DNA from: Dehalococcoidia bacterium
Lineage (GTDB): Bacteria; Chloroflexota; Dehalococcoidia; Bin125
Reading direction: 5' to 3'
Length of the DNA stretch: 64,000 nucleotides
Assembly (NCBI GenBank): GCA_022825265.1
Contig: JAJDXE010000004.1
Span: forward strand, 42,343 to 106,342
Shown here: in pieces, positions 1 through 64,000 of the stretch
Position numbering within the stretch: the first letter of the stretch is position 1
How the letters are laid out: each line of letters opens with the position of its first letter
Program-made: the position numbers and the translations under genes
Notes under the pieces: generated by a model
Databases searched by the model: none
What the model was told of the DNA's origin: nothing
What the model saw: only the letters and a program-made list of their open reading frames with translations

Positions 1-107
1 CGGCGGCCAGCAGCGGGATGGATGTACCGATTGTCCTCAGCGCGCCGGTGCTGGGCGCGCATATCGGTCCGGGCACGGTTGGGGCCACGGTCCTGCGACG
101 AGCCTGA
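1..107 (+). CDS. 3' end of a DegV-family (fatty-acid-binding) protein, partial. The stop overlaps the recG start (TGATG).
   Basis: Frame 3 translates ...SAPVLGAHIGPGTVGATVLRRA*, which resembles the GxHxGPG C-terminal signature of DegV proteins. degV-recG adjacency is common. Confidence 0.4.
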   Translation, partial: AASSGMDVPIVLSAPVLGAHIGPGTVGATVLRRA

Positions 108-2662
108 TGACCACCCAACGCCGGCCGACCCAGACGCTCCAGTCGATGCTGGCGTTGGAGGACAAGCTCGGCTACGAGGATCGTGCCGTCGCCGGCGGCC
201 TGGACAAGTTCCTGCGCAATGTCCTGCGCGACGGCGACCAGGCGAACTTCTTCAAGCGAATCGTCGCTGCGCTGCCGCAAGAGGGCTACGCCGCGCTCTC
301 CCCGGCAGAGCGTCAACGCTGGGCGGCCGATGTCCGCGCCGCCCTACGCCCCGGAGCCGCTCCAAAGGGCTCCAGACGATCAGATAAACCAGGAATCGCC
401 AGGACTGTCTCGGACTCTGCAGGAAAGAATCGGGAACAATCCAGGACAAATCTGGACAAATCTGGACAAATTCGGACACCAAAGCGCACGAAATCCAGTC
501 GTAGACGCCCCGCAGCCACATTCGACGACGAAAATCCCCTCGCCCGCGACGTTTCCGTGCTCGGCCGAATCGTTCCCATCTCTCGCAAGGCTCTGACGTC
601 GCTGGGAATCAAGACGATCTACGACCTGCTCTGGCACCTGCCTCGCCGATATGAGGACTGGCGCAACGTGCGAGCCGTCTCCGAGGCGCTGGAGGGAATC
701 GAGCTGACGATCGTCGGCGAAATCGCCAGCATCGGCGTCAAGTACCTGCGCGGAGGCCGCGCGGCCACTGAAGCAATCGTGCGCGACGGCTCGGGCAGCC
801 TGCGTGTCTGGTGGTGGCAGCAGCCCTACCTGGCGCGAACGCTGAAGCAAGGCATGCGGGTTGGCTTGTCGGGCAAGATCGAGATTCGCGGCCGTCAGTT
901 GCAGATGGTCTCGCCGGAGTGGGAACGGCTCGACGATCCTGACGACGACACCGTCCACGTCGGCCGGCTCTCGCCGGTCTATCCCAGGACAAAGGGTCTG
1001 CCGAACCGAACGATTCGTCGGCTCGCGCACGCCGCGGTCCGCGACTATCTGCCAATGCTGGCCGAGTCTCTGCCGCCGCAGATCGTCTCGGAACAACGAT
1101 TCCCCTCGGAAGCCGAGGCCCTCCGAGTCATTCACTTCCCCGACCGACTGGAGGATGTCGACACCGCCAAAGAGCGCATCGCATTCCAGGAGCTGCTCTC
1201 GATCCAGTTGGCGGTGCTGTCGCGCAAGCGCGAGGCGAGACTGCGCGCCGACGCGCCCCCGATTCCGATGCCGGGCGACTTTCTCGACAAGTTCCTCGGT
1301 GCGCTGCCGTTCGAGCTGACCACGGCGCAGCAGCGCGTACTGACCGAGATTCGCAACGACATGTTCCGCCGCGAACCAATGGCTCGCTTGCTGCAGGGCG
1401 ACGTCGGCTCAGGCAAGACGGTCGTCGCCGCGGCTGCGATGCTGGCCGCGGTGCGGGCCGGCCACCAGACGGTCCTGATGGCGCCGACCGAAGTGTTGGC
1501 CTCGCAGCATTACGAGACCTTCCAGCAACTCTTCGCAGGCAAGGAGCACTCAGCTGGCGAACAACTCTGGTACGACTTCAGCCTCGCCCCGGCGCTGGGG
1601 CGGCCGGTGCGGATGGCGCTGCTGACCGGCAGCGTGCGCGCCGCGCGCAAGCGACAGATTCACCAGGAGATGGAGTCGGGCATGCTCGACCTGGTGGTCG
1701 GCACGCACGCACTGATCCAGGAGAGCGCCAACTTCAACGACCTTGGCCTGGCCGTCGTCGACGAGCAGCACCGCTTCGGCGTGCTCCAGCGAGACGCCCT
1801 GCGCAGCAAGGGTCGCAGCCCCCACCTGCTTGTCATGACGGCCACGCCAATCCCGCGCACGCTGGCACTGACGGTCTACGGCGAGCTTGATTCCTCAGTC
1901 ATCGACGAACTGCCTCCAGGTAGGCAGCGAGTGCGTACGCAGATTGTTGAACCGTCGCAGCGCGAGGAGATTGTCTACTCGCGCATTCTTGAAGAAGCGC
2001 GGCAGGGCCGACAGACATTCGTGATCTGCCCGCTGGTCGAAGAGTCGGACAAGCTCGAAGCCGAGGCGGCGACCGAGCAGTACGAGTTTCTACGCACCGG
2101 CCCGTTGCGCGAACTGGCGCCCAGGATCCGCCTGCTGCACGGCCGCATGTCGTCCGACGAGAAGCGGTCCGTCATGGCCGATCTGTCGAGCGGCGACGCC
2201 GACGTGCTGGTCTCGACCATTGTGGTTGAAGTCGGGGTGGATCTGCCCAGGGCAACGGTGATGGTGATTGAAGGGGCCGAACGCTTTGGTCTGGCCCAGC
2301 TCCACCAGTTGCGTGGCCGCGTGGGTCGCAGCGATCTGCCGTCGGTCTGCTATCTGATCTCAGATACGGATGTCGAACAGAGTCAGCGGCGCCTGGACCT
2401 GATGGTCCAGGCATCGGATGGGTTTGTATTGGCCGAGGCCGACCTAGAAATGCGCGGACCGGGCGAGTACTTCGGCACGCGGCAATCTGGGCTGCCGGAG
2501 CTGCGCGTCGCCAAGCTGACCGATCATGGGACGCTCAACCTCGCCCGAAACTGGGCTAACCGCATCCTGGACGATGATCCGCATCTCCGGGCGCCGGAAC
2601 ACCGCCTCCTACGCACCCGGGCGGAGAGTCTGAATGTGTCGGGCGCGACGGCCGTGCACTGA
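107..2662 (+). CDS. recG: ATP-dependent DNA helicase RecG with a ~140 aa N-terminal extension and a basic low-complexity linker.
   Basis: Wedge-domain start LPRRYEDW. Walker A GDVGSGKT, DEQH box (VVDEQHRFGV) and helicase C motifs are present. 851 aa. Confidence 0.9.
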   Translation: MTTQRRPTQTLQSMLALEDKLGYEDRAVAGGLDKFLRNVLRDGDQANFFKRIVAALPQEGYAALSPAERQRWAADVRAALRPGAAPKGSRRSDKPGIARTVSDSAGKNREQSRTNLDKSGQIRTPKRTKSSRRRPAATFDDENPLARDVSVLGRIVPISRKALTSLGIKTIYDLLWHLPRRYEDWRNVRAVSEALEGIELTIVGEIASIGVKYLRGGRAATEAIVRDGSGSLRVWWWQQPYLARTLKQGMRVGLSGKIEIRGRQLQMVSPEWERLDDPDDDTVHVGRLSPVYPRTKGLPNRTIRRLAHAAVRDYLPMLAESLPPQIVSEQRFPSEAEALRVIHFPDRLEDVDTAKERIAFQELLSIQLAVLSRKREARLRADAPPIPMPGDFLDKFLGALPFELTTAQQRVLTEIRNDMFRREPMARLLQGDVGSGKTVVAAAAMLAAVRAGHQTVLMAPTEVLASQHYETFQQLFAGKEHSAGEQLWYDFSLAPALGRPVRMALLTGSVRAARKRQIHQEMESGMLDLVVGTHALIQESANFNDLGLAVVDEQHRFGVLQRDALRSKGRSPHLLVMTATPIPRTLALTVYGELDSSVIDELPPGRQRVRTQIVEPSQREEIVYSRILEEARQGRQTFVICPLVEESDKLEAEAATEQYEFLRTGPLRELAPRIRLLHGRMSSDEKRSVMADLSSGDADVLVSTIVVEVGVDLPRATVMVIEGAERFGLAQLHQLRGRVGRSDLPSVCYLISDTDVEQSQRRLDLMVQASDGFVLAEADLEMRGPGEYFGTRQSGLPELRVAKLTDHGTLNLARNWANRILDDDPHLRAPEHRLLRTRAESLNVSGATAVH
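444..478 (+). repeat. 10-bp tandem repeat (GGACAAATCT x about 3.5) inside the recG N-terminal linker.
   Basis: Direct read: ggacaaatct ggacaaatct ggacaaattc ggaca. It encodes ...NLDKSGQIRT... within a basic disordered linker. Confidence 0.6.
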
Positions 2663-2783
2663 GCCGCGCCATACCGTTCCAAACTCTGGCGAGCACTATC
2701 CTGCATCTTTGGCCTCGGAGCGCCTAATGTGAGATCCGGGCCACCACCGACTTGGCTCGGCAAACTGGGAGTGTGACTACGAC

Positions 2784-4466
2784 ATGGCGCGTGCGACGAG
2801 AGATCTCGTAGGCGAGCTGGTTCGCAATGCCCTTGAGCTGGCGCAGGCCGAGCAGGCTCTGCCGCCGATCCCACCGATCGAACTGCGAATCGAGCGGCCC
2901 AAGGAGCGGGAGCACGGCGATTACTCCTGCAATGTCGCGCTCAGGCTGGCCAGCGCGGTGCGGATGGCGCCGATGGATGTCGCCGAAGCGATCGCCCAGC
3001 GGATTCTGCCGACCGAGCCGATTGCCAGCGTTGATGTCGCCCGGCCGGGATTCATCAACATCACGCTCGACGCCGAGTGGCAGCGCGGACAGCTGCTCTC
3101 AGTGATCGACGCGGGCGACCAATGGGGTCGCGTTGATCTGGGCGTGGAGCATCGGGTGCAGGTTGAGTTCGTCTCGGCCAATCCGACCGGTCCGCTGCAA
3201 GTCGGCAACGGACGCGGAGCGGTGCTGGGCGACGCCCTGGCATCGATCCTCGATGCGGCTGGCTACGAGGTTGAGCGCGAGTACTACGTCAACGACGCCG
3301 GGGCGCAGATTCGGCTCTTCGGGCGAACCCTGTTCGCTCGCTATCAGCAGCAGTTTGGACGCGAGGTCCCCTTGCCCGATGGCGGGTACCAGGGCGCATA
3401 CATGATCGACGTAGCGAAGCAACTGAAGGATGAGTCGGGCGACCGCTGGTTGGACAGCAGCGACGATCCGCCGTCCGACCTCTCCGAGCGCGGTTTGCAG
3501 CTCATGGTTGAGCAGATCCGCGGCGATCTGGCATTGCTTCGAGTTGAGTTCGACCAGTGGCAGCGCGAGTCGGCGCTGTACAACGGTAGCGACGGAACAT
3601 CGACGTACGACGTAGCGATGGGTCGGCTGCGCGATGGGTCGTTCGTGATCGAGAAGGAAGGCGCGGTCTGGTTCCGCTCGGAGGATCTGGGCGAGGACAA
3701 GGACAACGTCCTGATTCGCTCTTCCGGAGAGCCGACCTACTTTGCCTCGGATGTTGCCTACCACTACGACAAGTTCCTGACGCGCGGGTTCGACACCGTG
3801 ATCGACGTCTGGGGCGCGGACCACCAGGGTCATGTCGCGCGGACCAAGGCGGCGGTCTCTGCCGTCGGCGGCGACGGCGAGGCGCTGGAGGTGCTGCTCT
3901 ACCAGCTCGTGCATCTGCGACGTGGCGACGAGCGGGTGCGGATGTCGAAGCGTACCGGGGAGATCGTTACGCTGCGCGAGCTGATCGAGGAAGTCGGGGC
4001 CGACGCTGCGCGGTTCTTCATGTTGCAGCGATCGGCCGACGCGCAGATGGACTTCGACCTGGAGGCGGCGGCCTCGGCCGACCCTCGGCAGAACCCGGCG
4101 TCGTACGTCAAGTACGCGCACGCCCGCTGCGCCAGCGTCATGCGCACGGCGGCTGAGGCCGGACTGTCGGCATCGTCTGACCATCTCGACCTGCTGACGA
4201 CCGAGCAGGAGACTCTACTGATCGGCGAGATTTTGCGCTTGCCGGAGCTGGTGGCGGACATGGCGGCGAGGCGCGAACCGCACCATCTGACCTACTACGC
4301 ACAGAGCCTGGCCCAGGCGTTCACCCAGTTCTACGACGCGCATCGGATCGTCTTGCCGGAGGAGGCGGAACGGTCGGGCGCGCGTCTGACCCTCACCCAG
4401 GCTTCGCAGGCGGCGTTGGCGGCGACGCTGCGCATGATCGGCGTTGACGCGCCGGACGAGATGTAA
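2784..4466 (+). CDS. argS: Arginine--tRNA ligase.
   Basis: 560 aa. The class-I HIGH region is degenerate, as usual for ArgS (SANPTGPLQVGNGRGAVLGD). The C-terminal anticodon-binding region is typical. GGGAG lies ~11 nt upstream of the ATG. Confidence 0.9.
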   Translation: MARATRDLVGELVRNALELAQAEQALPPIPPIELRIERPKEREHGDYSCNVALRLASAVRMAPMDVAEAIAQRILPTEPIASVDVARPGFINITLDAEWQRGQLLSVIDAGDQWGRVDLGVEHRVQVEFVSANPTGPLQVGNGRGAVLGDALASILDAAGYEVEREYYVNDAGAQIRLFGRTLFARYQQQFGREVPLPDGGYQGAYMIDVAKQLKDESGDRWLDSSDDPPSDLSERGLQLMVEQIRGDLALLRVEFDQWQRESALYNGSDGTSTYDVAMGRLRDGSFVIEKEGAVWFRSEDLGEDKDNVLIRSSGEPTYFASDVAYHYDKFLTRGFDTVIDVWGADHQGHVARTKAAVSAVGGDGEALEVLLYQLVHLRRGDERVRMSKRTGEIVTLRELIEEVGADAARFFMLQRSADAQMDFDLEAAASADPRQNPASYVKYAHARCASVMRTAAEAGLSASSDHLDLLTTEQETLLIGEILRLPELVADMAARREPHHLTYYAQSLAQAFTQFYDAHRIVLPEEAERSGARLTLTQASQAALAATLRMIGVDAPDEM

Positions 4467-4485
4467 GACTTCGGAGGATTCCACC

Positions 4486-5487
4486 ATGCAGGATCGCGTC
4501 TTCGCGGGGATCCGCGCGACCGGCCGACAGCACATCGGCAACTACCTCGGCGCGATCCAGAACTTCGTCGCGCTGCAGGACAAGTACGAGTGCATCTACT
4601 CGATCGTCGACCTGCATTCGCTGACGACGTTGACCGAGACCGAGCAACTCCGCGACCACGTGCGCGAGACGGCGCTCGACCTGCTCGCGGCGGGCATCCG
4701 TCCCGAGGAGACGATTCTGTACGCGCAGAGTCACGTGCCCGAGATCTCCGAGCTGCACCTCTTGCTCTCGATGGTCACGCCGATTGGCCGATTGATGAAT
4801 GTGCCGACGTTCAAGGAGAAAGCCAAGTCGCAGCCTGAGAACGTCAACTATGGGCTGGTTGGATATCCGGTGCTGCAGACGGCCGACATTGTTCTGTATC
4901 GGGCCAACAAGGTGCCGGTTGGCGAGGATCAGTTGCCTCATCTCGAGTTGGCTCGTGAGATTGTGCGGCGGTTCAACAACATCTTCGGCGACACGTTTCC
5001 GGAGCCTGAGGCTGAGCTGACCAGCGCGCCGATGGTGTTGGGTTTCGACAACCGCAAGATGTCGAAGTCGTACGGCAACGCGGTCGATATGGCGGCGACG
5101 CCGGAGGAGACGTTCCAGGCGATCCGCTCGGCGATCACCGATCCTCAGCGCGTGCGCCGTAATGATCCGGGACGTCCGGAGGTCTGCAACGTGTACTCGC
5201 TGCACGGGTTCTTTGGGCCGGAGAAGCAGGCTGAGGTTGCTCCAGCTTGCCGCAGCGCGGAGATTGGCTGCGTTGATTGCAAGAAGATGTTGGCGGAGTC
5301 GGTGAACGACTACTTTGCTCCGATGCGCGCTCGGCGGGAGGAGCTGGCGGCAGATCCCGACGCCGTGGACGAGATCCTGATTGACGGCGCTCGCCGGGCA
5401 CGGGTGATCGCGGCTGAGGTTTTGGCCGACGTCAAGGCGGCGATCGGGTTGCCGGCGTCGTTGCCTGAGGTGTCGAACGTCTCGTAG
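4486..5487 (+). CDS. trpS: Tryptophan--tRNA ligase.
   Basis: N-terminus FAGIRATGRQHIGNYLGAIQNFV and the KMSKS motif are present. Start refined to the ATG at 4486, preceded by GGAGG at 4473-4477. The track ORF at 4444 would overlap the argS stop. Confidence 0.9.
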   Translation: MQDRVFAGIRATGRQHIGNYLGAIQNFVALQDKYECIYSIVDLHSLTTLTETEQLRDHVRETALDLLAAGIRPEETILYAQSHVPEISELHLLLSMVTPIGRLMNVPTFKEKAKSQPENVNYGLVGYPVLQTADIVLYRANKVPVGEDQLPHLELAREIVRRFNNIFGDTFPEPEAELTSAPMVLGFDNRKMSKSYGNAVDMAATPEETFQAIRSAITDPQRVRRNDPGRPEVCNVYSLHGFFGPEKQAEVAPACRSAEIGCVDCKKMLAESVNDYFAPMRARREELAADPDAVDEILIDGARRARVIAAEVLADVKAAIGLPASLPEVSNVS

Positions 5488-5495
5488 CTGCCGGC

Positions 5496-5524
5496 GTCAT
5501 ACCCACGACGAGCGCGGGTATGAC
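5496..5524. terminator. Hairpin between convergent trpS and the nitroreductase gene, probably a bidirectional terminator.
   Basis: gtcataccc-(11 nt loop)-gggtatgac is a perfect 9-bp inverted repeat lying 9 nt after the trpS stop. Confidence 0.5.
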
Positions 5525-5536
5525 TCGCCTCGTGGA

Positions 5537-5998
5537 CTACTTCCGCTCGAGGACGACGATTGGGATTTGGCGGCCTGCGCCTCCGGCTCGGATGGCGTAG
5601 TCGAGGTAGGGGGCGAAGTCCTTGGCCATCATCGCGTAGAGCTTGTCCCGCTCGGCGCCTTCGGCGGTTCGTGCGGTGGCTTCAAACTGCTCAGTGCCGA
5701 CCATGAGTTGGACATCGGGATTGGCGTCGAGGTTGAGGTACCAGGCCGGGTGGCTTCTCGCGCCGCCCTTGCTGGCGACGATCACGTAGGCGTCGTCGGC
5801 CTCGCCGTAGATCAGCGGCAGCGTCCGCCACTGTCCCGACCGTCGCCCCTGGGTCGCCAACAGCAGACAGGGGATCGAGCCGGAGCCGTCAGGGCGGTCC
5901 CACATGTGGCCTTCTTCGCCGCCTGAGCCGAGGTACTGCTCGGTGTGCTCGCGGATCCAGTCGGGGAGGCTGGGGTCGACGGTGAAGATGTCGGACAT
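5537..5998 (-). CDS. Nitroreductase-family deazaflavin (F420)-dependent oxidoreductase (DUF385 / Ddn-like).
   Basis: 153 aa. Size and sequence (…WYLNLDANPDVQL…) are typical of the F420H2-dependent nitroreductase/quinone reductase family. Confidence 0.6.
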   Translation of the reverse strand: MSDIFTVDPSLPDWIREHTEQYLGSGGEEGHMWDRPDGSGSIPCLLLATQGRRSGQWRTLPLIYGEADDAYVIVASKGGARSHPAWYLNLDANPDVQLMVGTEQFEATARTAEGAERDKLYAMMAKDFAPYLDYAIRAGGAGRQIPIVVLERK

Positions 5999-6042
5999 GC
6001 TGGTTCTCGTTTCTTGCGCGGCGTGCTCGATTGGGGTGGAGT

Positions 6043-7611
6043 CTAAGGCCGGACGCCTGCCTTGCCCTTGACGCCGAGGTTGGCCGAGATGGTTTCGTAG
6101 GCGTGCTCGAGGAAGCGGTGGATGTGGGAGCGGGTCTGGCGTGGGTCGATGATGTCTTCGATGCCGAAGGCTTCGGCGGTGCGGAAGGGGTTGCGGAACT
6201 GGAGCAGGTGTTCTTCGAGCTCTCGGCGGCGCTTGTCGGGGTCGGGTGCGCTTTCGATCTCGCGTCGGTAGGCGGCGGCGACGCCGCCCTCGATCGGGAT
6301 TGATCCCCAGTCGCCGGAGGGCCAGCCGACTCGATAGTTGATCGTGCCGACGTTGGCGGTGGCCTGGCCGGCCATGCCGTAGTTCTTTCGGGTGATCACG
6401 GTGAAGACGGGCACGGTGGCGAGGTAGGTCGCCCAGTAGGCGCGCATCCCGTGACGGAGCGTGCCGGTTGCTTCGGCTTGCGGGCCGAGCATGAAGCCGG
6501 GCACGTCGGCGATGAAGACGATGGGGATGTGGAAGTGGTCGCAGAGTTCGACGAAGTGACCCTGCTTGTCGGCCGAGTCGGCCGTCATCGCACCGGCAAG
6601 CATGCTGGGGTTGTTGGCCACGATGCCGACGACATACCCGCCGACGCGGGCGAAGAGGGTGTGGACGGTGGTGCCGAACTCGGGCTTGATCTCGAAGAAC
6701 TCGCCGTCGTCGACCAGCATCTTGACCAGCTTGAGCATGTTGTAGGGGCGGGTGCGCTTGCGTGGGATGATGCTGAGCAGCGCTTCTTCTTCGCGGTCGG
6801 GCGGGTCGTCGGTGGGCTTGAACGGCGGTTGCTGGTAGACGTTCTGCGGCATGTAGCTGAGGAACGCCTTCATCTGCTCGATGGCGTCGCGCTCGTCGAT
6901 GGCTCGGTTGTCGATTGCGCCTGACTGGGCGACGTGGATGTTTGGTCCGCCGAGCTCGTCCTTGGTGATTTCCTGGCCGAGGGCTCGCTTGACCAGCGGC
7001 GGGCCTCCGGCGAAGAGGGCGCCCTGGGGGGTCATGACGGTGAAGTGACCGAGCATGGCTCGGGCGGCGACGCCGCCGGCGGTAGCTCCGGCGACACCGA
7101 AGATCAGCGGCACCTCCTGCCCGGCGCGGATGTCGGGTCCGAAGACGTCGAAGCTGCTGGGCAGGTGTCCGTGGCCGTCGCCTTCGGCGGCGACGTTGGC
7201 GCCAGCGCCCTCGTGGAAGACGAAGAGGGGGACTCGGTACTCGCGGGCCATGTCGGCGAGGAAGAGGCTCTTGAAGCGTTCCTGGGTGCTGATGTCGGCT
7301 GCACCGCCTCCGACGGTGAAGTCTTCGCCGCCGACGACGACGGAGCGGCCGTCGATCTTGGCGAGGCCGCCGATGTAGGGGAGGGGCTTGAAGTCCTTGA
7401 ACTCGCGATCTTCGTAGGCTCCGTAGCCGGCGAGTCCGCCGATTTCGTGGAAGCTGCCGGGGTCGACGAGGGCGTCGATGCGTTCGCGGATGGTGAGCTT
7501 GCCCAGTTCTCGCTGGCGGTTGACGCGTTCTTCGCCGCCCATCTTGAGGGCGAGCTTGCGGCGCAGGTTGAGTTCGTCGACTTCGGGTTGCCAGTTGGTC
7601 GGTTCGGACAT
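6043..7611 (-). CDS. Acyl-CoA carboxylase carboxyltransferase (beta) subunit, propionyl-/methylmalonyl-CoA type.
   Basis: 522 aa. N-terminus ...RRKLALKMGGEERVNRQRELGKLTIRERIDALVDPGSFHEIG is typical, and two crotonase-like CT half-domains are present. Confidence 0.85.
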   Translation of the reverse strand: MSEPTNWQPEVDELNLRRKLALKMGGEERVNRQRELGKLTIRERIDALVDPGSFHEIGGLAGYGAYEDREFKDFKPLPYIGGLAKIDGRSVVVGGEDFTVGGGAADISTQERFKSLFLADMAREYRVPLFVFHEGAGANVAAEGDGHGHLPSSFDVFGPDIRAGQEVPLIFGVAGATAGGVAARAMLGHFTVMTPQGALFAGGPPLVKRALGQEITKDELGGPNIHVAQSGAIDNRAIDERDAIEQMKAFLSYMPQNVYQQPPFKPTDDPPDREEEALLSIIPRKRTRPYNMLKLVKMLVDDGEFFEIKPEFGTTVHTLFARVGGYVVGIVANNPSMLAGAMTADSADKQGHFVELCDHFHIPIVFIADVPGFMLGPQAEATGTLRHGMRAYWATYLATVPVFTVITRKNYGMAGQATANVGTINYRVGWPSGDWGSIPIEGGVAAAYRREIESAPDPDKRRRELEEHLLQFRNPFRTAEAFGIEDIIDPRQTRSHIHRFLEHAYETISANLGVKGKAGVRP

Positions 7612-7742
7612 CTTGGGCTCCTGGTACTCGGGGTCAACCTAGCAGGGCACGCCAGCCCGACGCGTGGCTCGGGCGTCCCGTCGGGGGGTGGGCTTCAAAG
7701 TTGAGTGATCTGCACTCAAGGGACGAAAAAAAGAAACGGGTA

Positions 7743-8015
7743 TTAGAGCGGTTCGGTCTCTTCCTCGGCTTCTTCTTCGTCGGCGGTCGAGCTGGGTCCA
7801 TGGATGATGGCCATGACTTCGTCGATTGCCTGCTCGATCTTTTGCGCGTTGCGGCCGGCGAAATCAGTCGCGGGCCGGGGGCAGTCCATGCCGAGGATGC
7901 GGGCCATGAGCTTGAGCGCGCCGAGGCGGACGTATGGGGCGGCGTTGGCGGCGAGGTCGCTGATGGCGTCGCGGACGGCCTGAGGTTCGAAGGGAATGGG
8001 CGGGTTGCGAAGCAT
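7743..8015 (-). CDS. Hypothetical small protein with an acidic tail, encoded immediately upstream of the carboxyltransferase on the same strand.
   Basis: ORF with start refined to MLRNPPIPFEPQ..., with GGAGA 8 nt upstream. 90 aa, ending in a DEEEAEEETEPL tail. No recognisable family. Confidence 0.35.
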   Translation of the reverse strand: MLRNPPIPFEPQAVRDAISDLAANAAPYVRLGALKLMARILGMDCPRPATDFAGRNAQKIEQAIDEVMAIIHGPSSTADEEEAEEETEPL

Positions 8016-8174
8016 GATGTTGTCTCCTGTTTCTGTCGCTGCGGACGAAGGCTGCACGCGGACGCGGCATGCCAACACGGCATGCCAACGCTGCCAATGA
8101 AGTCTCCAGGAACAACTGTAGCGAACGAGAGTTCTGTCAGGAGTGCAGGTTCAGAGGTGGACGTAAACGGGGAC

Positions 8175-9200
8175 TCAGGCGGAGGCGGCCGCGCCGAGCC
8201 AGCCGATCAGCAGGAAGGAGAGCATGGGCACGATGAGCCAGCGCTGCAATCGGAGGCGGACCTCGGAGACTCGGCGCATGAGCATCCAGATGCAGAAGAG
8301 TCCGGCGAGGATGAAGTAGAGGAGCGGGCCGAGGAGCCAGGCGAGGTTGCCTCCGGAGAGGTTGATCGAGGCGGCGGCGAGCGCGAGCGCGGCGGCGAGC
8401 ACGGCCCAGGACATGGAGATGGCGGTGTCGATGCCTAACCAATGGAGGACGGAGCGTGAGCCGTCGACATCGTCGATCTCGAAGTCGGGCAGCTTGTAGA
8501 TCATGAAGGTCGCGGCTCCGGTCAGGGCTCCGATGGGGATGACCCAGAGCAGATGGGCGCTGGGGAAGCCCTCGTCGACTGCCTGGATCGCTCCGACCGG
8601 CAGGAGCACGCCGATCAGGGCGAAGGCGAGGAATCCCATGACCGATCCGCGCCAGGCGAGGCTGTAGAGCGTGCTTGCGCCGAGCATGGCGAGTCCGATC
8701 ACGCCGACGCGCCAGTCGGTGAGGAATCCGGCCGTTGCGCCGAGGGCGAAGGGCAGCGAGGCGGCGAGCAGCGCCGACCTGGTAGTGATCTTGCCGGCGG
8801 GGATCGGGCGCATGAGGCGGCTTTTCGCGTCGATCTCGGCGTCGAGCGCGTTACCAATCAGTGCGGCGGCGTAGGAGAAGCCGACGATCATCGATCCGTA
8901 CTGGAACGGGAGTCCCCAGTACAGCGATCCTTCGGCTGCGGTCAGGGTCATCAAGGCGGCCGAGAACAGCAGCCAGGTGCCGGTGGAGGGTCGGCACATC
9001 TCGCCCCAGGCAAAGACGCGGCTGCGGACCAGCTTGACCTGCCAGGGGATTTGCGGCTCGGGCTGGGAGTCGGGTTGAGGGTCGTGATCTGATTGGTTCA
9101 CATCAGGCAGGGTATTCCGAGCCGGTTCTTCCGATGTGCTGCTTACCTGATGTGTACATTCAGTGGAGGAACGGCTGCATATACTCGCAGCCAGCAGCAT
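8175..9200 (-). CDS. UbiA-family aromatic prenyltransferase, integral membrane protein.
   Basis: Asp-rich motif NALDAEIDAKSR is followed by multiple TM helices. The true start may be the ATG at 8999 (MCRPSTGTW...), because the first ~67 codons look non-coding. Confidence 0.75.
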   Translation of the reverse strand: MLLAASICSRSSTECTHQVSSTSEEPARNTLPDVNQSDHDPQPDSQPEPQIPWQVKLVRSRVFAWGEMCRPSTGTWLLFSAALMTLTAAEGSLYWGLPFQYGSMIVGFSYAAALIGNALDAEIDAKSRLMRPIPAGKITTRSALLAASLPFALGATAGFLTDWRVGVIGLAMLGASTLYSLAWRGSVMGFLAFALIGVLLPVGAIQAVDEGFPSAHLLWVIPIGALTGAATFMIYKLPDFEIDDVDGSRSVLHWLGIDTAISMSWAVLAAALALAAASINLSGGNLAWLLGPLLYFILAGLFCIWMLMRRVSEVRLRLQRWLIVPMLSFLLIGWLGAAASA

Positions 9201-9232
9201 TCGTTTAGCACGAAGCAGGACAGGAGCACCCG

Positions 9233-10108
9233 ATGGCGATTATCAACATGGTTCGGGACTACGAACGGGTCGCCAAGTTCCAGCTTGGCCGCTACGTGGG
9301 GATGAAGGGACCGGGGCTGGTCTGGATCATCCCGATTATCCAGGCGGGGACCAAGGTCGATACGCGCGAGCAGTACTTTGATGTGCCGCCGCAGCGCAAC
9401 ATCACCCGAGATAACGCCGGCGTTGACGTGGACTTTGTCGTCTATTTGCGTGTGATGGAGCCAGAGCGAACGGTGCTTGAGGTTCGCGACTATCTGGGCG
9501 CGGCGCGCCAGCTCGCGACGACGACGCTGCGCGCGGTGGTCGGTGAGATGGCATTGGATGAGGTGCTGTCGCGACGCGACGACATCAACGACCAGATGCA
9601 GGTGAAGCTGGACGAGGTGACGAATCGCTGGGGCGTGAAGGTCACAGCGGTGGAAATCCGCGAGATCGAGCCTCCGCCCGCGATTGCCGAGGCGATGACG
9701 CGGCAGATGTCGGCGGAGCGGACGCGCCGGGCGCAGATCACGGAGTCGGAGGGTTCGCGCGACGCGCAGATCAACGTGGCCGAAGGTGAGCGGCAGGCGG
9801 CAATCCTTGAGGCCGAGGGTGAGAAGCAGGCGCAGATCCTGCGGGCCCAAGGTCACCGAGAGGCGCAGATCCTGGAGGCGCAGGGTTATGCCGACGCCCT
9901 GAACTCGATCGACGGCGCCGCGCAGAATGCTCACGGCAACACGATGGGCCTGCAATACCTGGACGCGATCCGGACGCTGGCGACCAGCGAGAGCACCAAG
10001 TGGATCGTGCCGATGGAGTTGACGAACGCGGCTCGGTCGATTGTTGAGCGGCTGGGTGTTGGATCGAGTAACACCGGCGGTAACGGTGGCGGGAACAGCG
10101 GCGGCTAG
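9233..10108 (+). CDS. SPFH/band-7 (stomatin/slipin-like) membrane scaffold protein.
   Basis: PHB domain, then the coiled-coil repeat region EAEGEKQAQILRAQGHREAQILEAQG, then a Gly/Asn-rich tail. Confidence 0.85.
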   Translation: MAIINMVRDYERVAKFQLGRYVGMKGPGLVWIIPIIQAGTKVDTREQYFDVPPQRNITRDNAGVDVDFVVYLRVMEPERTVLEVRDYLGAARQLATTTLRAVVGEMALDEVLSRRDDINDQMQVKLDEVTNRWGVKVTAVEIREIEPPPAIAEAMTRQMSAERTRRAQITESEGSRDAQINVAEGERQAAILEAEGEKQAQILRAQGHREAQILEAQGYADALNSIDGAAQNAHGNTMGLQYLDAIRTLATSESTKWIVPMELTNAARSIVERLGVGSSNTGGNGGGNSGG

Positions 10109-10244
10109 GGCGTCCCGCACCGTTCAGCAGCTGCTCATTTGCTATCGTGGGCCTTGGAACTGGCGTTGATCACTGGATTGACGCTCGGGACCAAGAGGCG
10201 GCTGGCCAGCGCATTAGAGGGTTCGCAGATGCGCAAGCCGGCCT

Positions 10245-10268
10245 AGCGCGGGTCGCTACACCCGCGCT
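10245..10268. terminator. Hairpin in the gap between convergent SPFH and alpha/beta-hydrolase genes.
   Basis: agcgcgggt-cgctac-acccgcgct forms a perfect 9-bp stem. Confidence 0.35.
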
Positions 10269-10326
10269 CGCCTCAACCTACTGCCCATTGGTTTGTAATC
10301 AACCATCCAGCTTCGATGACTCGCCG

Positions 10327-11049
10327 CTATTGCGGGCCGGCGTGGTTGTGGATGAATTGGTGCATTTCGGCGAGGACGGTGTCGGGGTCTTCGGCGAGGC
10401 CGTGGCCTCCGTCGGGGATGAGGACGAGTTTCTTGGGGTCGTTGGCTCGCTCGAAGATGTCTTCGGAGGCCATGTGGTGGAGGATGGCGTCGGCGGTGCC
10501 GTGGATGAGGAGGAGTGGTTTGTTCATCTCGTCGACCTGGCGGGTGCCGAAGAGCTGTGGTGAGAGGGAGATGACTCCGGCCACCTGGGGCATGATCTGA
10601 GCGGTCTTGATGACGACGGCGCCGCCGAAGGAGTGTCCGGCGAGGATGATGCGCTCGGCGCCGACGCCGGAGAGGAATGAGCAGGCTCCGAGCAGGTCGA
10701 GGACGCATTCCTCGAACTCGCCGGCGATTCGGTAGTGGATGCGGAGCGTGGAGACGCCCTGTGCGGGGAGTTGCTCGGCGAGGCGCTGGTAGACGCTGTC
10801 GGCGGGTCCGCGGACCTCGTGCTCGCCGCCCATGGCTCCGGAGCAGGTGATCAGGGCTCCGGTCTGGCCCTCGCAGACGTCGAGGAGGGCTTTGATTTCG
10901 CCTCGGGTGGTGCCGAGGCGGAGTTCGAGCCGTGAGGGATCGGGCTCTCCATCTTCGACTTCTCGCGGTCGCGCCTGGACACCGGTGATCCTGAGGGTGA
11001 GGTCTTCCGGTTCGGGCTCGTCGGGCGCAGGGTTGAGGCGGAAGGTCAT
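10327..11049 (-). CDS. Alpha/beta-fold hydrolase.
   Basis: GHSFGG nucleophile elbow (GxSxG) and a C-terminal ...HGTAD...DGGH triad-like arrangement. 240 aa. Confidence 0.65.
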   Translation of the reverse strand: MTFRLNPAPDEPEPEDLTLRITGVQARPREVEDGEPDPSRLELRLGTTRGEIKALLDVCEGQTGALITCSGAMGGEHEVRGPADSVYQRLAEQLPAQGVSTLRIHYRIAGEFEECVLDLLGACSFLSGVGAERIILAGHSFGGAVVIKTAQIMPQVAGVISLSPQLFGTRQVDEMNKPLLLIHGTADAILHHMASEDIFERANDPKKLVLIPDGGHGLAEDPDTVLAEMHQFIHNHAGPQ

Positions 11050-11089
11050 GGTCGCAGGCTAGCGCCTGGGCGACCGATCGCCGGTCGCG

Positions 11090-12385
11090 CTACTTGGCTA
11101 ATGGGGCGTAGTGCAGAAAGCGACCGATTCGCTCCAGCGCTTCTTCGATCTCGTCGTAGCTGGTGGCGTAGCAGGCTCGGACGTGTCCGGCGCCGGCAGT
11201 TCCGAAGGCGGAGCCGGGGACGACGGCGACCTGCTCGCGGAGGAGCAGTTGCTCGGCGAAGGTTTCGTCGTCGTAGCCGGTCTGGGCGACGGAGGGGAAG
11301 GCGTAGAAGGCGCCTCGGGGCTCGGCGCAGGAGAGTCCGAGCTTGTTGAATCCGCGCCACATGAGTTGTCGTCGGCGATCGTACTCCTCGCGCATGGAGA
11401 TGACGTACTCCTCGCCCGCGCGGACGGCCTCGAGGGCGGCGTATTGGGCGACGGTGGGGGCGGACATCATGGCGTACTGGTGGATCTTGAGCATGCCGGC
11501 CATGAGGTCGGTCGGGGCGGCGGCCCAGGCGACGCGCCAGCCGGTCATCGCGTGCGACTTCGAGAATCCGCCCAGCGTGATCGTGCGCTCCTTCATGCCG
11601 GGCAGCGCGGCGATCGGCGTGTGCTCGAAGCCTCCGTAGACGAGGCGGTCGTAGATCTCGTCGGAGATGACGAGGAGGTCGTGTCGGCGGGCGACGTCGG
11701 CGAGGGCTTCGAGGGTGGCGCGTTCGAGCACCGCTCCGGTTGGGTTTGAGGGATAGGCGATCAAGAGGGCCCTGGTCCTGGGCGTGATCGCGGCTTCGAC
11801 TTCCTTTGGATTGAGGGCAAAGCCCTGCGAGGCCCGAGTCGTGATCGGAACAGGGACGCCGCCGGCGAGGAGGACGGCGGGGGCGTGGGCGGCGTAGGAG
11901 GGGTCGGCGACGATGACTTCGTCTCCCGGGTTGATGATTGCTCGGGCGGCAAGGTCGAGGCCCTCAGAGACGCCTGTGGTGATCAGCATTTCCTCGCGCG
12001 GGTCCCACTCGACGCCGTAGCGGCGCTCGAGGTCTCGGGCGATGGCCTCTCGGAGCTCGAGTAGGCCGAGGTTGGAGGTGTAGTGGGTGTGGCCTTGCTC
12101 GATGGCTCGGATGCCGGCCTCGGAGATCGGCCAGGGGGTAACGAAATCGGGCTCGCCGACGCCGAGGGAGATCACGTGGTCCATGGAGGCGATGATGTCG
12201 AAGAAGCGCCTAATGCCGGAGCCGGGCACGGCCTGCACCCGCTCGGCGACTCGGGCGGCTCCATCCGCCGCTTGCTCAGCCGATCCGGTTGCTTGCGCCG
12301 CAGCCGCCGATCCAGCACCCGCGGCGCCGGTACGCCGGGGATCGTCGTCGCTGGAGTATTGGCGGTCGTTGGACGCTATCGGCAT
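11090..12385 (-). CDS. Class-I/II PLP-dependent aminotransferase (aspartate/aromatic type).
   Basis: The SKSHAMTGWR lysine motif and the N-terminal SGIRRFFD motif are present. The first ~45 codons are low-complexity, so the start is uncertain. Confidence 0.8.
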   Translation of the reverse strand: MPIASNDRQYSSDDDPRRTGAAGAGSAAAAQATGSAEQAADGAARVAERVQAVPGSGIRRFFDIIASMDHVISLGVGEPDFVTPWPISEAGIRAIEQGHTHYTSNLGLLELREAIARDLERRYGVEWDPREEMLITTGVSEGLDLAARAIINPGDEVIVADPSYAAHAPAVLLAGGVPVPITTRASQGFALNPKEVEAAITPRTRALLIAYPSNPTGAVLERATLEALADVARRHDLLVISDEIYDRLVYGGFEHTPIAALPGMKERTITLGGFSKSHAMTGWRVAWAAAPTDLMAGMLKIHQYAMMSAPTVAQYAALEAVRAGEEYVISMREEYDRRRQLMWRGFNKLGLSCAEPRGAFYAFPSVAQTGYDDETFAEQLLLREQVAVVPGSAFGTAGAGHVRACYATSYDEIEEALERIGRFLHYAPLAK

Positions 12386-12428
12386 GGCTGAACTCGCTTT
12401 GAACTCGTTCCTGCTCTGGCGCGGTGGT

Positions 12429-12920
12429 TCAGAAAACGACCTTCTGGCGGTCGTTCTGTAGGTCGGAATCGATGTAGACGCCGTCTTCCTTGTAGCGGCG
12501 CATGAGGACGCGGGTGGTGGTGCCCTTGACGCCGGACATCGTGGCCAGGCGCTCGCCGACGAAGTCGGAGATGCCGCGCATGTTGTCGGCGGCGATCATG
12601 ACGAGGAGGTCGTAGGCGCCGGAGACGAAGTAGACGGTCTGGACTTCGTCGAAGCGGGCGATGCGGCGGGCGACGGCGTTGTAGCCGACGTTGGGCTGTG
12701 GTTCGACGGTGACCTCGACGACGGCGTAGACGGTGGAGAGACCGAGCGTTTCCCAGTTCACCTTTGCGCCGTAGCCGAGGAGGATGTTGCGCTCCTCGGC
12801 CTCGTCAATGGCCTGCTGAACGGATGCCTCGTCGGCGTCGATGTTCTCGCCGATCTGGGCTGGCGATTGGCGGGCGTCGCGGGCGAGTTCGCGGAGGACG
12901 GGTTCGAGGATTGGGTCCAT
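12429..12920 (-). CDS. Lrp/AsnC-family transcriptional regulator.
   Basis: N-terminal HTH (LDPILEPVLRELARDARQSPAQIGENI) plus a C-terminal RAM domain. 163 aa. Lies upstream of the aminotransferase on the same strand. Confidence 0.8.
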   Translation of the reverse strand: MDPILEPVLRELARDARQSPAQIGENIDADEASVQQAIDEAEERNILLGYGAKVNWETLGLSTVYAVVEVTVEPQPNVGYNAVARRIARFDEVQTVYFVSGAYDLLVMIAADNMRGISDFVGERLATMSGVKGTTTRVLMRRYKEDGVYIDSDLQNDRQKVVF

Positions 12921-12985
12921 CAGGATCGAACTTTACGTGAAGAATCTGGCCGTGTCAGTGGTGGTGGGGGTGTGTGGTGATCTCG

Positions 12986-14482
12986 TTACGTTGAGCCAAC
13001 ATTCCCGGGCGGGACGGTCGGCCATTGGGCGAGTTGCTCGTAGGCGTTGGCGATGCCGAGTAGGGTCGTTTCGCCGAGGCGTTGTCCGACGAATTGGAGT
13101 CCGACGGGCATGCCGTCGGCGCCGAATCCGCCGGGGACGGAGATGGCTGGGAGACCGGCGATGTTGGCGGGGATCGTGTAGATGTCGTTGAGGTACATCT
13201 GATAGGGATCGGTGATTTCGCCCTGCTTGAAGGCGACGGTGGGCGCGGTGGGCGCGACGATCACGTCGTGCTGGGCGAAGACTCGGTCGAACTCCCGGCG
13301 GATCAGCGTGCGCACCTTCTGGGCCTGGAGGTAGTAGGCGTCGTAGTAGCCGGCGGAGAGGGCGTAGGCGCCGAGCAGGATGCGTCGCTTGACTTCGCGG
13401 CCGAAGCCGTGTTTGCGGCTGGCTTCCATGTCGGCCCACATGGACTCGCCGCCGCGAGCGCCGTAGCCGTACTTGACCCCGTCGAAGCGGGCCAGATTGG
13501 CGGAGCACTCGGAGGGGGCGAGGATGTAGTAGACGGGCAGCGCCATCGGCACTGAGGGCATTGACGGCGTGCGGTCGATGATCGCGCCGTTGGCGGCGAG
13601 CAGGTCGAGCGCGGTTTCAATGGTCGAGGCGACGTCGTCGTCCATGCCGTCGCCGAAGAACTCCTGCGGCGCGGCGACCTTGAGGCCGTCGAGGCCGCGG
13701 TCCAGTTGCGCGCTGAAGTCGGGGACGGGTTCGTCGTAGCAGGTGGAGTCGAGCGGGTCGGGTCCGGCGATGGCCTGGAGGAGCAGAGCGGCGTCCTCGA
13801 CGGTGTGAGTGAAGGGGCCGATCTGGTCGAGGGAGCTGGCGAACGCGATCAGTCCGTAGCGGGAGACCCGGCCGTAGGTCGGTTTGAGTCCGACGACGCC
13901 GCAGAAGGAGGCCGGCTGGCGGATGGAGCCTCCGGTGTCGGAGCCGAGCGTGGCGATGCACTGCTGGGCGGCGACGGCGGCGGCGGAGCCGCCTGAGGAG
14001 CCTCCGGGGACGCGCTCGAGGTCCCAGGGGTTTGCCGTGGGGAACCAGGCCGAGTGCTCGGTCGAGGAGCCCATGGCGAACTCGTCCATGTTGAGCTTGC
14101 CCAGCGAGATCGCGCCGGCGTCGCGGAGACGGCCGACGACGGTGGCGTCGTAGGGCGGGATCAGGCTGTCGAGCATGCGCGAGCCGGCGGTGGTGCGGAC
14201 GCCACTGGTCATGAGGACGTCCTTGAGGCCAATCGGCAGGCCGGTCAGTTGGGCAGTTGCGTCTCCCTGAGAGAGGAGGTTGTCGGCTTCGGCGGCCTGT
14301 TCGAGGGCTGCCTCTGCGGTGACGGTGACGAAGGCTTTGACCTGGTCGTCGGTGGCGGCGATTCGGTCGAGGAAGGTCTGAGTGAGCTGCTGCGAGGTGA
14401 TCTCGCCATCGAGCAGTTTGCGGCGGCCTTCGGCCAGTGTGATCGACAACAGATCGAGTTCGGAATCGGTGGATGTGGTCAT
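12986..14482 (-). CDS. gatA: Glu/Asp-tRNA amidotransferase subunit A (amidase-signature enzyme).
   Basis: Amidase signature GGSSGGSAAAVAA is present. 498 aa. Start overlaps the gatC stop (ATGA). Confidence 0.8.
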   Translation of the reverse strand: MTTSTDSELDLLSITLAEGRRKLLDGEITSQQLTQTFLDRIAATDDQVKAFVTVTAEAALEQAAEADNLLSQGDATAQLTGLPIGLKDVLMTSGVRTTAGSRMLDSLIPPYDATVVGRLRDAGAISLGKLNMDEFAMGSSTEHSAWFPTANPWDLERVPGGSSGGSAAAVAAQQCIATLGSDTGGSIRQPASFCGVVGLKPTYGRVSRYGLIAFASSLDQIGPFTHTVEDAALLLQAIAGPDPLDSTCYDEPVPDFSAQLDRGLDGLKVAAPQEFFGDGMDDDVASTIETALDLLAANGAIIDRTPSMPSVPMALPVYYILAPSECSANLARFDGVKYGYGARGGESMWADMEASRKHGFGREVKRRILLGAYALSAGYYDAYYLQAQKVRTLIRREFDRVFAQHDVIVAPTAPTVAFKQGEITDPYQMYLNDIYTIPANIAGLPAISVPGGFGADGMPVGLQFVGQRLGETTLLGIANAYEQLAQWPTVPPGNVGST

Positions 14483-14790
14483 GACTGATCGAGGACCGCG
14501 TGGACGCGGAAGTACTCGTCCTCGCGCTGGGGCGCGTTGGCGAGGATTTGATCTCTTGGTAGAGCGGGACGCGAGGCGTCGGTGTCCTGGACGTTGAGCA
14601 GGTCGGCGCCATTGTTGGTCGGCGGGACGCCGGCGGTGTCGATCTCGGAGAGGGCGTCGATGTGGGAGAGGATGCTGGCGAGCTCGCTACGGAACTCTTC
14701 GACCTCGGAATCCGTCAATTCAATACGGACCAGCGAGGCCAGATGGCGCACCTGGTCGCTGGTGAACTGCGTGCTCTCGGAATCAGACAT
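14479..14790 (-). CDS. gatC: Glu/Asp-tRNA amidotransferase subunit C.
   Basis: ~100 aa. MSDSESTQFTSDQVRHLASLVRIELTDSEVEEF... is GatC-like. The track ORF begins at a GTG at 14814, but the ATG at 14790 is preferred. Confidence 0.7.
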   Translation of the reverse strand: MSDSESTQFTSDQVRHLASLVRIELTDSEVEEFRSELASILSHIDALSEIDTAGVPPTNNGADLLNVQDTDASRPALPRDQILANAPQREDEYFRVHAVLDQS

Positions 14791-14914
14791 GACTTGTCGT
14801 TCGGCTGGTGACACTTCGTTATTCGCAGGTGAAATGCAGCGTATCGCGGGCGCGGCTAATGGTCGGGTCCCAGGTCACAAGACGTAATGTGGAGTCTGAG
14901 ACGGAGTCCGGGCA

Positions 14915-17755
14915 TTGCCATCTGAACCTCAATCGGGACGCAAGCGGCGCATGAGCCTGGCCACGCGGCTGGCAATTCGCTCGCGTCGACGAAAGCGCGG
15001 GGAGCGAGTCGAGCCAGTGCGGATGCGCGGCTGGATGATCGCGCTGGTGATCGTGCTCGGATTGCCGATGGTGATGCTCGGGGCGGCGGCCGGCGCGGCG
15101 TATCTGATCTACTCGGACTTCGCCGACGATCTCGCGCCGCCGGATCAGATCGAGGAGACGCAACGACTGCTGGGCAGCAGCCGGGTCTTCGATCGCAACG
15201 GCGAGGACGGCGTGCTGCTGTTCGAGTACGCGCGGCCCTATGACGGCTTGCGGGCTCCGGTGCGGTTGCACCGGGTGTCGCAGCACATCATCGACGCGAC
15301 CGTCGCGACCGAGGACTCGTCGTTCTGGACGAACCAGGGGATCAACTTTCGCGGTCTGATGCGCGCGGCGTGGGAGAACTTTGGGGTCGGGAGTTCCGAT
15401 TTCCTCGGCGGATCGGGCGGGTCGTCGATCACGCAGCAGTTGGTCAAGAACGTGCTGATTCCGCCGGAGGAACGGAGCGGGCGGACGCTGAATCGGGTTC
15501 GAGGCAAGCTCAAGGAGACGATCCTCGCGGTTGAGCTGACCGACGAGTACAGCAAGGAGCAAATCCTTGAGTGGTACCTGAACTCGATCTTCTATGGGAA
15601 CTTCTCTTACGGGATCGGGGCGGCGAGCCAGCGTTACTTCGGCAAGCGTCCTTCGGAGTTGACACTGGCGGAGTCGGCGATGTTGGCGGGTCTGCCTCAG
15701 GCGCCGTCGCTGTATGACCCGCTGGTCAACTTCGATGGGGCGAAGTGGCGTCAGGGGCAGGTGTTGTCGCTGATGGTTCGGCATGGTTACATCAGCCAGG
15801 TTGAGGCGAATGCGGCGTGGGCGGAGGAGCTCGAGTTTGACTCGGTGGAGTTCGACATCCACGCGCCGCACTACGTGATCTACGTGCGTGAGCAAGTTGA
15901 GCAGCTCTGTCGGTTGGAGCGGTTCGTGCCTCCTCCGGGCGCGGGCGGCTGCGAGAATTTGATGCATAACGGCGGGTTGCGGATTCGCACGTCGCTGGAC
16001 TTTGCCTTGCAGGAGCGGGCTGAAGTCGAGTTGCGCTCGGCGATTGCCGGCTTCGAAGCGTCTACGGGTGCACATAACGGAGCGCTGGTGGCGATTGATC
16101 CTGCGACGGGGCAGATCCTGGCGCTGGTCGGGAGTCGCGACTTCTTTGACGAGGCGATCGATGGGCAGGTCAACCTGGCGACGGCGACGCACTCGCCGGG
16201 GTCGGCGCTGAAGCCGCTGACCTATCTGGCGGCGTTCCAGATTGATCCGCGCAGCTGGCATCCGGCGACGGTGTTGTGGGATGTGCCGACGACGTATGTC
16301 GAAGCGGATGGGACGGAGTTCCGGCCGGTCAACTTCGACGGCGTGTTCCGCGGGCCGGTGACGGTGCGCAGCGCGCTGGCGAACTCGATGAATGTGCCGG
16401 CGTTCAAGGTGGCCGATCGGTTGGGCAGCAGCGCGCTGCTCGACACGTTGCATCGGCTGGGGATCACGACGATGCATGATCCGGGGGCGTATGGTCCGTC
16501 GATCACACTGGGCGGCGGTGAGGTCTCGCTGCTGGACATGACCTACGCCTATGCGACGCTGGCCAACTTGGGTGAGATGAAGGGTCAGCCGACGGTCCTG
16601 TCGTTGCCGGACGGCTTCCGCGAGCTGGATCCGGTGGCCGTGCTGGAGATTCGCGATGCGGAGGGCCGGTTGTTGTACGAGTGGTCGGCGACGGGCGAGC
16701 CGGAACTGCGGGCGGTGGCCAAACCGGCTCAGGTGTATCAGATCACTCACATGCTGTCGGATAACCATGCGCGGTCGCTGTTGTACGGGACGAACAGTCC
16801 GCTCGTGCTCGATCGGCCGGCAGCGGCCAAGACCGGAACGGCGGGAGATCCGGGCAAGGACGACCTTCGCCGCGACTACTGGACGTTGGGCTACACACCG
16901 CAGCTCGCGGTTGGGGTCTGGGTTGGCAATGCGGACGAGTCGCCGATGACCGGCGGATCGTCGGTGCAGACGGCGGGGCAGATCTGGAATCGGTTCATGC
17001 TCGCCGCGCATGAGGGGTTGGAAGCGGAAGCGTTCTCGGCACCCGACGGGATTCACTGGGCCGATGTCTATGCTCCCTCGGCGACTCCGTTGGTAGTGGC
17101 CGCTCAAAGTGATGGCGGGCTGCAGAATCCGTGCGTGTCTCCGAGGCGGGAACTGTTCATCTCGATCCGGGTAGCGCCGCCGGTGGACAACTCGATCTGC
17201 GTTGAGGTTGAGGTTGATCGTCGAACGCTGCAGCGGGCAACGGTGTCGACACCTGAGGAATTCCTGGAGCCGGGCGTCTGGCTGGAGCCGCCGACCGTGG
17301 CTCGGGGGAGCGCGACGGCGCTGGACCCGGCTGTGGTCGATTGGTTGCGGCGCAATCGGATTGCCTACCTGCAGCCCGGGACGTTGGACGAGGCGGATGC
17401 GCCGGTGCGTCTGGATTCACCGGGCGACGCCGAGATCGTGGAGCGGGGCGAGTTGTTGATCAGTGGCCGGGCGCAGACTTCGGAGCTGGTTGGTTGGACG
17501 CTGAGTGCTCGGCAGTTGGGCAGCGAGGACGTGATCACGATTGCGACCGGGGAGCGGCCGATCGAGCGAGGCGTCCTGGCGCACTGGGATAGCAGCGAGA
17601 TTCCCGGCGGCGTGTATCGGCTGACGCTGGAGGTGGTTGATCGGTACCTGGGATCGATGGTTGACGAGATCGTGATCGCGGTGCCGGAGGATGCGAGTGT
17701 GTCGGGGCTTGAGGCGGACGAGGCGGATGAAGCGGATGAGGCGGACTCGAATTAG
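14915..17755 (+). CDS. Class-A penicillin-binding protein (PBP1A-type transglycosylase/transpeptidase) with a ~250 aa C-terminal extension.
   Basis: GT51 motifs (GSSITQQLVKN, RKLKE) and transpeptidase SxxK (GSALKP) and KTGT motifs are present. The C-terminus ends in (EAD)4 from a 9-bp gaggcggac repeat. Confidence 0.85.
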   Translation: MPSEPQSGRKRRMSLATRLAIRSRRRKRGERVEPVRMRGWMIALVIVLGLPMVMLGAAAGAAYLIYSDFADDLAPPDQIEETQRLLGSSRVFDRNGEDGVLLFEYARPYDGLRAPVRLHRVSQHIIDATVATEDSSFWTNQGINFRGLMRAAWENFGVGSSDFLGGSGGSSITQQLVKNVLIPPEERSGRTLNRVRGKLKETILAVELTDEYSKEQILEWYLNSIFYGNFSYGIGAASQRYFGKRPSELTLAESAMLAGLPQAPSLYDPLVNFDGAKWRQGQVLSLMVRHGYISQVEANAAWAEELEFDSVEFDIHAPHYVIYVREQVEQLCRLERFVPPPGAGGCENLMHNGGLRIRTSLDFALQERAEVELRSAIAGFEASTGAHNGALVAIDPATGQILALVGSRDFFDEAIDGQVNLATATHSPGSALKPLTYLAAFQIDPRSWHPATVLWDVPTTYVEADGTEFRPVNFDGVFRGPVTVRSALANSMNVPAFKVADRLGSSALLDTLHRLGITTMHDPGAYGPSITLGGGEVSLLDMTYAYATLANLGEMKGQPTVLSLPDGFRELDPVAVLEIRDAEGRLLYEWSATGEPELRAVAKPAQVYQITHMLSDNHARSLLYGTNSPLVLDRPAAAKTGTAGDPGKDDLRRDYWTLGYTPQLAVGVWVGNADESPMTGGSSVQTAGQIWNRFMLAAHEGLEAEAFSAPDGIHWADVYAPSATPLVVAAQSDGGLQNPCVSPRRELFISIRVAPPVDNSICVEVEVDRRTLQRATVSTPEEFLEPGVWLEPPTVARGSATALDPAVVDWLRRNRIAYLQPGTLDEADAPVRLDSPGDAEIVERGELLISGRAQTSELVGWTLSARQLGSEDVITIATGERPIERGVLAHWDSSEIPGGVYRLTLEVVDRYLGSMVDEIVIAVPEDASVSGLEADEADEADEADSN

Positions 17756-17760
17756 TACGG

Positions 17761-18927
17761 TCAGCGGGGTAAGAGCGCGTCGGCATCGTTGGGCGAGCCG
17801 ATTTCGCGGACGTCGGTGAGGAACTCGGCGAGGGTGTTCTTGCCAGCTCGGAATTCGAGCAGGCGCTGTCCCCAGGGGCTGGCCGAGGATGGGCTTGCTC
17901 CGTAGCCGCCGCGGAACGCGAGGAAGGCCTGGTTGATGCGGCGGAAGGGGCGACCGAGGTCGATGAGCTGCTGCCGCACTTCTCGCATGAGTAGTTCGGC
18001 CTCGTTGATCTCGCCCTGTTCGAGGAGTTCGTCAACGTCCAGGGAGAGCTGGCGGAGGATGGGATCGGTGACGGCTCGGATTGCATCCCAGTCGGCATCC
18101 GATTCGGTTTCCGACGCCGCTTCGTAGCCGGGCAGATCGGCGGCGTACTCGCCGAGTTGGTCGCCGACGATGTCGGCCACGGTCTCGTTGATCGTGCGCA
18201 TGTCGGAACCACGTGCGTAGGCGAGGCCGAGTGGATAGAAGCCGAGGTAGTGGTGCGTCCACTCGTGAGCCATGATCTGCAGCGTGCTGAGATAGTCGCG
18301 CGAGGAGATCACCGAAGCGGGATAGAGCGCGACACCACCGATGCCGCCGACCCAGGCTGACCAGTCTCCGCTGGCTTCGACTTCGGCTTCGATTCGGTCG
18401 TAATCTTCGCGCTCGACCTCGGAGGTGAGCAGGACTGAGCGGACCATGCGCACCTCGTCACGCGGAGAGACGGCGACGATATGCAGCCGGTCGCTCAGGT
18501 CGACATCGATTGGCGGCCAGACGACGCGGACTCGGTTGAACAGGGGCAGCGGCGTGTCGAGATCGAGCTGTGATGCAGCGCGGCTGAGTCGGCGTTCAAG
18601 AAGCAGCTCCGCTTTCTTGCGGTCGCTCTGATCGCGCTGTTCGCGCTGATCACCTTGATCGAACCATCGCTCGAGGATCGCCTCTTCATCGAGGTCGGGC
18701 GCGTCCAGCCAGCCGGCGACGTTGGTCAGCCAGCGATTGGGCAAATGGGTGAGCTCGTACTTGATCAGCGAGAAGCGATGCGTCTCGGTGGCGTCTCCGA
18801 GCAATTCGTCGAGCTCCGGCGCGGACTGAGCTCGGAGCGTCGATGCGGCGAGCAGGGCGGCGGCCATCGTCATGGACACGACGAGCGCAGCAAGCGTCGC
18901 GGCGAGGAAGAGGCGTCTCTGGGCCAT
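17761..18927 (-). CDS. Hypothetical secreted or membrane-anchored protein with a zincin-like HExxH motif.
   Basis: N-terminal hydrophobic signal (LFLAATLAALVVSMTMAAALLAAS) and the motif IMAHEWTHHYLGFY. No confident family assignment. Confidence 0.4.
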   Translation of the reverse strand: MAQRRLFLAATLAALVVSMTMAAALLAASTLRAQSAPELDELLGDATETHRFSLIKYELTHLPNRWLTNVAGWLDAPDLDEEAILERWFDQGDQREQRDQSDRKKAELLLERRLSRAASQLDLDTPLPLFNRVRVVWPPIDVDLSDRLHIVAVSPRDEVRMVRSVLLTSEVEREDYDRIEAEVEASGDWSAWVGGIGGVALYPASVISSRDYLSTLQIMAHEWTHHYLGFYPLGLAYARGSDMRTINETVADIVGDQLGEYAADLPGYEAASETESDADWDAIRAVTDPILRQLSLDVDELLEQGEINEAELLMREVRQQLIDLGRPFRRINQAFLAFRGGYGASPSSASPWGQRLLEFRAGKNTLAEFLTDVREIGSPNDADALLPR

Positions 18928-18955
18928 GGATTCGATGCTACGCTCAACCGCGTTG

Positions 18956-19423
18956 ATGGCCCGTCCTGATTCCGAACCTCTCTACATTCCTATCGTGCGC
19001 CGCGAGGCGCGTCTGGTTGCGGCTGCGATTGATTTTGTCGTGATTGGGCTGTTCAGCGGTCTGTGCGCCGTGATGGCGACCGTCGCCATGCTGTTGCAGG
19101 TGGATCCGTTTGAGCGAGACCCAACCGCGGGCGAGTGGGGCGTGGGCTACGCGATCGCGCTGCTGTGGTTTCTGCTGTCTTCGTTGTATGCAGGGCTCGG
19201 CGCGCGGACAGTGGGCGCTCGGTTGTTGGGATTGCGGGAGTTGCGAGGCGGGGCTCGGACGTTTGTGATCCGGGGCTTGATCTGGTGGCCGTCGGTGCTG
19301 CTGCTCGGGATCGGGATGTGGTGGCCGTGGGTTGATGCTCAGGGCCGCAGCTTGCCGGACATGCTGTCGGGATCGCTGTTGATCGAGACGTCCCTCCCCG
19401 AGGGCGAGATGAGGACGATGTGA
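18956..19423 (+). CDS. RDD-family membrane protein.
   Basis: ...RREARLVAAAIDFVVIGL... plus three TM segments. Start refined to the ATG at 18956, since the track ORF would overlap the convergent upstream gene. Confidence 0.55.
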   Translation: MARPDSEPLYIPIVRREARLVAAAIDFVVIGLFSGLCAVMATVAMLLQVDPFERDPTAGEWGVGYAIALLWFLLSSLYAGLGARTVGARLLGLRELRGGARTFVIRGLIWWPSVLLLGIGMWWPWVDAQGRSLPDMLSGSLLIETSLPEGEMRTM

Positions 19424-20256
19424 GCAGTCTGCCGACTCTGCATCGGCCGGGGCGAGACTCGGGTTGGCGTCGCTGGTCGTTGGTGATCACGATGCTATTG
19501 ACGGCGATCACCACGGCGGTTGTGGTGGTCTTCATGTCGGCGACTCAACTGACGGAGCGCGTGACCGCTCAGGAGTTCCTCGCCCGATCGGTGAGTTCGC
19601 TGCTGGAGATCGATCAGTTCGTGCTGAACGCCTGGCCGGCAATGGAGGCGGCCGCCGCTCAGGGCGAGGCCATATCGCTCACCGACTTCCCCCTGGCGCT
19701 GCAGATCGATCCGGATGGGCTGGCCGAGGGTCCGGCTGCCGTGTCGGACGGAGTGGCGGCGGCGACGGCGTCTTTGGTTTACGACGATGGCCTGGAAGTT
19801 CTGTCCGACGCTCCTCAGGCGTTCCGGTTGGTTTCTCGAGGCGCGGCATTCGACGGCACGGTCGGCCGATTGACAGGCGGTGGTCATGCGGTGGCGACGG
19901 TGGCGCTGATCGTCAGTGGGACGCTGGCGATCCTGCTCGGGATGGCGACGGCGGCTCAGGTCGGCGGGTTGAGTCGGGTCGGCGTTCCGGCGCTGGCGAT
20001 CGGTCTGGGAGCGACGCTGATCTGGGTGGTGGCGATCCTGGCGCAGTCATCGTTTGAGGGCCGCGCTGAGTCGACGCTTGACCCGTTTGCGGCCGACCTC
20101 TGGCTGATCGCGGTCGACGCGGTGTCGTTTGCGGTACGGAATGCGGCGATCGTGGCTCTGGCGTCGGGAATCGTTGCGTCGCTGGCCGGGATCGGTGGCC
20201 TGTTGTTGCGGGCCGTCGAGGAGACGAATCGGGCTGGCGCGCCGGGATATCGATAG
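19420..20256 (+). CDS. Hypothetical polytopic membrane protein, translationally coupled to the RDD gene (ATGA overlap).
   Basis: ORF with an N-terminal TM helix and a C-terminal cluster of TM helices. No recognisable domain. Confidence 0.4.
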   Translation: MSSLPTLHRPGRDSGWRRWSLVITMLLTAITTAVVVVFMSATQLTERVTAQEFLARSVSSLLEIDQFVLNAWPAMEAAAAQGEAISLTDFPLALQIDPDGLAEGPAAVSDGVAAATASLVYDDGLEVLSDAPQAFRLVSRGAAFDGTVGRLTGGGHAVATVALIVSGTLAILLGMATAAQVGGLSRVGVPALAIGLGATLIWVVAILAQSSFEGRAESTLDPFAADLWLIAVDAVSFAVRNAAIVALASGIVASLAGIGGLLLRAVEETNRAGAPGYR

Positions 20257-20350
20257 GTCACTACTTGATTCCGCGGCGGTCGGGTCGGCGTGTACGATGC
20301 AACAAACTGGTTCGCAGGCGCGCGACGCAATTGGCGCACCTGCGGGCGCT

Positions 20351-20425
20351 GCGGGAGTAGCTCAGTGGTAGAGCATCTGCTTCCCAAGCAGAGGGTCGCG
20401 GGTTCGAATCCCGTCTCCCGCTCCA
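20351..20425 (+). tRNA. tRNA-Gly (anticodon CCC).
   Basis: Cloverleaf read directly: 7-bp acceptor gcgggag/ctcccgc, D-arm gctc agtggta gagc, anticodon stem tctgc / loop ttCCCaa / gcaga, T-arm gcggg ttcgaatc ccgtc, then CCA. Confidence 0.85.
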
Positions 20426-20482
20426 CGCATCACGAGAAGACCCAGCCGACGAGCCATCTCAGGCGTAAGTAAGGAAGCACCG

Positions 20483-21664
20483 ATGGAACTGCGATTTTCC
20501 GAGACCGAGGAAGCCCTGCGCGGCGAGGTCCGCCAATTCCTGCTCGACAACATTCCCGAGCCGGCCTCCAGCGAGGGTCCGGGCGGCGCGCGCGAGAACG
20601 AAGAAGACTTCAACAACGCCGTCGATTTCAACCGCAAACTCGCCGACCGAGGCTGGATCGCTCCGGCCTGGCCGAAGGAGTACGGCGGTCTGGGCGCATC
20701 GATTTACGAGCAGATCGTCTTCAACGAGGAGTTCGGCTACCACGGCGCGCCAGACACCGGCACGCGCGGTTTCGGCGTCGGGATGATCGGCCCGACCCTG
20801 ATCATCCATGGCTCGGATGAACAGAAGGCCGAGTACCTGCCCAAGATCACCTCGGGTGAGCACATCTGGTGCCAGGGCTATTCCGAGCCCGGCTCCGGCT
20901 CCGACCTGGCCTCGCTGCAGACCCGCGCCGTCCGCGACGGTGACGACTACATCATCAACGGCCAGAAGATCTGGACCTCTGGCGGTCACCGTGCCAACCA
21001 GATGTTCTGCCTGGTCCGCACCGACCCCGACGCGCCCAAGCATCGCGGCATCTCATTCCTCCTGATCGACGACATCAAGAACACGCCAGGCCTCTCGGTG
21101 CGGCCGCTGATCAACATGGCCGGACGCCACCACTTCAACGAGGTCTTCTTCGAGGATGTTCGCGTCCCGGCCAAGAACCGCATCGGCGAAGAGAACCGCG
21201 GCTGGTACGTCGGCATGACCCTGCTCGACTTCGAGCGCTCCGGCATCGGCACGACCGCCGGCCAGCGCAAGACGCTCGAGGGCATGACCGAGGAGCTGCA
21301 GAATGGCTCGGCCGAGGAGCGCGATCGCTACCGGCTGGGTCTGTCGGACCTGGTCATCTCCAACAACGTCGCCAAGTACCTCGGCTACCGGATCGGCCAC
21401 ATCCAGGCGACCGGCAACGTGCCCAACTACGAGGCCTCGGTGATCAAGATCTTCCAGTCCGAGCTGGGTCAGAAGATCTACAACTACGGGATCAAAATGT
21501 TCGGCCTCAGCGGCCAGCTGATTCCCGAGGAGCCGACCGCCCCCTGGGCCGGCGACATGCCCGAGCAGTACCTGCTCGCCGTGCCCAGCACGATCTACTC
21601 CGGCACCAACGAGATCCAGCGAAACATCATCGCGACTCGTGGTTTGGGTTTGCCTCGGTCGTAG
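20483..21664 (+). CDS. Acyl-CoA dehydrogenase family protein.
   Basis: 393 aa with the typical three-domain ACAD layout. The C-terminus GTNEIQRNIIA matches the ACAD consensus. Confidence 0.85.
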   Translation: MELRFSETEEALRGEVRQFLLDNIPEPASSEGPGGARENEEDFNNAVDFNRKLADRGWIAPAWPKEYGGLGASIYEQIVFNEEFGYHGAPDTGTRGFGVGMIGPTLIIHGSDEQKAEYLPKITSGEHIWCQGYSEPGSGSDLASLQTRAVRDGDDYIINGQKIWTSGGHRANQMFCLVRTDPDAPKHRGISFLLIDDIKNTPGLSVRPLINMAGRHHFNEVFFEDVRVPAKNRIGEENRGWYVGMTLLDFERSGIGTTAGQRKTLEGMTEELQNGSAEERDRYRLGLSDLVISNNVAKYLGYRIGHIQATGNVPNYEASVIKIFQSELGQKIYNYGIKMFGLSGQLIPEEPTAPWAGDMPEQYLLAVPSTIYSGTNEIQRNIIATRGLGLPRS

Positions 21665-21723
21665 GCGCTCTCGTCCACAGTTCGACAATCGCCGCGGCGC
21701 GTCCAAGACGCGCCGCAGTTGTC

Positions 21724-22656
21724 TTAGTGCCCGCAGAGCGACCAGAACACCGGCGGGTTTCGCTTCAGTACGTCGTCACTGACTTTGACGCAGCTGTCAT
21801 GGAGTTTGGTTTGGCGGGATGCGTACGTCACCTGCAACGTCCCATCCGGTTCGGCCGACCTTGGCGCGCCAAGGGAGACAGCGATGCTTCCCGCGAGGTC
21901 GTCGGACAGGAACCACGAGGCAGTCTGAAGTCCTTCGCCCGCAGATCCTGCATCCAGGTTGACCAGGATTGCGCCTGGGCCGAGCGCTTGATCAACCAGC
22001 GTCAGTACCCAGGGATGGACGACCATTTCCTCCCAATGGCGGCCAACGACTCCCTGCTCGCGCAACTCATTTGCCATCTTGTCGGTGAACGCGTCTTCAA
22101 TGACCGTGAAGCCCTGTTTGGTCAGCTCCTCAACGTTTGAGCGCAAGCCGTAATGCTCAATCCTGTGATCGATGTCGGGGTTGTTGATGGTTCTGCGGGC
22201 CATGTGATCGTGGAGGCCACCGAGAAACGGGAGCATCGGCGGATGGGACGGGAACTGGCCCTTCATCTTGACTGGCTTGTCTCGCGAGAGGTGACTGTAT
22301 TCGCGCTGAGCACGGGCCTGGACCTCGGCGTCACCGCCGTAGATCGTCCAGCCGATCGGCAGGATGGCGTTGTAGTTGCCGTCGATCTCGGTCTCGGCTT
22401 CGGGCGCAGGTCCGGCTCCGACCTCGATCTCGCCGTCCGAGATGGTGAACCAGAAGCCTGCGATGTTGTCGGCGAATCCGAGATGGGGCGGCGCGTTTCG
22501 CCAGCGTTCGGTGACCGACCATTCGACACCGTCGAGTGCCTCGGGATGTTTGTCGGCTTGTTCCTGGAGGTAGCGGTTGGCCTCTTCGCACCACTCCCTG
22601 GAGGCGAACTCCACCCACTCGCTCCTGGGAACCGGCAGTTCTGCGCTGGTCGACAT
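21724..22656 (-). CDS. Hypothetical protein. The C-terminal half weakly resembles a PhyH-like dioxygenase (…HPWVLTLVDQALGPGAIL…).
   Basis: Long ORF, 310 aa, with no strong motif. Confidence 0.3.
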   Translation of the reverse strand: MSTSAELPVPRSEWVEFASREWCEEANRYLQEQADKHPEALDGVEWSVTERWRNAPPHLGFADNIAGFWFTISDGEIEVGAGPAPEAETEIDGNYNAILPIGWTIYGGDAEVQARAQREYSHLSRDKPVKMKGQFPSHPPMLPFLGGLHDHMARRTINNPDIDHRIEHYGLRSNVEELTKQGFTVIEDAFTDKMANELREQGVVGRHWEEMVVHPWVLTLVDQALGPGAILVNLDAGSAGEGLQTASWFLSDDLAGSIAVSLGAPRSAEPDGTLQVTYASRQTKLHDSCVKVSDDVLKRNPPVFWSLCGH

Positions 22657-22708
22657 CGGGGTCTCCTCGCCGTTCTGGGCGAAGATAGCGAACCGACTGG
22701 ACGGGAGA

Positions 22709-24385
22709 TCAGCCTTCCCAGAGTTGGCCGTTGTCGGTCTGGTTGGTGATTGCGAACCAGTAGGCGTTGTGGCCGCCGACTCGGGGCAGGACCTGGCCGT
22801 CCGGTCCGAGCAGGCTGTCCTCTCTGATCATCCAGACGCCTCCATCGGAGTCGGTCAACGTGTCGGCTGCCGGATCGGCGGACGCGAACTGGATGCTGCC
22901 GGACTCATATGAGCGGCCTCCCTCGCCATTGGCGGTGCTCACGACGACGATGGCCACCCCACCGACTTCGTCCAGCGCGAACCTACGCTCGGCGAGCAGT
23001 TGGATCGGGTAGGCGGCGAGGGAGTCGCCGACTCGCACGGCGTAGACGTTGTCCTTCTGCGCGAGTCGCTCGTCCTCGACCGGGACATTGAACCAGGTCA
23101 GCGGACTGTTGAAGTAGTCGTTGTAGGCGACGTCGGGTCCGTAATCGCGGACGAATCCGGTATTGATGCTGAGCACGGTGGTGTCGGGGTGGCGGGTGTA
23201 CCAGTCGCCCCAGGTCGTGACGACGACGGGCAGGACCTTGAGCCGGATGTCCTGGCCGACCAATGGTCCCCAGGCGGGTTTGCCGCTGAACTGGTTCCAG
23301 AGCGTGCGCGTGTTGCGGTCGTACATCAGCTTGTTCGAGCGGTAGAGCAGGCCGCTGGTGCCGAAGCGATAGACCTCGCTGCCGACGCGACCGTCGAAGA
23401 GAATCGGCGAACCGCAGAGGGTGCAGTAGGCGAGCGAGACGGGGACGCCGCCGATCGTGTCGTTGACCATCTCGTGCCAGGCAATGATCCGGATCGGATA
23501 GGCGCGGGCGTCGCCATCGATCTCGACGCCGACGACGATGTCCGTGTCGTTGATCCACTCGGCCGCCTCGTCGGGGAAGATCTGGGTGGGGAACTCGAGC
23601 GGTGGGATACCGTCGACGCGGACGCCGCCCCACATGATCTCCCGCGCATCGATGATGATCGGTTCGTCCGGGTTCATCATCTCGGCCATGTCCTCGAACT
23701 GACTGCCGAACAGGGCCTGCTTGAAGCGCAGGTATGAGATGGTGGCGCGGTCATCTGGGTGGAACTCGAAGATGTCTGGGTACTCGTAGACCGTGCGATA
23801 TCCGCCGCCGTAGCGCTGGTTCAGATAATCCAACGCTTGACCCCAATAGGGACTAGGGAACGCGGCCAGGTCGATCACGTACTTGTCGATCGCGGGCGAG
23901 TCGGAGGCCAGCAACTGGTCGAGCAGTTGCTGACCCGCGACGGGAATCGGCACGTAGCGACCGAAGAACCCATCCATCGGGCCCCAGAAGATCAGCTGCG
24001 ACATATCGATGGCGTCAGGGTCGAAGGGGAGGTCGCTGACCTGCGCGTCTTTTTGTTGGTCTGCAGTCTCGACCTGGTGCTGTTGAGAAGCAGATTGGTC
24101 GACCTGATCTGTGGTTTGAGAGACGGACTGATCGATATCCTCAGTCGCTTGTTGTTGCTGCTGCGACTGCTGAGGTTGGGATTGAGGAGGTTGCCGCGGC
24201 TCGGCTGGTTGCGATTGCTCAACGGAATCAGAGATGGGAGCGTCGTCTTCCGAGCTGCTGCAGGCCGCCAGCAGCAGGGTGAGCATGAGGATTGAGATCA
24301 ACCAGCGCATATCGCCGCCCGTCACATCCGCTTTGCTCATCGTACGTCGTGGTGGGGCGTGGAGATTACGCATCGATCCTCGCAA
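22709..24385 (-). CDS. DUF3179-domain lipoprotein with a Q/S-rich linker.
   Basis: Lipoprotein signal MRWLISILMLTLLLAAC, so the likely start is 24310 or 24340. Next comes a Q-rich low-complexity stretch. The DUF3179-like core is AYPIRIIAWHEMVNDTIGGVPVSLAYCTLCGSPILF...LYRSNKLMYDRNTRTLWNQFSG, followed by a degenerate second copy. Confidence 0.55.
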   Translation of the reverse strand: MRGSMRNLHAPPRRTMSKADVTGGDMRWLISILMLTLLLAACSSSEDDAPISDSVEQSQPAEPRQPPQSQPQQSQQQQQATEDIDQSVSQTTDQVDQSASQQHQVETADQQKDAQVSDLPFDPDAIDMSQLIFWGPMDGFFGRYVPIPVAGQQLLDQLLASDSPAIDKYVIDLAAFPSPYWGQALDYLNQRYGGGYRTVYEYPDIFEFHPDDRATISYLRFKQALFGSQFEDMAEMMNPDEPIIIDAREIMWGGVRVDGIPPLEFPTQIFPDEAAEWINDTDIVVGVEIDGDARAYPIRIIAWHEMVNDTIGGVPVSLAYCTLCGSPILFDGRVGSEVYRFGTSGLLYRSNKLMYDRNTRTLWNQFSGKPAWGPLVGQDIRLKVLPVVVTTWGDWYTRHPDTTVLSINTGFVRDYGPDVAYNDYFNSPLTWFNVPVEDERLAQKDNVYAVRVGDSLAAYPIQLLAERRFALDEVGGVAIVVVSTANGEGGRSYESGSIQFASADPAADTLTDSDGGVWMIREDSLLGPDGQVLPRVGGHNAYWFAITNQTDNGQLWEG

Positions 24386-24443
24386 TCGTGTTTGCCCGTA
24401 TCTTCTGACTACACCTCGGCCGACCGAGAAGTGGAGTCTCCCG

Positions 24444-25232
24444 ATGTCCGAACCTCCCCTCCTTTACGAACCCGACAGAGCGAACCGCCGGGCGCTGATG
24501 ACGTTCAATCGTCCCGAGCGGATGAACGCGATGAGCCCCGAGCTCCAGGTGTTGATGCGCGAGGCGATCGAGGAGTTCAAGAGTGACCCGGATGTCTGGG
24601 TCCTGATCGTGACCGGCGCCGGCGAGCGCGCGTTCTGCGCCGGAGCGGACCTCGGCAGCACGATTCCCAACGCGACGCAGGCCACCCGCGACGAGCCGCT
24701 CAAGGTCAACGAGACGCGCGGCTTGCACGACGTGCACAAGCCGGTGATCGCGGCAGTCAACGGGTACTGCATCGCCGGTGGGCTTGAGTTCATGCTGGGC
24801 ACCGACATCCGCGTGGCCGCCGAACACGCCGAGTTCGGCCTGCAGGAAGTGCGTTGGGGGATCATTCCAATCGGCGGATCGCATATTCGGTTGCCCAGAC
24901 AGATTCCCTGGTGCTGGGCGATGGAAATCCTGCTGACCGGCCGGCGGCTCTCGGCCGCCGAGGCGCTCCAGTGCGGCCTGGTCAATCGGGTCGTGCCGGC
25001 CGACCAGCTCATGGAGACGGCGAATGGGATTGCGGATCTGATCTGTCGCAACGGGCCGCTGGCGGTTCGGACGGCCAAGGAGATCGCCGTGCGCGGCGCG
25101 ATGGGCATGTCCTGGGAGCAGGCCTGGAGCATGGAATCGCTGCTTGGCGCCCGGGCGTTCGGCAGCGAGGACGCGATCGAAGGACCGCGCGCGTTCATGG
25201 AGAAGCGCGATCCGGTGTTCAAGGGCCGTTAG
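24444..25232 (+). CDS. Enoyl-CoA hydratase/isomerase (crotonase) family protein, paralog 1.
   Basis: Motif AAVNGYCIAGGLEFMLGTDIRVAAE. Start refined to 24444, with GTGGAG 8 nt upstream. The N-terminus aligns with the downstream paralog. Confidence 0.8.
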   Translation: MSEPPLLYEPDRANRRALMTFNRPERMNAMSPELQVLMREAIEEFKSDPDVWVLIVTGAGERAFCAGADLGSTIPNATQATRDEPLKVNETRGLHDVHKPVIAAVNGYCIAGGLEFMLGTDIRVAAEHAEFGLQEVRWGIIPIGGSHIRLPRQIPWCWAMEILLTGRRLSAAEALQCGLVNRVVPADQLMETANGIADLICRNGPLAVRTAKEIAVRGAMGMSWEQAWSMESLLGARAFGSEDAIEGPRAFMEKRDPVFKGR

Positions 25233-25268
25233 GCCGATAGGCTCTGACTCGAATCAAGGAGACCGCCG

Positions 25269-26066
25269 ATGCCCGATCAGTCCGATTTGCCGCTGATTTA
25301 CGAGAAAGACCCTGCCAACAAGCGCTGCGTGATCACGTTCAATCGTCCGGAGCGTATGAACTCCATGTCGCAGGAACTGCTGCGGCTGCTGCGCGACGCG
25401 ACCGAGGACTTCAACAATGATCCCGATATCTGGGTCGCGATCCTGACCGGAGCAGGTGAGCGGGCCTTCTGCGCGGGCGCCGACCTGGGCAGCACGATCC
25501 CGGCGAAGTCGGCCGGCGCTCGCGACAATCCGCTGCGAGTGCAGGAGACGCGCAGCCTGCATCACGTGTTCAAGCCGGTCATCTCGGCGGTCAACGGCTA
25601 CTGCATCGCCGGCGGACTGGAGTACATGCTGGGCACCGACATCCGCGTCGCCGCCGAGCACGCAGAGTTCGGTCTGCAGGAAGTCCGCTGGGGCATCGTC
25701 CCCGACGCCGGCGCGCACATCCGACTGCCGCGCCAGATTCCCTGGGCCTGGGCAATGGAGCTGATCCTGACCGGTCGCCGGATATCGGCGCAGGAAGCGC
25801 TGCATTGCGGGCTGATCAATCGGGTCGTTCCGCTCGAAGACCTGATGCCGACCGCTCACGGCATCGCTGATCTGATCTGCGCCAACGGCCCGCTCGCCGT
25901 GCGAACGGCCAAGGAAATCGCCGTCCGAGGCGCGATGGGCATGTCCTGGGAGCAGGCCTGGAGCATGGAGTCGCTGCTGGGAGCCAGAGCGTTCGGAAGC
26001 GAGGACGCGATCGAGGGTCCGAGAGCATTCATGGAGAAGCGGACGCCGCAGTTCAAAGGGCGCTGA
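25269..26066 (+). CDS. Enoyl-CoA hydratase/isomerase family protein, paralog 2 (tandem duplicate).
   Basis: Its 3' ~140 nt and C-terminal 45 aa are near-identical to paralog 1 (…MSWEQAWSMESLLGARAFGSEDAIEGPRAFMEKR…). Confidence 0.8.
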   Translation: MPDQSDLPLIYEKDPANKRCVITFNRPERMNSMSQELLRLLRDATEDFNNDPDIWVAILTGAGERAFCAGADLGSTIPAKSAGARDNPLRVQETRSLHHVFKPVISAVNGYCIAGGLEYMLGTDIRVAAEHAEFGLQEVRWGIVPDAGAHIRLPRQIPWAWAMELILTGRRISAQEALHCGLINRVVPLEDLMPTAHGIADLICANGPLAVRTAKEIAVRGAMGMSWEQAWSMESLLGARAFGSEDAIEGPRAFMEKRTPQFKGR

Positions 26067-27218
26067 ATGATGGACTTGACTGGCTACGGCGCTGAGACCC
26101 TGGATCCGAGCATTCGCTCTCGCTTCGTCGAGGGTGTCAATGGCCTGACCGTGCACATCCTCGAGGCCGGCTGGGGCGAGGATCGCCCGCGGCTCCTCAT
26201 GCTGCACGGATTTCCCGAGATTGCCTATAGCTGGCGGCGGGTGATGCCGCTGCTGGCGGAGGCCGGATTTCACGTGATCGCTCCCGATCAGCGCGGCTAC
26301 GGTCGGACGACCGGCTGGACGGCCGACTACGACGACAGTCTGATCCCGTACGGCATGCTGAATCTGACCCGGGACGCGGTCGGGCTGGTCAGCGCTCTGG
26401 GCTGGGACTCGGTCGATGGCGTGATCGGGCATGACTTTGGCTCGCCGGTGGCCGCCTACTGCGCCTTGATCCGGCCGGATATCTTCTGCTCGGTCGTGAC
26501 GATGAGCGGGCCGTTTGGTGGTCCGCCCGGTCTGGCGTCTGGCGAGGTTCGCGGATCTGGCGCGGCGGGCTCGGCGAGCATCGCCGACGACCTGGCCGCG
26601 CTGGATCGGCCGCGCAAGCACTACCAGCTCTACTACTGCACCCGTCCCGCCGATGCCGACATGACCAACGCGCCGCAGGGCGTGCATGATTTCCTGCGCG
26701 CCTACTACCACCACAAGAGCGCCGACTGGACGCAGAACCGGCCCCACCAACTCGAGGGCTGGACGGCCACCGAACTGGCCAAGCTGCCTACCTACTACGT
26801 CATGGACCTGGACGAGGACATGCCGACGACGGTCGCGCACGAGATGCCCTCGGCCGAGGAGATCGCCAACTGCTCCTGGCTGACCGAGGCGGAGATGTCG
26901 GTCTATGCGGGCGAATACGAGCGCAACGGATTCCAGGGCGGGCTGAACTGGTATCGGGGCACGCGCGATCCCGAGTGCCTGGCGCAACTGCAACTCTTCC
27001 ACGGCAAAACGATCGACGTACCGGCGGCCTTCATCGGCGGCAAGAGCGACTGGGGCGTCTACCAGTCGCCGGGCGGCCTCGACCGGATGAAGGCCGCTTG
27101 CACAAATCTCTTGGGACAGCATCTCGTCGATGGAGCCGGCCACTGGGTCCAGCAAGAGCAGCCCGAAGCAGTGGCCGAATTGTTGCTGCGCTTCTTCGAT
27201 CAGGCGGCGTCCGCCTGA
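26067..27218 (+). CDS. Alpha/beta hydrolase, epoxide-hydrolase-like.
   Basis: HGFPEIAYSWRR oxyanion/HGxP region and GHDFGSP nucleophile region. The start abuts the ECH stop (TGAATGATG). Confidence 0.75.
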   Translation: MMDLTGYGAETLDPSIRSRFVEGVNGLTVHILEAGWGEDRPRLLMLHGFPEIAYSWRRVMPLLAEAGFHVIAPDQRGYGRTTGWTADYDDSLIPYGMLNLTRDAVGLVSALGWDSVDGVIGHDFGSPVAAYCALIRPDIFCSVVTMSGPFGGPPGLASGEVRGSGAAGSASIADDLAALDRPRKHYQLYYCTRPADADMTNAPQGVHDFLRAYYHHKSADWTQNRPHQLEGWTATELAKLPTYYVMDLDEDMPTTVAHEMPSAEEIANCSWLTEAEMSVYAGEYERNGFQGGLNWYRGTRDPECLAQLQLFHGKTIDVPAAFIGGKSDWGVYQSPGGLDRMKAACTNLLGQHLVDGAGHWVQQEQPEAVAELLLRFFDQAASA

Positions 27219-27221
27219 ACA

Positions 27222-28295
27222 TCAGCGCCTGAGTTGCGGCGCGACCTCGCTGACGAAGCGTTCGCTGCACTCGGCGTTGGGGTGGCTCGGGTCCAGGGTG
27301 GTGCCCGCGATGAAGAAGCGGGTGATTCCCAGCTCGATCAGTTCGCCGAGTCGCTGGACGCAGTAGTCGGGCGGGCCGAACACGCCGAAGCTACCGGCGA
27401 ACTCCTGGGTGACCTGGGCCGACTGCGGGCTTCCCTCGCGCGCGTGGCCGTGCATGTCGTAGCTGTCGTGGATTTTCGTCAACACGTCGCGCTGCGTATC
27501 GGTGACGGGACCGACGATCTCGCCGTACATATTGGAGAAGCGGGCGAACAGGGAGAGTCCGGCCGAGCCGATGCCGAGCGCGACTTCGGCGTCGTCGTGG
27601 ACGACCGTGGGCAGGTACGCGCCGAAGGCGATCTCGGGATCGAGCCCCGCCTCGGAGCGCGCCTCGCGGGCGACCTCCATGCCCCACTTGACCCGCTCGG
27701 GGTCGCCGCCGACCGCCAGGCTGACCTGGTCGGCGTGACGCGCGGCCGCGGCGATCACCCGAGGTCCGGTGGCGGCGACATCAACCGGCACCTTGGGATA
27801 GGACGGGTTGAGCCACTCGATCCGGCTCGCCTCGGGCGTGTCGGCCAGGCCGAGGACGTGGACATCGGTTTGGCCGAAGGCCACGTCCTCGCCGCGCAGG
27901 TATCCCTGGAGCTGTTCGAGATACCGCTCGAACTTTGGCACCGCGTGCGGCGCCAGACCGAGATGGGCCAGCGCCGAGTCGCCGCGTCCGATGCCGAGGT
28001 AGGCGCGGCCTCCGCTCTCAGCCTGGATCGCCGCGATCGCCGAGGCCGTCACGGCCGGATGCCGCGTGTAGGAGTTGGTCACGCCGGTGCCCAGCTTGAG
28101 GTGCGTCGTCGCGTTGGCGGCGACGGTCAGCGCGACGTAGCAGTCGCTGGCTCGGTTCTGACTGTCGACGAACGTGATGCCGTCGAAGCCCAGCTCCTCG
28201 GCCCGCTGCGCCTGCCTGGCGGAGGTGAACGCGGTCGGATCCCCGCTTGAGGCGAGGCCTCGACCCGAGGTCCAGAATTCGACCGGCATGATCAC
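27222..28295 (-). CDS. LLM-class (luciferase-like) F420-dependent oxidoreductase, paralog A.
   Basis: TIM-barrel LLM family, 357 aa. ~60% identical to the adjacent paralog. Confidence 0.75.
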   Translation of the reverse strand: MIMPVEFWTSGRGLASSGDPTAFTSARQAQRAEELGFDGITFVDSQNRASDCYVALTVAANATTHLKLGTGVTNSYTRHPAVTASAIAAIQAESGGRAYLGIGRGDSALAHLGLAPHAVPKFERYLEQLQGYLRGEDVAFGQTDVHVLGLADTPEASRIEWLNPSYPKVPVDVAATGPRVIAAAARHADQVSLAVGGDPERVKWGMEVAREARSEAGLDPEIAFGAYLPTVVHDDAEVALGIGSAGLSLFARFSNMYGEIVGPVTDTQRDVLTKIHDSYDMHGHAREGSPQSAQVTQEFAGSFGVFGPPDYCVQRLGELIELGITRFFIAGTTLDPSHPNAECSERFVSEVAPQLRR

Positions 28296-29362
28296 GAGCC
28301 CTTCAACTGCGGGATGACTTCCTGGGTGAAACGGACGCTTGACTCGGTGTCGGGATCGTTCGGATCGAGTGGCGAGCCCCGGAAGATAAAGCGGTCGATG
28401 CCAATCTCGACCAGCTCGCCGAGCCGTTGGACAACATAGTCGGGCGGGCCGAAGACGCCGAACGAGCGCTCGAACTCGGTCGGGATCACGTCGGCCTGAG
28501 CGCTGCCCGGTCGCCCGTGGCCGTGCATGTCGTAGTTGTCGTGGATGTCGGTCAGGACCTGGGCCTGCTGCTCGGACGCCGGCCCGACCACCGTGCCGTA
28601 CATGTTCGAGAAGCGGGCGAACAGCGAGACCTGTCCCGCCCCGATCCGCATGGCCTGCTCGGGGTCATCGTCGACGGCGAGCGGGATGTAGGCGGCGAAG
28701 GGGATCTCGGGATCGAGACCAGCTTCGGCACGCGCCTCGCGCGCGACCTCCATGCCCCAGAGCGTGCGATCGACATCCGCGCCGACGTTGAAGCTGACCC
28801 GGTCGGCATGGCGGGCGGCGGCCTGGATCACGCGTGGTCCGGTCGCGGCGACGTCGACGGGCACCTTGGGTCCCATCCGGTTCATGTAGCGGATGTTGCT
28901 GGCCTGCGGCGTGTCGGCCAGACCGAGCGCGTCGACGTCGCTCTCCTCGAATCCGACGCTCTCGCCGCGCAGGTAGGCCTGCAGTTCCTCGAGATAGCGC
29001 TCGAACGGGCCGACCGCATGCGGGGCGAGTCCGAGGTGAGCCAGCGCCGAGTCGCCGCGCCCGATGCCCATGTGCGCCCGGCCGCGGCTCTCGGCCTGGA
29101 TGCTGGCAATCGCCGAGGCGGTGATCGCGGGGTGCCGCGTATAGGAGTTCGTCACGCCCGTGCCGAGCTGGATGCGCGAGGTCGCGTGGGCAGCCAGGGC
29201 CATCGAGATGTAGCAGTCCGGGGCGAGATTCTGGCTGTCGACCCAGACGATCCCGTCGTAGCCCATCTGCTCGGCCTGGACGGCCATCTGCACGCCATCA
29301 AAAACCGACGGGTCGTCGCTGGTCGGCACGCCGGCGCCCATGGTCCAGAATTCGACTGTCAT
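28292..29362 (-). CDS. LLM-class F420-dependent oxidoreductase, paralog B. It overlaps A by 4 nt.
   Basis: 356 aa and collinear with paralog A (…GTGVTNSYTRHPA…IGRGDSALAHLGLAPHAV…). Confidence 0.75.
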   Translation of the reverse strand: MTVEFWTMGAGVPTSDDPSVFDGVQMAVQAEQMGYDGIVWVDSQNLAPDCYISMALAAHATSRIQLGTGVTNSYTRHPAITASAIASIQAESRGRAHMGIGRGDSALAHLGLAPHAVGPFERYLEELQAYLRGESVGFEESDVDALGLADTPQASNIRYMNRMGPKVPVDVAATGPRVIQAAARHADRVSFNVGADVDRTLWGMEVAREARAEAGLDPEIPFAAYIPLAVDDDPEQAMRIGAGQVSLFARFSNMYGTVVGPASEQQAQVLTDIHDNYDMHGHGRPGSAQADVIPTEFERSFGVFGPPDYVVQRLGELVEIGIDRFIFRGSPLDPNDPDTESSVRFTQEVIPQLKGS

Positions 29363-29422
29363 CGCAGGCCTCCCAAGCTGATTCTGTTCATCGGATTGGC
29401 TGGAGGGTAATGCTCCACAGGC

Positions 29423-31681
29423 TCACTGGCTGCGCATCAAGTCGTCAATCAGGGTCTGGGGATTTTCGTTCTCCCGACCGGCGGAGTCGATGGTCACGTC
29501 GAGCAGTCGGCCCTCGAACTCGAACGGCGACTCGTAGAGGTCATCGACCGGAGTCTGTCCGTCGCGGCCGACCTCCAGCGGTTCGTTGACGTAGTTGCGA
29601 TCCTCGAAGTGGAGCAGGTTGCCCCCGCCGGCCGGCTCGTCGTTGATGAACATCCGGACCGAGGCCTCGCCGTCGTCCACTCGAACCACGTCGGCGCGCA
29701 GCGTGACGGCGCCAACAGGGATCGCCGAGTCGGAGATCACCCGGCTGCGCTCGCCGAAGGCGTTGGTCGTGTAGCAAAGCCGATTGTGCTGGACGTACAG
29801 CGCGACGCCTCCGAAGCGGCCGCCGTCAGCGAGGATCACCCCGCCCTGTGCGGCAGTGGCGCGTTCGATCTTCGCCTCGATCCGGTGCGAGCTGCCGAGC
29901 AGAAACGGCCCCTGGCGAAAGAAGTGAGGCAGGACCGCGCCTTGCTGGAACACCCATCGACCTGGACCGGGGCGCTGCAGGCGGAGTTGATGGCCGCCGC
30001 TAAAGTCGTCGAGCGGCAGAACCCCATAGCGTTCGGCCTCCTGCCACCAGAGGTCGATCATGGCCTGGAGCCGTTCCGGCTCCGCCTGCGCCAGATCATT
30101 GAGCTCGGCGATGTCCTCTTCGAGGTGATAGAGCTCCCAGGGTTCGGCGTCGTAGTCGGCGCCGCGCTCGTGGAAGGTGACCACCTTCCAACCCTCGTGC
30201 CAGATGGCGCGATTGCCGACCATCTCGAAGTACTGCGTCGTTTTGGGCGAGGGCGCATCGGCGTCCTCGATCGTGGATGTGAGCGAGACGCCGTGCATGG
30301 GAATCTGCTCGATCCCGTTGACCGCCTCCGGCATCTCGACGCCGGCGAGTTCGAGGATCGTCGGTGCGAGGTCGACGACATGGCAGAACTGACGGCGGGT
30401 CTCGCCGCGGGCCTCGATCCCCTTCGGCCAGGAGATCACGAGCGGCGCGCGAACTCCGCCGGCATGAGTGTGCGACTTGTAGCGCTTGAACGGCGTGTTG
30501 CCGGCCATCGCCCAACCGCGCGGGTAGTGGTTCATGGTCAGCGGACCACCGAGATCGTCGAGCCGCGAGACCATCTCATCGACGCTGTCGCCGACGGCAT
30601 TGCGTCGGCGAGTGTGATCGACGGTTCCGCCAGCCCCGCCCTCGGCCGATGCGCCGTTGTCGGAGATCGCGATGACCAGGGTGTCGTCAAGTTTGCCCAG
30701 CCGTTCCAGCTCGTCCAGCAGCCGTCCGATCTGGCCGTCGGCGTGATCGAGGAAGCCGGCGAAGACTTCCTGCATGCGCGCATAGACAGTCCGCTCATCG
30801 TCCGCTAACTCGCCCCAGGGTCGGACGTCGTGATTGCGCGGAGCCAGCTGCTGATCTCCAGGAAGCAGTCCCGACGCGCGCTGCCGGGCGAGGATCCGGT
30901 CGCGCTCAACGTCCCAACCGTCGTCGAAGCGGCTGCGGTACTTGTCGGCGTAGTCAGCGGGAACGTGATGGGGCGAGTGCGCCGCCGCGAATGCGACGTA
31001 GAGGAAGAAGGGTGCATCGTCGTCGGCGGACGCGAGCTGGCGCAGCCAGAGGTTGGCACGATCGACGATCGCTTCCGAGAGGTGGTAGTCGTCGCCCGAG
31101 TCGACTGTGGCCGGCGCATCGATCCGTTCGTTGCCGAGGAACAGTTCCGGATTCCACTGGCTCGTCTCGCCGAAGAGGAAGCCGTAGAAGCGATCGAATC
31201 CGCGCTGCAGGGGCCAGTGGTCGTACGGTCCGGCGGGGCTCTGCATGGCGCTGAGCATGAGGTGCCACTTGCCGACGCACATCGTTCGGTATCCGCTCGG
31301 CTTGAGCATCTCGGCCAGGGTGCCGGCTTCTCGGGCGACGAAGCCGGCCGTGTTGGGGAAGCCGTTGCCCATCTCGGTGACTCGGGACATGCCGACCGCA
31401 TGATGGTTGCGACCGGTGAGCAAACAGGCTCGGGTCGGTGAACAGAGCGGCGTGACGTGGAAGTTCGCGTAGCGCAGGCCGTTGGCGGCGATTCGATCCA
31501 GTGAGGGCGTGTCGATGCTCGAGCCGTAGCAACCGAGCTGCGAATAGCCGACATCGTCGAGCACGATCACCACGACGTTGGGTCCCTGCGCCGCCGGTTC
31601 ATCCTGCCAGGAGCGCTGGGACTCGTGGATCGTGCGCCCAATCGTGCCGGTGAACCCTCGCTCGTGTTCCAACTGCGGCAT
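29423..31681 (-). CDS. Sulfatase (arylsulfatase-family) with a ~250 aa C-terminal extension.
   Basis: FGly motif CSPTRACLLTGR, plus VVIVLDDVGY and GKWH motifs. No FGE or anSME gene is nearby. Confidence 0.8.
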   Translation of the reverse strand: MPQLEHERGFTGTIGRTIHESQRSWQDEPAAQGPNVVVIVLDDVGYSQLGCYGSSIDTPSLDRIAANGLRYANFHVTPLCSPTRACLLTGRNHHAVGMSRVTEMGNGFPNTAGFVAREAGTLAEMLKPSGYRTMCVGKWHLMLSAMQSPAGPYDHWPLQRGFDRFYGFLFGETSQWNPELFLGNERIDAPATVDSGDDYHLSEAIVDRANLWLRQLASADDDAPFFLYVAFAAAHSPHHVPADYADKYRSRFDDGWDVERDRILARQRASGLLPGDQQLAPRNHDVRPWGELADDERTVYARMQEVFAGFLDHADGQIGRLLDELERLGKLDDTLVIAISDNGASAEGGAGGTVDHTRRRNAVGDSVDEMVSRLDDLGGPLTMNHYPRGWAMAGNTPFKRYKSHTHAGGVRAPLVISWPKGIEARGETRRQFCHVVDLAPTILELAGVEMPEAVNGIEQIPMHGVSLTSTIEDADAPSPKTTQYFEMVGNRAIWHEGWKVVTFHERGADYDAEPWELYHLEEDIAELNDLAQAEPERLQAMIDLWWQEAERYGVLPLDDFSGGHQLRLQRPGPGRWVFQQGAVLPHFFRQGPFLLGSSHRIEAKIERATAAQGGVILADGGRFGGVALYVQHNRLCYTTNAFGERSRVISDSAIPVGAVTLRADVVRVDDGEASVRMFINDEPAGGGNLLHFEDRNYVNEPLEVGRDGQTPVDDLYESPFEFEGRLLDVTIDSAGRENENPQTLIDDLMRSQ

Positions 31682-31834
31682 CGGATGTTTCCCTTCCGCC
31701 TGTCGGCGCTGAGAGTGGTCGGCTGAGGAGGCGCCGTCGATGTCGGGGTCAGGCTAGGGCCGATGAACGGTCGGGCGATCCGGTGCGGCGAGCCTCATCG
31801 TCGTCTCAAACTCGCTATATTTCGCGAATACGAA

Positions 31835-31848
31835 CCGTTCCATGGAAC
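31835..31848. promoter_or_regulatory. Perfect 14-bp palindrome (cgttccatggaacg) 16 nt upstream of the SBP start, next to a ttcgcgaa palindrome at 31820-31827. Candidate operator.
   Basis: Read directly from sequence. It sits between a TATATT -10-like box at 31815 and the RBS. Confidence 0.3.
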
Positions 31849-31863
31849 GAAGGATGGAGCACG

Positions 31864-33786
31864 ATGACACGACATTGGACAAACCTACGGCGCTCGCGAC
31901 TGAGTCGGCGGTCGCTGCTGAAGGCATCGGCGCGTGCCGGGGTCGGCGCAGCAGGCCTGGCACTGGTCGGTTGTGGCGGCGACGACGATGACGACCAGCA
32001 GCAGGCGGTCGCCCAGGTCCAGCAAGAGCAGGACCAGCAGCAGCAGGCCATGCAGCAACAACAGCAGCAACAGGCGATGCAGCAGCAGGCTCAACAGCAG
32101 GCGATGCAAGAGCAGCAGGAACAACAGGCCGAGCAACAGGCTCAGCAGGTCGAACAACAAGAGCAGGCCCAGCAGGAAGAACTGGACCGCTCAACGGCAC
32201 AGGAGGAAGCCGAGGTCAGCGAGGTCGATCTCGACGCGGAGATCATCGTCGGCTACGGATCGTTCCCACCGACGCTCGACATCACCACCGCCGGCGGCGG
32301 CGGCGGACAGGGCGCGAGCAACAACCTGCACTTCGCGGCCTTGGCGGCCTACAACTCGGGCCGCGTGATCCAGGCGGAGGGCGGGTTCGGCGACTGGGAG
32401 TTTTCCGACGACCTGTCCAGCTTCATCTGGCGGATCAAGCCGGGCGTCACCTTCCATAACGGCGAGCCGCTGAACGCCGAGTCGGTGCAGTTCTATTACG
32501 AGCGCATTCTCGGCCGGGCTGAGTACAACCCCGACTTCGAGTCCTCGCTCCGCGCGCGGGCCGGCTGGATGGGCGACATCTCCGTCGTTGACGAGCACAC
32601 GGTCTCGATTGCGATGGACACGCCGTTCGTGGATGCGCCGGAGCAATCGGGCGGGATCAACTTCGGTCTGCTGCCCAAGCAGTACATCATCGACAACGGC
32701 GACGACCACTTCGCCAACAACCCGATTGGTTGCGGGGCGTACCAGTTCATGTCCTGGATCCCCGACCAGGAGATTCGCAGCCAGCGCTTTGAGAACTTCG
32801 CCTTCCCGCACGACGCGCCGTTCCAGTGGAAGGCTGGCTGGGCCAAATACATCACGGGCCGCTACTTCCCAGAGGAGCAGGCGCGCGCGGCGGCGTTGGA
32901 GGCCGGCGAGGTTGACATCGCCTACCGGATCAGCCCCGACGTCGCCAAGCAGTTCGAGGACCGCGACGACTTCAAGGTGATCGCGCTGCCCGACGTTCGC
33001 GTGATGGCGCTGGAGCTGCCGGTCAACCAGTCGCTCGACCCGATCACCGGGGAAGAGAACCCGTGGCGCGATGTGCGGGTGCGGCAGGCGGCCAACTATG
33101 CGATTGACGCCGACGCGATCATCGACAACCTGCTGACCGGTACCGAGGAACGCGCCTATTCGCCGTTCCCGGCCGGCTACGACCCGCCGATCGGCAATCT
33201 GCCGGGGCAGTACAACTACGACCCGGACAAGGCGCGGGCGCTGCTCGAGGAGGCCGGCCAGATCGGCTTTGCGTTCACGATTACGTTGCCGACCGGCCTC
33301 TGGACCGCTGACCGCATCTGGATGCCGGCGGTCCAGCAGATGCTCAACGACGTCGGGTTCCAGGTTGAGGTCGACTACGCCGACTTCGGCAACGCGCTGT
33401 CGTTGATCCGCAACAACGAAGTGCCGAATCCGTTCGTCTTCAACCAGGCCGGCGTGTCGAGCGGCGCACCGCTCGGCCCGGCCTTCGCCTACCGACTGGT
33501 GACGACGGTCGGCTCGCCCTACTCGCACGCGCAGGAGAGCGACGATTTCCTGCCCGAGTTCTCGGAGTTCCAGGCCTTGATCGAAGAAGCGAACGCCGAG
33601 TTCGATCAGCAGCGGGCGAACGATCTGTACTACCAGGCCTCGGTGATCTCGTACGAGAACGCCTTCCAGGTGCCGCTGTTTGGTCTGCCGCACCTCTACG
33701 CGGTCACGCCGCAGATTCTCTACAACGAGTACTACGGCACCTCGACCGGTCTGAACGCGATCTACGCGCAGAAGCTGAAGACCTAG
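31864..33786 (+). CDS. ABC transporter substrate-binding lipoprotein, family 5 (peptide/nickel/opine type), with a Tat-like signal and a poly-Q linker.
   Basis: Signal RRSRLSRRSLLKASARAGVGAAGLALVGCGG, then DDDDD and a ~70-residue Q-rich tract, then the SBP_bac_5 core. Start refined to 31864, with aaggatggag upstream. Confidence 0.8.
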   Translation: MTRHWTNLRRSRLSRRSLLKASARAGVGAAGLALVGCGGDDDDDQQQAVAQVQQEQDQQQQAMQQQQQQQAMQQQAQQQAMQEQQEQQAEQQAQQVEQQEQAQQEELDRSTAQEEAEVSEVDLDAEIIVGYGSFPPTLDITTAGGGGGQGASNNLHFAALAAYNSGRVIQAEGGFGDWEFSDDLSSFIWRIKPGVTFHNGEPLNAESVQFYYERILGRAEYNPDFESSLRARAGWMGDISVVDEHTVSIAMDTPFVDAPEQSGGINFGLLPKQYIIDNGDDHFANNPIGCGAYQFMSWIPDQEIRSQRFENFAFPHDAPFQWKAGWAKYITGRYFPEEQARAAALEAGEVDIAYRISPDVAKQFEDRDDFKVIALPDVRVMALELPVNQSLDPITGEENPWRDVRVRQAANYAIDADAIIDNLLTGTEERAYSPFPAGYDPPIGNLPGQYNYDPDKARALLEEAGQIGFAFTITLPTGLWTADRIWMPAVQQMLNDVGFQVEVDYADFGNALSLIRNNEVPNPFVFNQAGVSSGAPLGPAFAYRLVTTVGSPYSHAQESDDFLPEFSEFQALIEEANAEFDQQRANDLYYQASVISYENAFQVPLFGLPHLYAVTPQILYNEYYGTSTGLNAIYAQKLKT

Positions 33787-33815
33787 CAGGAGTTCAACAG
33801 CGCCGTCGGATGATC

Positions 33816-33845
33816 AACCGCTCCCCCCAAACGGGGGGAGCGGTT
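33816..33845. repeat. Perfect 13-bp-stem hairpin (aaccgctcccccc-aaac-ggggggagcggtt) between the SBP and permease genes. This is a REP-family unit and a probable intra-operon attenuator.
   Basis: Direct read. It shares the CTCCCCCC/GGGGGGAG core with the other copies. Confidence 0.55.
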
Positions 33846-33865
33846 TCGAAGGAGTCTGATCGACG

Positions 33866-34801
33866 ATGCGTAGCGAACTCGGAGCGACCGCCTTCGGACG
33901 GCTGCTGCGGTCGATCGCGGTCGTGCTCGGTGTGGTCTCGATCGTTTTTTTCTTGAGCCGCGGCGCCGGCGATCCGGTGTCGCGGCTTGCGCCGATCGAC
34001 GCCACTCAACAGGAGATTGAAGAAGCGAAGGAGCGCTACGGGCTCAACGACCCGATGATCGAGCAGTACGGTCGCTTCCTCTGGGACATTGTGCGGCTGG
34101 AGTTTGGACAGTCCTTCCGCGCGACGCGGCCGGCGACTGATGTGGTCGGCGAGCGGTTGGTGGCAACGATCCAGCTCGGCGCGGCCGGACTGCTCGTCGC
34201 GTTCCTGATTGGCATTCCGTTAGGGATCGTGGCCGCCGTGCGTCGCGGCGGCGCGACCGACATCTTCAGCAGGATCGGCGCCCTGTTTGGTCAGGCGGTG
34301 CCCAACTTCTGGCTGGGCCTGATGTTGATCCTCTTTGTCGCGCTGTACATCGACTGGATACCGACGGGCGGCCGCACGACACCGCAGAGCATCATCTTGC
34401 CGGCTATCACGCTGGGATCGTTCCCGGCGGCGGCGGTGATGCGATTTACCCGTTCGGCGATGCTCGACACGCTGCAGCAGGACTACATCCGCACCGCTCG
34501 GGCTAAGGGTCTGAGCGAGCGCGCCGTGTTGTTCAAGCACGCCTTGCGCAACTCAATGCTCGCTGTGATCACGTTGCTTGGGCTGCAGGTCGGCAACATC
34601 CTCTCCGGCGCGATCATCGTCGAGACCGTCTTCGCCTGGCCCGGCCTCGGTCAGTTGATCATTCAGTCGATCGTGGCGACCGACTATCCGGTCGTACAGG
34701 CCTCGGTATTGCTGACGTCAGTCTGGATCGTGTTCATCAATCTCGTGGTTGATGTGTCCTACACGTTTATCGATCCGCGCATTCGAACGGGAGCGATCTG
34801 A
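33866..34801 (+). CDS. ABC transporter permease (DppB/OppB-like).
   Basis: 311 aa with six TM helices and the EAA-like loop ...ARAKGLSERAVLFKHALRNS. Confidence 0.85.
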   Translation: MRSELGATAFGRLLRSIAVVLGVVSIVFFLSRGAGDPVSRLAPIDATQQEIEEAKERYGLNDPMIEQYGRFLWDIVRLEFGQSFRATRPATDVVGERLVATIQLGAAGLLVAFLIGIPLGIVAAVRRGGATDIFSRIGALFGQAVPNFWLGLMLILFVALYIDWIPTGGRTTPQSIILPAITLGSFPAAAVMRFTRSAMLDTLQQDYIRTARAKGLSERAVLFKHALRNSMLAVITLLGLQVGNILSGAIIVETVFAWPGLGQLIIQSIVATDYPVVQASVLLTSVWIVFINLVVDVSYTFIDPRIRTGAI

Positions 34802-34804
34802 CCC

Positions 34805-35710
34805 GTGGCCGAGTCGCCAGCCCCCGCCCAGGCAGTTGAGGATCCGTTCGCCAGACAGCGGCGCAACTGGCGCGTCCGTTCGCCGAAGACGCTGATCGCC
34901 ACCTTCTCGATTCTCTTGCTGTTCGTCGTATTGGGCATCTTTGGATCGCAGATCGCGCCCGAGGATCCGTTCAAGCTCAACCTCGTCGGCCGGCTGCAGC
35001 CGCCCTTCTTCGAGGCGGAGGGCAGCCTCGATCATCCGCTCGGCACCGACGATCTGGGCCGCGACACGCTGAGCCGTCTGATTTACGGCGCCAGGATCTC
35101 GTTGCTGGCGATCGTGATGGTGATCCCGCTGGCGACCGTGATCGGTTCCATCCTCGGCATCCTGGCGGGCTGGTTTGGAGGTTGGACGAGCCGTGTGATC
35201 ATGGCGCTCGTCGATCTCCAGTTGGCGATGCCAGCGATCCTGATTGCGGTCTTTCTGCGCGCGATCTGGGAACCGAGCCTGAGCAACGTGGTGATCGTGC
35301 TGGTCTTCGCCTTGTGGGCAACGTTCGCCCGCCTGGTGCGAGGCGAGACGCTGGGCCTGAAAGAGCGAGAGTTTGTCATAGCGGCGCGCACGATCGGCGC
35401 CAACGACCTGCGGATCATGGTGCGCCACGTGCTGCCCAGCTTGGTCAACTCGATCGTCATCCTGGCGACGCTGAACGTCGCCACGGTGGTCATCGCCGAA
35501 GCCGGGCTGAGCTTCCTCGGCGTCGGGATTCCGCAGGACTCGATCTCCTGGGGCATCATGATCTCACAGGGGCGCGGTGTGATTGTGACCGCGTGGTGGC
35601 TGGTCACGGTGCCGGGGATCGCGATTATCGTGGTCTCGTTGGTCGTCAACCTGTTCGGCGACTGGCTGCGGGACTTCCTGGACCCCCAACTACGGAACAT
35701 CCAGAGATAG
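34805..35710 (+). CDS. ABC transporter permease (DppC/OppC-like).
   Basis: 301 aa with N-terminal TM helices and ...AARTIGANDLRIMVRHVLP. Confidence 0.85.
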   Translation: MAESPAPAQAVEDPFARQRRNWRVRSPKTLIATFSILLLFVVLGIFGSQIAPEDPFKLNLVGRLQPPFFEAEGSLDHPLGTDDLGRDTLSRLIYGARISLLAIVMVIPLATVIGSILGILAGWFGGWTSRVIMALVDLQLAMPAILIAVFLRAIWEPSLSNVVIVLVFALWATFARLVRGETLGLKEREFVIAARTIGANDLRIMVRHVLPSLVNSIVILATLNVATVVIAEAGLSFLGVGIPQDSISWGIMISQGRGVIVTAWWLVTVPGIAIIVVSLVVNLFGDWLRDFLDPQLRNIQR

Positions 35711-35737
35711 GCGCGGACCCACGCGAAGGAGCCGCAG

Positions 35738-37300
35738 ATGAGCTGGCAGTCCGAACTGGACGAGATGGAGCGGCGGGCGGACCTCGCTCGGCAGATGGGT
35801 GGCCCCGACAGCGTCGCCTTCCACCACGGACGCGGCAAACTGACGGTCCGTGAGCGGATCGATCTGCTGACCGACCCGGGCGAATTCCAGGAGACCGGCG
35901 TGCTGGCCGGGAATCCCGAGTGGGACGGCAACGAACTGACCGGCCTGACGCCGGCCAACTCGGTCGTCGGTGTGGCCCGGATCAACGGTCGCAAGGTGGC
36001 GGTGCAAGGCGACGATTTCACTATCCGTGGAGGCTCGGCCGACGGCATGATCGGGACCAAGGGCGGCTGGGCCCAGCGCCATGCCTACATGAACCGGATT
36101 CCCTACGTGCGACTGCTCGATGCGACCGGCGGCAGCGTCAAGCACTTCGAGCAGCTCGGCCGCACGTACGTCGTCGGACCGGAGGTCGGCGGCGGCACGG
36201 GCGTCGACGACCTGCTCTGGTACATGCCGGTCGTCAACGTGGTGCTGGGCTCCGTGGCCGGCGCGCCGGCTGTGATCGCAGCCGACGGCCACTTCAACGT
36301 GATGGTCAAAGGCACGAGCCAGCTCTTTGTCGGCGGACCGCCGGTGGTCAAAGCCAGCCGCGGGTTGGAGATCTCCAAGGAGGAACTCGGCGGCGAAGAT
36401 GTCCACGTCTACGGCAACGGTGTGGTCCAGAACCTCGCCGAGACCGAGGCGGAGGCAATGGCGCAGGCGCGCAGATTCCTGAGCTATCTGCCCCAGAACG
36501 TCTGGGAAATGCCTCCACGCACTGAACCGACGGACGATCCCGATCGACGTGAGGAGCGCCTGCTGTCGGTGATCCCGCGCAACATGCGGCGGATCTACAA
36601 CGCGCGCAAGATCCTCGACTGGGTGTTGGACAAGGACTCGTTCTTCGAGATTCAACCGCACTGGGGCAAGTCGCGGATTACGGGCCTGGCCCGGGTCGAC
36701 GGCTATCCGGTTGGAGTGATGATCAACAACCCGCGCGAGAACGGCGGCTCACCGAACAAGGCGACGTCGGAGAAGATCATGCGCATGATCTCGCTATGCG
36801 ACAACTTCCACCTGCCGTTGATCTACTTCTGCGACGAACCGGGATTCTCGGTCGGCCCGGCCGACGAGCAGTCCGGCATCATCCGCACCGGCGCCCGGCT
36901 GATGCTGACCAGCCGGCTCTCGCAGATGCCGTATCTGGTGTTCATCACGCGTCAGGCTTACGGGGTCGCGGGTGGACTGCAGTACCGACGAGGCAACGCG
37001 CTCTATCGGCGCTACGCCTGGCCCTCGGCCCACTGGGGATCGATGCACATCGAAGGCGGAGTGACCGCCGCTTACCGCCGAGAGATCCGCGAAGCCGATG
37101 ACCCAGAGGCGAAGCGTCTGGAGATTGAGGGGCGGCTGAACGAGATCCGCTCACCGTTGCGGACAGCGCACGCGTTTGGCATCGAGGACATGATCGATCC
37201 GCGAGATACGCGTCCGCTGATGGTCGAGTTTGTTCGCGACGCGCAGTCATACATCCAGCAACATCTCGGTCCGACGGCGCGAATTCCATATCTGCCCTGA
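35738..37300 (+). CDS. Carboxyltransferase-family protein (acyl-CoA carboxylase beta / decarboxylase alpha-like), stand-alone.
   Basis: 520 aa. Paralogous to 6043..7611 (…LTVRERIDLLTDPGEFQETG…). No biotin carboxylase or BCCP gene is nearby. Confidence 0.8.
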   Translation: MSWQSELDEMERRADLARQMGGPDSVAFHHGRGKLTVRERIDLLTDPGEFQETGVLAGNPEWDGNELTGLTPANSVVGVARINGRKVAVQGDDFTIRGGSADGMIGTKGGWAQRHAYMNRIPYVRLLDATGGSVKHFEQLGRTYVVGPEVGGGTGVDDLLWYMPVVNVVLGSVAGAPAVIAADGHFNVMVKGTSQLFVGGPPVVKASRGLEISKEELGGEDVHVYGNGVVQNLAETEAEAMAQARRFLSYLPQNVWEMPPRTEPTDDPDRREERLLSVIPRNMRRIYNARKILDWVLDKDSFFEIQPHWGKSRITGLARVDGYPVGVMINNPRENGGSPNKATSEKIMRMISLCDNFHLPLIYFCDEPGFSVGPADEQSGIIRTGARLMLTSRLSQMPYLVFITRQAYGVAGGLQYRRGNALYRRYAWPSAHWGSMHIEGGVTAAYRREIREADDPEAKRLEIEGRLNEIRSPLRTAHAFGIEDMIDPRDTRPLMVEFVRDAQSYIQQHLGPTARIPYLP

Positions 37301-37305
37301 AGACG

Positions 37306-38553
37306 TCAGAACGGTGGGGCCTTGTGCGACTCCACCTCCGCGATCGCCGACTCTTCGTAGCCGAGCTCTGACATTAGTTCCGCAGTGTGCTCACCCAGGT
37401 CGGAGAACATGTTCTTGGCCGTTCCCGGAGTCCGGCTCAGACGGGTTGGAATGCCCGCGACCCGGCGTCGGCCGACGTGGGGGATGTCCTTCTCGACGAT
37501 GTATCCGTTGACCAGCGCCTGCTCGTCGTCGAGGACCTCTTCGTAGCTCTGGACGCGCTGGGCCGTCGCGCCGTCTGGGTGGATGTCGAAGAACTCCTGC
37601 CACTCGTCGGAAGTGCGTGTCTTCATCATCTCGGCGACGTACGGACGGACATCCTTGACACGGTCCATCGCGTCCTGGTCGCGAAACGGATCGCGTCCCT
37701 CGCGGTGGTTCCAGCGCGGGTCGTCGGCCAGCTCCGGGTTGCCGCCGTGTTCGCAGAACTCGCGCCAGGTTTCGTCCTCGCGAATGCCCATGCAGAAGGC
37801 GACGCCGTCGGACGCTTCGTAGATCCCGGTCATCGCCGAGACGATGGGATGAAACGCGCCGTCGCGAGTGGGTAGATGGCCCGTTGCCGAAGTGTGGTTG
37901 ATCTCCCAGGCCTGCATCCAGATCATCGCGCCGTAGGAGGAGGTCTGAACTTTCTGGCCGAGGCCGTCGCGCTGGCGCGCGACCAGCGCGGTGAGGATGC
38001 CCATTGCGAGCGCCATCGCGCCGCCGGTATCGGCGATGATCGCGCCGGGGATGAGCTGTGGGTCGTCGGGCGTGCCGGTGACGCCGGCAATGCCGCTGCG
38101 CGCCTGCGAGTACTGATCGCTCATCCGGTTCTCGCGGGCCGGTCCATCCGGTCCGAAGCCATTGGCGGTGGCGTAGACGAGGCCGGGATTGCGAGCGGAG
38201 AGGCGCTCGTAGCCCATGCCGATGCGTTCGAGCGCAGGTTCGCGGAAGTTGCTCAGGAAGACGTCGGCGCTGTCGACTAGCTTGTCCACCAGCTCCAGCC
38301 CGATCTCGGTGTGGATGTCGACGCAGACCGAGCGCTTGCCGTGCGACGCGCCGATGAACTGCGTCCCGACCGACTCCGGCGGCAGCTCGTTGTTCGCTCC
38401 GCGATACCAGCGGTTGGCGTCGCCCATCGGCGGCTCGACCTTGATCACGTCCGCCCCCATGTCCGAGAGGAAGCCGCCCGCTGCCGGTCCCTGCACTGCG
38501 ATCGATAGCTCAACGACCCGGATGCCTTCGAGCGCTTCCATCTGATCCTCCAA
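37306..38553 (-). CDS. Family-III CoA-transferase (CaiB/BaiF), single domain.
   Basis: 415 aa. N-terminus LEGIRVVELSIAVQGPAAGGFLSDMGADVIKVEPP. Confidence 0.8.
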   Translation of the reverse strand: MEDQMEALEGIRVVELSIAVQGPAAGGFLSDMGADVIKVEPPMGDANRWYRGANNELPPESVGTQFIGASHGKRSVCVDIHTEIGLELVDKLVDSADVFLSNFREPALERIGMGYERLSARNPGLVYATANGFGPDGPARENRMSDQYSQARSGIAGVTGTPDDPQLIPGAIIADTGGAMALAMGILTALVARQRDGLGQKVQTSSYGAMIWMQAWEINHTSATGHLPTRDGAFHPIVSAMTGIYEASDGVAFCMGIREDETWREFCEHGGNPELADDPRWNHREGRDPFRDQDAMDRVKDVRPYVAEMMKTRTSDEWQEFFDIHPDGATAQRVQSYEEVLDDEQALVNGYIVEKDIPHVGRRRVAGIPTRLSRTPGTAKNMFSDLGEHTAELMSELGYEESAIAEVESHKAPPF

Positions 38554-38584
38554 ACCCTGATCGGTCCGACCGCACGAGGCTAGT

Positions 38585-41023
38585 ATGCCAACGCGTGCTC
38601 CCGTGTTGGATGTTGTTGTTTCCAGAGGTGGATTCGTGAACTTGCCGCTACACGATGTCCGAGTGCTTGACCTGTCCGATCATCGGGCAGCTCTCGGCAG
38701 CAGGATGCTGGCCGACCTCGGCGCCGAGGTCACGATGGTGGAGCCGCCGGGCGGGAGTTCGATTCGGCATCTCGCGCCGTTCGTCGACGATCAGCCGTCG
38801 CTCGACGGCAGCTACCAGCATCTCTACTTCAACGTCAACAAGCGCTCCGTCGTGCTCGACTGGCGAACCAGAGAGGACATGGAGCGACTGCTCGAACTGG
38901 TTCAGGCGGCCGACATCCTGATCGAATCGAACCAGCCGGGCGAGTTTCCGGTCGCCCAGGTTCGCGCGGCGAATCCGCATCTAATCGTTGTCTCGGCGAC
39001 GCCGTACGGGTCCCGCGGTCCAAGATCCAGCTGGCGCGCAACCGACCTGACAACCACGGCCGCCGGCGGACTGCTGCAGATCAGCGGCGAGCGCGACGAT
39101 CCACCGGTGCACGGCGCGGCGTTTCCCGGTCACACGATGACCGGACTGACCATCGCCTCATCGGCGATGACGGCGCTGCACGGTCGTGATCGGACACCCG
39201 GTCAGCCCGGGTGCCAGATCGATATCTCAATGCAGGAGGCGACCTCTCTGCAGGTCGTCCAGACATCCAATCCCAACATCTGGCGCTGGCGTGGGGAGGC
39301 GCCGTATCGGCCGGCGCTCTCGCAGGTGATTCGCTGCGCCGACGATCGGTGGATGGCCTGTAACATCTCGCCGAACCGGCTGCCCGAGTTCATCGCCATG
39401 CTGGACGAAGCCGGCGTCGAGCACCATCTCGATCCCGACAACTGGGAAGTCATCCATCGCGGCGACCGCGCGGCCTGGCAGTACCTCGAGAATCCGCTGC
39501 AAGACCTGGCCAAGGACCTGGCTGCCGTCTGGCCGCGACAGCAGCTGCTGACCCGACTCTGGGAAGCCGGCATGCCTGCCATGCCCACGCTGCGCTTCAG
39601 CGAGTTCGCCGAGACTGAGCACTATCCAAGCTCAGGTCAGTTCATTGATGTCGAGACACCGGCAGTCCGCAAGTCGTTGAGCTACTCGCGCAGCCCGCTC
39701 GATCCGGTGCAGTCGCCGCTGCCGATGCGGCCTGCCCCACAGCTCGGAGCCCACGACCACGAGTCTGACACGGTGAGGGGTGAACGCTCTACGGAGCCGC
39801 CGGGCAAGTTCCCCGACATGCCGTTGGCGGGCATTCGCGTCCTCGACCTGACCTGGGTTGCCGCTGGTCCGCTCACAACCCGGCTAATGGCCAACTTCGG
39901 CGCCGAGGTGATCAAAGTCGAGTCCAGCGGCGAGCGCATGGATCCGCTGCGGGTACAGCCGGTCAACGGCGAGTTCAACTTCGACCTTCCGGACCTGTAC
40001 AACGAGGCCAACACGGGCAAGAAGTCGCTGACGCTCAACCTGGCCGATGAGCGAGGCAAGCAAGTGCTTCGGGAACTCGTGGCTCGCTGCGACGTGATGG
40101 TCAACAACTACTCGGCCGGTTCGCTGGCTCGTATGGGATTCCCCTGGGAGGAACTGCGGCAAATCAACCCGCGTCTGATCAGCGTCCACCTGCCCGGCGT
40201 CGGCGGCGATAGCCCCTGGCGGCCGCTGCGCACGCTGGGCAATCTGCTCAAGGCGGCGGCGGGGATGAACTTCCAGATGGGCTATCCGCATCAGCCGCCG
40301 CGAGGCATGGGGGTCGCGTATCCCGACTTCACGACGCCACACGTCGGGGTGACGGCGATCCTGTCGGCGCTGCGCGCGCTCGAAGAGATGGGTGAGGGCC
40401 GAGAGATCGAACTGAGCCAGCTCAGCGCGACGGTTGCCTTGCTCGGCGCGCAGTGGATGCAGTTCGATCAACTCGGCGAGGACCTGCCGCGAATCGGTAA
40501 CCGCGATCCAAACATGTGCCCGCATGGCGTGTTTCCCTCGCAGGGAGACGACCAGTGGGTCGCGATCGCAATGGAGTCCGACGGCCAGTGGCCGGCATTC
40601 GCGACGGCGATTCGCCGTCCAGACTGGGCGGAGCAGTCGGAACTTCAGTCGTTGTCCGGCAGGCAGGCTTGCGAGGATGAGATTGAAGCTGCGATCGCTC
40701 AGTGGACTAGCGAGCTCAGCAAGTGGGACGCCGCCGAGCAGATGCAAGCGGTGGGCATCGCCGCCAACGCGGTCGAGGACCTGCGCGACATGATGGATAT
40801 CGACGAGCACTTCCGCGATCACTACCAGCGGGTCGAGCAGCCCTCGCATCCTGGCTTCGGCATCTGGGTTGATCGACCGCCGTGGGAATTCGCCCATCTG
40901 GAACCGCGAGTGATCGAGCGCTCGCCGATGCTGGGCGAGCACAACGAAGAGATCCTGAGCGGGTTGCTCGGCAAGACCGGGGATGAGATCGCCGAGCTGA
41001 TCGCGGCTGGTGTCGTCGGTTGA
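38585..41023 (+). CDS. Duplicated-domain family-III CoA-transferase (two CaiB/BaiF modules in one 812 aa chain).
   Basis: Module 1 begins LPLHDVRVLDLSDHRAALGSRMLADLGAEVTMVEPP. Module 2 begins MPLAGIRVLDLTWVAAGPLTTRLMANFGAEVIKVES. A ~60 aa linker separates them. Confidence 0.7.
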   Translation: MPTRAPVLDVVVSRGGFVNLPLHDVRVLDLSDHRAALGSRMLADLGAEVTMVEPPGGSSIRHLAPFVDDQPSLDGSYQHLYFNVNKRSVVLDWRTREDMERLLELVQAADILIESNQPGEFPVAQVRAANPHLIVVSATPYGSRGPRSSWRATDLTTTAAGGLLQISGERDDPPVHGAAFPGHTMTGLTIASSAMTALHGRDRTPGQPGCQIDISMQEATSLQVVQTSNPNIWRWRGEAPYRPALSQVIRCADDRWMACNISPNRLPEFIAMLDEAGVEHHLDPDNWEVIHRGDRAAWQYLENPLQDLAKDLAAVWPRQQLLTRLWEAGMPAMPTLRFSEFAETEHYPSSGQFIDVETPAVRKSLSYSRSPLDPVQSPLPMRPAPQLGAHDHESDTVRGERSTEPPGKFPDMPLAGIRVLDLTWVAAGPLTTRLMANFGAEVIKVESSGERMDPLRVQPVNGEFNFDLPDLYNEANTGKKSLTLNLADERGKQVLRELVARCDVMVNNYSAGSLARMGFPWEELRQINPRLISVHLPGVGGDSPWRPLRTLGNLLKAAAGMNFQMGYPHQPPRGMGVAYPDFTTPHVGVTAILSALRALEEMGEGREIELSQLSATVALLGAQWMQFDQLGEDLPRIGNRDPNMCPHGVFPSQGDDQWVAIAMESDGQWPAFATAIRRPDWAEQSELQSLSGRQACEDEIEAAIAQWTSELSKWDAAEQMQAVGIAANAVEDLRDMMDIDEHFRDHYQRVEQPSHPGFGIWVDRPPWEFAHLEPRVIERSPMLGEHNEEILSGLLGKTGDEIAELIAAGVVG

Positions 41024-41055
41024 GCCGAGCGGCTACCCATCGATAGGGAGACTCC

Positions 41056-42018
41056 ATGCCGAAGTACGTGATGTTGCCGCCGATCGACGATGACATCCGC
41101 GAGTGGGCTCAGCGGATGCGCGAAGAGATTCCGGGCTTGGATGTCGTGGTTGTGGAAGATGAGACGGACGGTCCGCAGGAATTGGCCGACGCGGACGGCG
41201 CCTACGGCTGGGTTCCGCCCGAGGTGCTGCCCAATGTCGAGCGGTTGCGACTGTTGCAGAATCCGTTCGCCGGACCACCGGTGGGCTGGTACTACCCGGA
41301 GCTGGCTGAACATTCCGTGACGGTCAGCAATCCCCGAGGTATCTATTCCGACCACATCGCCCACCACATCATGATGTACATGCTCGCGCTCTCGCGCGGG
41401 CTGCCCTACTACTCGGCCGCGCAGGCCGAGGGTCGCTGGGACACGCGGGCTCGCAAACACGGATACGTCGACCTGACCGAGTCGACCGTGCTGATCAACG
41501 GCATTGGCGGGATCGGTTCGGAGGCCGCGCGCTTGTGTTCGGCGTTTGGTTGCCGAGTGATCGGCGTCGATCCAAGTCCGTACGGTGAGTTCGAAGGTGA
41601 CCTCGTTCCGCCGTCGGAGCTTGACGCCCGCCTGCCCGAGGCCGACTTCGTCGTCACCACGGTTCCACACACGCCCGAGACCGAGTTCATGTGGAACGCC
41701 GACCGCTTCGCAGCGATGAAGGACACGGCATACTTCATCAACATCGGCCGTGGCATGACCTGCAAACTCGATGACCTGGTCGCTGCCCTCGACGACGGTG
41801 AGATCGCCGGGGCAGGCCTGGACGTGTACGAGATCGAGCCGCTGCCCGAGGGCCATCCGCTCTGGCAGATGGAGAACGTGATCCTGACGCCGCACATCGC
41901 GGTCGCCAACGCAGTGAACATCCCCGAGCGACGCTTTGAGTTGATTCTTGAGAACGCGCGGCGGCTCGTTGAGGGTCGCGATTTCGTTAACGTCGTCGAC
42001 AAGGAGAAGTGGTACTAG
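41056..42018 (+). CDS. D-isomer-specific 2-hydroxyacid dehydrogenase family protein.
   Basis: NAD-binding GIGGIGSEAARLCSAFGCRVIGVD and the catalytic R/E/H arrangement. Confidence 0.8.
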   Translation: MPKYVMLPPIDDDIREWAQRMREEIPGLDVVVVEDETDGPQELADADGAYGWVPPEVLPNVERLRLLQNPFAGPPVGWYYPELAEHSVTVSNPRGIYSDHIAHHIMMYMLALSRGLPYYSAAQAEGRWDTRARKHGYVDLTESTVLINGIGGIGSEAARLCSAFGCRVIGVDPSPYGEFEGDLVPPSELDARLPEADFVVTTVPHTPETEFMWNADRFAAMKDTAYFINIGRGMTCKLDDLVAALDDGEIAGAGLDVYEIEPLPEGHPLWQMENVILTPHIAVANAVNIPERRFELILENARRLVEGRDFVNVVDKEKWY

Positions 42019-42054
42019 AGCCACTGGCCGGAATGTTGGAGATCGGGGCCCGTC

Positions 42055-43107
42055 ATGAAGATCGTGGAAATGTACGGCGATTCGCGCGTGGGAGTGGTCG
42101 AAGCCCCTGAACCTGAGCCGCGCGACAACTGGGTCGTGGTCAAGGTGATTGCGAGCACGATCTGCGGCACCGAGGCGCGAACCTACCAGTACGGCGACAG
42201 CACGTTCAACTCGCACTCCTACAACTCTGGCCATGAGGCCGCCGGGATCGTCTGGAAGGCCGGGCCGACGGCCAAGATTGCCGAGGGAACCAGAGTCGCG
42301 TTGATTGCGCACATGGGCGAGCAGTGCAATCAGTGCTTCTACTGCTACCAGGGCCTCTGGCTGCTGTGCACGAACCTGACCGAGGGCGGCGAGGAGTACC
42401 TGGGCACGCACGCGCAGTACATTATCCGGCCCGACAGTCACTGCATCCCGATGCCCGATGACGTGCCGTTTGAAATCGGCTCGATCCTGGTCGACGCCGT
42501 CGGCACGCCCTACCGCGCGATCCGCCGGCTGGACGTGAATGGATTCGACACGGTGCTGATCACCGGTCTGGGTCCGCTGGGGGCGTCGGCGGCGATCATT
42601 TGTGAGAAGCTCGGCGCCCGCGTGATCGCGAGCGAACCTGCCGAGTATCGCCGCAGCCTGGCTCGCGAGTACGGGGTCGACGTCGCGATTGATCCCATGT
42701 CGGAAGACGCGCTGGAACGGGTGATGGATCTCACTGATGGCCGCGGGCCCGACGTCGCGCTGGACTTCACCGGCTACACCGAGCCGCAGATGCTCTGCGT
42801 CGACTCGGTCAGGGTCGGCGGACGGGTCGGCTTCATCGGTCTCAAGTACGACGAGACGCCGGACGGTCCGGTACCGCGACCGACACCGGTGACCGTCGCC
42901 GGTCATTTGCTGCCCAAGGAACTGACCCTGATCGGAAGCTGGAGCGTCGCACCGCACGAGATGTTGGAGTTGTACGAGCTGGTCCAGAAGGGTCTACCGG
43001 TCGAGAAGCTGATCACGCACCGGTTCAGCATCGACGAGGCGCAGGAGGCGTACGAGACGGCATTCAATCAGCGCGGCTGCAAGGTGATCATCGATCCGTG
43101 GGCATGA
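42055..43107 (+). CDS. Zinc-dependent medium-chain alcohol dehydrogenase (threonine/sorbitol-DH-like).
   Basis: GHEAAGIV zinc ligand region, structural-zinc Cys cluster CNQCFYCYQGLWLLC, and GLGPLG NAD motif. Confidence 0.8.
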   Translation: MKIVEMYGDSRVGVVEAPEPEPRDNWVVVKVIASTICGTEARTYQYGDSTFNSHSYNSGHEAAGIVWKAGPTAKIAEGTRVALIAHMGEQCNQCFYCYQGLWLLCTNLTEGGEEYLGTHAQYIIRPDSHCIPMPDDVPFEIGSILVDAVGTPYRAIRRLDVNGFDTVLITGLGPLGASAAIICEKLGARVIASEPAEYRRSLAREYGVDVAIDPMSEDALERVMDLTDGRGPDVALDFTGYTEPQMLCVDSVRVGGRVGFIGLKYDETPDGPVPRPTPVTVAGHLLPKELTLIGSWSVAPHEMLELYELVQKGLPVEKLITHRFSIDEAQEAYETAFNQRGCKVIIDPWA

Positions 43108-43116
43108 TGGAAACGC

Positions 43117-45633
43117 CTAGCGAATCACCTCGTCGACGAGCAACTGGGTGAACTCTTCCTCGCTCAGGCCGAGTTCCTGCCGATAGACCTGCTCGTTGTG
43201 CTCTCCGAAGAAGGGCGCACGGCGGATCGGCAAACGCTCCCCGTTCCAGAGGAACGGCTGGTTCTGAGCCATGAATCTGATTCCGACCGGGTGATCGAAC
43301 TCGTGGAAGAAGCCCTGCATCGACGGATCGGTGTCAACCAGGTCCTCAATGTCTTCGTTCGGTCCAGCCGGTACCCCGACCGCTTCGAATGAGGCAGTCG
43401 CCTGCCACACGCCCTGTCCGCAGGTCCACGCTGTGATCGCTGCCTCGATCTCGTCCTCAGCGGCCTTGCGCCCAGCCAGCGTGCGCAGATCGTCGCGCGA
43501 AGCCAGGTCGTCGCGACCAATCACACGGCAGATCTCCAGCCAGTCGACCGTGTTCCGCGCCGACAGCGCCAACCAGCGATCATCCCCTGCGCAGCGGAAC
43601 AGTCCGTGCGGAGACATCTCAGGCGAGCGATTGCCGCGTCTTGGCGACAACTCACCGTTGGCAAGCTGCTCGATCAGCTCCGTGTCGAGCAGGTGGATGC
43701 CAGCCTCGTACTGAGGAATCTCGATCTCCTGCCCGACCCCGGTGCGATCACGCTGGATCAGCGCCGAAATGATCGCCGTCACCGCCAGCGGGCCGAGCGT
43801 AAAATCGGTATGCAGCAACACACCGGTCGGCTTGCGGTCGGCAGCGCCGGTGTGGGCGGCCAGTCCGCAAAGCGCGACCACGCTATTCCCGATCCCCTTC
43901 CACGACGCCTTCGGACCCCAGGTCCCCATCACCGGCAGGCTGCACACAACGATCCGAGGATTGATCTTCTTCAGGTCTTCAAACCCCAGCCCCAATCGCT
44001 TCATCACGCCGCCCGTGAAGTTGTCGGTTACGACATCCGACTCGCGGATCAGGTCGTAGGCAACCCGAAGTCCGTCGGGCGCGCCGAGGTTGAGATTGAT
44101 GCTGCGCTTGTCGGTGTTGCAGTCCTGGAAAAACGCGCCGGTCTCAATCGTCGGCGGATCATGCGCAGGCAGCGCCACGCGAAGCGTGTCGATCCGGGCG
44201 TCGGACTCAACCTTGATCACATCCGCGCCGAGGTTGGCCATCAGCTCCGTCGTCAAGGGCCCCGCCGCCTGCCAGCAGAAGTCGATGACGCGAATCCCCT
44301 TGAGCGGCAGGCTGTCTCGATGGGCTGAGGACCTAGGCCGCGATCCATTTGCTCCCCCCTCTGGGGGGAGCTGTCGCGAAGCGACTGAGGGGGGTCCCGC
44401 CGCCGCTGCGGTACGGCGATTCGATCCCGCAACCAACCCACTGCCAACCAAATCGTCATATTCCGCAGAATCCAGACCAAGCAACTCCGACAGCACATTC
44501 CACGTATCCGCGCCCAACACCGGCGCCGGCCGGCCGACCGGCTCATAGCCGGTCGAGTGGATCGGCAGGCGCGGGAGATCGATCTCCCGCTCGAACTGAG
44601 GATGCTCAACCGAGAGGAATGCCCCTCGCTCATGTAGATGCGAGTCCTCGATGATGTCGCGGGCTGAGTTCACCGGCACGGCCAGGAACCCCCGGGACTG
44701 ACCCTCGTAGCACAGCTCCTCCCGATCCACCGAGGCGCAGGCTCGCTGAAACGCCTGGTGAGTCTCGCCGCCCCACTCCGGGATGTAGATGTCGCCCGGA
44801 TACTCCGCTCCGATGATTCCGTCGTAGCCCGCCCGCTCATACAGCCACTGTCCGAAGGCCGCCCAGCGTTCGTGCGTGTTCGGAGTAATCCCGAACGTCA
44901 GCCACCGACCGTCCCTGGCCTGCAACAGCGAAGAAATATCGCCCCCCGGACGAAACGCCTTCTCGCCCATCTGCCGCCACATGTTCTCGTTGGCGAAATG
45001 GATCGTGGTCGAGAGAATCGCTTCCTGCAGCGAGATGTACGCATGACTCGCGCGGACGCCGTTGCGCCGGTCGTAGAGCATCGCCACGCCGGTCGCCGCC
45101 GCGACCTGGCTGGCCTGCTTGTAAGCCAGCTTGCCCGCCGGATAGTCGGGCGCGACCTCAGGAAAACCCAGGCCCTCCATCAGACCACCGGCGGCGACGC
45201 CGACAATGTCAGACGCTGGCAGTCCCTCGCCGCCGCGCCGCGTCACCACGTCAATCACGCCCAGGTGCGGATGCACGCGCTGCAACCGTTCGCGGTCATA
45301 GAAGCGGCGCACGTCTGCATTCTTGTCCAACGGCGCGAGCACAACATCGGCGGCATCAAGCAGCCGATCGATCAGATCCCAAGCCCCCGGAGCATCGAAG
45401 TTCAGCGCCAGGCTGCGCTTGCCTGCGTTGTAGAGCAGATGCCGCAGCCCGCTCTCAATATCCGTCCCGTCGTCCAGATGCGGCCCGTTGATTCGCAGCG
45501 CGTCGCCCGTTGTTGCTTCAACCCGGATCACATCCGCGCCGAAGTCCGACAGCCAGCGAGCGCCCAGCGCCAGGCACTCGTCGCTCAGGTCGATCACGAC
45601 CGAGCTCGCCAGCGGAAGATCGGATAGCGCCAT
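43117..45633 (-). CDS. Duplicated-domain family-III CoA-transferase (838 aa), paralog of 38585..41023. A REP element is embedded in its inter-domain linker.
   Basis: Module 1 begins VVIDLSDECLALGARWLSDFGADVIRVEA. Module 2 begins LPLKGIRVIDFCWQAAGPLTTELMANLGADVIKVES. The linker ...AAAAGPPSVASRQLPPEGGANG... is encoded by the repeat at 44349-44400. Confidence 0.7.
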   Translation of the reverse strand: MALSDLPLASSVVIDLSDECLALGARWLSDFGADVIRVEATTGDALRINGPHLDDGTDIESGLRHLLYNAGKRSLALNFDAPGAWDLIDRLLDAADVVLAPLDKNADVRRFYDRERLQRVHPHLGVIDVVTRRGGEGLPASDIVGVAAGGLMEGLGFPEVAPDYPAGKLAYKQASQVAAATGVAMLYDRRNGVRASHAYISLQEAILSTTIHFANENMWRQMGEKAFRPGGDISSLLQARDGRWLTFGITPNTHERWAAFGQWLYERAGYDGIIGAEYPGDIYIPEWGGETHQAFQRACASVDREELCYEGQSRGFLAVPVNSARDIIEDSHLHERGAFLSVEHPQFEREIDLPRLPIHSTGYEPVGRPAPVLGADTWNVLSELLGLDSAEYDDLVGSGLVAGSNRRTAAAAGPPSVASRQLPPEGGANGSRPRSSAHRDSLPLKGIRVIDFCWQAAGPLTTELMANLGADVIKVESDARIDTLRVALPAHDPPTIETGAFFQDCNTDKRSINLNLGAPDGLRVAYDLIRESDVVTDNFTGGVMKRLGLGFEDLKKINPRIVVCSLPVMGTWGPKASWKGIGNSVVALCGLAAHTGAADRKPTGVLLHTDFTLGPLAVTAIISALIQRDRTGVGQEIEIPQYEAGIHLLDTELIEQLANGELSPRRGNRSPEMSPHGLFRCAGDDRWLALSARNTVDWLEICRVIGRDDLASRDDLRTLAGRKAAEDEIEAAITAWTCGQGVWQATASFEAVGVPAGPNEDIEDLVDTDPSMQGFFHEFDHPVGIRFMAQNQPFLWNGERLPIRRAPFFGEHNEQVYRQELGLSEEEFTQLLVDEVIR
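44349..44400. repeat. REP-family palindromic unit (gctcccccc-tct-ggggggagc ... gaggggggtcccgc) located inside a coding region.
   Basis: Direct read. It is homologous to the intergenic copy at 49211-49285 and is translated in-frame on the minus strand. Confidence 0.55.
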
Positions 45634-46406
45634 CAGCCCAGAGTAGATTCGTACGGGTGTTGGCGATACAGATCGCTCATCCGGTGAGTGATCAGCTGCA
45701 TCCGCAGGTCGTCATCGAGATGCGGCCACAGCGACCGATTCATCGATTCCTTGACCACGCCGAAGTAGCCGTGCCGCTCCCGCCCCATCGCCGCCAGACG
45801 GTTGGCCAGCTCATCCACTTCCTCGCGCAGCTTGCCCGGCTCGGCCACGCTGGTCACGAGACCCAGCTCCGCCGCCTCCGTCCCCGAAATGAACCGATCG
45901 TCGAGGATTAGCCGCGTCGCCTGCTTGAGCCCGACGTACTTGGGCAGAAACGCCGTCGCCGGGATCACCATCCGCAACTTCGCGTCCGGATCCGCGATCG
46001 CGTAGTCCGAGGCCAGCATCAAATCGAACCCCGAGCCCATGCAATAGCCCTGCACCTGCGCGATCACCATCTGCGGAATCCGCCGGAGCAGCGACTGCAT
46101 CCGAAAGTACGGATGCCGCTCCAGGTTGAACGCGGCGATGTGCGGAGCGTGATACGGGTTCTTCCACGGGTAGTCGGGAATCGATCCGTCCCCGCCCTCC
46201 GACACGTCATCGCCCGAGCAGAAGGAGCGTCCCTCACCAGCCAGCACCAGAACCTGAACCGCCGGGTCGCGCCCGACCCGGTTGATGACCTCGATCATCG
46301 CGTCGCCGACCTCGGTGTTGATCGCATTGTGTCGCTCAGGTCGGTTGATCGTCAGCCGGGTGATCGGCCCCTCCTCAACAATGAGTTCGCTGTGTTCGTT
46401 GGACAT
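45633..46406 (-). CDS. Enoyl-CoA hydratase/isomerase family protein.
   Basis: 257 aa. …LTINRPERHNAINTEV… and QGYCMGSGFDLMLASD are crotonase motifs. Confidence 0.8.
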   Translation of the reverse strand: MSNEHSELIVEEGPITRLTINRPERHNAINTEVGDAMIEVINRVGRDPAVQVLVLAGEGRSFCSGDDVSEGGDGSIPDYPWKNPYHAPHIAAFNLERHPYFRMQSLLRRIPQMVIAQVQGYCMGSGFDLMLASDYAIADPDAKLRMVIPATAFLPKYVGLKQATRLILDDRFISGTEAAELGLVTSVAEPGKLREEVDELANRLAAMGRERHGYFGVVKESMNRSLWPHLDDDLRMQLITHRMSDLYRQHPYESTLG

Positions 46407-46585
46407 GATTCGTCTCCCCCACCTGGCCCGAAGCCTAGATCACCTGCCAAGCCCTCGCTGAGACCCGTGTCAAGCGTCCACATACCGAGAAAATCAGGCG
46501 ATCCCGTGACAAATTGTGTAGCTTGTGATACGGAGCGCCACGCGGTGAGTGGGGCTCTGTCCTGGTACGGAATCTGAGGAAACAC

Positions 46586-47995
46586 ATGTCGGAAACGCTG
46601 GAGATCGCCCAGATGGCGCACTTGATGCGGCGGGCTGGGTTTGGCGCGTCGCGCGATGAGCTGGAGCGGCTCGTCGAGCAGGGTTACGAAGAGACGGTCG
46701 AGCAGTTGGTCGACCCGCCCGCGGAGATCCCGCGCGCCGACCTGTATCAACTATTCCGCTACATGCCGTCGCTGGAGACCGGTGGTCCGGTGACTGTCCC
46801 CGGGGCGGCCAACTGGCTCTACCACCTGGTCAACACGCAGCGGCCGCTGGAAGAGAAGATGGCGCTGTTCTGGCACGGCATCTTCGCGGTGGGCAACTCC
46901 AAGGTCGACAACGACAATCACCTGACCGCGATGGTCGACATGTTCCGCGATCACGGAACCGGCAACTATCGCGACCTGCTCATCATGCTGGCCCAGAGCC
47001 CGGCGATGATTTACTGGCTCGACAACCACGAGAACCACAAGCGCTCGCCCAACGAGAACTGGGGCCGCGAGTTGTTGGAGCTGTTCTCGATGGGGGTCGG
47101 CAACTACACGGAGAAGGACGTCTTCGAGTGCGCCCGCGCCTTCACCGGCTGGACGCTGGGTCCGAAGATCCCGCGCGTGCCCAACCACCGCTTCTTCTTC
47201 CAGTTCGAGTTCCGCCCCGAGGAGCACGACTTCGGCGAGAAAGAGTTCCTCGGCCGCACGGGCAACTTCGACGGCCTCGACATCATCGACATCATCCTCG
47301 AGGAAGACGCCTGCCCGCGCTTCATCGCGCGCCATCTGTACACGTTCTTCGTCGCCGACGAGCCGCAGGTGCCGGCCTGGGACATCGAACCACCGAAGGA
47401 TCCCGAGGCGATCGACTATCTCGCCGGCGTGTTGAAGGACTCGAGCTACGAAATCAAGCCGGTCCTGCGCGCTCTGTTCAACTCGGACTTCTTCAAAGAA
47501 GCCACCTTCCAGAAGGTTAAGAGTCCGGTCGAGACCGTGGTCTCGACGCTGCGCTTGACCGAGGACCTGTTTGGTCCTCAGCCGGCCCTGATCGAGCTGG
47601 GTCAGGAATCAGCGCACATGGGCCAGAGCCTGCACAATCCGCCTTCGGTTGAAGGCTGGTCAACGGGCCCAAACTGGATCAACTCCGGCGCCGTGGTCGG
47701 ACGGATCAACTTCGTCGCCGACCGGGTGAGCAACACCGAGTTGCCCGGCGTGCAGAAGATCTGCCAGCGCGTCGCCGCGTCGAACGGCGCGAAGATGACG
47801 CCGAACGAGATGGTTGACCATTGCCTCGACCTGTTCGGTCCGCTCGACGTGGCCGAGGCCACGCGGCTGGAACTGATCGAGCACGCGTCAGAAGGCGGCG
47901 AGCTGTCCTGGAACGAGGACTACGACGGTTCCTCGGAGCGCGTCGGCGAGATGCTTGCGCTGATCGCGGCGACGACGGAGTACCAGTTCGGCTAA
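46586..47995 (+). CDS. DUF1800-domain protein.
   Basis: The N-terminal hallmark MRRAGFGAS is present. 469 aa with no signal peptide. Confidence 0.7.
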   Translation: MSETLEIAQMAHLMRRAGFGASRDELERLVEQGYEETVEQLVDPPAEIPRADLYQLFRYMPSLETGGPVTVPGAANWLYHLVNTQRPLEEKMALFWHGIFAVGNSKVDNDNHLTAMVDMFRDHGTGNYRDLLIMLAQSPAMIYWLDNHENHKRSPNENWGRELLELFSMGVGNYTEKDVFECARAFTGWTLGPKIPRVPNHRFFFQFEFRPEEHDFGEKEFLGRTGNFDGLDIIDIILEEDACPRFIARHLYTFFVADEPQVPAWDIEPPKDPEAIDYLAGVLKDSSYEIKPVLRALFNSDFFKEATFQKVKSPVETVVSTLRLTEDLFGPQPALIELGQESAHMGQSLHNPPSVEGWSTGPNWINSGAVVGRINFVADRVSNTELPGVQKICQRVAASNGAKMTPNEMVDHCLDLFGPLDVAEATRLELIEHASEGGELSWNEDYDGSSERVGEMLALIAATTEYQFG

Positions 47996-48041
47996 GAGAG
48001 CACCAACGATCGCACAGGAGCAGCACAGAGAGACCCCAGCC

Positions 48042-49199
48042 ATGACCACCGCGACCAACAGCAAAGACCCCGTCGTCGTCATCATCCAGTTGACCGGCGG
48101 CAACGACTACATGAACAGCGTGGTGCCCTACGCGGACGGGTACTACAACGACGCCCGTAACGGCGAGCTCTGCATCGGCGAGGACCAGGTCCTCAAGATC
48201 GACGACCACTTCGGCTTGCACCCGACGATGGCGCCGCTGAAGGAGCTCTACGACCAGGGCGAGATGGCCCTGATCCACGGCGTCGGTTACCCCAACTCGC
48301 CGCGATCGCACTTCCGCTCAATGGACATCTGGCACACCTGTGAGCCCAACAAGGTCGGAACCGAGGGCTGGGTCGGCCGCGCGATCCGCGACCTCGATCC
48401 GACCGGCGAGAACCCCGTCACGGGTGTGCATATCGGACAGGGGTTGCCGCGCGCGCTGGTCGTGCCGGGTGTGACCGTGGCGTCCGTCGCCGACCTGTCG
48501 ACCTACGGTCTGCTGACCGGCATCGAGCAGCAGCGGCAGCGCGAGAAGATGCTCGAGCGGTTTGTCAACATGTACGGCCGCGCGATCGGCACTGGCTACG
48601 TCCAGGAGTACCTGGGCCGCACGGGACTCGACGCGCTCAAGGGCGCCGACATCCTCAAGGAGGGCCTGGGCCGCTACGAGACATCGGTCGAGTGGGGCAC
48701 CGAGCAGATCTCTCGCAGTCTCAAGGACATGGCCACGATTCACTGCGCCGACCTCGGCACGCGCGTCTTCTACACGCAGTTGATCGGGTTCGACACACAC
48801 GCCAACCAGAAGCCGGTCTTCGAGAAGTTGTGGACCGACCTCTCACGGGCGATCTCGGACTTCTGGGACGACGTCAAGGCCCACGACCGCGCCGACAACG
48901 TGATCATGTTCCTGTTCACCGAATTCGGCCGCCGGGTGCGGGACAACGGCTCCGGCTCCGACCACGGCGCCGGCGGCGGTTGCTTCGTGATCGGCCCGCA
49001 TGCCGTTGGCGGCATGCACGGCGAGTTCCCCAGCATCAACCCCAGGGACCTTGAGCAGGGCGACCTGGTTCCCAACCACGACTTCCGCGGGGTCTACTCG
49101 ACGCTGCTCGAGGACTGGATGGGCCTCGACGCCAAGCCAATCGTTGACGGCGAGTTCGAGAAGCTCAGCTTCATCGAGCCAGTCATGGCGACTGCCTGA
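48042..49199 (+). CDS. DUF1501-domain protein (sulfatase/alkaline-phosphatase-like fold).
   Basis: The N-terminus VVVIIQLTGGNDYMN and GSGSDHGAGG are typical of DUF1501. It lacks the usual Tat signal. Confidence 0.7.
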   Translation: MTTATNSKDPVVVIIQLTGGNDYMNSVVPYADGYYNDARNGELCIGEDQVLKIDDHFGLHPTMAPLKELYDQGEMALIHGVGYPNSPRSHFRSMDIWHTCEPNKVGTEGWVGRAIRDLDPTGENPVTGVHIGQGLPRALVVPGVTVASVADLSTYGLLTGIEQQRQREKMLERFVNMYGRAIGTGYVQEYLGRTGLDALKGADILKEGLGRYETSVEWGTEQISRSLKDMATIHCADLGTRVFYTQLIGFDTHANQKPVFEKLWTDLSRAISDFWDDVKAHDRADNVIMFLFTEFGRRVRDNGSGSDHGAGGGCFVIGPHAVGGMHGEFPSINPRDLEQGDLVPNHDFRGVYSTLLEDWMGLDAKPIVDGEFEKLSFIEPVMATA

Positions 49200-49210
49200 G
49201 CATTTCCCAG

Positions 49211-49342
49211 GAGCTCCCCCTCTGGGGGAGCCTGCCCCACACTCGATGCGGGGCTGTCGCGGAGCAACTGAGGGGGCTCTCCGCGTCAATTGTCAGGTCG
49301 GCCCCCTCCGTCACTTCGTGACACCTCCCCCAGAGGGGGAGG
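49211..49342. repeat. Compound REP-like element: two perfect hairpins (gctccccc-tct-gggggagc and acctccccc-aga-gggggaggt) flanking a GC-rich core.
   Basis: Direct read. Homologous to the copies at 44349, 56759 and 63803. Confidence 0.55.
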
Positions 49343-49358
49343 TCTTTGAGGAGCAGCC

Positions 49359-50381
49359 ATGCTGACCACGACCGTTGCCGGGCGCACCTGGCATTTCGAC
49401 CACTCGATCGGGCATTTCGTCGGCCCGCAGGGCTATACCTACCCGACTCCGATTGCGATGACGCCTGCCGGCACGATGTACGTCGCCGACATCGGCCTGG
49501 CCGAGTACTCAGGCGCGGGCGGCCTCGGCTCGAAGATCTACAAGCATCGGATCGAGGACGAGTTCCTCGGCGAGATGGGCGCGGGCGACCTCAAGTGGCC
49601 CGAGGGCCTCGCGCTCGCCGCCGACGGATCGGTCTGGTGCGCCGACGCCTTCCACCACCGCATTTTCGGCTACGACGCCGAAGGCTCGCCGATCGGCGAC
49701 TGGGGCGACTTCGGCGACGGCGACGGTCAATTCAATCGGCCCTCCGGGATCGCCTTCGACGCTGACGACAACCTACACGTCGTCGACAGCCACAATCACC
49801 GGGTGCAAACGTTCACCAAGGGCGGCGAGTTTCTCGGTTCCTGGGGCACGCACGGCTCCGACGAGGGACAGCTCAACCAGCCGTGGGGAATCTCATTCGA
49901 CAACGAGGGCGCGCTGTATCTCGCCGACTGGGGCAACGATCGCGTGCAGAAGTTTGCTCCCGACGGCGAGTTCCTGGGACGCTTTGGCTCGCGTTACGAG
50001 GACATCGGCGTCGACGACGGCGGCAGCCTCAAGCGTCCGGCCGATGTCGCGGTCGACAGCGTCGGCGACGTCTACGTCTGCGACTGGGGCAACCGCCGGG
50101 TCCAGATCTACTACCCGGACGGCGACATCATCTGCAGCCTCCAGGGCGACGCGCATGAGTTCTCCAGTGCAGCGGCGAAAGTCATGGAAGTCAATATGGA
50201 GTACGCCCAGGCCTTCCGCCGTGTCAATCCGGTCGAGTTGATCAAGTTCGGCATCTTCGACCGTCCGCGCGGCATCGCCATCGACGGCCAGGACCGGATC
50301 GCGATCAGTGACGGGGGCCGCGGCCGGGTGCAGGTCTACCACAAGGATCACGACTACCTGGTCCCGCAGTTCAATGCCTAG
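49359..50381 (+). CDS. NHL-repeat (six-bladed beta-propeller) protein.
   Basis: Repeated ...NRPSGIAFDADDNLHVVDSHNHRVQTF... and ...NQPWGISFDNEGALYLADWGNDRVQKF... blades. GAGGAG RBS at 49347. Confidence 0.7.
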   Translation: MLTTTVAGRTWHFDHSIGHFVGPQGYTYPTPIAMTPAGTMYVADIGLAEYSGAGGLGSKIYKHRIEDEFLGEMGAGDLKWPEGLALAADGSVWCADAFHHRIFGYDAEGSPIGDWGDFGDGDGQFNRPSGIAFDADDNLHVVDSHNHRVQTFTKGGEFLGSWGTHGSDEGQLNQPWGISFDNEGALYLADWGNDRVQKFAPDGEFLGRFGSRYEDIGVDDGGSLKRPADVAVDSVGDVYVCDWGNRRVQIYYPDGDIICSLQGDAHEFSSAAAKVMEVNMEYAQAFRRVNPVELIKFGIFDRPRGIAIDGQDRIAISDGGRGRVQVYHKDHDYLVPQFNA

Positions 50382-50395
50382 TTGTTGATCGGGCG

Positions 50396-51382
50396 GTGCT
50401 GCGACTGGGACTCCTCGGAGCCGCGGCGATTGCGCCGCGCGCGATCATCAAGCCGGTCCAGGTATTCGACGACGTCGAGATCGTCAGCATGGCCGCGCGC
50501 CATCGTGAGCGCGCCGAAGTCTTCGCCGCCCGCGCCGGTATAGCCACGGTCCACGACAGCTACGAAGAAGTTGTCAGCGATCCGAACGTCGACGCGGTCT
50601 ACAATCCGCTGGCGATCAGCGGGCACCACGAGTGGACGATCAAGGCGCTCAACGCAGGCAAGCACGTGCTTTGCGAGAAGCCGTTGGCGATGAACGAGGC
50701 CGAAGCGCGGGAGATGGCCGACTGCGCTCGTGAGAACGGACTGGTTTGCGCCGAGGCGTTTCATTACTACTACCATCCGGTCTCCCGGCGAATGCGCGAA
50801 AATGTTCGAAGCGGCATCCTCGGAGAGATTCGATTCGCCGACGCCCACTTCCAGAACCTGGTCGAAGAAACTCCCGAGCAGATCCGCTACCGGATCGAGC
50901 TGGGCGGCGGCTCGACCATGGATCTGGGCTGCTACCCGCTGCACTTCCTTCGTCACACCTTCGGCGCGGAGCCCAAAGTCGTTTCGGCCAGGGCCGGCAT
51001 CGTCCATGAGCACATCGACATCGAGATGGAAGCCGAATTGCTCTTCCCCGGCGGGATCCCGGCTCGCACCTGGTCGCGGATGAACACCACCGCCGGCTGG
51101 TCATCGGTCGTCAATGTCTTCGGTGACCGTGGCCGCCTCAAGGTGGTCAATCCGCTCGTGCCTCACCGTGAACCGCATGTGATCGAAATTGTCACATCGT
51201 GGGGTACGCGCCGGGAGACCCTGACCAAGCGCCCAACCTTCGAATTCCAGCTCCAGGCCTTCATCGACGCCATCGAAGGCGTCAGGCCGATGCCGACCGA
51301 CGCCGAGGACGGCGTCGTCAGCATGCGCGTGATCGACAATGTCTATCGGGCAGCGGGTATGATTCCGCGCGGCCAGATTTAG
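50396..51382 (+). CDS. Gfo/Idh/MocA-family NAD(P)-dependent oxidoreductase.
   Basis: Rossmann N-terminus LRLGLLGAAAIAPRAI and the EKPLA motif. Confidence 0.8.
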   Translation: MLRLGLLGAAAIAPRAIIKPVQVFDDVEIVSMAARHRERAEVFAARAGIATVHDSYEEVVSDPNVDAVYNPLAISGHHEWTIKALNAGKHVLCEKPLAMNEAEAREMADCARENGLVCAEAFHYYYHPVSRRMRENVRSGILGEIRFADAHFQNLVEETPEQIRYRIELGGGSTMDLGCYPLHFLRHTFGAEPKVVSARAGIVHEHIDIEMEAELLFPGGIPARTWSRMNTTAGWSSVVNVFGDRGRLKVVNPLVPHREPHVIEIVTSWGTRRETLTKRPTFEFQLQAFIDAIEGVRPMPTDAEDGVVSMRVIDNVYRAAGMIPRGQI

Positions 51383-51418
51383 ACTTCATCTGACTTGAGC
51401 ATCTGACTTGAACGTGAC

Positions 51419-52234
51419 ATGACCGACCGCATCCGCGCCATCGACTCACTGATCAACTCCGCCTTCCTCGATCCCTCAGGCGACACCGCCCTCAGCTACT
51501 TGTTCAAGGACATCGAGGGCCGAGGCGCGATCGAAACGCCCGAGCAGCTGCTCGAAGTCCTCGATCAGTCCGACATCGGGGCCGGCGTCGTCTCGATCAT
51601 GCAGCCGGAGCACGCCGAGTGGGTCGGCAACGCCCACCAGCAGTTCCCGGACAAGATCCTGCCCGCGATGATCGTCAATCCGCTCAACGGCTACGACGAA
51701 ATCCGCAAGGTCGTCGACTACTACGAGCGCTACGGAGTCCGCTGCCTGCGCATCCCGCCCTTCCGCTACGAGCTCCCGCCAACCGACCGTGTCTACTGGC
51801 CCTTCTACGTCAAGGCGCTCGAGCTCGGCATCGCCGTCTCAATGAACGCCGGCATGCCCGGTCCCAGACGCCCCGGCTGGGTCCAGAACCCAGTCCACTA
51901 CGACGAGGTCGCCTACCACTTCCCCGAACTCCGCCTGATCATGACCCACTGCGGACAGCCCTGGATCGAGGAAGCGATCTCAACCATCGCCCATTGGGAC
52001 CACGTCTACATGTCCTGCACCTCGGTCGCGCCCAAGTACTGGCCGCCAAACTTCGTCCAATTCATCAACACCCGCGGCCGCAAGAAGATGATGTTCGGCA
52101 CCGAGTACCCGACCATCCCCTGGCCCAGAGCCCGAGACGAAATCGACGCCCTCCAGCTTCGTGAAACAGTCGTCAACGACTTCTTCGTCCAAAACGCCCG
52201 CGAAGCCTACCGCTGGAACGCCGATCCGGACTGA
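51419..52234 (+). CDS. Amidohydrolase-2 family metal-dependent hydrolase (TIM barrel).
   Basis: 271 aa. ...MTHCGQPW... and ...MFGTEYP... are typical of the ACMSD/LigI-like superfamily. Confidence 0.6.
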   Translation: MTDRIRAIDSLINSAFLDPSGDTALSYLFKDIEGRGAIETPEQLLEVLDQSDIGAGVVSIMQPEHAEWVGNAHQQFPDKILPAMIVNPLNGYDEIRKVVDYYERYGVRCLRIPPFRYELPPTDRVYWPFYVKALELGIAVSMNAGMPGPRRPGWVQNPVHYDEVAYHFPELRLIMTHCGQPWIEEAISTIAHWDHVYMSCTSVAPKYWPPNFVQFINTRGRKKMMFGTEYPTIPWPRARDEIDALQLRETVVNDFFVQNAREAYRWNADPD

Positions 52235-52242
52235 ACCAGCCG

Positions 52243-52914
52243 CTAATCCGGCCAGTGAGCATGCATCGCCTGCACCCACGTATGCCGAGTCAGCGAATGC
52301 CGCTCACGAACACTCTCCTGGAACAGCTTCAGCAGATCCTCCGAGACCCCCGAACCGGGCGCCTGCGGAGTCCGAGTCTCATGCCAGTGCCCGACCGAGT
52401 CGTAGCCGGCCAGGTTCGTGACCTCCATGTCGTCGCTCAGCACGGCGTCATGGAAGTTGCCCAACACCCGATGCCCCATCGCGTCCATCGCCGGCCAGAC
52501 CCCGAACTCGGTCAGCTCTGAGAAGCGCTCCCATGTCGACGGATCAATCGTCCAGCGGCGCAATCCGTACACCGCCCGACGGTCCGAATCGGGAGTCTCC
52601 GCCAGCGGCCTGCCCGAATACGGAATCTTCGGCCGCGCCGTCTCATTCACGATCAGTTCACGCCGAGCGTTGCGGTAGGAGTCATCGCCAAGCCCGACCA
52701 GGATCTCCTGACCCCGCCGCCAGTCATCCCAACTCGGAGACCCAATGAAGGTGTGTACCTCCTCGGGAGTCCCGCCGATCGCCGGGTTGAGCAGACACAG
52801 AGGCCGGAACCCCGCCTCGACCAGTCGGGGCCACGACTCCTGCACGAACAAGTCCCGGTACTCGGGGAACCGCTTCGGCTCGACCATCGTCACGCGGTGT
52901 TCGTAGAGGTCCAT
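52243..52914 (-). CDS. Hypothetical protein, possibly tandem NIPSNAP-like (dimeric alpha+beta barrel) domains.
   Basis: Two ~100 aa halves with a similar pattern (…FPEYRDLFVQESWPRLVEAGF… and …WERFSELTEFGVWPAMDAMG…). Confidence 0.35.
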   Translation of the reverse strand: MDLYEHRVTMVEPKRFPEYRDLFVQESWPRLVEAGFRPLCLLNPAIGGTPEEVHTFIGSPSWDDWRRGQEILVGLGDDSYRNARRELIVNETARPKIPYSGRPLAETPDSDRRAVYGLRRWTIDPSTWERFSELTEFGVWPAMDAMGHRVLGNFHDAVLSDDMEVTNLAGYDSVGHWHETRTPQAPGSGVSEDLLKLFQESVRERHSLTRHTWVQAMHAHWPD

Positions 52915-52982
52915 GACCCACCCTCCTCGGCTCGGCTGACACCCGTCACGCCGCAGGGTAGCCTCAGAATCGGAGGCGAGGC

Positions 52983-54674
52983 ATGGCCGAATCCTGCGAC
53001 ATCGTCGTCATCGGTGGCGGACCGGGCGGTTCGGCCTGCGCCACGTTGCTCGCCGATCAGGGCTACCGCGTCACGCTGCTGGAGCGCGCCAAATTCCCCC
53101 GCGAACACGTCGGAGAGTCCCTCCTACCGGCCAGCATTCCGGTACTCGAGCAGATCGGAGTCATGCCCGCGATCGAGGCCGCCGGATTCGTCGTCAAGCG
53201 CGGCGCCACACTCGTCTGGGGCAAGGATCCCGACCCCTGGAGTTGGTACTTCGCCGACGACCCCGGCCAGCGCCCCACCTCCTTCCAGGTCGTCCGCTCC
53301 GAGTTCGATCACATCCTGCTCAAGAATGCGGCCGAACACGGCGTCGACGTACGCGAAGAGCACCAGGTCCTCGATATCCATTTCGATGGAGCGCGAGTCG
53401 CGGGCGTCAGCTACCTGCACGGTGGACAAGCGGGCGAAATCAACTGCCGGTTCCTCGTCGACGCCAGCGGTCAGGCCGCGCTGCTCAGTCGCAAGCTGAA
53501 TCTGCACCAGTGGGACGACTACTTCAAGAATCTCGCCGTCTACGGCTACTACCAGGACGCCAAACACCTCGATCCGCCCAACAACGGCAACATCTTCATC
53601 GAGTCCTACGAACACGGCTGGCTCTGGAAGATTCCGCTGCACACCGGAGTCACCAGCGTCGGCGCCGTCGTCGATAAGGAGATCGGCCAGCAGGGCCTGC
53701 GCGAACTGGGTGCCAGGGGATTCCTCGAAGCACAGATCGCCGAGGCGCCGAATACCAGGGAACTCCTGGCCGGGGCGACGATGGTCGACGAGCCGGACGT
53801 CGAACGCGACTGGTCCTACACCTCGAAGCAATTCGCCGGCGATGGCTACGTGCTCGTCGGCGATGCCGCCTGCTTCGTCGATCCGCTCTTCTCCTCCGGC
53901 GTCCACCTCGCGCTGGGCAGCGCAACGCTCGCGGCCAACTACGTCAAGTCGGCGCTCGAACAGCCCAAGGCCCGAGATCAGGCGGCGCAGCTCTACGAGT
54001 CGCTCTATCGCAAGCAGTACGACTACTTCCACCTGACCGCCCAGCTCTTCTACGGGACCAACCGCAGCGCCGATTCCTACTTCTGGGAGGCCCGCCGCAT
54101 CCTCGGCGACGACGACACCACACCCCGAGAAGCCTTCGTGCGAGTCGTCAGCGGGCAACCGCCGCAGGGCTACGAGCGTGCCGTCATCGAGCATGGCGAG
54201 CTACCAGCCGAGATCGAATCCGAGGTCCGTCGCCGCGACGAGCGAGCCGAACGTCGCCGTCGAGAGACCGAGGCCCTGACGGCTGAATCCGGAGCGTTGC
54301 TCCGCGCCGTCCCGACGTTGCCGGCCCACGTCAAGCTCGAACAGCGCCGAGCACTCGCCGGCGCCAACTTCCAGCAGGCGTTTCAGCTCGTGGTCGAGAC
54401 AAGCCAGGGCCGTTCGGAGCCATTTCCAGTGACGGCAGTCATGGCTGCCTGCATCGGGCAGATGAACGGGCGGACATCGCTCGGCGACATCGTGGCGACC
54501 GTCAATCGACAGCACAATCTCCGCGGTGAACAAGGCCTGCGCACGATCATCGAGCGCGATCTCCCACCCCTGATCGAAGCCGGCCTGGTCGACGTGACCA
54601 CCCGCAACGCCGGACGCAACGATCCCTGTCCCTGCGGCTCGGGCAAGAAGTACAAGCGCTGCCACGGTCGCTGA
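52983..54674 (+). CDS. Flavin-dependent halogenase-like FAD oxidoreductase (PltA/Bmp2-type) with a C-terminal SEC-C metal-binding motif.
   Basis: Contains GxGxxG (VVIGGGPGGS), GESLLP...VVKRGATLVWG, WxWxIP (GWLWKIPL) and FxDPxxSxG (FVDPLFSSG). The C-terminal 14 aa are CPCGSGKKYKRCHG. Confidence 0.65.
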   Translation: MAESCDIVVIGGGPGGSACATLLADQGYRVTLLERAKFPREHVGESLLPASIPVLEQIGVMPAIEAAGFVVKRGATLVWGKDPDPWSWYFADDPGQRPTSFQVVRSEFDHILLKNAAEHGVDVREEHQVLDIHFDGARVAGVSYLHGGQAGEINCRFLVDASGQAALLSRKLNLHQWDDYFKNLAVYGYYQDAKHLDPPNNGNIFIESYEHGWLWKIPLHTGVTSVGAVVDKEIGQQGLRELGARGFLEAQIAEAPNTRELLAGATMVDEPDVERDWSYTSKQFAGDGYVLVGDAACFVDPLFSSGVHLALGSATLAANYVKSALEQPKARDQAAQLYESLYRKQYDYFHLTAQLFYGTNRSADSYFWEARRILGDDDTTPREAFVRVVSGQPPQGYERAVIEHGELPAEIESEVRRRDERAERRRRETEALTAESGALLRAVPTLPAHVKLEQRRALAGANFQQAFQLVVETSQGRSEPFPVTAVMAACIGQMNGRTSLGDIVATVNRQHNLRGEQGLRTIIERDLPPLIEAGLVDVTTRNAGRNDPCPCGSGKKYKRCHGR

Positions 54675-54751
54675 GCAAGTCGCTCCGCCCAAGGACCAGC
54701 GATAGATCATTCCGATTCCGCTCATTGTGAGCGCAAATGAAAAACTTCAGA

Positions 54752-54779
54752 TTGACGTAGCTTCTACCCTTCGATAATT
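54752..54779 (+). promoter_or_regulatory. Candidate sigma-70-like promoter (TTGACG -35, GATAAT -10) in the AT-richer gap upstream of the second SBP gene.
   Basis: ttgacg at 54752-54757 and gataat at 54773-54778. The spacer is short (15 nt), so this is weak. Confidence 0.25.
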
Positions 54780-54842
54780 TCGACCCGAAGCGCGAAGCCC
54801 TTCTAGACCCGGGTGACGCGGAGCGAGAACAGAAGGAGACGT

Positions 54843-56738
54843 ATGGAACGCAACTATTGGTCACGGATGAGGCGGCAGCGGATGAGCCGTCGATCCTTGC
54901 TGCGCGCGAGCGCCCGGGCAGGTGTGGGCGCCGCAGGTCTGGCGCTCGTCGGTTGTGGCGACGATGATGACGACGATCAGCAGGCCGCTGCGCAGGTCCA
55001 ACAGCAACAGCAGGCGATGCAGCAGCAGGCCGAACAACAGGCCATGCAGCAGGAGCAGCAGGAAGCTCCCGCTCAGCAACAGCAACAACAGCAGCAGGCG
55101 GCCGTCGCCCAGGCGCAGGACCAGGCGATGGTCGACAGCCAGGGCAACACGATCCAGACCGGCGGCGTCTTCAAGCGCGCAGCCGCATCGCAGCTCACGC
55201 TGATCCGCTTCCCCTGGAACTCGGCCGGCAACAACGGCACCATCGACCCAACCGGCTACATGTACAACTGCCTCACGCAGTACGGCGGCGTCCAGCTCGA
55301 CGAGACAGCCAACCGCTTTTGGGAGTACGCCAACCCCGACTGGGAGATCAAGCCCGATGTCGCCGCCGGTTGGGAAACGCCCGACAACCTGACCTGGATC
55401 TTCGACATCAAGCCCAACGTCGTCTTCCACGACGGTCGCGCCTTCACCGCCGACGACGCGGCGCACAGCTACGAGGCGATCCGCGACCAGGGCGTTTCCG
55501 GCGGCGGTTCACCGGCCTACAACCTGGGCAAGGTGATCGCCGGCACCGAGGCGATCGACGACTCAACGATGCGACTCAGCCTGGGCGAGCCGCGCGGCTT
55601 CACCGGCGCGCTGACCGCCTACGTTCGCATGGGTCACCCCGAAACTGCCGGCTCCGCCACCGCGCCGGCGCTCGACGTGGCGCGCAACGAAGAGGCCGTG
55701 CTGATCGGCACCGGCCCCTGGCGCTTCGACACCGACAGCTACGACCCCAACACCGGTTGGCGTCTGACGCCCTTCCCAGAGAGCCACATGGGCGCGCCCA
55801 ACATGGACGAGATCACCTACACGATCTTCTCCGACGCCGACGCCATCGGTATCGCCCTCGAAGCCGGCGACATCGACTCCCACAACGGCATCCCCTTCAA
55901 CAATCCCGAGACCATCGACCGGCTGATCGCCAGCGACGACCACTGGGGTTGGGCCGGCACCAGCCTCGGCGGACAGATCTTCCGCTTCGCGATCGACGTC
56001 GAGCCGACGACCGACCCGCGCGCCCGGCACGGCGTCTGGCGAATGGTCGACCAGGAGCGCGTCGTGCGCGACTACTTCGGTCCCTACGACGACGCTGGAC
56101 GACTCTTCTTCCAGCGCGGCTCGCAGGGCTACATCGAGGACCAGGACCGGCCCAACTACGACCCGGCCGAGGGCGCTAAGCTGCTCGACGCCGCGGGCGT
56201 CGGCGAAGGCAGCGTGCTGACCGCCAGCACCCTCCCGATTCGCCCCTACGCTCCGGCCCTCGCACAGTTGCTCCAGGCCGAACTCTCGACCCTCGACATC
56301 GAACTCGAGCTCGACCCGACCGAGTACAACGTCATGATCGAGAAGCAGCAGGCCGGCGACTTCGGCAACTTCCTGATCGGTTTCGGCAACTGGATCCGCC
56401 CCGAGTCCGCAGCGCTCGCCATGGTCATGCAGGACGCCCTGCACGGCGAAGGCAACGCCAAGCGCGGCGGCGACGCCAGCAACCCGATCCCGGTCCGCGA
56501 ACGTCCCTACATGGACAACTACTTCCACTGGCTCGACATGATCATCGATGTCCAGACCGGAAACCACGAGGACACCGAGGAATACTGGCGCTCGTTCAAC
56601 GACACCTTCCACGAGGTCATGTTCGCCCAGGCCATCGCGCGACAGCGCGGTGCGGAGTTCTACACCAACAGGGTCCACGTGCCCGACCCGGGCCCCACGA
56701 CCCCGAACCCGCAAACGGTCTGGCTCGAACAGACCTAA
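54843..56738 (+). CDS. ABC transporter substrate-binding lipoprotein, family 5, paralog of 31864..33786, with the same Tat/lipobox and poly-Q linker architecture.
   Basis: Signal MSRRSLLRASARAGVGAAGLALVGCGDDDDDDQQ..., then a Q-rich tract, then the SBP_bac_5 core. The start at 54843 has AAGGAG 4 nt upstream. Confidence 0.8.
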   Translation: MERNYWSRMRRQRMSRRSLLRASARAGVGAAGLALVGCGDDDDDDQQAAAQVQQQQQAMQQQAEQQAMQQEQQEAPAQQQQQQQQAAVAQAQDQAMVDSQGNTIQTGGVFKRAAASQLTLIRFPWNSAGNNGTIDPTGYMYNCLTQYGGVQLDETANRFWEYANPDWEIKPDVAAGWETPDNLTWIFDIKPNVVFHDGRAFTADDAAHSYEAIRDQGVSGGGSPAYNLGKVIAGTEAIDDSTMRLSLGEPRGFTGALTAYVRMGHPETAGSATAPALDVARNEEAVLIGTGPWRFDTDSYDPNTGWRLTPFPESHMGAPNMDEITYTIFSDADAIGIALEAGDIDSHNGIPFNNPETIDRLIASDDHWGWAGTSLGGQIFRFAIDVEPTTDPRARHGVWRMVDQERVVRDYFGPYDDAGRLFFQRGSQGYIEDQDRPNYDPAEGAKLLDAAGVGEGSVLTASTLPIRPYAPALAQLLQAELSTLDIELELDPTEYNVMIEKQQAGDFGNFLIGFGNWIRPESAALAMVMQDALHGEGNAKRGGDASNPIPVRERPYMDNYFHWLDMIIDVQTGNHEDTEEYWRSFNDTFHEVMFAQAIARQRGAEFYTNRVHVPDPGPTTPNPQTVWLEQT

Positions 56739-56758
56739 GCACCGATTCAAGCACTTCG

Positions 56759-56865
56759 CTCTCCCCCCTCTGGGGGGAGATGCCGAATGCCTGCCCCGGG
56801 CTTGGACCCGGGGGCAGAGGGGGGCTCCCCCTCGCCGAGAAGCGTTAGCCCCCTCCGGAGAAGGA
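56759..56865. repeat. Compound REP-like element (tctcccccc-tct-ggggggaga, ctgccccggg...cccgggggcag, gaggggggctccccctc) between the SBP and permease genes.
   Basis: Direct read. Its 3' half is homologous to 63893-63925. Confidence 0.55.
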
Positions 56866-56889
56866 GCGGGCTGATTTCGTAGCGGACCG

Positions 56890-57855
56890 ATGACCTACGT
56901 ACTCCGCCGCCTCGTCACCCAGCTGATCCCCGTCCTCTTTGTCGCCTCGATCCTGATCTTCGCCTCCGTGCGACTGATCCCCGGCGACCCGGTCGCCGGC
57001 GCCATCGGCGACGCGATGGGCAACACTGACCCCGAGGTCTACGAACAGCTCAAGGAAGAACTCGGCCTCAACAAGCCGATGTATGAGCAGTACTGGATCT
57101 GGCTGGGCCGAATCTTCACCGGAGACTTCGGCCAGTCGCTCACCGGACTGCCCGTCACCGAGATCCTCGGCAACGCCATCCCCGCCTCGGTCGAACTGGC
57201 CGGGCTGGCGATCATCATCGGCTTCACGCTCGGTCTCACTCTGGGCGTGCTCGCCGCCGTCAATCGAGGTGGCTTCTTCGACTGGTTCGCCGCCCTCTGG
57301 ACCGGCTGGAACATTGGCGTCCCCTCATTCGTCGCCGGACTGGTCTACCTGATCGTGTTCTCGGTCTGGTTCGACCTCACCCCCGTCTCCGGCCGAGTCC
57401 CCCTGACCGAGGATCCGCTCAAGGCCCTGGAACACCTCGCCCTGCCGTCCTTGGCCCTCGGTGGCATCGTCGCCGCCAACATCAGCCGCTTCACCCGGCA
57501 GTCCCTGCTCGACACCATGACCGAGGACTACATCCGCACCGCCCGCTCGAAGGGACTCACCAACCGGGCCGTCATCGTCCGTCACGCGCTGCGGCCTAGC
57601 CTGATTCCCGTCGTCACCATCATGGGACTCGAACTTGCCTCCATCCTCAGTGGCACGCTGGTCATCGAGACCGTCTTCACCTGGCCGGGACTCGGTCGAG
57701 CCCTGATTAACGCCGTCAACAACCGCGACTACACGGTCATCCAGGCCACGACAATCCTGCTCGTCTTCGTCTTTGTCGTCGTCAACCTGATCGTCGATCT
57801 CGTCTACGTCGGACTCGATCCACGTATCCGCATCGGTCAGGGTTCAGAGGTCTAG
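56890..57855 (+). CDS. ABC transporter permease (DppB-like), paralog of 33866..34801.
   Basis: 321 aa, with TM helices and ...ARSKGLTNRAVIVRHALRPS. Confidence 0.85.
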   Translation: MTYVLRRLVTQLIPVLFVASILIFASVRLIPGDPVAGAIGDAMGNTDPEVYEQLKEELGLNKPMYEQYWIWLGRIFTGDFGQSLTGLPVTEILGNAIPASVELAGLAIIIGFTLGLTLGVLAAVNRGGFFDWFAALWTGWNIGVPSFVAGLVYLIVFSVWFDLTPVSGRVPLTEDPLKALEHLALPSLALGGIVAANISRFTRQSLLDTMTEDYIRTARSKGLTNRAVIVRHALRPSLIPVVTIMGLELASILSGTLVIETVFTWPGLGRALINAVNNRDYTVIQATTILLVFVFVVVNLIVDLVYVGLDPRIRIGQGSEV

Positions 57856-57857
57856 CC

Positions 57858-58760
57858 ATGTCCGGTCGAGTCGCAGACGTCCCCTTCGAGGAAGAGAGCG
57901 ATCGCTTTCACTTCCTGCGCAGCGTCGGCTCCGAGCTGCGCGCTGTCGCCCGCGAGCCTCGAGGAGGACTCGCGCTCAGCGTGCTCGCCGTCCTGCTCTT
58001 CTTCGCCTTCATCTTCCCGGTGCTGGACCCGACAGATCCGAACAAACCCGGCGATACGCCAAAGAACGGCGGCATCACCTGGGATGCGCCGATGGGCACC
58101 GATCACATTTCGCGTGATCTGCTGGCCAGAAACTCGATTGGCCTGGGTCGCACGATCAAGCACGGCTTCGCGGCCGTCATGGTCGGCTGGCTGGTCGGCA
58201 TCACGATCGGCTACACCGCCGGTTGGCGCGGAGGACGCACCGACACCCTGATCATGAGAGGAGTCGACGTCCTCCTCGCCTTCCCCGGGATCGTCTTCGC
58301 GATCCTGCTGATCACGATCATGGGCTCCGGCATCTTCAGCGTCGCCGTCGCGATCGCCTTCTTCAACATCCCCGGTTCAGCCCGCCTGGCCCGCGCCGGA
58401 GTGCTGCGTGAACGAGAGCGCGACTACATCCTCGCCGGACGCTGCCTCGGTCTCTCCGGACGGCGAATCCTCTTCCGCCACGTCGCGCCAAACACCTTCG
58501 GAGCCTTCACGGTCCAGGTCCCCCTCGCGATCGTTGCCTCCGTGCTCATCATGGCCGCGCTCAACTTCCTCGGCCTGGGCGCTGAACTGCCCGACCCCAC
58601 GCTCGGCGCAATCATGCAGGAAGGCCGGCCCTTCATGCGCGACGCCCCGCACTTCGTACTAGGACCAGTCGTGATCCTCGCCCTCATGCTGACCGCCCTC
58701 AACTTCCTCAGCGACGTCCTCACCGAACGCCTCGATCCCGTCCGACGCCGCCGCGTGTAG
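57858..58760 (+). CDS. ABC transporter permease (DppC-like).
   Basis: 300 aa, with ...AGRCLGLSGRRILFRHVAPN. Confidence 0.85.
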   Translation: MSGRVADVPFEEESDRFHFLRSVGSELRAVAREPRGGLALSVLAVLLFFAFIFPVLDPTDPNKPGDTPKNGGITWDAPMGTDHISRDLLARNSIGLGRTIKHGFAAVMVGWLVGITIGYTAGWRGGRTDTLIMRGVDVLLAFPGIVFAILLITIMGSGIFSVAVAIAFFNIPGSARLARAGVLRERERDYILAGRCLGLSGRRILFRHVAPNTFGAFTVQVPLAIVASVLIMAALNFLGLGAELPDPTLGAIMQEGRPFMRDAPHFVLGPVVILALMLTALNFLSDVLTERLDPVRRRRV

Positions 58761-58807
58761 CATCACACACATGGTGAAGGTCGTCGGTTGCCGTTGCGAG
58801 TAGCGAC

Positions 58808-59119
58808 ATGGTGATTCCGCTGGTCGAAGAGCGTACGGATGAGATTGTCCGGCTCTGCCGACGCCACCAGGTGCAACGGTTGTGGGTCTTCGGCTCGGCG
58901 GCGAGCGGCGCATGGGATCCGAAGTCCAGCGACCTCGATTTCTTGGTCCGATTCAACCCTGAGGCGCAGGTGACCTACGTCGGCGAGTTCGCCCGTCTAC
59001 AGACAGGTTTGAGCGAACTGTTCGGCCGTCCGGTCGATCTGATCATCGACCGGGAATTCAGCAATCCGGAGTTCCGCGCCTCGATTGAGCAGACTCGGAC
59101 GCCCTTGTATGAATCCTAG
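58808..59119 (+). CDS. Nucleotidyltransferase-domain antitoxin (MntA-like) of a HepT/MNT pair.
   Basis: GS motif (VFGSAASGAWDPKSSDLD) of minimal nucleotidyltransferases. 103 aa. Confidence 0.7.
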   Translation: MVIPLVEERTDEIVRLCRRHQVQRLWVFGSAASGAWDPKSSDLDFLVRFNPEAQVTYVGEFARLQTGLSELFGRPVDLIIDREFSNPEFRASIEQTRTPLYES

Positions 59120-59450
59120 ATCCCGCTCTTACCTGAGGGACGCGCGCGACAACGGGACGCTCATTCTGAATTCGGTCGCGCAGCGGACCCTGGCCGACTA
59201 CGAATCCGATGTCAGGCTCCGTCATCAAGTCGAGCGGGAATTCATGATCATTGGCGAGGCGCTCGATCGGCTCGACAGATTGGAGCCGGAACTGGCAGCC
59301 CGGATCACCGATTTCCGGGGATACATCGGACTTCGAAACGTACTGAATCACGGATACTCGGACGTCGATCATCCAACCATGTGGCGCACGATCGAGATCG
59401 AACTTCCCATCCTGATTCGGGAGATTGACGGCCTGCTGGCTGAGGTGTGA
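59109..59450 (+). CDS. HepT-like (DUF86) RNase toxin.
   Basis: Rx4HxY motif (RNVLNHGY). The start ATG at 59109 overlaps the MNT stop by 11 nt. 113 aa. Confidence 0.7.
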   Translation: MNPRSRSYLRDARDNGTLILNSVAQRTLADYESDVRLRHQVEREFMIIGEALDRLDRLEPELAARITDFRGYIGLRNVLNHGYSDVDHPTMWRTIEIELPILIREIDGLLAEV

Positions 59451-59523
59451 TTCGCCGCCGCGTCTGACTCGCCTCTACCCTGTTCCGCGAACCGCAACTG
59501 AATCCCAACCAAGGAGACGACCT

Positions 59524-60327
59524 ATGGCCGTGCTTGCCAACACCTTCCGCGAAAAACTCGACGCCGGCGAACCGACGATCGGCACCCACTTCCTCTTCAA
59601 CGACCCCGACATCGCCGAGCTGATCGGCGACACCGGCCAGTTCGACTACGGCGAGTACGTCGCCGAGTATTCGACCTTCGACATGAAGACGCTCTATCAC
59701 CTCGCCCGAGCGGCGCAGTGCGGCAACCTGCCCCTGATGATCAAGCTCGACCAGGCCAACCAGACCTTCTGGGCCCAGGCTGCCCTCGGGGCCGGCTTCA
59801 AGTCGATGCTCTACACCGACATCCGCACGCCCGAGGACGTTGACCTCGCCATGCAGGCGATCCGCCCCGACAAGCCGGGCACGCTCGGTGAACTGGGCGG
59901 ACACATGGGCGTCAAGACCCGACGCCCTGCCCTCGCCGGTTACGCCGCCGGCGACTATGGCGCCGACCTCGACGGCATCGTCACCGTGATCATGATCGAG
60001 AAGCGCGTCGCCCTCGACGACATCGACGCCATCCTCGAACGCGCCGCCGAACTCGGCGTCGACATGACTCAGTGGGGACCCAGCGACTACGGCTTCTCCT
60101 TCGACCAGCGACCCAACCCCGAGGAGATTCGCGAGGCGGAGGAGAAGGTCATCGCCAAGTCGCTGGAGTACAACGTCGCTCCGCGGATCGAGATCGGCGC
60201 CGTCGAGCAGGCGCAACGCTACCTCGACCTCGGCGTCAAGCACTTCTGCATCGGCTGGGACCGCTTCCTGCTCAACCAGGGCTATACGGAGCTCGGCCGC
60301 GGCCTGCGCGAACTCATGGATTCCTAG
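59524..60327 (+). CDS. HpcH/HpaI-family aldolase/citrate-lyase-beta-like protein.
   Basis: 267 aa TIM-barrel pattern (…VIMIEK…, …WGPSDY…). The ATG at 59524 has a strong RBS (AAGGAGACG). The longer track ORF from 59425 is rejected. Confidence 0.6.
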   Translation: MAVLANTFREKLDAGEPTIGTHFLFNDPDIAELIGDTGQFDYGEYVAEYSTFDMKTLYHLARAAQCGNLPLMIKLDQANQTFWAQAALGAGFKSMLYTDIRTPEDVDLAMQAIRPDKPGTLGELGGHMGVKTRRPALAGYAAGDYGADLDGIVTVIMIEKRVALDDIDAILERAAELGVDMTQWGPSDYGFSFDQRPNPEEIREAEEKVIAKSLEYNVAPRIEIGAVEQAQRYLDLGVKHFCIGWDRFLLNQGYTELGRGLRELMDS

Positions 60328-60340
60328 GAAGACACTCATC

Positions 60341-61360
60341 ATGGTCACCAACAACTTCGACTGGCTCGCCACCAACCAGGAGCCCGCCGTCGACCCCGAC
60401 CAGAAAATCATCGACCCCCACCACCACCTCTGGGACGCACGCCCTGACGGTCCGCGCCTGCGCTACTTCCTCGATGAGCTGCTGGAGGACACGAAGGACC
60501 TCAACGTTCGCCAGACGGTCTTCATCGAGTGCGGCGCGATGTACAACGCCGACGCCCCAACCGCCATGGCGCCCGTCGGCGAGACCGAGTACGTCGCCGG
60601 AGTCTCGGCCCAGAGCGCCAGCGGTCTCTACGGAGAGATCCGCGCCTGCGCAGGCATCGTCAGCCACGCCGACCTGCTGCTGGGCGCCGCCGTCGGCGAG
60701 GTGCTGGACGCCCACATGGCGACCAGCGACCGCTTCCGCGGCATCCGGCACCACGCCAGCTGGGATGCCTCACCCGACGTGCCCAACTCGCGCATCGTCG
60801 AGATCCCGCACATCTACATGAACGAGGCCTACCGCGAAGGCTTCGCCGAGCTTGGCAAGCGCGGCCTCAGTTTCGAGGCCTGGCTCTACCACCCGCAGAT
60901 CCCCGAGCTCACCGATCTCGCCCGCGCCTTTCCCGACACCACGATCATCCTTAATCACCTCGGCGGACCGCTGGGCGTGGGACCGTACGCCGGCAAGCAC
61001 GACGAGTATTTCCCCGACTGGCGCGACTCGATCTCCGAGTTGGCCACCTGCGAGAACGTCGTCGCCAAAGTCGGCGGAATCCAGATGGTTGTCAACGGCT
61101 TCGGCTGGGAACAGATGGAGCGCGCGCCGTCGTCGGACGAGTTGCTAGCGGTCAACCGCCGCTGGTACGAGCACATGATCCAATCGTTCGGTCCCGACCG
61201 CTGCATGTTCGAGAGCAACTTCCCGGTCGACAAGGTCTGCTGCAGCTACACGAACATGTACAACCAGTTCTTCAAGCTCGTCGCCGACTACCCCCAGGAC
61301 GAAAAGGATCAAATGTTTCACGACACCGCCCAGCGCGTGTATCGGCTCGAGCCCCACTAA
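60341..61360 (+). CDS. Amidohydrolase-2 family protein.
   Basis: N-terminal metal-binding IIDPHHHLWD, then ...LNHLGGP..., then C-terminal ...MFESNFPVDK. Confidence 0.7.
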   Translation: MVTNNFDWLATNQEPAVDPDQKIIDPHHHLWDARPDGPRLRYFLDELLEDTKDLNVRQTVFIECGAMYNADAPTAMAPVGETEYVAGVSAQSASGLYGEIRACAGIVSHADLLLGAAVGEVLDAHMATSDRFRGIRHHASWDASPDVPNSRIVEIPHIYMNEAYREGFAELGKRGLSFEAWLYHPQIPELTDLARAFPDTTIILNHLGGPLGVGPYAGKHDEYFPDWRDSISELATCENVVAKVGGIQMVVNGFGWEQMERAPSSDELLAVNRRWYEHMIQSFGPDRCMFESNFPVDKVCCSYTNMYNQFFKLVADYPQDEKDQMFHDTAQRVYRLEPH

Positions 61361-61369
61361 GCGGGTAGG

Positions 61370-61451
61370 CCCTCACCCCAGCCCTCTCCCTCGGAGAAGG
61401 CACGCTCCCCTTCCGATCCCCTCTCCCTCTGGGAGAGGGCTAGGGTGAGGG
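61370..61451. repeat. REP-like nested inverted repeat with 21-bp arms (ccctcaccccagccctctccc / gggagagggctagggtgaggg, one mismatch) enclosing ccctctccc-tct-gggagaggg.
   Basis: Direct read. It lies between the amidohydrolase and dehydrogenase genes and is probably also a terminator. Confidence 0.55.
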
Positions 61452-61504
61452 TCCCGCCCTGTCCTACCATTCAGCCAACAACCCAAAACCGAAAGCGTCA
61501 ACCC

Positions 61505-62464
61505 ATGCCGACCATCGTCCAGGCCGTACCGATTGAAGACGAACTCCACGACATGCTCGCCGAAGCCGGCGATGTCCGCGTCGTCGACGGACGAGACCGC
61601 GGCGCGTTCATTGAGGCCGTCAAGGACGCCGACGGCGTGCTGGGCAACCCGCTGATCAAGATCGACCAGCAGGTCGTTGACCTCGCCCCCAACCTCAAGG
61701 TCGTCGCCACCACCTCGGTCGGCTTCGACGCTTTCGATGTCCCCTTCCTGACCAGTAACGGCATCGCCCTCTGCAACACGCCAGGCGTGCTCAGTGCCGC
61801 CGTCGCCGACCTGACGATGGCCTTCCTGCTCATGCTCTCCAGGCACCTGATGGAGTTCGAGGCCTACAACCGCTCGGGCGGCTGGGGACGCCGCGAGCCG
61901 TATCCCGGGCTCGCCAATGACCCACTGGGCAAGACGATCGGCATCGTCGGCTTCGGCCGAATCGGACAGGAAGTCGCCCGCCGAGCCAACTTCGCCGGCA
62001 TGAAGGTCATCTGGTACGACATCTACGACAACCCGCCCGCAGACGCACCACCGGCCGAGAAGCGAACCCTCGACGAACTACTCGCCGAGTCCGACTTCGT
62101 CAGCGTCCACACCGACCTCAACCAGTCCTCACGCCACATGATCGGTGCCCGCGAGATCGCGCTGATGAAGCCAACCGCCTACCTGATCAACACCTCGCGA
62201 GGCCCAGCCGTCGACCAGAAGGCCCTCCACGACGCCCTGGTCGCCAACCAGATCGCCGGTGCCGGCCTCGACGTCCTCGAAGACGAGCCACCTGACCCCG
62301 ACGAGCCAATCGTCAAGCTGCCCAACGTGATCACATTCCCCCACATTGGAACCGCCACCGAGGAAACTCGCTACGCCATGCGAGCCCTGGCAACCCGAAA
62401 CGTCGTCAACGTCGTCACCGGCCAAACCCCCGAAGCAATCGTCAACCCCGAGGTGCTCGGCTAA
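61505..62464 (+). CDS. D-2-hydroxyacid dehydrogenase / glyoxylate-hydroxypyruvate reductase family protein.
   Basis: GIVGFGRIGQEVARRA NAD motif and the catalytic ...SVHTDL...R...E...H... pattern. Start refined to 61505. The track extension upstream is a translation of the REP element. Confidence 0.8.
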   Translation: MPTIVQAVPIEDELHDMLAEAGDVRVVDGRDRGAFIEAVKDADGVLGNPLIKIDQQVVDLAPNLKVVATTSVGFDAFDVPFLTSNGIALCNTPGVLSAAVADLTMAFLLMLSRHLMEFEAYNRSGGWGRREPYPGLANDPLGKTIGIVGFGRIGQEVARRANFAGMKVIWYDIYDNPPADAPPAEKRTLDELLAESDFVSVHTDLNQSSRHMIGAREIALMKPTAYLINTSRGPAVDQKALHDALVANQIAGAGLDVLEDEPPDPDEPIVKLPNVITFPHIGTATEETRYAMRALATRNVVNVVTGQTPEAIVNPEVLG

Positions 62465-62544
62465 ACGCGTATCGGATCGTCGAGGTGCCGCGACGCTATC
62501 CTCAATCCCGTACGACCCCCATCACCGATAGATCGGACTGAACC

Positions 62545-63798
62545 ATGTCCTGGCGACCCAAGCGCATGAAATTCGGACTATTCCTCGCTCCATTCCACTC
62601 CGTCGGCGAACACCCGACCCTCGCCCTTCAGCGCGACGTGGAGCTGATCGAGCACCTCGACGACCTCGGCTACGACGAAGCCTGGATCGGCGAGCACCAC
62701 TCGTTCGCTCGCGAGATCATCTCCAACCCGATGATCTTCATCGCCGCCCTGGCTGAGCGAACCAAGCACATCAAGCTCGGCACCGGCGTCGTCTCCCTGC
62801 CCTACCACAATCCGCTGATGATCGCCGACGACCTGCTCCAGCTCGACCACATGACTCGCGGTCGCGTGATGCTCGGAGTTGGACCCGGCGCGCTCACCTC
62901 CGACGCCGTGCAGATGGGCATCGAGCCAACCACCCAGCGCCAGCGCATGGCCGAGGCATTCGACGCCATCGTCCAGCTCGCCCGGGACGAAGAGCCGGTC
63001 TCGATCGAGACCGACTGGTTCTCCTTGACCGAGGCTCGCCTGCAGATGGCCTGGTACTCCGATCCGCATCCCGAGCTCGCCGTCGCCGTCATCCTCACCC
63101 CGTCCGGACCGCAACTTGCCGGCAAGCACGGCGCCAGCCTGCTCTCCGTCGCCGGCGCCGACTCCGATGGCATGAAGCAGGTCTGGGACTGGTACGAAGA
63201 AGCCGCAACCGAGAACGGCCACGAGGTATCGCGCAAGAACTGGCGCGTCGTCACCGCGATCCACATCGCCGAGACCCGCGCCCAGGCGATCGATGATGTC
63301 CGCGCTGGATTCCTCAAGCGCGCCTACGTCGGCGACGTCCGCGATCCCGGCCGCCGCGGCGGCATCGCGCTGCAGATGGCCGACACGATCGAGGAAGCGA
63401 TCGACAAGAATATGGTCATCGTCGGCTCGCCCGACGACGCCGTCGACCAGATCGAGGCCATGCACGACCGCTCCGGCGGCATCGGCGGACTCCTCGGCAT
63501 GCACCACGAGTGGGCCTCGACCGACGCCACCAAGCGCAGCTTCGAGTTACTCATGCGCTACGTCGCCCCGAGGTACCAGGGACAGCTCGACCGCCTTGTC
63601 GCCTCCCGCGACTTCGTCGAAGATCGCCAGCTCGACATCTTCGGCGCCGGTCAGAAAGCAATGGCCAAAGCCTTCGCCGACGCCGGCAAGGACCTGCCCG
63701 AAGCCTTCCAGCAAGCCATCGCCGCGCGTGCCGAAGAAACCAACGGAGCCAGCGCCCCCTCCGAAGCCGAAGCTGAGGCCGAACCCGTCGCCGACTAG
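62545..63798 (+). CDS. LLM-class flavin-dependent oxidoreductase.
   Basis: 417 aa. MKFGLFLAPFH...GYDEAWIGEHH is the classic luciferase-like N-terminus. Confidence 0.75.
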   Translation: MSWRPKRMKFGLFLAPFHSVGEHPTLALQRDVELIEHLDDLGYDEAWIGEHHSFAREIISNPMIFIAALAERTKHIKLGTGVVSLPYHNPLMIADDLLQLDHMTRGRVMLGVGPGALTSDAVQMGIEPTTQRQRMAEAFDAIVQLARDEEPVSIETDWFSLTEARLQMAWYSDPHPELAVAVILTPSGPQLAGKHGASLLSVAGADSDGMKQVWDWYEEAATENGHEVSRKNWRVVTAIHIAETRAQAIDDVRAGFLKRAYVGDVRDPGRRGGIALQMADTIEEAIDKNMVIVGSPDDAVDQIEAMHDRSGGIGGLLGMHHEWASTDATKRSFELLMRYVAPRYQGQLDRLVASRDFVEDRQLDIFGAGQKAMAKAFADAGKDLPEAFQQAIAARAEETNGASAPSEAEAEAEPVAD

Positions 63799-63802
63799 CA
63801 GC

Positions 63803-63928
63803 CTGCTCTCCCCTCTAGGGGAGTTTCCCTAGCTATCCTCTCCCCCCTTGGGGGAGAGGACCCGACCATCCCCTTTTCTCCCCCCTTTGGGGGGGAGATG
63901 CCGCAGGCAGAGGGGGGCTCCCGGGCCT
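63803..63928. repeat. Cluster of three or four REP-like hairpins (ctcccc-tcta-ggggag, tctcccccc-ttg-gggggagagg, tctcccccc-ttt-gggggggaga, gaggggggctccc).
   Basis: Direct read, downstream of the LLM gene stop. Confidence 0.55.
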
Positions 63929-63932
63929 AAAC

Positions 63933-64000
63933 ATGCAAGCCGTTGTCGCCCTCGCCGGCGAGATCCACGACTCCCCACTCGTCCGCAGCGCGCTCAACGG
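63933..64000 (+). CDS. Possible 5' end of a further gene (MQAVVALAGEIHDSPLVRSALN...), truncated by the window edge.
   Basis: ATG at 63933 in an open frame to the window end. No other evidence. Confidence 0.15.
   Translation, partial: MQAVVALAGEIHDSPLVRSALN

Follow-up and report, generated by a model that had tools for sequence, protein, structure and literature searches.

GC-rich hairpin repeats of a Dehalococcoidia-type genome as probable members of the BoxC/PIT/TM_ECO class of intrastrand triplex motifs

The intrastrand triplex motif repeats named BoxC, PIT or TM_ECO were reportedly described by Hoyne and Maher in 2000 and by Holder et al. in 2015 (PMC4666352). They are multi-copy, intergenic elements with G/C-rich stems of 9 nt, in which the class II order is laid out on one strand and a reverse-Hoogsteen purine segment supplies the third strand; they frequently form inverted pairs of two subtypes and vary among close relatives. 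TM_ECO, whose second loop is 3 nt long, was reported from 262 proteobacterial genomes. The class was described with triplex formation in vitro by CD and NMR, with Tm values of 70-82 C, while DMS footprinting in E. coli revealed no stable triplex in vivo (PMC4666352). In the same bacterium PIT elements reportedly have neither terminator nor promoter activity, and BoxC was reported to lack any link with mobile elements; purine-motif triplexes are moreover reported to be unable to form in RNA (PMC4666352).

Other described elements share part of this design. REP, BIME and REPIN sequences are short, intergenic, GC-rich palindromes that occur as inverted doublets and mosaic clusters downstream of genes, SBP-to-permease junctions included, and are long-lasting at orthologous sites; REPs in malE-malF raise the SBP:permease ratio of expression. 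The units analysed here are like them in these features of sequence and placement, but they have no GTAG tag, no RAYT was found nearby, and they carry a conserved third segment in mirror orientation. That an in-frame palindrome can be tolerated is known from intragenic REPs and from Rickettsia palindromic elements (RPE), and in our case it happens in the linker between the domains of fused CoA-transferases; unlike those elements, the present units have no CGTC tag, another sequence and another host, and most copies are intergenic. The whalefall-1 motif also combines a hairpin of pyrimidine 5' arm and purine 3' arm with a variable hairpin insert and a G-rich 3' near-mirror segment, but it was described as an RNA and from whale-fall metagenomes only, we found no published triplex reading of it, and our units score below its threshold. 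H-DNA mirror repeats have the same homopurine mirror symmetry and the same purine-motif triple code, whereas here the three segments are all on one strand, the arms measure 8-9 nt and the fold would form without unpairing a long duplex.

The window, which means here the whole 64-kb stretch of DNA that was analysed, belongs to a Dehalococcoidia-type Chloroflexota of a lineage common in sponge metagenomes. The original prediction had placed GC-rich palindromic elements at six loci of its second half, and hairpins were confirmed at all of them: the core CTCCCCCC-N3-4-GGGGGGAG has four matches (33821, 44352, 56761 and 63878) against none in 100 shuffles, and a scan of the window for perfect C-run/G-run hairpins with stems of 8-13 bp and loops of 3-4 nt found them confined to these six loci, with none between 1 and 33 kb. 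A covariance model (CM) trained on copies from relatives and then run over the window returned five units that are complete, a sixth that is related to them and three copies made of the hairpin alone; they all lie at 33.8-64 kb, and the E-values go down to 1e-14. The flanking homology claimed for the copies also held, since GGCAGAGGGGGGCTCCC is common to those at 56813 and 63906 and CTGTCGCGAAGCGACTGAGGGGGG, at 44371, recurs at 49254 with 3 mismatches. As proposed, the copies lie after stop codons: all five intergenic loci begin 5-30 nt 3' of one, between co-directional genes of the + strand, and both SBP-to-permease junctions of the window carry a copy. The elements are indeed a dispersed family whose similarity goes beyond G/C runs; the exact 19-mer of the hairpin recurs in other genomes, in more than 116 stretches, and many copies were found on the chromosomes of relatives, which were reached via homologs.

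A complete unit lays out three segments on a single strand: first X-CTCCCCCC, which is the pyrimidine arm, then GGGGGGAG-X', the purine arm, and last, on the 3' side, Y-GAGGGGGG, a G-box that is the mirror image of the purine arm and not its complement. Pyrimidine arm, loop, purine arm, spacer and mirror G-box follow one another as in a class II purine-motif intrastrand triplex (PMC4666352), both in the five full units of the window, without exception, and in 36 copies that come from relatives. The G-box is the defining feature of the units and had been overlooked in the original prediction. In a sample of 105 copies picked by the hairpin 19-mer alone, so that the G-box played no part in seeding, G[AT]GGGGG occurs within 60 nt downstream in 73 cases, compared with 16 of 105 for a direct-repeat control. 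Counted over copies that are related and non-independent, in an alignment partly fitted to the triplex model, the third base opposite the T-A pair is A in 126 copies and T in 10, with another base in 4 (A or T in 136 of 140). With the same dependence among copies and the same fitting of the alignment, the ninth triple agrees with the purine-motif prediction in 66 of 72 copies: where X' is A, Y is A in 18, T in nine and G in one; where X' is G, Y is G in 30 and A in four; and where X' is C, Y is T in nine and A in one. An identical mini-hairpin stem (TGTCAC..GTGAC) is found with Y as A, T or G depending on X'. Coordinated changes of all three segments were also seen, as CTTCC/GGAAG/GAAGG in two copies (one of them from Coatesbacteria) and as CCGCCC/GGGCGG/GGCGGG in another; exceptions to the code exist in some lineages, with an extra A in GGGAGAGGGG or AGAGGAGGG. 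Covariation of arm, arm and G-box was seen in Chloroflexota, Anaerolineae, Caulobacteraceae, Comamonadaceae and Coatesbacteria, and comparison of the copies indicates that the third-strand base follows a triplex code across phyla. For the window units ViennaRNA predicts the hairpins alone. In the fold that we propose, a single DNA strand would form the hairpin and the major groove of the latter would bind the third segment antiparallel, through G*GC and A*AT or T*AT triples plus a T opposite a C-G inversion.

Other structures were considered for the same segments. A riboswitch-like Watson-Crick hairpin between the G-box and the C-run plus loop fails where the loop differs, and there the mirror relation persists. 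A G-quadruplex was rejected, as each unit has two G-runs only and a complementary C-run in cis, and NMR of BoxC excluded this structure (PMC4666352). A UUCG tetraloop, read on the reverse strand, does not keep the register; the loops are GNA/GAA triloops.

The individual copies are variations on this plan. At 33816-33845 (+ strand), where an SBP gene (31783-33786) is followed by one for a permease (33866-34801), there is a hairpin-only copy, AACCGCTCCCCCC AAAC GGGGGGAGCGGTT, without the third (G-box) segment and matched by the CM as hairpin only; its predicted DNA fold has -17.9 kcal/mol and a z-score of -6.7. The full class II unit of subtype C at 44350-44399 (+ strand, CM 61.3 bits) has its pyrimidine arm at 44351-44359, a TCT loop, the purine arm at 44363-44371, a mini-hairpin GTCGC-GAA-GCGAC at 44374-44385 and the third strand T-GAGGGGGG at 44386-44394. 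This is the copy that had been called coding, rightly so, because it lies antisense within an ORF of 838 aa for a fused double CoA-transferase (43117-45633, - strand), where it codes for the linker PPSVASRQLPPEGGANG. The locus 49212-49343 is an inverted doublet with a fold of -46 kcal/mol and a z-score of -6.5. Its left half, a full unit of subtype C (49212-49282, + strand, CM 26.1 bits), is made of an arm at 49213-49220, a purine arm at 49224-49231, a nested extra hairpin at about 49232-49254, a mini-hairpin at about 49255-49268 and the third strand T-GAGGGGG at 49269-49276; the right, inverted half is a full unit of subtype G (49296-49343, - strand, CM 37.1 bits) that reads C-CTCCCCC TCT GGGGGAG-G TGTCAC GAA GTGAC G-GAGGGGG on the - strand.

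The second SBP-to-permease junction, between the genes at 54813-56738 and 56890-57855, holds a full unit of subtype A at 56759-56829 (+ strand, CM 61 bits), in a locus that extends to 56868. Its arm (56760-56768), purine arm (56772-56780) and third strand A-GAGGGGGG (56816-56824) enclose a second loop TGCC-GAA-...-GGCA with a nested hairpin (56788-56812), a variant that also exists at another locus (L105); an additional hairpin GAGGGGG GCT CCCCCTC follows at 56817-56833, and a degenerate inverted partner was recognised at 56821-56868 (CM 12.7 bits, E 0.11). At the end of the window two tandem hairpin-only units (63803-63860, + strand), CTCTCCCC TCTA GGGGAG and CCTCTCCCCC CTT GGGGGAGAGG, precede a full unit of subtype A at 63876-63922 (+ strand, CM 62.1 bits), which consists of an arm at 63877-63885, a TTTG loop, a purine arm that ends at 63898, a mini-hairpin TGCC-GCA-GGCA at 63899-63909 and the third strand A-GAGGGGGG at 63909-63917, and which stands 11 nt upstream of the ATG of the next gene (63933). 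The same arrangement of hairpin, about 20 nt, hairpin and full unit is present in relatives (L021, L029, L070, L053 and L064).

The locus 61370-61451 is of a different kind, namely an inverted pair of BoxC/TM_ECO type. Its right unit (61419-61451, + strand) reads CCCTCTCCC TCT GGGAGAGGG CTA GGGTGAGGG and is the only, and exact, window match to the TM_ECO pattern CCCTCNCCC N3-6 GGGNGAGGG N3 GGGNGAGGG; the left unit (61370-61398, - strand) has a degenerate pyrimidine arm. With the CM the match at 61418-61457 (+ strand) reaches 20 bits, as a related unit. The right unit is up to 94% identical to BoxC copies of E. coli, which occur in 5409 of 5426 genomes of that species, and in E. coli an example with the layout of the pair at 61370-61451 lies between ugpB and ugpA, likewise as an inverted pair. 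The idea that the six loci hold one type of element was thus correct only in part, as this pair is another subtype, with CCCTCNCCC stems, and the copy at 33816 is a plain hairpin lacking the third segment.

The five C6/G6 units do not match the TM_ECO consensus. Of the six units these five have CTCCCCCC/GGGGGGAG/GAGGGGGG as stems in place of CCCTCNCCC, and a second loop that measures 11-37 nt instead of 3 nt, being a GNA-triloop mini-hairpin of 11-14 nt in three units and a loop of 36-37 nt, each with a nested hairpin, in the other two. Further differences from TM_ECO are the tandem hairpin-only units ahead of some units, the in-frame copies in protein linkers and the Chloroflexota host. The C6 units are placed in the class by layout and not by sequence, with second loops that exceed the published search ranges. 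Both subtypes, C6 and BoxC, co-occur in the lineage and replace each other at shared sites. Taken together, the GC-rich hairpin repeats very probably are members of the BoxC/PIT/TM_ECO class of intrastrand triplex motifs; membership is well supported, and we infer a fold in single-stranded DNA and a barrier in transcripts. The class itself is already published, and the C6/G6 subfamily of sponge-type Chloroflexota is a variant of it.

Orthologous sites in relatives reveal copies gained, lost or swapped between subtypes. The 49212-49343 doublet is kept in L117, L120 and L121, with the nested 22-nt hairpin of its left unit missing from L117. The pair at 61370-61451 is missing in L122 and L124, and its right half is present in L123; the site of the 63876 unit has one BoxC-type unit in L122, a BoxC-type doublet in L123 and none in L124; and at the SBP-to-permease site of the 56759 unit L123 has an unrelated 14-bp hairpin instead. 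The AAAC loop of the 33816 hairpin is flipped to GTTT in one relative, the syntenic CoA-transferase of which is 99% identical, and in an 88% relative the pairing of the hairpin stem is kept through changes on both sides. By these comparisons the elements behave as ones prone to turnover. As to the suggested MITE-like mobile units, filled and empty orthologous sites both exist, with flanks too diverged for a target-site duplication to be recognisable. Within the lineage units are found in either orientation, at convergent or at divergent sites and also within ORFs, and the in-frame linker copies of fused CoA-transferases take either orientation, depending on the lineage. Between co-directional genes the sense orientation prevails 17 to 5, on crude gene calls, a bias seen here and not in BoxC/PIT of E. 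coli.

Placement and orientation also bear on the reading that the selected function lies at the RNA level, the units being attenuators or barriers to 3'-to-5' exonucleases that raise the SBP:permease ratio, with the third segment incidental. The position of copies just past the stop codons of co-directional genes and at both SBP-to-permease junctions, the sense bias, the two-sided changes and loop flip that leave the 33816 hairpin paired, the unrelated hairpin at the same junction in L123 and the ugpB-ugpA pair of E. coli all suit this reading. We nevertheless consider it unlikely: no copy is followed by a T-run on its 3' side, the PIT elements of E. coli were without terminator or promoter activity (PMC4666352), units stand in both orientations, at convergent or divergent sites and inside ORFs, and an RNA hairpin does not explain the covariation of the mirror G-box, given that purine-motif triplexes are reported absent in RNA (PMC4666352). 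The terminator role earlier suggested for the copies is for the same reasons, T-tract and PIT inactivity, not borne out in its canonical form; a canonical terminator scan of 44-64 kb gave nine terminator-like sites, none coinciding with a unit, and a canonical promoter scan had no match at the copies. A relation to classical REP/REPIN palindromes, for whose copying the gene of a cognate RAYT (Y1 tyrosine transposase) at some other place in the genome would be responsible, looked attractive for short GC-rich multi-copy intergenic palindromes with an inverted doublet (49212-49343), BIME-like mosaics and presence/absence differences among orthologous sites, the more so as intragenic REPs are known (PMC3733652). 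It is very improbable, and the original assignment to this type is not supported, because GTAG or CTAC is found within 16 nt of either end in none of 35 units, the conserved mirror G-box is foreign to REPs, and BoxC reportedly has no mobile-element association in E. coli (PMC4666352). A CGTC tag at one end occurs in only two of the 35 units, consistent with chance, and the GTAG immediately 5' of 61370 was likewise judged fortuitous, since neither the E. coli pair nor any C6 unit has it. Pfam detected neither PF01797 nor any other transposase, whether in the 46 of 52 window genes to which it was directly applied or in the lists precomputed for about 160 kb of relatives' loci (L117-L124).

Rfam offered another lead, used only as such. 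At gathering thresholds the window gives only a tRNA at 20351, and at permissive thresholds the best non-tRNA match is whalefall-1 (RF01762) at 63876-63919, with 20.9 bits where the gathering score is 37. This match, and the shared layout of hairpin, variable 24-nt insert and 3' AGgGuGAGG, would fit a structured non-coding RNA of whalefall-1 type, with the units as its genes or motifs, but there is very little chance that the units are such RNAs, as the score is below gathering, matches fall on both strands, and copies in operons, in ORFs and in inverted pairs are unexpected of an independent RNA gene. That the similarity is due to chance among G/C runs in a 65% GC genome can be practically dismissed: GAGGGGGG alone is indeed not enriched (5 found vs 4.2 expected), but the full core has matches where none are expected, composite flanks are shared between copies, the CM E-values are very low, and the same units recur in relatives and at orthologous sites.

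The units would probably fold whenever the DNA strand that carries them is for a short time single-stranded, as in replication, repair or transcription. Once transcribed, the very stable first hairpin would form a barrier at the 3' end, whether by accident or as an adaptation, and would favour the upstream (SBP) message; in the mRNA the hairpin may protect upstream transcripts. In 3' intergenic space the units themselves would last, and turn over, as repeats that are non-autonomous.

The label of these elements is corrected here from RAYT-type REPs to triplex-type repeats of the BoxC/PIT/TM class because the 3' G-box mirrors the purine arm, and therefore an annotation that searches for a RAYT or treats the copies as terminators would probably be misled. 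Published in vivo footprinting could not demonstrate selection for the triplex in cells (PMC4666352). We tentatively suggest, as a possibility somewhat short of even chances, that the three-way covariation implies selection on the triplex fold in living cells and that the class is much wider than described, including mini-hairpin-loop variants, probably the whalefall-1 motif, and the colonisation of linkers in frame; the mini-hairpin-loop variants would have been missed by prior searches, with their limit of 6-10 nt on the loops. If the covariation survives control for relatedness, it would argue, on comparative grounds, for an in vivo role of the third strand. A class known mainly from Proteobacteria and Cyanobacteria is now extended to uncultured Chloroflexota, where the copies in CoA-transferase linkers show a route from repeat to coding sequence.

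The window has four matches to the core CTCCCCCC-N3-4-GGGGGGAG, whereas 100 shuffles gave none, and a scan of the window for perfect hairpins found C-run/G-run hairpins with stems of 8-13 bp and loops of 3-4 nt only at the six loci of the original prediction, with none in 1-33 kb. A covariance model trained on 18 copies from relatives was then used for a census of the window. It recovered full units at 63876 (+), 56759 (+), 44350 (+), 49296 (-) and 49212 (+), of which the last two form an inverted doublet; a weaker match to a related unit at 61418 (+); hairpin-only matches, lacking the third segment described below, at 33816 and 63803-63860; and no unit in 1-33 kb, where the genes are of housekeeping type, RecG, ArgRS, GatCA and a PBP among them. 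Five of the loci are intergenic and lie 5-30 nt past the stop codons of co-directional + strand genes, including both SBP-to-permease junctions (SBP_bac_5 followed by BPD_transp_1), as the original prediction held; the flanks that it described as shared between copies were confirmed by sequence comparison.

All repeat units fall within 33000-64000, the half whose genes serve catabolism and transport (CoA-transferases, ABC transporters, luciferase-like monooxygenases), and 1-33000, with its housekeeping genes (RecG, ArgRS, Trp/Tyr-RS, GatCA, PBP), has none, although gaps of 100-220 bp occur between genes there. The sign of the GC skew tracks gene orientation over the whole window, the coding strand having C > G in both halves; its change near 40 kb therefore reflects the direction of transcription and marks no replication landmark. 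A perfect 10-bp palindrome of another kind, GCGGCGCGTC CAA GACGCGCCGC, is located at 21694-21716 between convergent genes (20483-21664, +; 21724-22656, -); it has no T-tract and no kinship to the C-run/G-run family.

The sixth locus, 44350-44399, lies within an 838-aa ORF on the - strand that consists of two fused CoA_transf_3 domains, and it is indeed coding, as had been claimed for one copy: it encodes the linker PPSVASRQLPPEGGANG of the fused CoA-transferase. Two such double genes are present in the window, 43117-45633 (-) and 38585-41023 (+), and two in the related stretch L120 (10001-12538 and 14616-17012), both with a sense unit. Among homologs, which come from Chloroflexota/Dehalococcoidia MAGs, the inter-domain linker is hypervariable; the unit has colonised it in frame, with an orientation (antisense or sense) that differs between lineages, and one lineage has it in tandem, the homologous protein P0005 (890 aa) showing a tandem expansion. 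Linkers of deep homologs (43-48% identity) are unrelated.

Aligned copies follow one order: a pyrimidine arm X-CTCCCCCC, a loop of 3-4 nt that is mostly TCT, a purine arm GGGGGGAG-X', a spacer, and a 3' G-box Y-GAGGGGGG, usually followed by CTCCC, where X, X' and Y are the variable ninth position of each segment. The spacer in this lineage is a GNA-triloop mini-hairpin (TGCC-GAA-GGCA, TGTCGC-GAA-GCGAC, TGCC-GCA-GGCA); in other lineages it is merely 3-5 nt (TTA, TTG, CTG). A second small hairpin, CTGCCCC...GGGGCAG, is nested within the 49212 and 56759 units. This palindromic module (CTGCCCC..GGG CTYGA CCC..GGGGCAG; window 49232-49254 and 56788-56812) is found again in L105 (~2665-2690) and L050 (6836-6904), and it is missing from the otherwise orthologous unit of L117; it may be a separate mini-repeat inserting into triplex-type units.

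The G-box is the mirror of the purine arm and not its complement, as in GGGGGGAGA...AGAGGGGGG and GGGGGGAGG...GGAGGGGGG, and where X' is C the G-box begins with T. Pairing of the G-box with the C-run plus loop was also considered; it fails in copies with other loops, where the mirror relation holds. In a sample of 105 copies seeded by the hairpin alone, G[AT]GGGGG follows within 60 nt downstream in 73, against 16 of 105 for a direct-repeat control. Opposite the T-A pair the third base is A in 126 rows and T in 10 (136 of 140). The counts of Y at the ninth position are A18/T9/G1 where X' is A, G30/A4 where X' is G and T9/A1 where X' is C; T opposite C-G is reported to be an option, natural though weak, for antiparallel triplexes (PMC9757063). 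One and the same mini-hairpin stem is seen with Y = A, T or G depending on X', and therefore the mini-hairpin does not set Y. Moreover, the three segments are altered together in rare stem variants. One, CTTCC/GGAAG/GAAGG, is found in L032 and again, as an independent case, in a copy from Coatesbacteria; L015 has CCGCCC/GGGCGG/GGCGGG. Judged from sequence, the mirror relation and the third-base pattern follow the code by which an antiparallel purine-motif triplex is built (G·GC, A·AT, T·AT). Both Watson-Crick helices are supported as well, with 96.8% of cells paired and two-sided changes in 10 of 12 pairs, counts that are biased toward the model because the alignment was fitted to it; DNA folds of the Watson-Crick part give z = -3.4 to -6.7.

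The original prediction had read these elements as REP-like, with roles as terminators or attenuators or as mobile units. The repeat family that it described is real, and the REP-like reading is supported in part. REP, terminator and transposase signatures are lacking in what was scanned: the GTAG tag is present in 0 of 35 units and the CGTC tag among the same 35 only at chance level, no transposase gene occurs among the scanned window genes or among the Pfam annotations that cover ~160 kb of loci from relatives, and 0 units have a T-tract behind them. For the units, Rfam gave only a sub-threshold match, whalefall-1 (RF01762; window 63876-63919), at 20.9 bits versus 37. Its consensus, UCuCuCC-UuGG-GGaGaGA followed by a 24-nt insert and AGgGuGAGG, resembles the units in its three-part layout, the order being pyrimidine arm, purine arm, hairpin insert and G-rich near-mirror tail; on this layout, the whalefall-1 'RNA' may itself be a triplex-type DNA repeat instead of an RNA gene.

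Repeats of this kind have been described before. Hoyne and Maher reinterpreted the BoxC repeats of E. coli as potential intrastrand triplex (PIT) elements, for which the later name is TM_ECO (Holder et al. 2015, PMC4666352). The repeats are classed as intrastrand triplexes of class II, purine motif, and have the pattern CCCTCNCCC N3-6 GGGNGAGGG N3 GGGNGAGGG, occurring 3610 times in 262 proteobacterial genomes (PMC4666352). Their triplex is stable in vitro (CD, NMR, Tm 70-82 C); in E. coli they are always intergenic, often in inverted pairs of two subtypes, and are linked to local genomic variability; they act neither as promoters nor as terminators, and a stable triplex was not detected in vivo (PMC4666352). 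The BoxC-type copy at 61419-61451 (CCCTCTCCC TCT GGGAGAGGG CTA GGGTGAGGG) fits the published pattern exactly and is up to 94% identical to E. coli copies; of 5426 E. coli genomes, 5409 have such copies, at a median of 16 places per genome. The E. coli example examined, an inverted pair between ugpB (SBP) and ugpA (permease), has the same layout and kind of site as the window, and the TM_ECO pattern turns up again in Coatesbacteria and at further loci of sponge-type Dehalococcoidia. The five full units with C6/G6 stems share the class II layout but do not match the consensus, and their second loops of 11-37 nt exceed those permitted in both published searches (0-10 and 1-6 nt). The most fitting place for the elements is among the known intrastrand-triplex repeats (BoxC/PIT/TM), of which they would be a Chloroflexota variant.

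Over 116 stretches from GTDB genomes contain the exact 19-mer hairpin CTCCCCCCTCTGGGGGGAG, so that the loci in the window are not the only copies and the family is dispersed, as had been proposed. Among the matches listed are sponge-derived MAGs of Chloroflexota and several complete chromosomes of Dehalococcoidia, as well as Anaerolineae, Caulobacteraceae, Comamonadaceae, Coatesbacteria and others. In Anaerolineae MAGs (L008, L013, L020, L037, L063, L089, L113) the hairpin lies inside a larger nested element, CCCCCCCCTC-AA-(TCCCCCCC AGA GGGGGGGA)-AGCCYGTY-(CTCCCCCC TCT GGGGGGAG)-TTA-GAGGGGGGG, whose three C-runs and three G-runs could form a three-way junction or triplexes on both strands.

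Orthologous sites reveal both retention and turnover. The 49212-49343 doublet is kept in relatives that have a syntenic CoA-transferase of 88-99% identity. At the site of the 33816-33845 hairpin (compared with L121 21753-21833 and L117 21761-21842), the 99% relative has the loop flipped from AAAC to GTTT on an unchanged stem, and the 88% relative retains pairing via two-sided stem changes; a reverse-complement loop on the same stem points to a palindrome flip, through template switching or inter-arm recombination. Between the amidohydrolase and 2-Hacid_dh genes, the BoxC pair is missing in L122 (94%) and L124 (86%), and L123 has its right half, adjoining a C6 doublet. Between the luciferase and TPK genes, where the window has two hairpins and a C6 unit, BoxC-type units are found singly in L122 and as a doublet in L123, and L124 lacks any unit. 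No target-site duplication was recognisable on comparing filled with empty sites, whose flanks have diverged too far. At the second SBP-to-permease junction (window 56738-56890), L123 carries at 7061-7147 an unrelated 14-bp hairpin, GGGCGCGGGCGCT...AGCGCCCGCGCCC, in place of the triplex-type unit, which suggests that some stable hairpin, of whatever type, is favoured there. Between the ABC permease genes and the next gene, 58808-59450 holds a small nucleotidyltransferase gene (NTP_transf_2) overlapped by a 121-aa ORF, and the two look like a toxin-antitoxin-like insertion; in the orthologous operons of L122 and L123 the permease is followed directly by the 266-267-aa gene.

The data establish how the units are built, that they are dispersed and turn over, and that the loci scanned lack REP, terminator and transposase signatures. 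Between co-directional genes in this lineage the G-box lies on the sense strand 17 times and on the antisense strand 5 times, by crude gene calls, a bias that fits either transcript-level selection or folding on the lagging-strand template. While its strand is single-stranded, a unit would fold as a hairpin with a third strand; once transcribed, the first hairpin may shield the upstream messages.

Follow-up and report, generated by a model that had tools for sequence, protein, structure and literature searches.

A Dehalococcoidia gene cluster with a proposed role in organic-acid import and CoA-ester processing, including two fused family-III CoA-transferases and a stand-alone carboxyltransferase

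Dissociated biotin-dependent acyl-CoA carboxylases, composed of three separate proteins, are known from crenarchaea (AccC/AccB/PccB) and from Bacillus (YngH/YngHB/YngE). Sets of biotin carboxylase (BC), mini-BCCP and carboxyltransferase (CT) are also annotated in Cupriavidus, Diaphorobacter and Variovorax, where they are uncharacterized. In another group of systems, GctAB with GcdA of Acidaminococcus, Frc with Oxc and MdcA with MdcD/E, a CoA (or ACP) transferase stands beside a carboxyl-handling enzyme, which in the Gcd and Mdc systems has the CT fold. The family-III CoA-transferase BbsEF is heteromeric, its subunits BbsE and BbsF being separate polypeptides, one catalytic and one non-catalytic; Asp178 of chain B forms the CoA adduct (9fol), and chain A has a Tyr at that position. 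In a further class, to which DddD and PtmU4 belong, one chain of ~800 aa holds two tandem CaiB/BaiF domains; the linker between them is poorly conserved, and the catalytic Asp is confined to the C-terminal one (PMC6006322). For SAR202 genomes an expansion of CaiB/BaiF proteins that includes DddD-like members has been described (Landry et al. 2017, PMC5395668); that study handles the family in bulk, and neither the fused heterodimer-like architecture nor a link to a CT is resolved there. SAR202/Dehalococcoidia bacteria are thought to oxidize recalcitrant marine organic matter, and family-III CoA-transferases are among their most expanded enzyme families, with substrates known for almost none.

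The window, the whole 64-kb stretch of DNA that we analyzed, contains a genuine cluster for organic-acid import and CoA-ester processing in a Dehalococcoidia-type bacterium (Table 1). Third-position GC is high (0.78-0.86) in all 10 cluster genes, which are real ORFs with strong Pfam matches. The gene set named by an earlier, sequence-only reading of this DNA was recovered in full at the coordinates given there, and the interpretation attached to it holds in part. The oddest parts, the double-length CoA-transferases and the lone CT, are of kinds already known, and nothing at this locus overturns current knowledge. None of the cluster enzymes reaches a curated NCBIfam equivalog cut-off, and consequently a substrate is assigned to none of them; the undescribed CoA-dependent route proposed by the sequence-only reading is therefore not supported.

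Table 1. Cluster genes and related features of the 64-kb window, numbered from its first nucleotide
Feature	Position	Strand	Pfam evidence
SBP_bac_5, family-5 solute-binding lipoprotein (SBP), ABC importer	31783-33786	+	PF00496 5.2e-62
ABC permease, DppB/NikB-like	33866-34801	+	PF00528 (BPD_transp_1) 8.4e-45
ABC permease, DppC/NikC-like	34805-35710	+	PF00528 (BPD_transp_1) 1.2e-25
CT1, single-chain carboxyltransferase, PCC-beta/MmdA fold, 520 aa	35738-37300	+	PF01039 3.2e-86
CoAT1, one-domain family-III CoA-transferase, 415 aa	37306-38553	-	PF02515 (CoA_transf_3) 1.6e-94, full length
Two-domain family-III CoA-transferase, 812-aa ORF	38585-41023	+	two PF02515 stretches
HADH, D-isomer-specific 2-hydroxyacid dehydrogenase	41056-42018	+	PF02826 (2-Hacid_dh_C) 6.9e-56
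ZnADH, Zn-dependent medium-chain dehydrogenase, threonine/polyol dehydrogenase type	42055-43107	+	PF08240 + PF00107
Second two-domain family-III CoA-transferase, 838 aa	43117-45633	-	two PF02515 stretches
Crotonase-fold protein, ECH_1	45633-46406	-	PF00378 1.5e-29
CT2, second stand-alone carboxyltransferase, ~28 kb upstream	6043-7611	-	PF01039 9.9e-99
Second ATPase-less importer	54813-58760		Pfam scan

Against PF02515 (gathering cut-off 23.3), the 812-aa protein scores 492 bits over two stretches, the 838-aa protein 435 bits over two stretches, and CoAT1 317 bits. The double-domain architecture seen in the sequence-only reading is thereby confirmed, and hundreds of ~800-aa homologs across phyla rule out mis-assembly of neighboring genes, or a frameshift, as the origin of the long genes. 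The modules within each chain share only 24-32% identity, so each chain is an ancient fusion rather than a recent tandem duplication; the two long proteins are 31-33% identical to each other. For the 812-aa ORF the likely start codon is GTG 38636 (codon 18): this is where homologs begin, and the AF2 model shows residues 1-17 as disordered. Its N-module (~residues 18-392) and C-module (412-812) are separated by a linker (~393-411) whose alignment columns vary in length and sequence. The catalytic Asp, at the position of Frc D169 and BbsF D178, is present in the C-module as Asp581 (40325-40327) and absent from the N-module, where His183 (39131-39133) takes its place; in an alignment of 22 homologs Asp581 never varies, and position 183 is occupied by H, Y or F but by D in none of them. 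The 838-aa protein has the same arrangement, with Tyr171 (45121-45123) in the N-module, a linker of ~55 aa and Asp610 (43804-43806) in the C-module, and one-domain CoAT1 retains its Asp175 (38029-38031). By description, length, tandem domains, variable linker and C-terminal-only Asp match the DddD and PtmU4 class, and the architecture is not new, the class being widespread and already in the literature (PMC6006322). The genomic context differs: this window has neither a DMSP-catabolic nor a thioacid cassette, and Pfam scans detected no BCCT transporter, dddB or dddC in the window.

The best match in both sequence and fold is BbsEF. In PDB searches the N-terminal halves of the two long proteins match 9fn0_A and the C-terminal halves 9fn0_B, the latter at 3.9e-64 for the 838-aa protein. 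The AF2 model of the 812-aa protein (pLDDT 86, pTM 0.91) has a Foldseek TM of 0.91 to the B/D chains of BbsEF. Its pTM implies that the two modules are placed confidently with respect to each other, and both superpose on chains of BbsEF; Asp581 aligns with the adduct-forming Asp178, and the N-module of the 838-aa protein shares the Tyr of chain A. BbsEF and the long proteins both pair one catalytic with one non-catalytic module, although the counterparts here are fused and only 22-30% identical. From the predicted structure it is very likely that each long protein forms a compact pseudo-dimer within its own chain. To this extent the covalent pseudo-dimer anticipated by the sequence-only reading holds, but it is not a symmetric pseudo-homodimer, as no catalytic Asp is left in the N-module, and the accompanying premise that family-III CoA-transferases are obligate homodimers fails with the heteromeric BbsEF as best structural relative. 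The fused chain instead mimics a heterodimer with a single active site. Many relatives encode the same two modules as separate adjoining genes, and most of the 35 split pairs examined combine an Asp-bearing with an Asp-less gene, either of which may come first. Both long proteins sit in Chloroflexota-rich clades without a characterized member, the 838-aa protein heading its own Chloroflexota clade of 830-860 aa proteins; a tblastn search with it against plasmids returned only matches with the generic annotation "CoA transferase." The bbs-type beta-oxidation genes (acyl-CoA dehydrogenase, SDR, thiolase/OB-fold; BbsG, BbsH, BbsCD, BbsAB) do not adjoin the cluster in the window. A bbs-type beta-oxidation gene set is carried by L004, one of the compared loci.

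CT1 contains a complete two-lobed Carboxyl_trans domain (PF01039 over residues 29-496 of 520, 290 bits) and the subfamily motifs GSVAGxPAV and RQAYGVAGG. Like the CT of dissociated carboxylases it is a single ~520-aa chain of PCC-beta fold; its best PDB relatives are PCC-beta chains (~1e-76), with the Sulfolobus PccB-type 1x0u among the best matches, and GcdA is distant (E 1e-20). It scores 303.5 bits against the mmdA model TIGR01117, below the equivalog cut-off of 998.8. Two oxyanion-hole positions depart from canonical PCC-beta, AGG being replaced by AGA/AGL and YGGA by YGVA. The G-to-V change in YGGA was considered as a sign of lost biotin binding and discarded as non-diagnostic, because CT2, which is 43% identical to CT1 (BLASTP), also deviates there. 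Bona fide MCC-beta likewise deviates at this position. CT2 might function together with the cluster or apart from it; in L002 and L173, CT2-type genes lie beside 812-type and CoAT1-type genes.

The sequence-only reading had noted that CT1 has no biotin partner and took this to indicate a decarboxylase. The first part stands: no BC or biotinyl domain was detected in the 64 kb by Pfam scans of most ORFs or by six-frame motif and phmmer scans, and close relatives L001, L002, L003, L005 and L173 have neither BC nor biotin carrier. The second part is weakened by homologous CTs that adjoin ~75-aa carriers and, in cultured Betaproteobacteria, a separate BC as well. Within the CT1 subfamily, BC is adjacent in none of 80 metagenomic loci, and about 8 of the 80 carry a ~75-aa Biotin_lipoyl carrier, in four cases directly downstream of the CT. 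L137 has the order SBP-permease-permease-CT-biotin carrier, with a CT 56% identical to CT1, and L139 is a compact, self-contained operon of CT, two-domain CoA-transferase and carrier without BC. In cultured Betaproteobacteria, CTs ~45% identical to CT1 share their operons with a carrier of 70-73 aa, a BC encoded on its own, a CoA-transferase and an SBP: the order is SBP-CoAT-carrier-CT-BC in Cupriavidus sp. P-10 and SBP-CoAT-CT-BC-BCCP in Diaphorobacter, and in Variovorax BCCP and BC lie 6 kb from SBP-CoAT-CT. In Cupriavidus EM10 and C. phytorum an ORF 1170-1308 aa long, which contains a BC motif and shows homology to CT, lies between the CT and a two-domain CoA-transferase. A biotin-independent, MdcD/E-like CT had been considered and was dropped once the small carriers turned up beside homologs. 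The best reading of these sequences is that CT1 would supply the CT of an acyl-CoA carboxylase of the dissociated, biotin-dependent type, whose partners are encoded outside the window; its ATP dependence is inferred only from homologs ~45% identical in another phylum, and the BC-bearing loci point toward carboxylation rather than decarboxylation. Unlike the described dissociated carboxylases, the window and its Chloroflexota relatives have no BC or carrier linked to the CT, and the oxyanion-hole motifs of CT1 are altered. The CoA-transferase/decarboxylase pairs differ in turn, for a membrane beta subunit, an ACP and a TPP enzyme are all missing from this window. No OAD_beta was found in the window, L001-L005, L173 or L174, and the window contains neither the OAD_beta nor the carrier subunit of a Na+-translocating Mmd/Gcd decarboxylase; OAD subunits occur near a CT1 homolog only in L085-87. 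In the library searched, no publication dealt with the structure of BbsEF or with modules that join CT and CoA-transferase.

CT1 starts 27 bp past the permease gene and is therefore probably co-transcribed with the importer. The SBP has a Tat-type signal (SRRSLL), an LVGC lipobox and a long Q/E-rich linker, as read from its sequence, and its true start is probably an internal Met at about residue 28. It scores far under every NCBIfam equivalog cut-off, and the first permease falls just short of Opp2B (339 bits, cut-off 350). The Opp/Dpp-type set is incomplete in the window, with a family-5 SBP and two permeases but not the two ATPases: Pfam scans of the called ORFs, excluding three short ones of 111-163 aa, found no ABC_tran in the 64 kb, in agreement with the ATPase-less importer described by the sequence-only reading. 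The same layout is found in L001, L173 and L174 and at the second importer of the window.

CoAT1, convergent with CT1, is under all NCBIfam equivalog cut-offs and has orthologs at the same position in L001 (78% identity) and L173 (73%); in L005 a 411-aa CoA-transferase ORF occupies that position. HADH begins 32 bp downstream of the 812 gene, and among solved structures it is nearest to phenylpyruvate reductase 8hpg and to the Haloferax D-2-hydroxyacid dehydrogenase 5mh5; orthologs with 72-87% identity lie beside 812-type genes in L001/L005 and beside the crotonase-838 pair in L171. ZnADH retains catalytic Zn ligands C37/H60/E61 and a structural Zn site C91/C94/C97/C105 by sequence reading, and its best PDB relatives are L-threonine 3-dehydrogenases (4e-39). 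The protein that had been called an enoyl-CoA hydratase does belong to the crotonase family, but the hydratase name serves only as a family label; in an alignment with canonical crotonases, Asp stands in for the first of the two catalytic Glu residues, and the site of the second is deleted. Its stop overlaps the 838 gene start by 1 nt, and L171 has an overlapping crotonase-then-two-domain-CoAT pair as well (86% and 69% identical, respectively). We rejected a 3-hydroxypropionate/acrylate route, in which the transferase would be DddD-like, the crotonase a 3-HP-CoA dehydratase, ZnADH an acryloyl-CoA reductase and the CT a PCC, because the zinc sites of the threonine/polyol dehydrogenase-like ZnADH are complete and the crotonase lacks the canonical Glu pair. 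The window contains one more HADH and one more crotonase by Pfam scan.

Conserved synteny of the cluster core, the property by which the sequence-only reading would set the locus apart from an ordinary one, is borne out. The order SBP-permease-permease-CT1-CoAT1(-)-812-type is kept in L005 (83% identity), L001 (73%) and L173 (57%), with HADH following the core in L005 and L001, and CT genes accompany 812-clade CoA-transferases in L002, L003 and L174. The cluster is not a rigid unit: ZnADH, present in L005 at 90% identity, is missing from L001 together with the 838 gene, the crotonase is gone from L005, and crotonase-838-HADH stands by itself in L171. Synteny at 73-83% identity also runs on into clearly unrelated flanks, ECH/hydrolase genes upstream and DUF1800/DUF1501/NHL downstream, and part of it may be plain genome collinearity.

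We propose that four small transcription units in this SAR202-like member of the Chloroflexota would handle an acid as its CoA thioester, with no ATP spent on activation. Taken as a whole, the following scheme has in our judgment an even chance of being correct. The sequences themselves show the domain content, the Asp status, the fold, the conserved gene order and the partners that homologous CTs have in other loci, and from these we infer the direction of carboxyl transfer, the CoA donor, the substrate and the service of all four units in one pathway. The Tat-exported lipoprotein and two permeases would import the acid, powered by ATPases from elsewhere. The three family-III CoA-transferases would move CoA onto carboxylates from a donor thioester, which might be succinyl-CoA or a product of the pathway; CoAT1 is the ordinary one-domain enzyme among them, and the two long proteins would be single-chain BbsE/BbsF-type heterodimers, in which the Asp-less N-module acts as structural partner to the C-module with its sole active-site Asp. 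HADH and ZnADH, the latter as a secondary-alcohol dehydrogenase, would convert hydroxy groups of the substrate to oxo groups and back. The crotonase, which is non-canonical and whose translation is coupled to that of the 838-aa transferase, would act on the acyl-CoA product of this transferase. Carboxyl transfer would be carried out by CT1 within a dissociated acyl-CoA carboxylase (separate BC, ~75-aa carrier, CT) whose BC and carrier are encoded outside the window.

The four units may not form a single pathway at all. We consider it somewhat unlikely that they are two to four independent operons brought together by chance in a genome crowded with CoA-transferase, dehydrogenase and importer paralogs, with a synteny that is mostly collinearity among related Dehalococcoidia. 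The unrelated genes on both sides of the syntenic block in L001, the loss or independence of the ZnADH-838 and crotonase genes in L001, L005 and L171, the second ATPase-less importer, CT, HADH and crotonase of the window, and the paralog expansions for which SAR202 is known (PMC5395668) are all consistent with such a juxtaposition. It is opposed by the recurrence of CT, CoA-transferase and SBP across phyla with different CoA-transferase clades, by the 27-bp spacing of permease and CT1 in an order that returns in L137, and by the HADH orthologs that accompany both two-domain CoA-transferases. One or both two-domain proteins might do more than simple CoA transfer, as do both of the only characterized two-domain members (PMC6006322); DddD is the best Swiss-Prot match of some SAR202 transferases (PMC5395668), and the 838-aa gene is coupled to an atypical crotonase. 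We regard this as very improbable, for the Asp nucleophile and overall fold are kept, the closest solved relative, BbsEF, is a bona fide transferase, and the window has no DMSP-type transporter, dddB/dddC-like genes or acyl-CoA synthetase/sulfur-carrier cassette.

It is doubtful, too, that CT1 works without ATP, either as a BC-less biotin decarboxylase or as an acyl-CoA:acyl-CoA transcarboxylase formed by CT1-type and CT2-type proteins and a mini-carrier. With the CoA-transferases it would then run a CoA-recycling decarboxylation cycle for dicarboxylic acids, analogous to Frc/Oxc, GctAB/GcdA and malonate decarboxylase, which is essentially the earlier idea. CT-fold decarboxylases such as MdcD/E are known (PMC5534430). 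The subfamily loci, with carriers in some and BC adjacent in none, the L139 operon, the presence of two different CT clades together in L173 and L174, and marine Pseudomonadales in which CT1-type genes adjoin methylmalonyl-CoA mutase, with an OAD alpha/beta/gamma set close by, would all suit an ATP-free enzyme. The stand-alone BC in the operons of cultured homologs speaks against it, as does the absence of a carrier from the window and of OAD_beta from the window and the seven loci searched for it, and no soluble biotin decarboxylase lacking a beta subunit is known. Still wider, and in our opinion also a long shot, is the idea that this CT subfamily, family-III CoA-transferases (often fused and BbsEF-like) and the ~75-aa carrier constitute an uncharacterized cross-phylum module, which in Chloroflexota, where BC is never linked to it, might run ATP-free as a CoA-recycling decarboxylase or a transcarboxylase of CT1-type, CT2-type and carrier proteins, stripping or shuffling the carboxyls of carboxyl-rich dissolved organic matter.

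The repeated linkage of the long proteins with an importer and a particular CT subfamily points to a conserved logic of import, CoA transfer and (de)carboxylation. The same module is carried by cultured Cupriavidus, Variovorax and Diaphorobacter strains, so this logic is testable there, and a single-chain heterodimer with one active site makes an otherwise two-subunit enzyme type easier to express and mutagenize. The surroundings of the cluster are similar to the neighborhoods described for the SAR202 expansion (PMC5395668), with many family-III CoA-transferases, luciferase-like monooxygenases, a sulfatase, dehydrogenases and ABC importers in the window.

The gene cluster is a real feature of the window, although it is only partly what the sequence-only reading took it to be, and the surprise it holds is moderate to low. 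All ten genes are present at the positions given for them, as the dominant high-GC3 open reading frames of their region, and Pfam assigned each of them unambiguously to a family. None of the ten reached a curated NCBIfam equivalog cut-off, and consequently no substrate can be read from them. Gene spacing suggests four transcription units: the solute-binding protein (SBP), the two permeases and CT1 (spaced by 79, 3 and 27 bp); CoAT1 by itself (minus strand); 812, HADH and ZnADH (gaps of 32 and 36 bp); and crotonase followed by 838, with a 1-nt overlap. In line with the sequence-only reading of the importer and the carboxyltransferase (CT), no ABC ATPase, biotin carboxylase (BC) or biotinyl domain was found in the 64 kb by six-frame motif and phmmer scans or by Pfam scans of most other open reading frames, three short ones (111-163 aa) being left out.

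Genes of the cluster, with names used in the text
Gene	Positions	Strand	Basis
Family-5 SBP and two permeases	31783-35710	+	Pfam
CT1, carboxyltransferase, 520 aa	35738-37300	+	Pfam
CoAT1, one-domain family-III CoA-transferase	37306-38553	-	Pfam
812, 812-aa protein, two CoA_transf_3 stretches	38585-41023	+	Pfam
HADH, D-2-hydroxyacid dehydrogenase	41056-42018	+	Pfam
ZnADH, Zn-dependent dehydrogenase	42055-43107	+	Pfam
838, 838-aa protein, two CoA_transf_3 stretches	43117-45633	-	Pfam
Crotonase-fold protein	45633-46406	-	Pfam

The proposed Pfam check returned a double match for both double-module genes. They are not assembly artefacts: each belongs to a large family of ~800-860-aa proteins. Fused homologues were seen in Dehalococcoidia, Deltaproteobacteria, Binatia, Entotheonella, Actinomycetota, Cupriavidus and Mycobacterium. 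The architecture has already been described by Dong et al. (PMC6006322), who reported tandem domains with a poorly conserved linker and an Asp that is conserved in the C-terminal one, listed DddD and PtmU4 among the members with a characterised function, and compiled 2401 two-domain sequences; DddD is also the best match of some SAR202 CaiB/BaiF paralogues (Landry et al. 2017, PMC5395668). Both 812 and 838 join a class already known, as new and uncharacterised members; the point added here is what their two halves are.

The sequence-only reading pictured each chain as a covalently duplicated pseudo-dimer. The halves match different chains of the heteromeric benzylsuccinate CoA-transferase BbsEF: the N half of both proteins best resembles chain A, and the C half chain B (E 2.5e-58 for 812 and 3.9e-64 for 838). 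The chain B Asp trapped as a CoA adduct in structure 9fol, D178, aligns with D581 of 812 and D610 of 838; the equivalent N-module position is His183 in 812, Tyr171 in 838 and Tyr in chain A. Across 22 fused homologues (41-88% identical to 812, plus the 838 paralogue at 33%), the C-module always keeps its Asp, and the N-module has H, Y or F at the matching position and in no case Asp. Of 35 adjacent gene pairs encoding one-domain relatives, most combine an Asp-bearing and an Asp-less gene, in either order. Asp status and likeness to chains A and B together indicate that 812 and 838 are single-chain E/F-type heterodimers with one predicted active site each, and not duplicated homodimers. The AlphaFold2 model of 812 (mean pLDDT 86.4, pTM 0.91; low confidence limited to residues 1-17 and short loops) has BbsEF chain B/D as its best structural match (TM 0.91 over the target). 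The fusion is old, because the N and C modules share only 24-32% identity with each other, and 812 and 838 share 27% (N-to-N) and 38% (C-to-C).

Conserved synteny was found for the core of the cluster. The order SBP-permease-permease-CT1-CoAT1(minus strand)-812-type is kept in the Dehalococcoidia MAG locus L005 (83% identity), in L001 (73%) and in L173 (812-type 57%, CT1 83%, CoAT1 73% identical), and HADH comes next in L005 and L001. More distant loci of the 812 clade carry a CT with two CoAT1-type genes (L002, 59%), the order crotonase-CoA-transferase-CT (L003, 48%), or two CoA-transferase-CT sets with an importer and a carrier (L174, 49%). A separate clade of two-domain CoA-transferases (L139, L153, L174a; 28-30% identical to 812) is likewise paired with CTs. 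Given this recurrence across loci and clades, linkage of a CoA-transferase to a CT and an importer is a functional theme that has been conserved. The remaining parts are less tightly held together: L005 has ZnADH-838 and L001 does not, crotonase is missing from L005, and in locus L171 an overlapping crotonase-838 pair stands without the core, together with an HpcH/HpaI aldolase and an orthologue of HADH (77% identity). Synteny with L001 runs partly on into unrelated flanks, and is thus in part genome collinearity. A DUF1800/DUF1501 pair followed by an NHL-repeat/SMP-30-like protein (46586-49199, plus strand) lies beside the cluster in the window, as it does in L001 and L174. Elsewhere, in L004 (2187-12445), a two-domain CoA-transferase 43% identical to 812 lies inside a Bbs-like beta-oxidation set of thiolase with OB-fold/Zn-ribbon protein, crotonase, SDR and MaoC hydratase.

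CT1 is a full-length protein of the PCC-beta/MmdA fold, from a known CT superfamily but a poorly studied subfamily. Its relatives (517-520 aa, 60-93% identical; hosts Dehalococcoidia and marine Gammaproteobacteria) invariably carry GSVAGxPAV and RQAYGVAGG in place of the CAGGA and AYGGAY motifs of canonical PCC-beta. In 80 metagenomic loci of the subfamily, family-III CoA-transferases are the commonest neighbours within two genes of the CT (8 loci); counted over the whole locus, they occur in 13 of the 75 that have a called CT gene. A small Biotin_lipoyl protein with an E(A/S)MKM motif is encoded in 6/80 loci as well as in L163 and L174, four of these genes lying directly 3' of the CT; because such carriers occur in its loci, the subfamily is very probably biotin-dependent. 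L137 has the order SBP-permease-permease-CT-carrier, which is the window arrangement plus a carrier, and L139 is a compact operon of CT, two-domain CoA-transferase and carrier with unrelated genes on either side. A literature search found no description of this recurrent CT-CoA-transferase-carrier module, which is the most interesting lead. Compact operons with a CT1-type CT and a ~75-aa carrier lie at L139 940-5157, L137 2974-4780 and L153 6609-11817, with a two-domain CoA-transferase in L139 and L153; none of the three contains a biotin carboxylase, and they may form a self-contained three-protein system.

In cultured Betaproteobacteria, annotated records place CT1 homologues (~45% identity) in operons with a stand-alone BC. 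The order is SBP-CaiB/BaiF-73-aa carrier-CT-BC, with bioAFDB adjoining, in Cupriavidus sp. P-10, and thiolase/OB-fold-SBP-family-I CoA-transferase-CT-BC-70-aa BCCP-SDR-MaoC in Diaphorobacter sp. HDW4B. Variovorax sp. PBL-E5 has SBP-CoA-transferase-CT, with BCCP and BC at 6 kb distance and a hydroxyacid dehydrogenase nearby; in Cupriavidus sp. EM10 and C. phytorum the CT precedes a 1170-1308-aa open reading frame that shows CT homology and a BC motif, and a two-domain CoA-transferase comes after it. On the most economical reading, CT1 would supply the carboxyltransferase part of a dissociated acyl-CoA carboxylase made of three proteins, whose BC and carrier genes lie apart from it in this genome. 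We keep as a rival that CT1 would act ATP-free, as a decarboxylase or transcarboxylase; a BC motif was found in 0/80 metagenomic loci of the subfamily by a scan that detected BC in control loci L021, L042 and L043. The window holds a second stand-alone CT, CT2 (6043-7611, minus strand; 522 aa, 43% identical to CT1), between genes for an F420H2-dependent quinone reductase and a UbiA prenyltransferase, with no BC or carrier for it in the window; L002 and L173 have CT2-type genes next to two-domain CoA-transferase genes of the 812 type, with CoAT1-type genes present as well. On Pseudomonadales contigs from Tara and other marine sources (L085-L087, region 3958-12658), genes for methylmalonyl-CoA mutase and its B12-binding subunit come directly after a CT1-type gene (64% identical), and an oxaloacetate-decarboxylase-like alpha/beta/gamma set lies upstream on the opposite strand, past an amidase gene; this suggests a methylmalonyl-CoA-type substrate for that branch.

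In the route that is best supported, an imported acid would be activated ATP-free by CoA exchange, its hydroxy and oxo groups would be tailored by redox steps, and a crotonase-type step and carboxyl transfer at the thioester level would belong to the pathway. HADH is closest to phenylpyruvate reductase and a Haloferax D-2-hydroxyacid dehydrogenase, ZnADH (Zn sites complete) is closest to threonine/polyol dehydrogenases, and the crotonase is without the canonical Glu pair. The parts are compatible with a Liu/Atu-like logic, in which a branch is removed by carboxylation, hydration and cleavage, and with a 2-hydroxyacid/CoA-transferase logic as well. Whatever is said of substrate, CoA donor and direction of the CT step, we infer.

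The setting matches the published picture of SAR202, with luciferase-like monooxygenases, a sulfatase and CaiB/BaiF expansion (PMC5395668). The genes immediately preceding the importer, for a sulfatase of 752 aa and two tandem luciferase-like flavin monooxygenases (27222-31681, minus strand), form an insertion relative to syntenic L001. The cluster importer is an ordinary family-5 system without linked ATPases, as is a second one at 54813-58760 (plus strand; SBP and two permeases, without ATPase genes). The first SBP (31783-33786) has a Tat-type signal (SRRSLL) and a lipobox (LVGC), and a low-complexity tether of ~80 residues, rich in Gln and Glu, precedes its SBP_bac_5 domain; in the second (54813-56738) the SBP_bac_5 match likewise starts late, at residue 178. 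Downstream of the second importer come genes for a nucleotidyltransferase, an Amidohydro_2 protein, a further D-2-hydroxyacid dehydrogenase (61445-62464) and a luciferase-like monooxygenase (62545-63798). At 52983-54674 (plus strand), a FAD-dependent tryptophan-halogenase-like protein bears a C-terminal SEC-C zinc-binding motif, an unusual combination. GC skew is strongly positive (~+0.19) at 6-20 kb and -0.1 to -0.17 past ~44 kb; given the cumulative maximum near 42-44 kb, a replication terminus or some other switch of strand bias may lie within the window.

Follow-up and report, generated by a model that had tools for sequence, protein, structure and literature searches.

A short palindromic repeat that otherwise occupies the spacers between genes is found inside the gene of a fused CoA-transferase in the stretch of 64,000 nucleotides analysed here (the window), where it is very probably a derived and tolerated passenger that is translated as a linker, the fusion itself being older than the repeat. 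The dispersed, GC-rich repeat, which consists of a first hairpin formed by a C-run, a loop and a G-run, a small covarying second hairpin and a second G-run, normally resides in gene spacers. One copy lies between the two modules of the fused gene, free of stops in the frame that is used and with the frame of the linker preserved, so that the ribosome would read through it and some 19 disordered linker residues would be supplied. The linker serves as a recurrent landing and replacement site for repeats and other elements. Frame-preserving variants would survive, selection presumably requiring both modules on one chain; hairpins already in place may draw in more elements, and linker alleles may be spread and homogenised by recombination, either from strain to strain or with copies elsewhere in the genome. 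The protein of 838 amino acids is probably made as a single chain.

The gene that carries the repeat is derived from a sponge-associated Chloroflexota bacterium, and its features are collected with those of the rest of the window in Table 1. The signature PF02515 (CoA_transf_3) is matched in two stretches of the 838-aa reading frame (E 2.4e-130, 435 bits against a gathering cut-off of 23.3), i.e. above the gathering score and once per module, as expected for a family III CoA-transferase. The AlphaFold model (pTM 0.93) has both modules packed in one confident fold, and comparison with solved family III members gives target-normalised TM scores of 0.8–0.93. In module 2, residues 443–837 match 9fn0_B, a subunit of benzylsuccinate CoA-transferase (E 3.9e-64), and residues 13–99 of module 1 give a weak match to 9fn0_A. 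As regards the catalytic aspartate of the family, the alignment has an invariant Asp at D142 of module 1 and at several positions of module 2, D610 among them, and the majority of the homologues listed (at least 120) are full-length two-module proteins. Residues 407–435 form the sole internal segment with a pLDDT below 50. Candidate tryptic peptides spanning the linker are TAAAAGPPSVASR and QLPPEGGANGSRPR.

Table 1 Features of the two-module CoA-transferase gene, its paralogue and the repeat copies in the window
Feature	Position	Strand	Basis or context
CDS of 838 aa, tandem fusion of two family III (CaiB/BaiF-type) CoA-transferase modules	43117..45633	-	ORF, Pfam, AlphaFold, PDB match
Module 1, ~residues 1-400; C-end is conserved RPAPVLGA motif plus two helices	44434..45633	-	Pfam, secondary structure, pLDDT
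Inter-module linker, ~residues 401-440	44314..44433	-	pLDDT; hypervariable length and sequence among orthologues
Module 2, ~residues 441-838; begins LPLKGIRVIDF	43120..44313	-	Pfam best stretch 444-813; PDB match residues 443-837
Repeat module 'type A'	~44335-44398	+ by family convention; read in frame on -	nhmmer profile, L021 comparison
Tail AGCAAATGGATCG (read on - strand)	44335-44350	-	Common to intergenic units of L021
Hairpin 1	44351-44371	+	Part of linker repeat
Hairpin 2	44373-44385	+	Part of linker repeat
Second G-run	44389-44394	+	Part of linker repeat
Paralogous two-module CoA-transferase, 812 aa; linker ~39755-39817	38585..41023	+	Pfam, alignment
Inverted intergenic pair	49211..49345	Copy 49211-49282 (+), copy 49296-49345 (-)	Profile and sequence
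Intergenic type B copy with extra nested hairpin	56756..56829	+	Spacer between ORFs 54813..56738 and 56890..57855
Two intergenic copies: degenerate hairpin and full type B module	63834..63922	+	3' of ORF 62545..63798; profile E 1.1e-11

Read in the minus-strand frame, the repeat at 44335–44398 yields GPPSVASRQLPPEGGANGS (residues 413–431), i.e. about 19 residues rich in Pro, Gly, Ser, Ala and Arg that fall inside the segment modelled as disordered by AlphaFold. From position 44351 onwards the plus strand of the repeat reads GCTCCCCCC-TCT-GGGGGGAGC, T, GTCGC-GAA-GCGAC, TGA-GGGGGG; since the tail given in Table 1 is shared with intergenic units of locus L021, the repeat is taken to extend over about 44335–44398. 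Five of the six reading frames across it are open. A profile HMM (nhmmer) was constructed from 55 copies, all located outside CoA-transferase linkers, and was chosen over a covariance model, MAFFT having misaligned the left arm of hairpin 1 owing to loops of variable length. The linker copy (44350–44397) is the top-scoring match of this profile in the whole window, covering its full length (profile positions 4–51; E 6.8e-12, 41.5 bits). This bears out the original prediction in that the palindrome in the 838-aa reading frame belongs to the family of intergenic copies and is translated in frame from the minus strand to form the linker between the modules. A Pro/Gly-rich linker might resemble such a repeat by chance or composition, as Pro (CCN) and Gly (GGN) codons generate runs of C and G, yet the probability of this is negligible in view of the inclusion of hairpin 2 and of spacer bases in the full-length match, the identity of 95% over 39 nt and 97% over 30 nt with intergenic copies of other genomes, and the absence of profile matches in the linkers of repeat-free outgroups.

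Elsewhere in the window the family is recognised by its core CTCCCCCCNNNGGGGGGAG, for which, allowing up to two mismatches, five matches are found at three sites (44352, 56761 and 63838–63878) against 0.05 expected. Further profile matches are located at 63875–63921, 49300–49342 (minus strand), 56759–56787 and 49253–49281, and all profile matches of the window other than the linker copy lie in short spacers between co-directional ORFs. The inverted pair fills the spacer between the plus-strand ORFs 48042..49199 and 49359..50381, its plus-strand copy having an additional inserted hairpin, and the long variant seen at 56756..56829 is also read in frame in the linker of the L024 orthologue. In the window and 687 kb of orthologous loci, about 105 pattern-defined copies are present. 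Across copies, 93% of the hairpin 2 cells are paired, and changes on both sides affect 41 cells, a number reached in none of 500 shuffles; in slid controls the paired fraction falls to 25–64%. Hairpin 2 is maintained by covariation, as is to be expected for members of one dispersed family. In a Pfam scan of nine stop-to-stop ORFs that enclose copies in the 20-kb flanks, seven belonged to no family, one contained its copies upstream of the actual gene, and in the remaining one, a DDE transposase, the copy was located beyond the last domain. Repeat units also occur as a tandem or mosaic cluster (L021, 6050–6980).

Searches for a known counterpart or an associated gene were negative within their respective scopes. 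A scan of the whole window at Rfam gathering thresholds produced nothing but one tRNA, and in E-value mode the sole results were Whalefall-1 below threshold and noise of the miRNA type. When the 47-nt element was compared to plasmids by BLAST, no match was obtained in near or distant mode, for which low-complexity masking or the short query may be responsible. All-against-all clustering of the ORFs of 120 metagenome loci revealed no common gene linked to the element (largest cluster, six loci), and a crude HUH...Y motif scan for RAYT-like genes, which is a weak test, found nothing in the ORFs of about 20 kb per genome. A full-text literature search for the hairpin-2 sequences found no paper, and among the sponge-microbiome and genome papers found for palindromic repeats in sponge Chloroflexi, none describes a comparable dispersed repeat in its title or abstract.

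Since runs such as C6 and G6 are error-prone in some sequencing chemistries, the continuous frame might be considered an artefact, the locus being a pseudogene or, as the original prediction allowed, two genes, of which a stop or frameshift near 44300–44450 was lost by assembly error. We consider this practically excluded: in a different strain, assembled independently and with 97.2% nucleotide identity in the gene, the linker DNA is identical and the ORF intact, the ORF is continuous in 32 of 32 assemblies (31 other orthologous loci, several on complete chromosomes) despite very different linker inserts, and AlphaFold joins both modules in one confident fold.

The contents of these linkers vary widely. 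Eighteen of the 32 match the non-linker profile, in both orientations, and the sequences found comprise module A, module B in either orientation, an unrelated palindromic element, tandem copies and a nested insertion. Pairs of proteins that are 94–97% identical outside the linker bear different linker modules, and linker types are interleaved on the orthologue tree, which was obtained by simple neighbour joining and carries no support values. A tract of 1268 nt is identical between the window and L152, which suggests transfer. By this sequence comparison, the orthologue linker is a recurrent landing and replacement site with fast turnover. The outgroups L017, L019–L023 and L026–L028 have linkers of 68–75 aa that give no profile match, and L020–L022 carry many repeat copies in their flanks though their linkers are free of them. 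The proposal that a selfish intergenic repeat is tolerated in a flexible linker is thus supported by family membership, by disorder, by the repeat-free outgroups and by the intact ORF in 32 independent assemblies. Between anchors, the linker measures 82 aa in the window and 74 aa in the repeat-free state; the difference of only 8 aa is less than the length of the repeat. With this gain of 8 aa over the baseline, the original insertion event and its boundaries are not reconstructable.

The fusion could in theory have been created by the repeat itself, as the original prediction offered as an alternative, if an intergenic copy between neighbouring CoA-transferase genes became translated after loss of the upstream stop. 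Short spacers of co-directional genes are indeed filled by the intergenic copies of the window, and with five of six element frames open the read-through of a spacer is mechanically plausible. The likelihood that the fusion arose this way is nevertheless very slight, since the two modules are already joined in the repeat-free orthologues listed above, in homologues of 43–48% identity and in the paralogue of 31% identity, and since no split version with a repeat-bearing spacer occurs among the homologues listed (at least 120). Entry of the repeat into an existing fusion is the preferred reading.

The paralogue, which shares the two-module layout with the 838-aa protein, gives no profile match in its linker within the window, in agreement with the description of it as lacking an intact repeat. 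It had also been proposed that a decayed copy is marked there by the 11-mer CCTGCCCCACA, which occurs twice in the window (39731 and 49231). At 39731 this 11-mer encodes P-A-P-Q within RPAPQLGAH, a conserved motif at the module end whose aligned counterpart in the 838-aa protein is RPAPVLGAD; because it lies within this motif and outside the variable linker, it is a chance match and no evidence of decay. The idea of a decayed module itself fared better through the paralogue's orthologues, which carry a recognisable but decaying type B module at the linker (L031, E 1.4e-5; L011, E 7.6e-3; L006 and L004 by eye). Module B has, as it appears from these orthologues, decayed beyond detection in the linker of the window paralogue.

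The sole insertion event that is seen directly concerns another element. As compared to its sister L018, the L015 orthologue is longer by 180 nt, made up of a 173-nt element and a 7-bp duplication (CTGGAAG), by which exactly 60 codons are added. The element has inverted ends of 15 nt, AGACCGATGCRCAAC, and sits within the hairpin-1 loop of a resident repeat. Two more copies of it adjoin a hairpin 1 at its C-run arm, with a matching G-run arm beyond the element in L016.

The repeat is not confined to Chloroflexota. Its core 30-mer is likewise encountered in contigs of Alphaproteobacteria-like and Clostridia type, a near-identical core thus being present in three phyla. In a restriction enzyme, an HsdR of the Oscillospiraceae type, two type A copies are read in frame in the segment that separates DUF4145 from HSDR_N, and among HsdR homologues type A copies are variably present or absent. 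Such recurrence, in the linkers of both CoA-transferase paralogues and of the unrelated HsdR, could be taken to mean that the linker repeat was exapted, its hairpins being selected for translation pausing, for linker length or composition, or for recombination that varies the linker. Fold prediction for the mRNA sense strand of the linker repeat indeed gives two stable hairpins (-39.6 kcal/mol), and structure could be under selection, as hairpin 2 is kept via a compensatory double change in coding copies with the same flanks (GTCGC/GCGAC in L031 vs GTCCC/GGGAC in L011 and L012). However, the compensatory hairpin 2 variants of coding copies recur in intergenic copies of the respective genomes (L012, 21659; L031, 21558), as would result from gene conversion or from a new insertion of the local variant. 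Linker copies decay without sign of upkeep in L003, L025 and the window's own paralogue, the outgroups function without any repeat, and very different elements interchange in either orientation, for which tolerance is a better fit than a specific function. We therefore regard exaptation as improbable, and the linker copy as a tolerated passenger.

A still wider reading would make one cross-phylum family of two-hairpin modules a general source and remodeller of bacterial inter-domain linkers. Resident hairpins would attract elements and recombination, the linkers of essential fusions would become fast-evolving and repeat-built, and genes would occasionally be welded by spacer read-through. We hold this to be rather unlikely; if it is true, the near-identical core of 30–41 nt in contigs of Chloroflexota, Alphaproteobacteria-like and Clostridia type would suggest either that a mobilisation system is shared and moves horizontally or that the core is recognised by a universal host factor. 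The exact conservation of a 30-nt core across three phyla is noteworthy in itself.

To our knowledge, in-frame selfish palindromes are textbook matter for Rickettsia only. Here a distinct, REP-like element leads to the same outcome, first in Chloroflexota associated with sponges and a second time in Clostridia of the gut type. The insertions observed are concentrated in disordered linkers between domains, and linker content is exchanged between proteins with 94–97% identity elsewhere. This offers a concrete and testable route for the supply and diversification of linkers in fused enzymes by selfish DNA. There are practical consequences as well: gene calling, the prediction of domain boundaries and the alignment of orthologues can be misled by linkers built from repeats, and identical repeat-derived peptides will turn up in unrelated proteins.

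With respect to known systems, the host protein can be compared to the succinyl-CoA:(R)-benzylsuccinate CoA-transferase BbsEF (PDB 9fn0), one subunit of which is 33–34% identical to module 2 (TM 0.93, target-normalised), with module 1 weakly resembling the other. It therefore has the appearance of a heterodimer of this family that has been fused covalently, the modules being joined by a linker encoded by a repeat, while BbsE and BbsF are individual chains. The repeat resembles Whalefall-1 (RF01762) in having two hairpins followed by a G-rich tail, and two window copies align with the full model (positions 1–56), although the score of 16.2 bits falls short of the gathering threshold (37), so that this is resemblance only.

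Classical REPs are extragenic by definition. The window family consists of short imperfect palindromes in many copies that are predominantly extragenic, but its linker copy is translated and its near-identical core spans three phyla. REP and BIME sequences of Enterobacteria and Pseudomonas are RAYT-associated, short, GC-rich imperfect palindromes that occur in high copy in spacers (PMC3733652, PMC3184786), and the window family is likewise composed of short GC-rich palindromes with many copies, located in co-directional spacers and in mosaic or tandem clusters. A conserved tetranucleotide, GTAG or CGTC, marks one end of REPs (PMC3733652); neither GTAG/CTAC nor CGTC/GACG occurs on either strand of the module at 44351–44394. 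A further likeness is that other mobile elements insert into the repeats, here the 173-nt element, which may be compared to ISPpu9 in REPs (PMC8450116).

Bacterial MITEs are known to make in-frame fusions, as illustrated by QMITE1 of Coxiella and by intragenic ERIC and BOX elements (PMC5896051, PMC10969869). The 173-nt element of L015, with its inverted ends, target-site duplication and 60 codons in frame, is similar, but it targets the loop of a resident repeat and not arbitrary coding sequence, and the 41–64-nt module shows no visible terminal inverted repeats or target duplication in the window. The palindromic elements of Rickettsia (RPE) are about 150 bp long, comprise about ten families and populate the reduced genomes of obligate intracellular Alphaproteobacteria (PMC10969869, summarising Ogata et al. 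2000, 2002). They are dispersed, with many copies in frame within genes, where they add a peptide at positions compatible with the fold and leave the host protein intact (PMC10969869). The window module, also a dispersed palindrome that is read in frame and leaves the host protein intact, would be alike, the likeness being an analogy of mechanism drawn from the description in a review (PMC10969869) and not from aligned RPE sequences, with host phylum, length and base composition differing. At 41–64 nt it is a GC-rich, two-hairpin and mostly intergenic module that, in the coding cases seen, lies in inter-domain linkers, and it is swapped for other modules among near-identical proteins.

The original prediction, that a palindromic repeat within the 838-aa CoA-transferase ORF of the window is translated in frame as the linker between its two modules, was confirmed as regards the presence of the repeat by a profile HMM, for which 55 copies from the window and 31 orthologous loci were aligned and every CoA-transferase linker was left out. 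Across the 64-kb window the linker copy ranked first, with a full-length match at E 6.8e-12. Read on the plus strand from 44351, it consists of GCTCCCCCC-TCT-GGGGGGAGC, T, GTCGC-GAA-GCGAC and TGA-GGGGGG, and comparison with intergenic units of orthologous locus L021 showed that the element also takes in AGCAAATGGATCG, so that its extent is about 44335-44398. The pattern CTCCCCCCNNNGGGGGGAG, with at most two mismatches, matched five times at three window sites, against 0.05 expected. All other window copies lie in short spacers separating co-directional ORFs. The copies show covariation in hairpin 2 (GTCGC/GCGAC, GTCAC/GTGAC, GTCCC/GGGAC, TGCC/GGCA); changes on both sides were found in 41 cells, which none of 500 shuffles reached, and slid controls collapsed. 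Locus L021 has an array resembling a BIME cluster, with about six composite units of 145 nt in tandem, each built from a type A module, a spacer and a type B module; the array lies on the upstream side of the gene that comes before the CoA-transferase.

Translation of the repeat as inter-domain linker is supported as well. The minus-strand element, in which five of six frames are open, encodes GPPSVASRQLPPEGGANGS, residues 413-431 of the protein, and these fall inside residues 407-435, the sole internal segment with pLDDT below 50 in an AlphaFold model (59 homologues as input; pTM 0.93, mean pLDDT 90.8). The frame is unbroken at all of the 31 loci, which come from species-representative genomes and in several cases from complete chromosomes. 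In an independent ENA assembly from another strain (L152), the gene differs at 71 nucleotides, the linker DNA is identical and the 838-aa ORF is intact. Together with the continuous frames, the identical linker rules out an assembly artefact for practical purposes.

The host protein contains two complete family III CoA-transferase modules (PF02515, 435 bits). Solved relatives align with module 2 from residue 443 on, the BbsEF subunit 9fn0_B with E 3.9e-64, whereas for module 1 the match, to the second subunit of BbsEF, is only weak; the protein thus looks like a fused heterodimer of the family. Module 2 of both fused proteins of the window has BbsEF benzylsuccinate CoA-transferase as its nearest relative. 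Three family III CoA-transferase genes cluster here, and together with the neighbouring ECH, ADH and 2-hydroxyacid dehydrogenase genes they suggest a single acyl-CoA catabolic locus.

Positions of features, in the window unless a locus is named (WIN, the window's own copy of the host gene; L001-L031, orthologous loci; L081, Clostridia contig)
Feature	Position or loci	Remark
Host CoA-transferase ORF	43117-45633 (-)	fused; 838 aa
Paralogue	38585-41023	fused
Third CoA-transferase gene	37306-38553	single-module
Enoyl-CoA hydratase (ECH)	45633-46406	cluster neighbour
Zinc alcohol dehydrogenase (ADH)	42055-43107	cluster neighbour
2-Hydroxyacid dehydrogenase	41056-42018	cluster neighbour
Linker copy, top profile match	44350-44397	
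Next-ranked profile matches	63875-63921; 49300-49342 (-); 56759-56787; 49253-49281	
Linkers with type A, window's orientation	WIN, L002, L030, L011, L012, L031, L018, L015	
Linkers with type A, decayed	L003, L025	
Linkers with type B (CTCTCCCCCC...GGGGGGAGATGCCGAAGGCAGAGGGGGG), forward	L001, L004, L006, L007, L008, L010, L024	
Linkers with type B, reverse	L005, L016, L013	
Linkers with unrelated palindromic element	L009, L014, L029	
Unrelated element, further sites	L025 9019-9052; L012 12676-12753	
173-nt element, insertion	L015 about 11240-11470	hairpin 1 loop of resident type A copy
173-nt element, other copies	L016 about 22130-22320; L031 about 2570-2730	adjoin hairpin-1 C-run arm
Composite array	L021 6050-6980	
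DDE transposase ORF	L020 12672-14072	
Type A copies in restriction enzyme	L081 2026-2200	two, tandem; span includes the PSPQGEG-type repeats
CAG/CAA-rich repeats	31990-32145; 54972-55085	imperfect, 27 nt
Common 128-nt stretch	31874-32001; 54856-54983	70 % identity
Direct-repeat pairs	24446-24986 / 25280-25820; 27213-28124 / 28286-29197	offsets 834 and 1073 nt

It had also been proposed that insertion of the repeat fused two adjacent genes. This is rejected, since relatives without the repeat are already fused: nine orthologues (L017, L019-L023, L026-L028) have an inter-anchor segment of 68-75 aa with no profile match, homologues of 43-48 % identity are fused through ordinary linkers, and the paralogue has the same two-module layout at 31 % identity. 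In L020-L022 the linker gives no profile match although the flanks hold many copies. On this sequence comparison, the two-module fusion predates the repeat. The test for a linker lengthened by one repeat gives no clean answer, as the window segment of 82 aa exceeds the repeat-free baseline by just 8 aa.

Among the orthologues, the inter-module linker is a recurrent landing site for repeats. Of the 32 linkers, 18 have profile support (E <1e-3), in both orientations; linker types interleave on a tree made without the linker, and different modules occur in proteins that are 94-97 % identical outside it. Thus the window protein (type A) shares 94.0 % identity with L001, which has type B in four copies, while L030 (type A) and L029 (unrelated element) share 94.4 %, and L018 (type A) shares 96.1 % with L016 (reverse type B) and 96.0 % with L014 (unrelated element). 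The L001 linker holds four tandem 51-nt units, giving a 134-aa segment. The unrelated palindrome, about 110 nt with terminal inverted repeats (GTCCCCGCCTCCGAGCGGGGAC ... GGGTCCCCGATTGAATCGGGGACGGG), is scattered through these genomes, and its copies in this linker are likewise read in frame. When window positions 43117-45633 are compared with L152 3001-5517, gene nucleotides 982-2249 are identical, whereas the 981 nt before them differ at 43 sites and the final 268 nt at 28. This mosaic indicates recent recombination over a tract spanning the linker, and the patchiness of linker types across orthologues is probably due in part to allele transfer. Directly downstream of the L020 CoA-transferase gene lies a DDE transposase ORF (DUF772 + DDE_Tnp_1), with a type A module near its 3' end.

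One insertion event is directly visible. Compared to its sister L018, L015 is 180 nt longer: it carries a 173-nt element, whose inverted ends are 15 nt long (AGACCGATGCRCAAC), plus a duplication of 7 bp (CTGGAAG), and so gains exactly 60 codons. In the L016 copy a matching G-run arm comes after the element. Since copies lie in or beside hairpin 1, resident repeats appear to attract further insertions, and a transposable element specific for repeat loops is suggested.

For the paralogue, an 11-mer shared with the repeat had been put forward as a possible mark of a decayed copy. This is a chance match, as the 11-mer (at 39731) encodes PAPQ within the conserved motif RPAPQLGAH. In orthologues of the paralogue, however, the linker does hold a type B module: in L031, CTCTCCCCCCTCAAGCGGGGGGAGATACCGAAGGCAGAGGCGGG encodes LPPQAGGDTEGRGG (profile E 1.4e-5), the L011 linker gives E 7.6e-3, and in L006 and L004 the module is recognisable by eye. 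In the window paralogue the type B module is decayed past detection. Other window repeats are the CAG/CAA-rich ones, presumably encoding Gln-rich stretches, both sites being preceded by the common 128-nt stretch, and two direct-repeat pairs (68-78 % identical) that look like tandem gene duplications.

Outside this clade, at least 120 metagenome contigs with a GC content of 45-73 % contain an exact match to the 30-mer GGGGGAGCTGTCGCGNAGCGACTGAGGGGG, as do viral-collection contigs (L153-L164). In the metagenome contigs the neighbouring genes are unrelated and no shared linked gene was found. Chloroflexota, Alphaproteobacteria-like organisms and Oscillospiraceae-type Clostridia all appear to be among the hosts; an NtrX-like regulator on one contig best matches Methylobacterium and Sinorhizobium, and ORF translations read by eye gave a ccmH-like ORF on one contig and a phage or gene-transfer-agent-type head gene cluster on another, GC-rich one. 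A second, independent case of a repeat read in frame as linker is the type I restriction enzyme R subunit of a Clostridia contig (L081), where type A copies occupy the DUF4145-HSDR_N interval together with an additional lower-GC in-frame repeat (PSPQGEG-type, two-hairpin layout by eye). Homologues have a baseline of 62-64 aa at this position, and close relatives 67-116 aa, with repeat-derived peptides varying in number and kind.

Rfam contains no family for the repeat, Whalefall-1 being a sub-threshold look-alike, and a full-text search with hairpin-2 sequences and a search of titles and abstracts for palindromic repeats in sponge Chloroflexi found no paper describing it. New are the element type and its host, the confinement of observed insertions to inter-domain linkers, the rapid swapping of one module for another, and the cross-phylum spread. 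In architecture, REP/BIME elements are nearest, as short GC-rich palindromes that occur in operon spacers, form mosaic arrays (as at L021) and serve as insertion targets. However, REPs mostly have a GTAG or CGTC head, whereas the present repeat has neither, and a near-identical core across three phyla is unusual for a REP-like element. In function the repeat behaves like the Rickettsia palindromic elements, selfish palindromes that are tolerated in frame.
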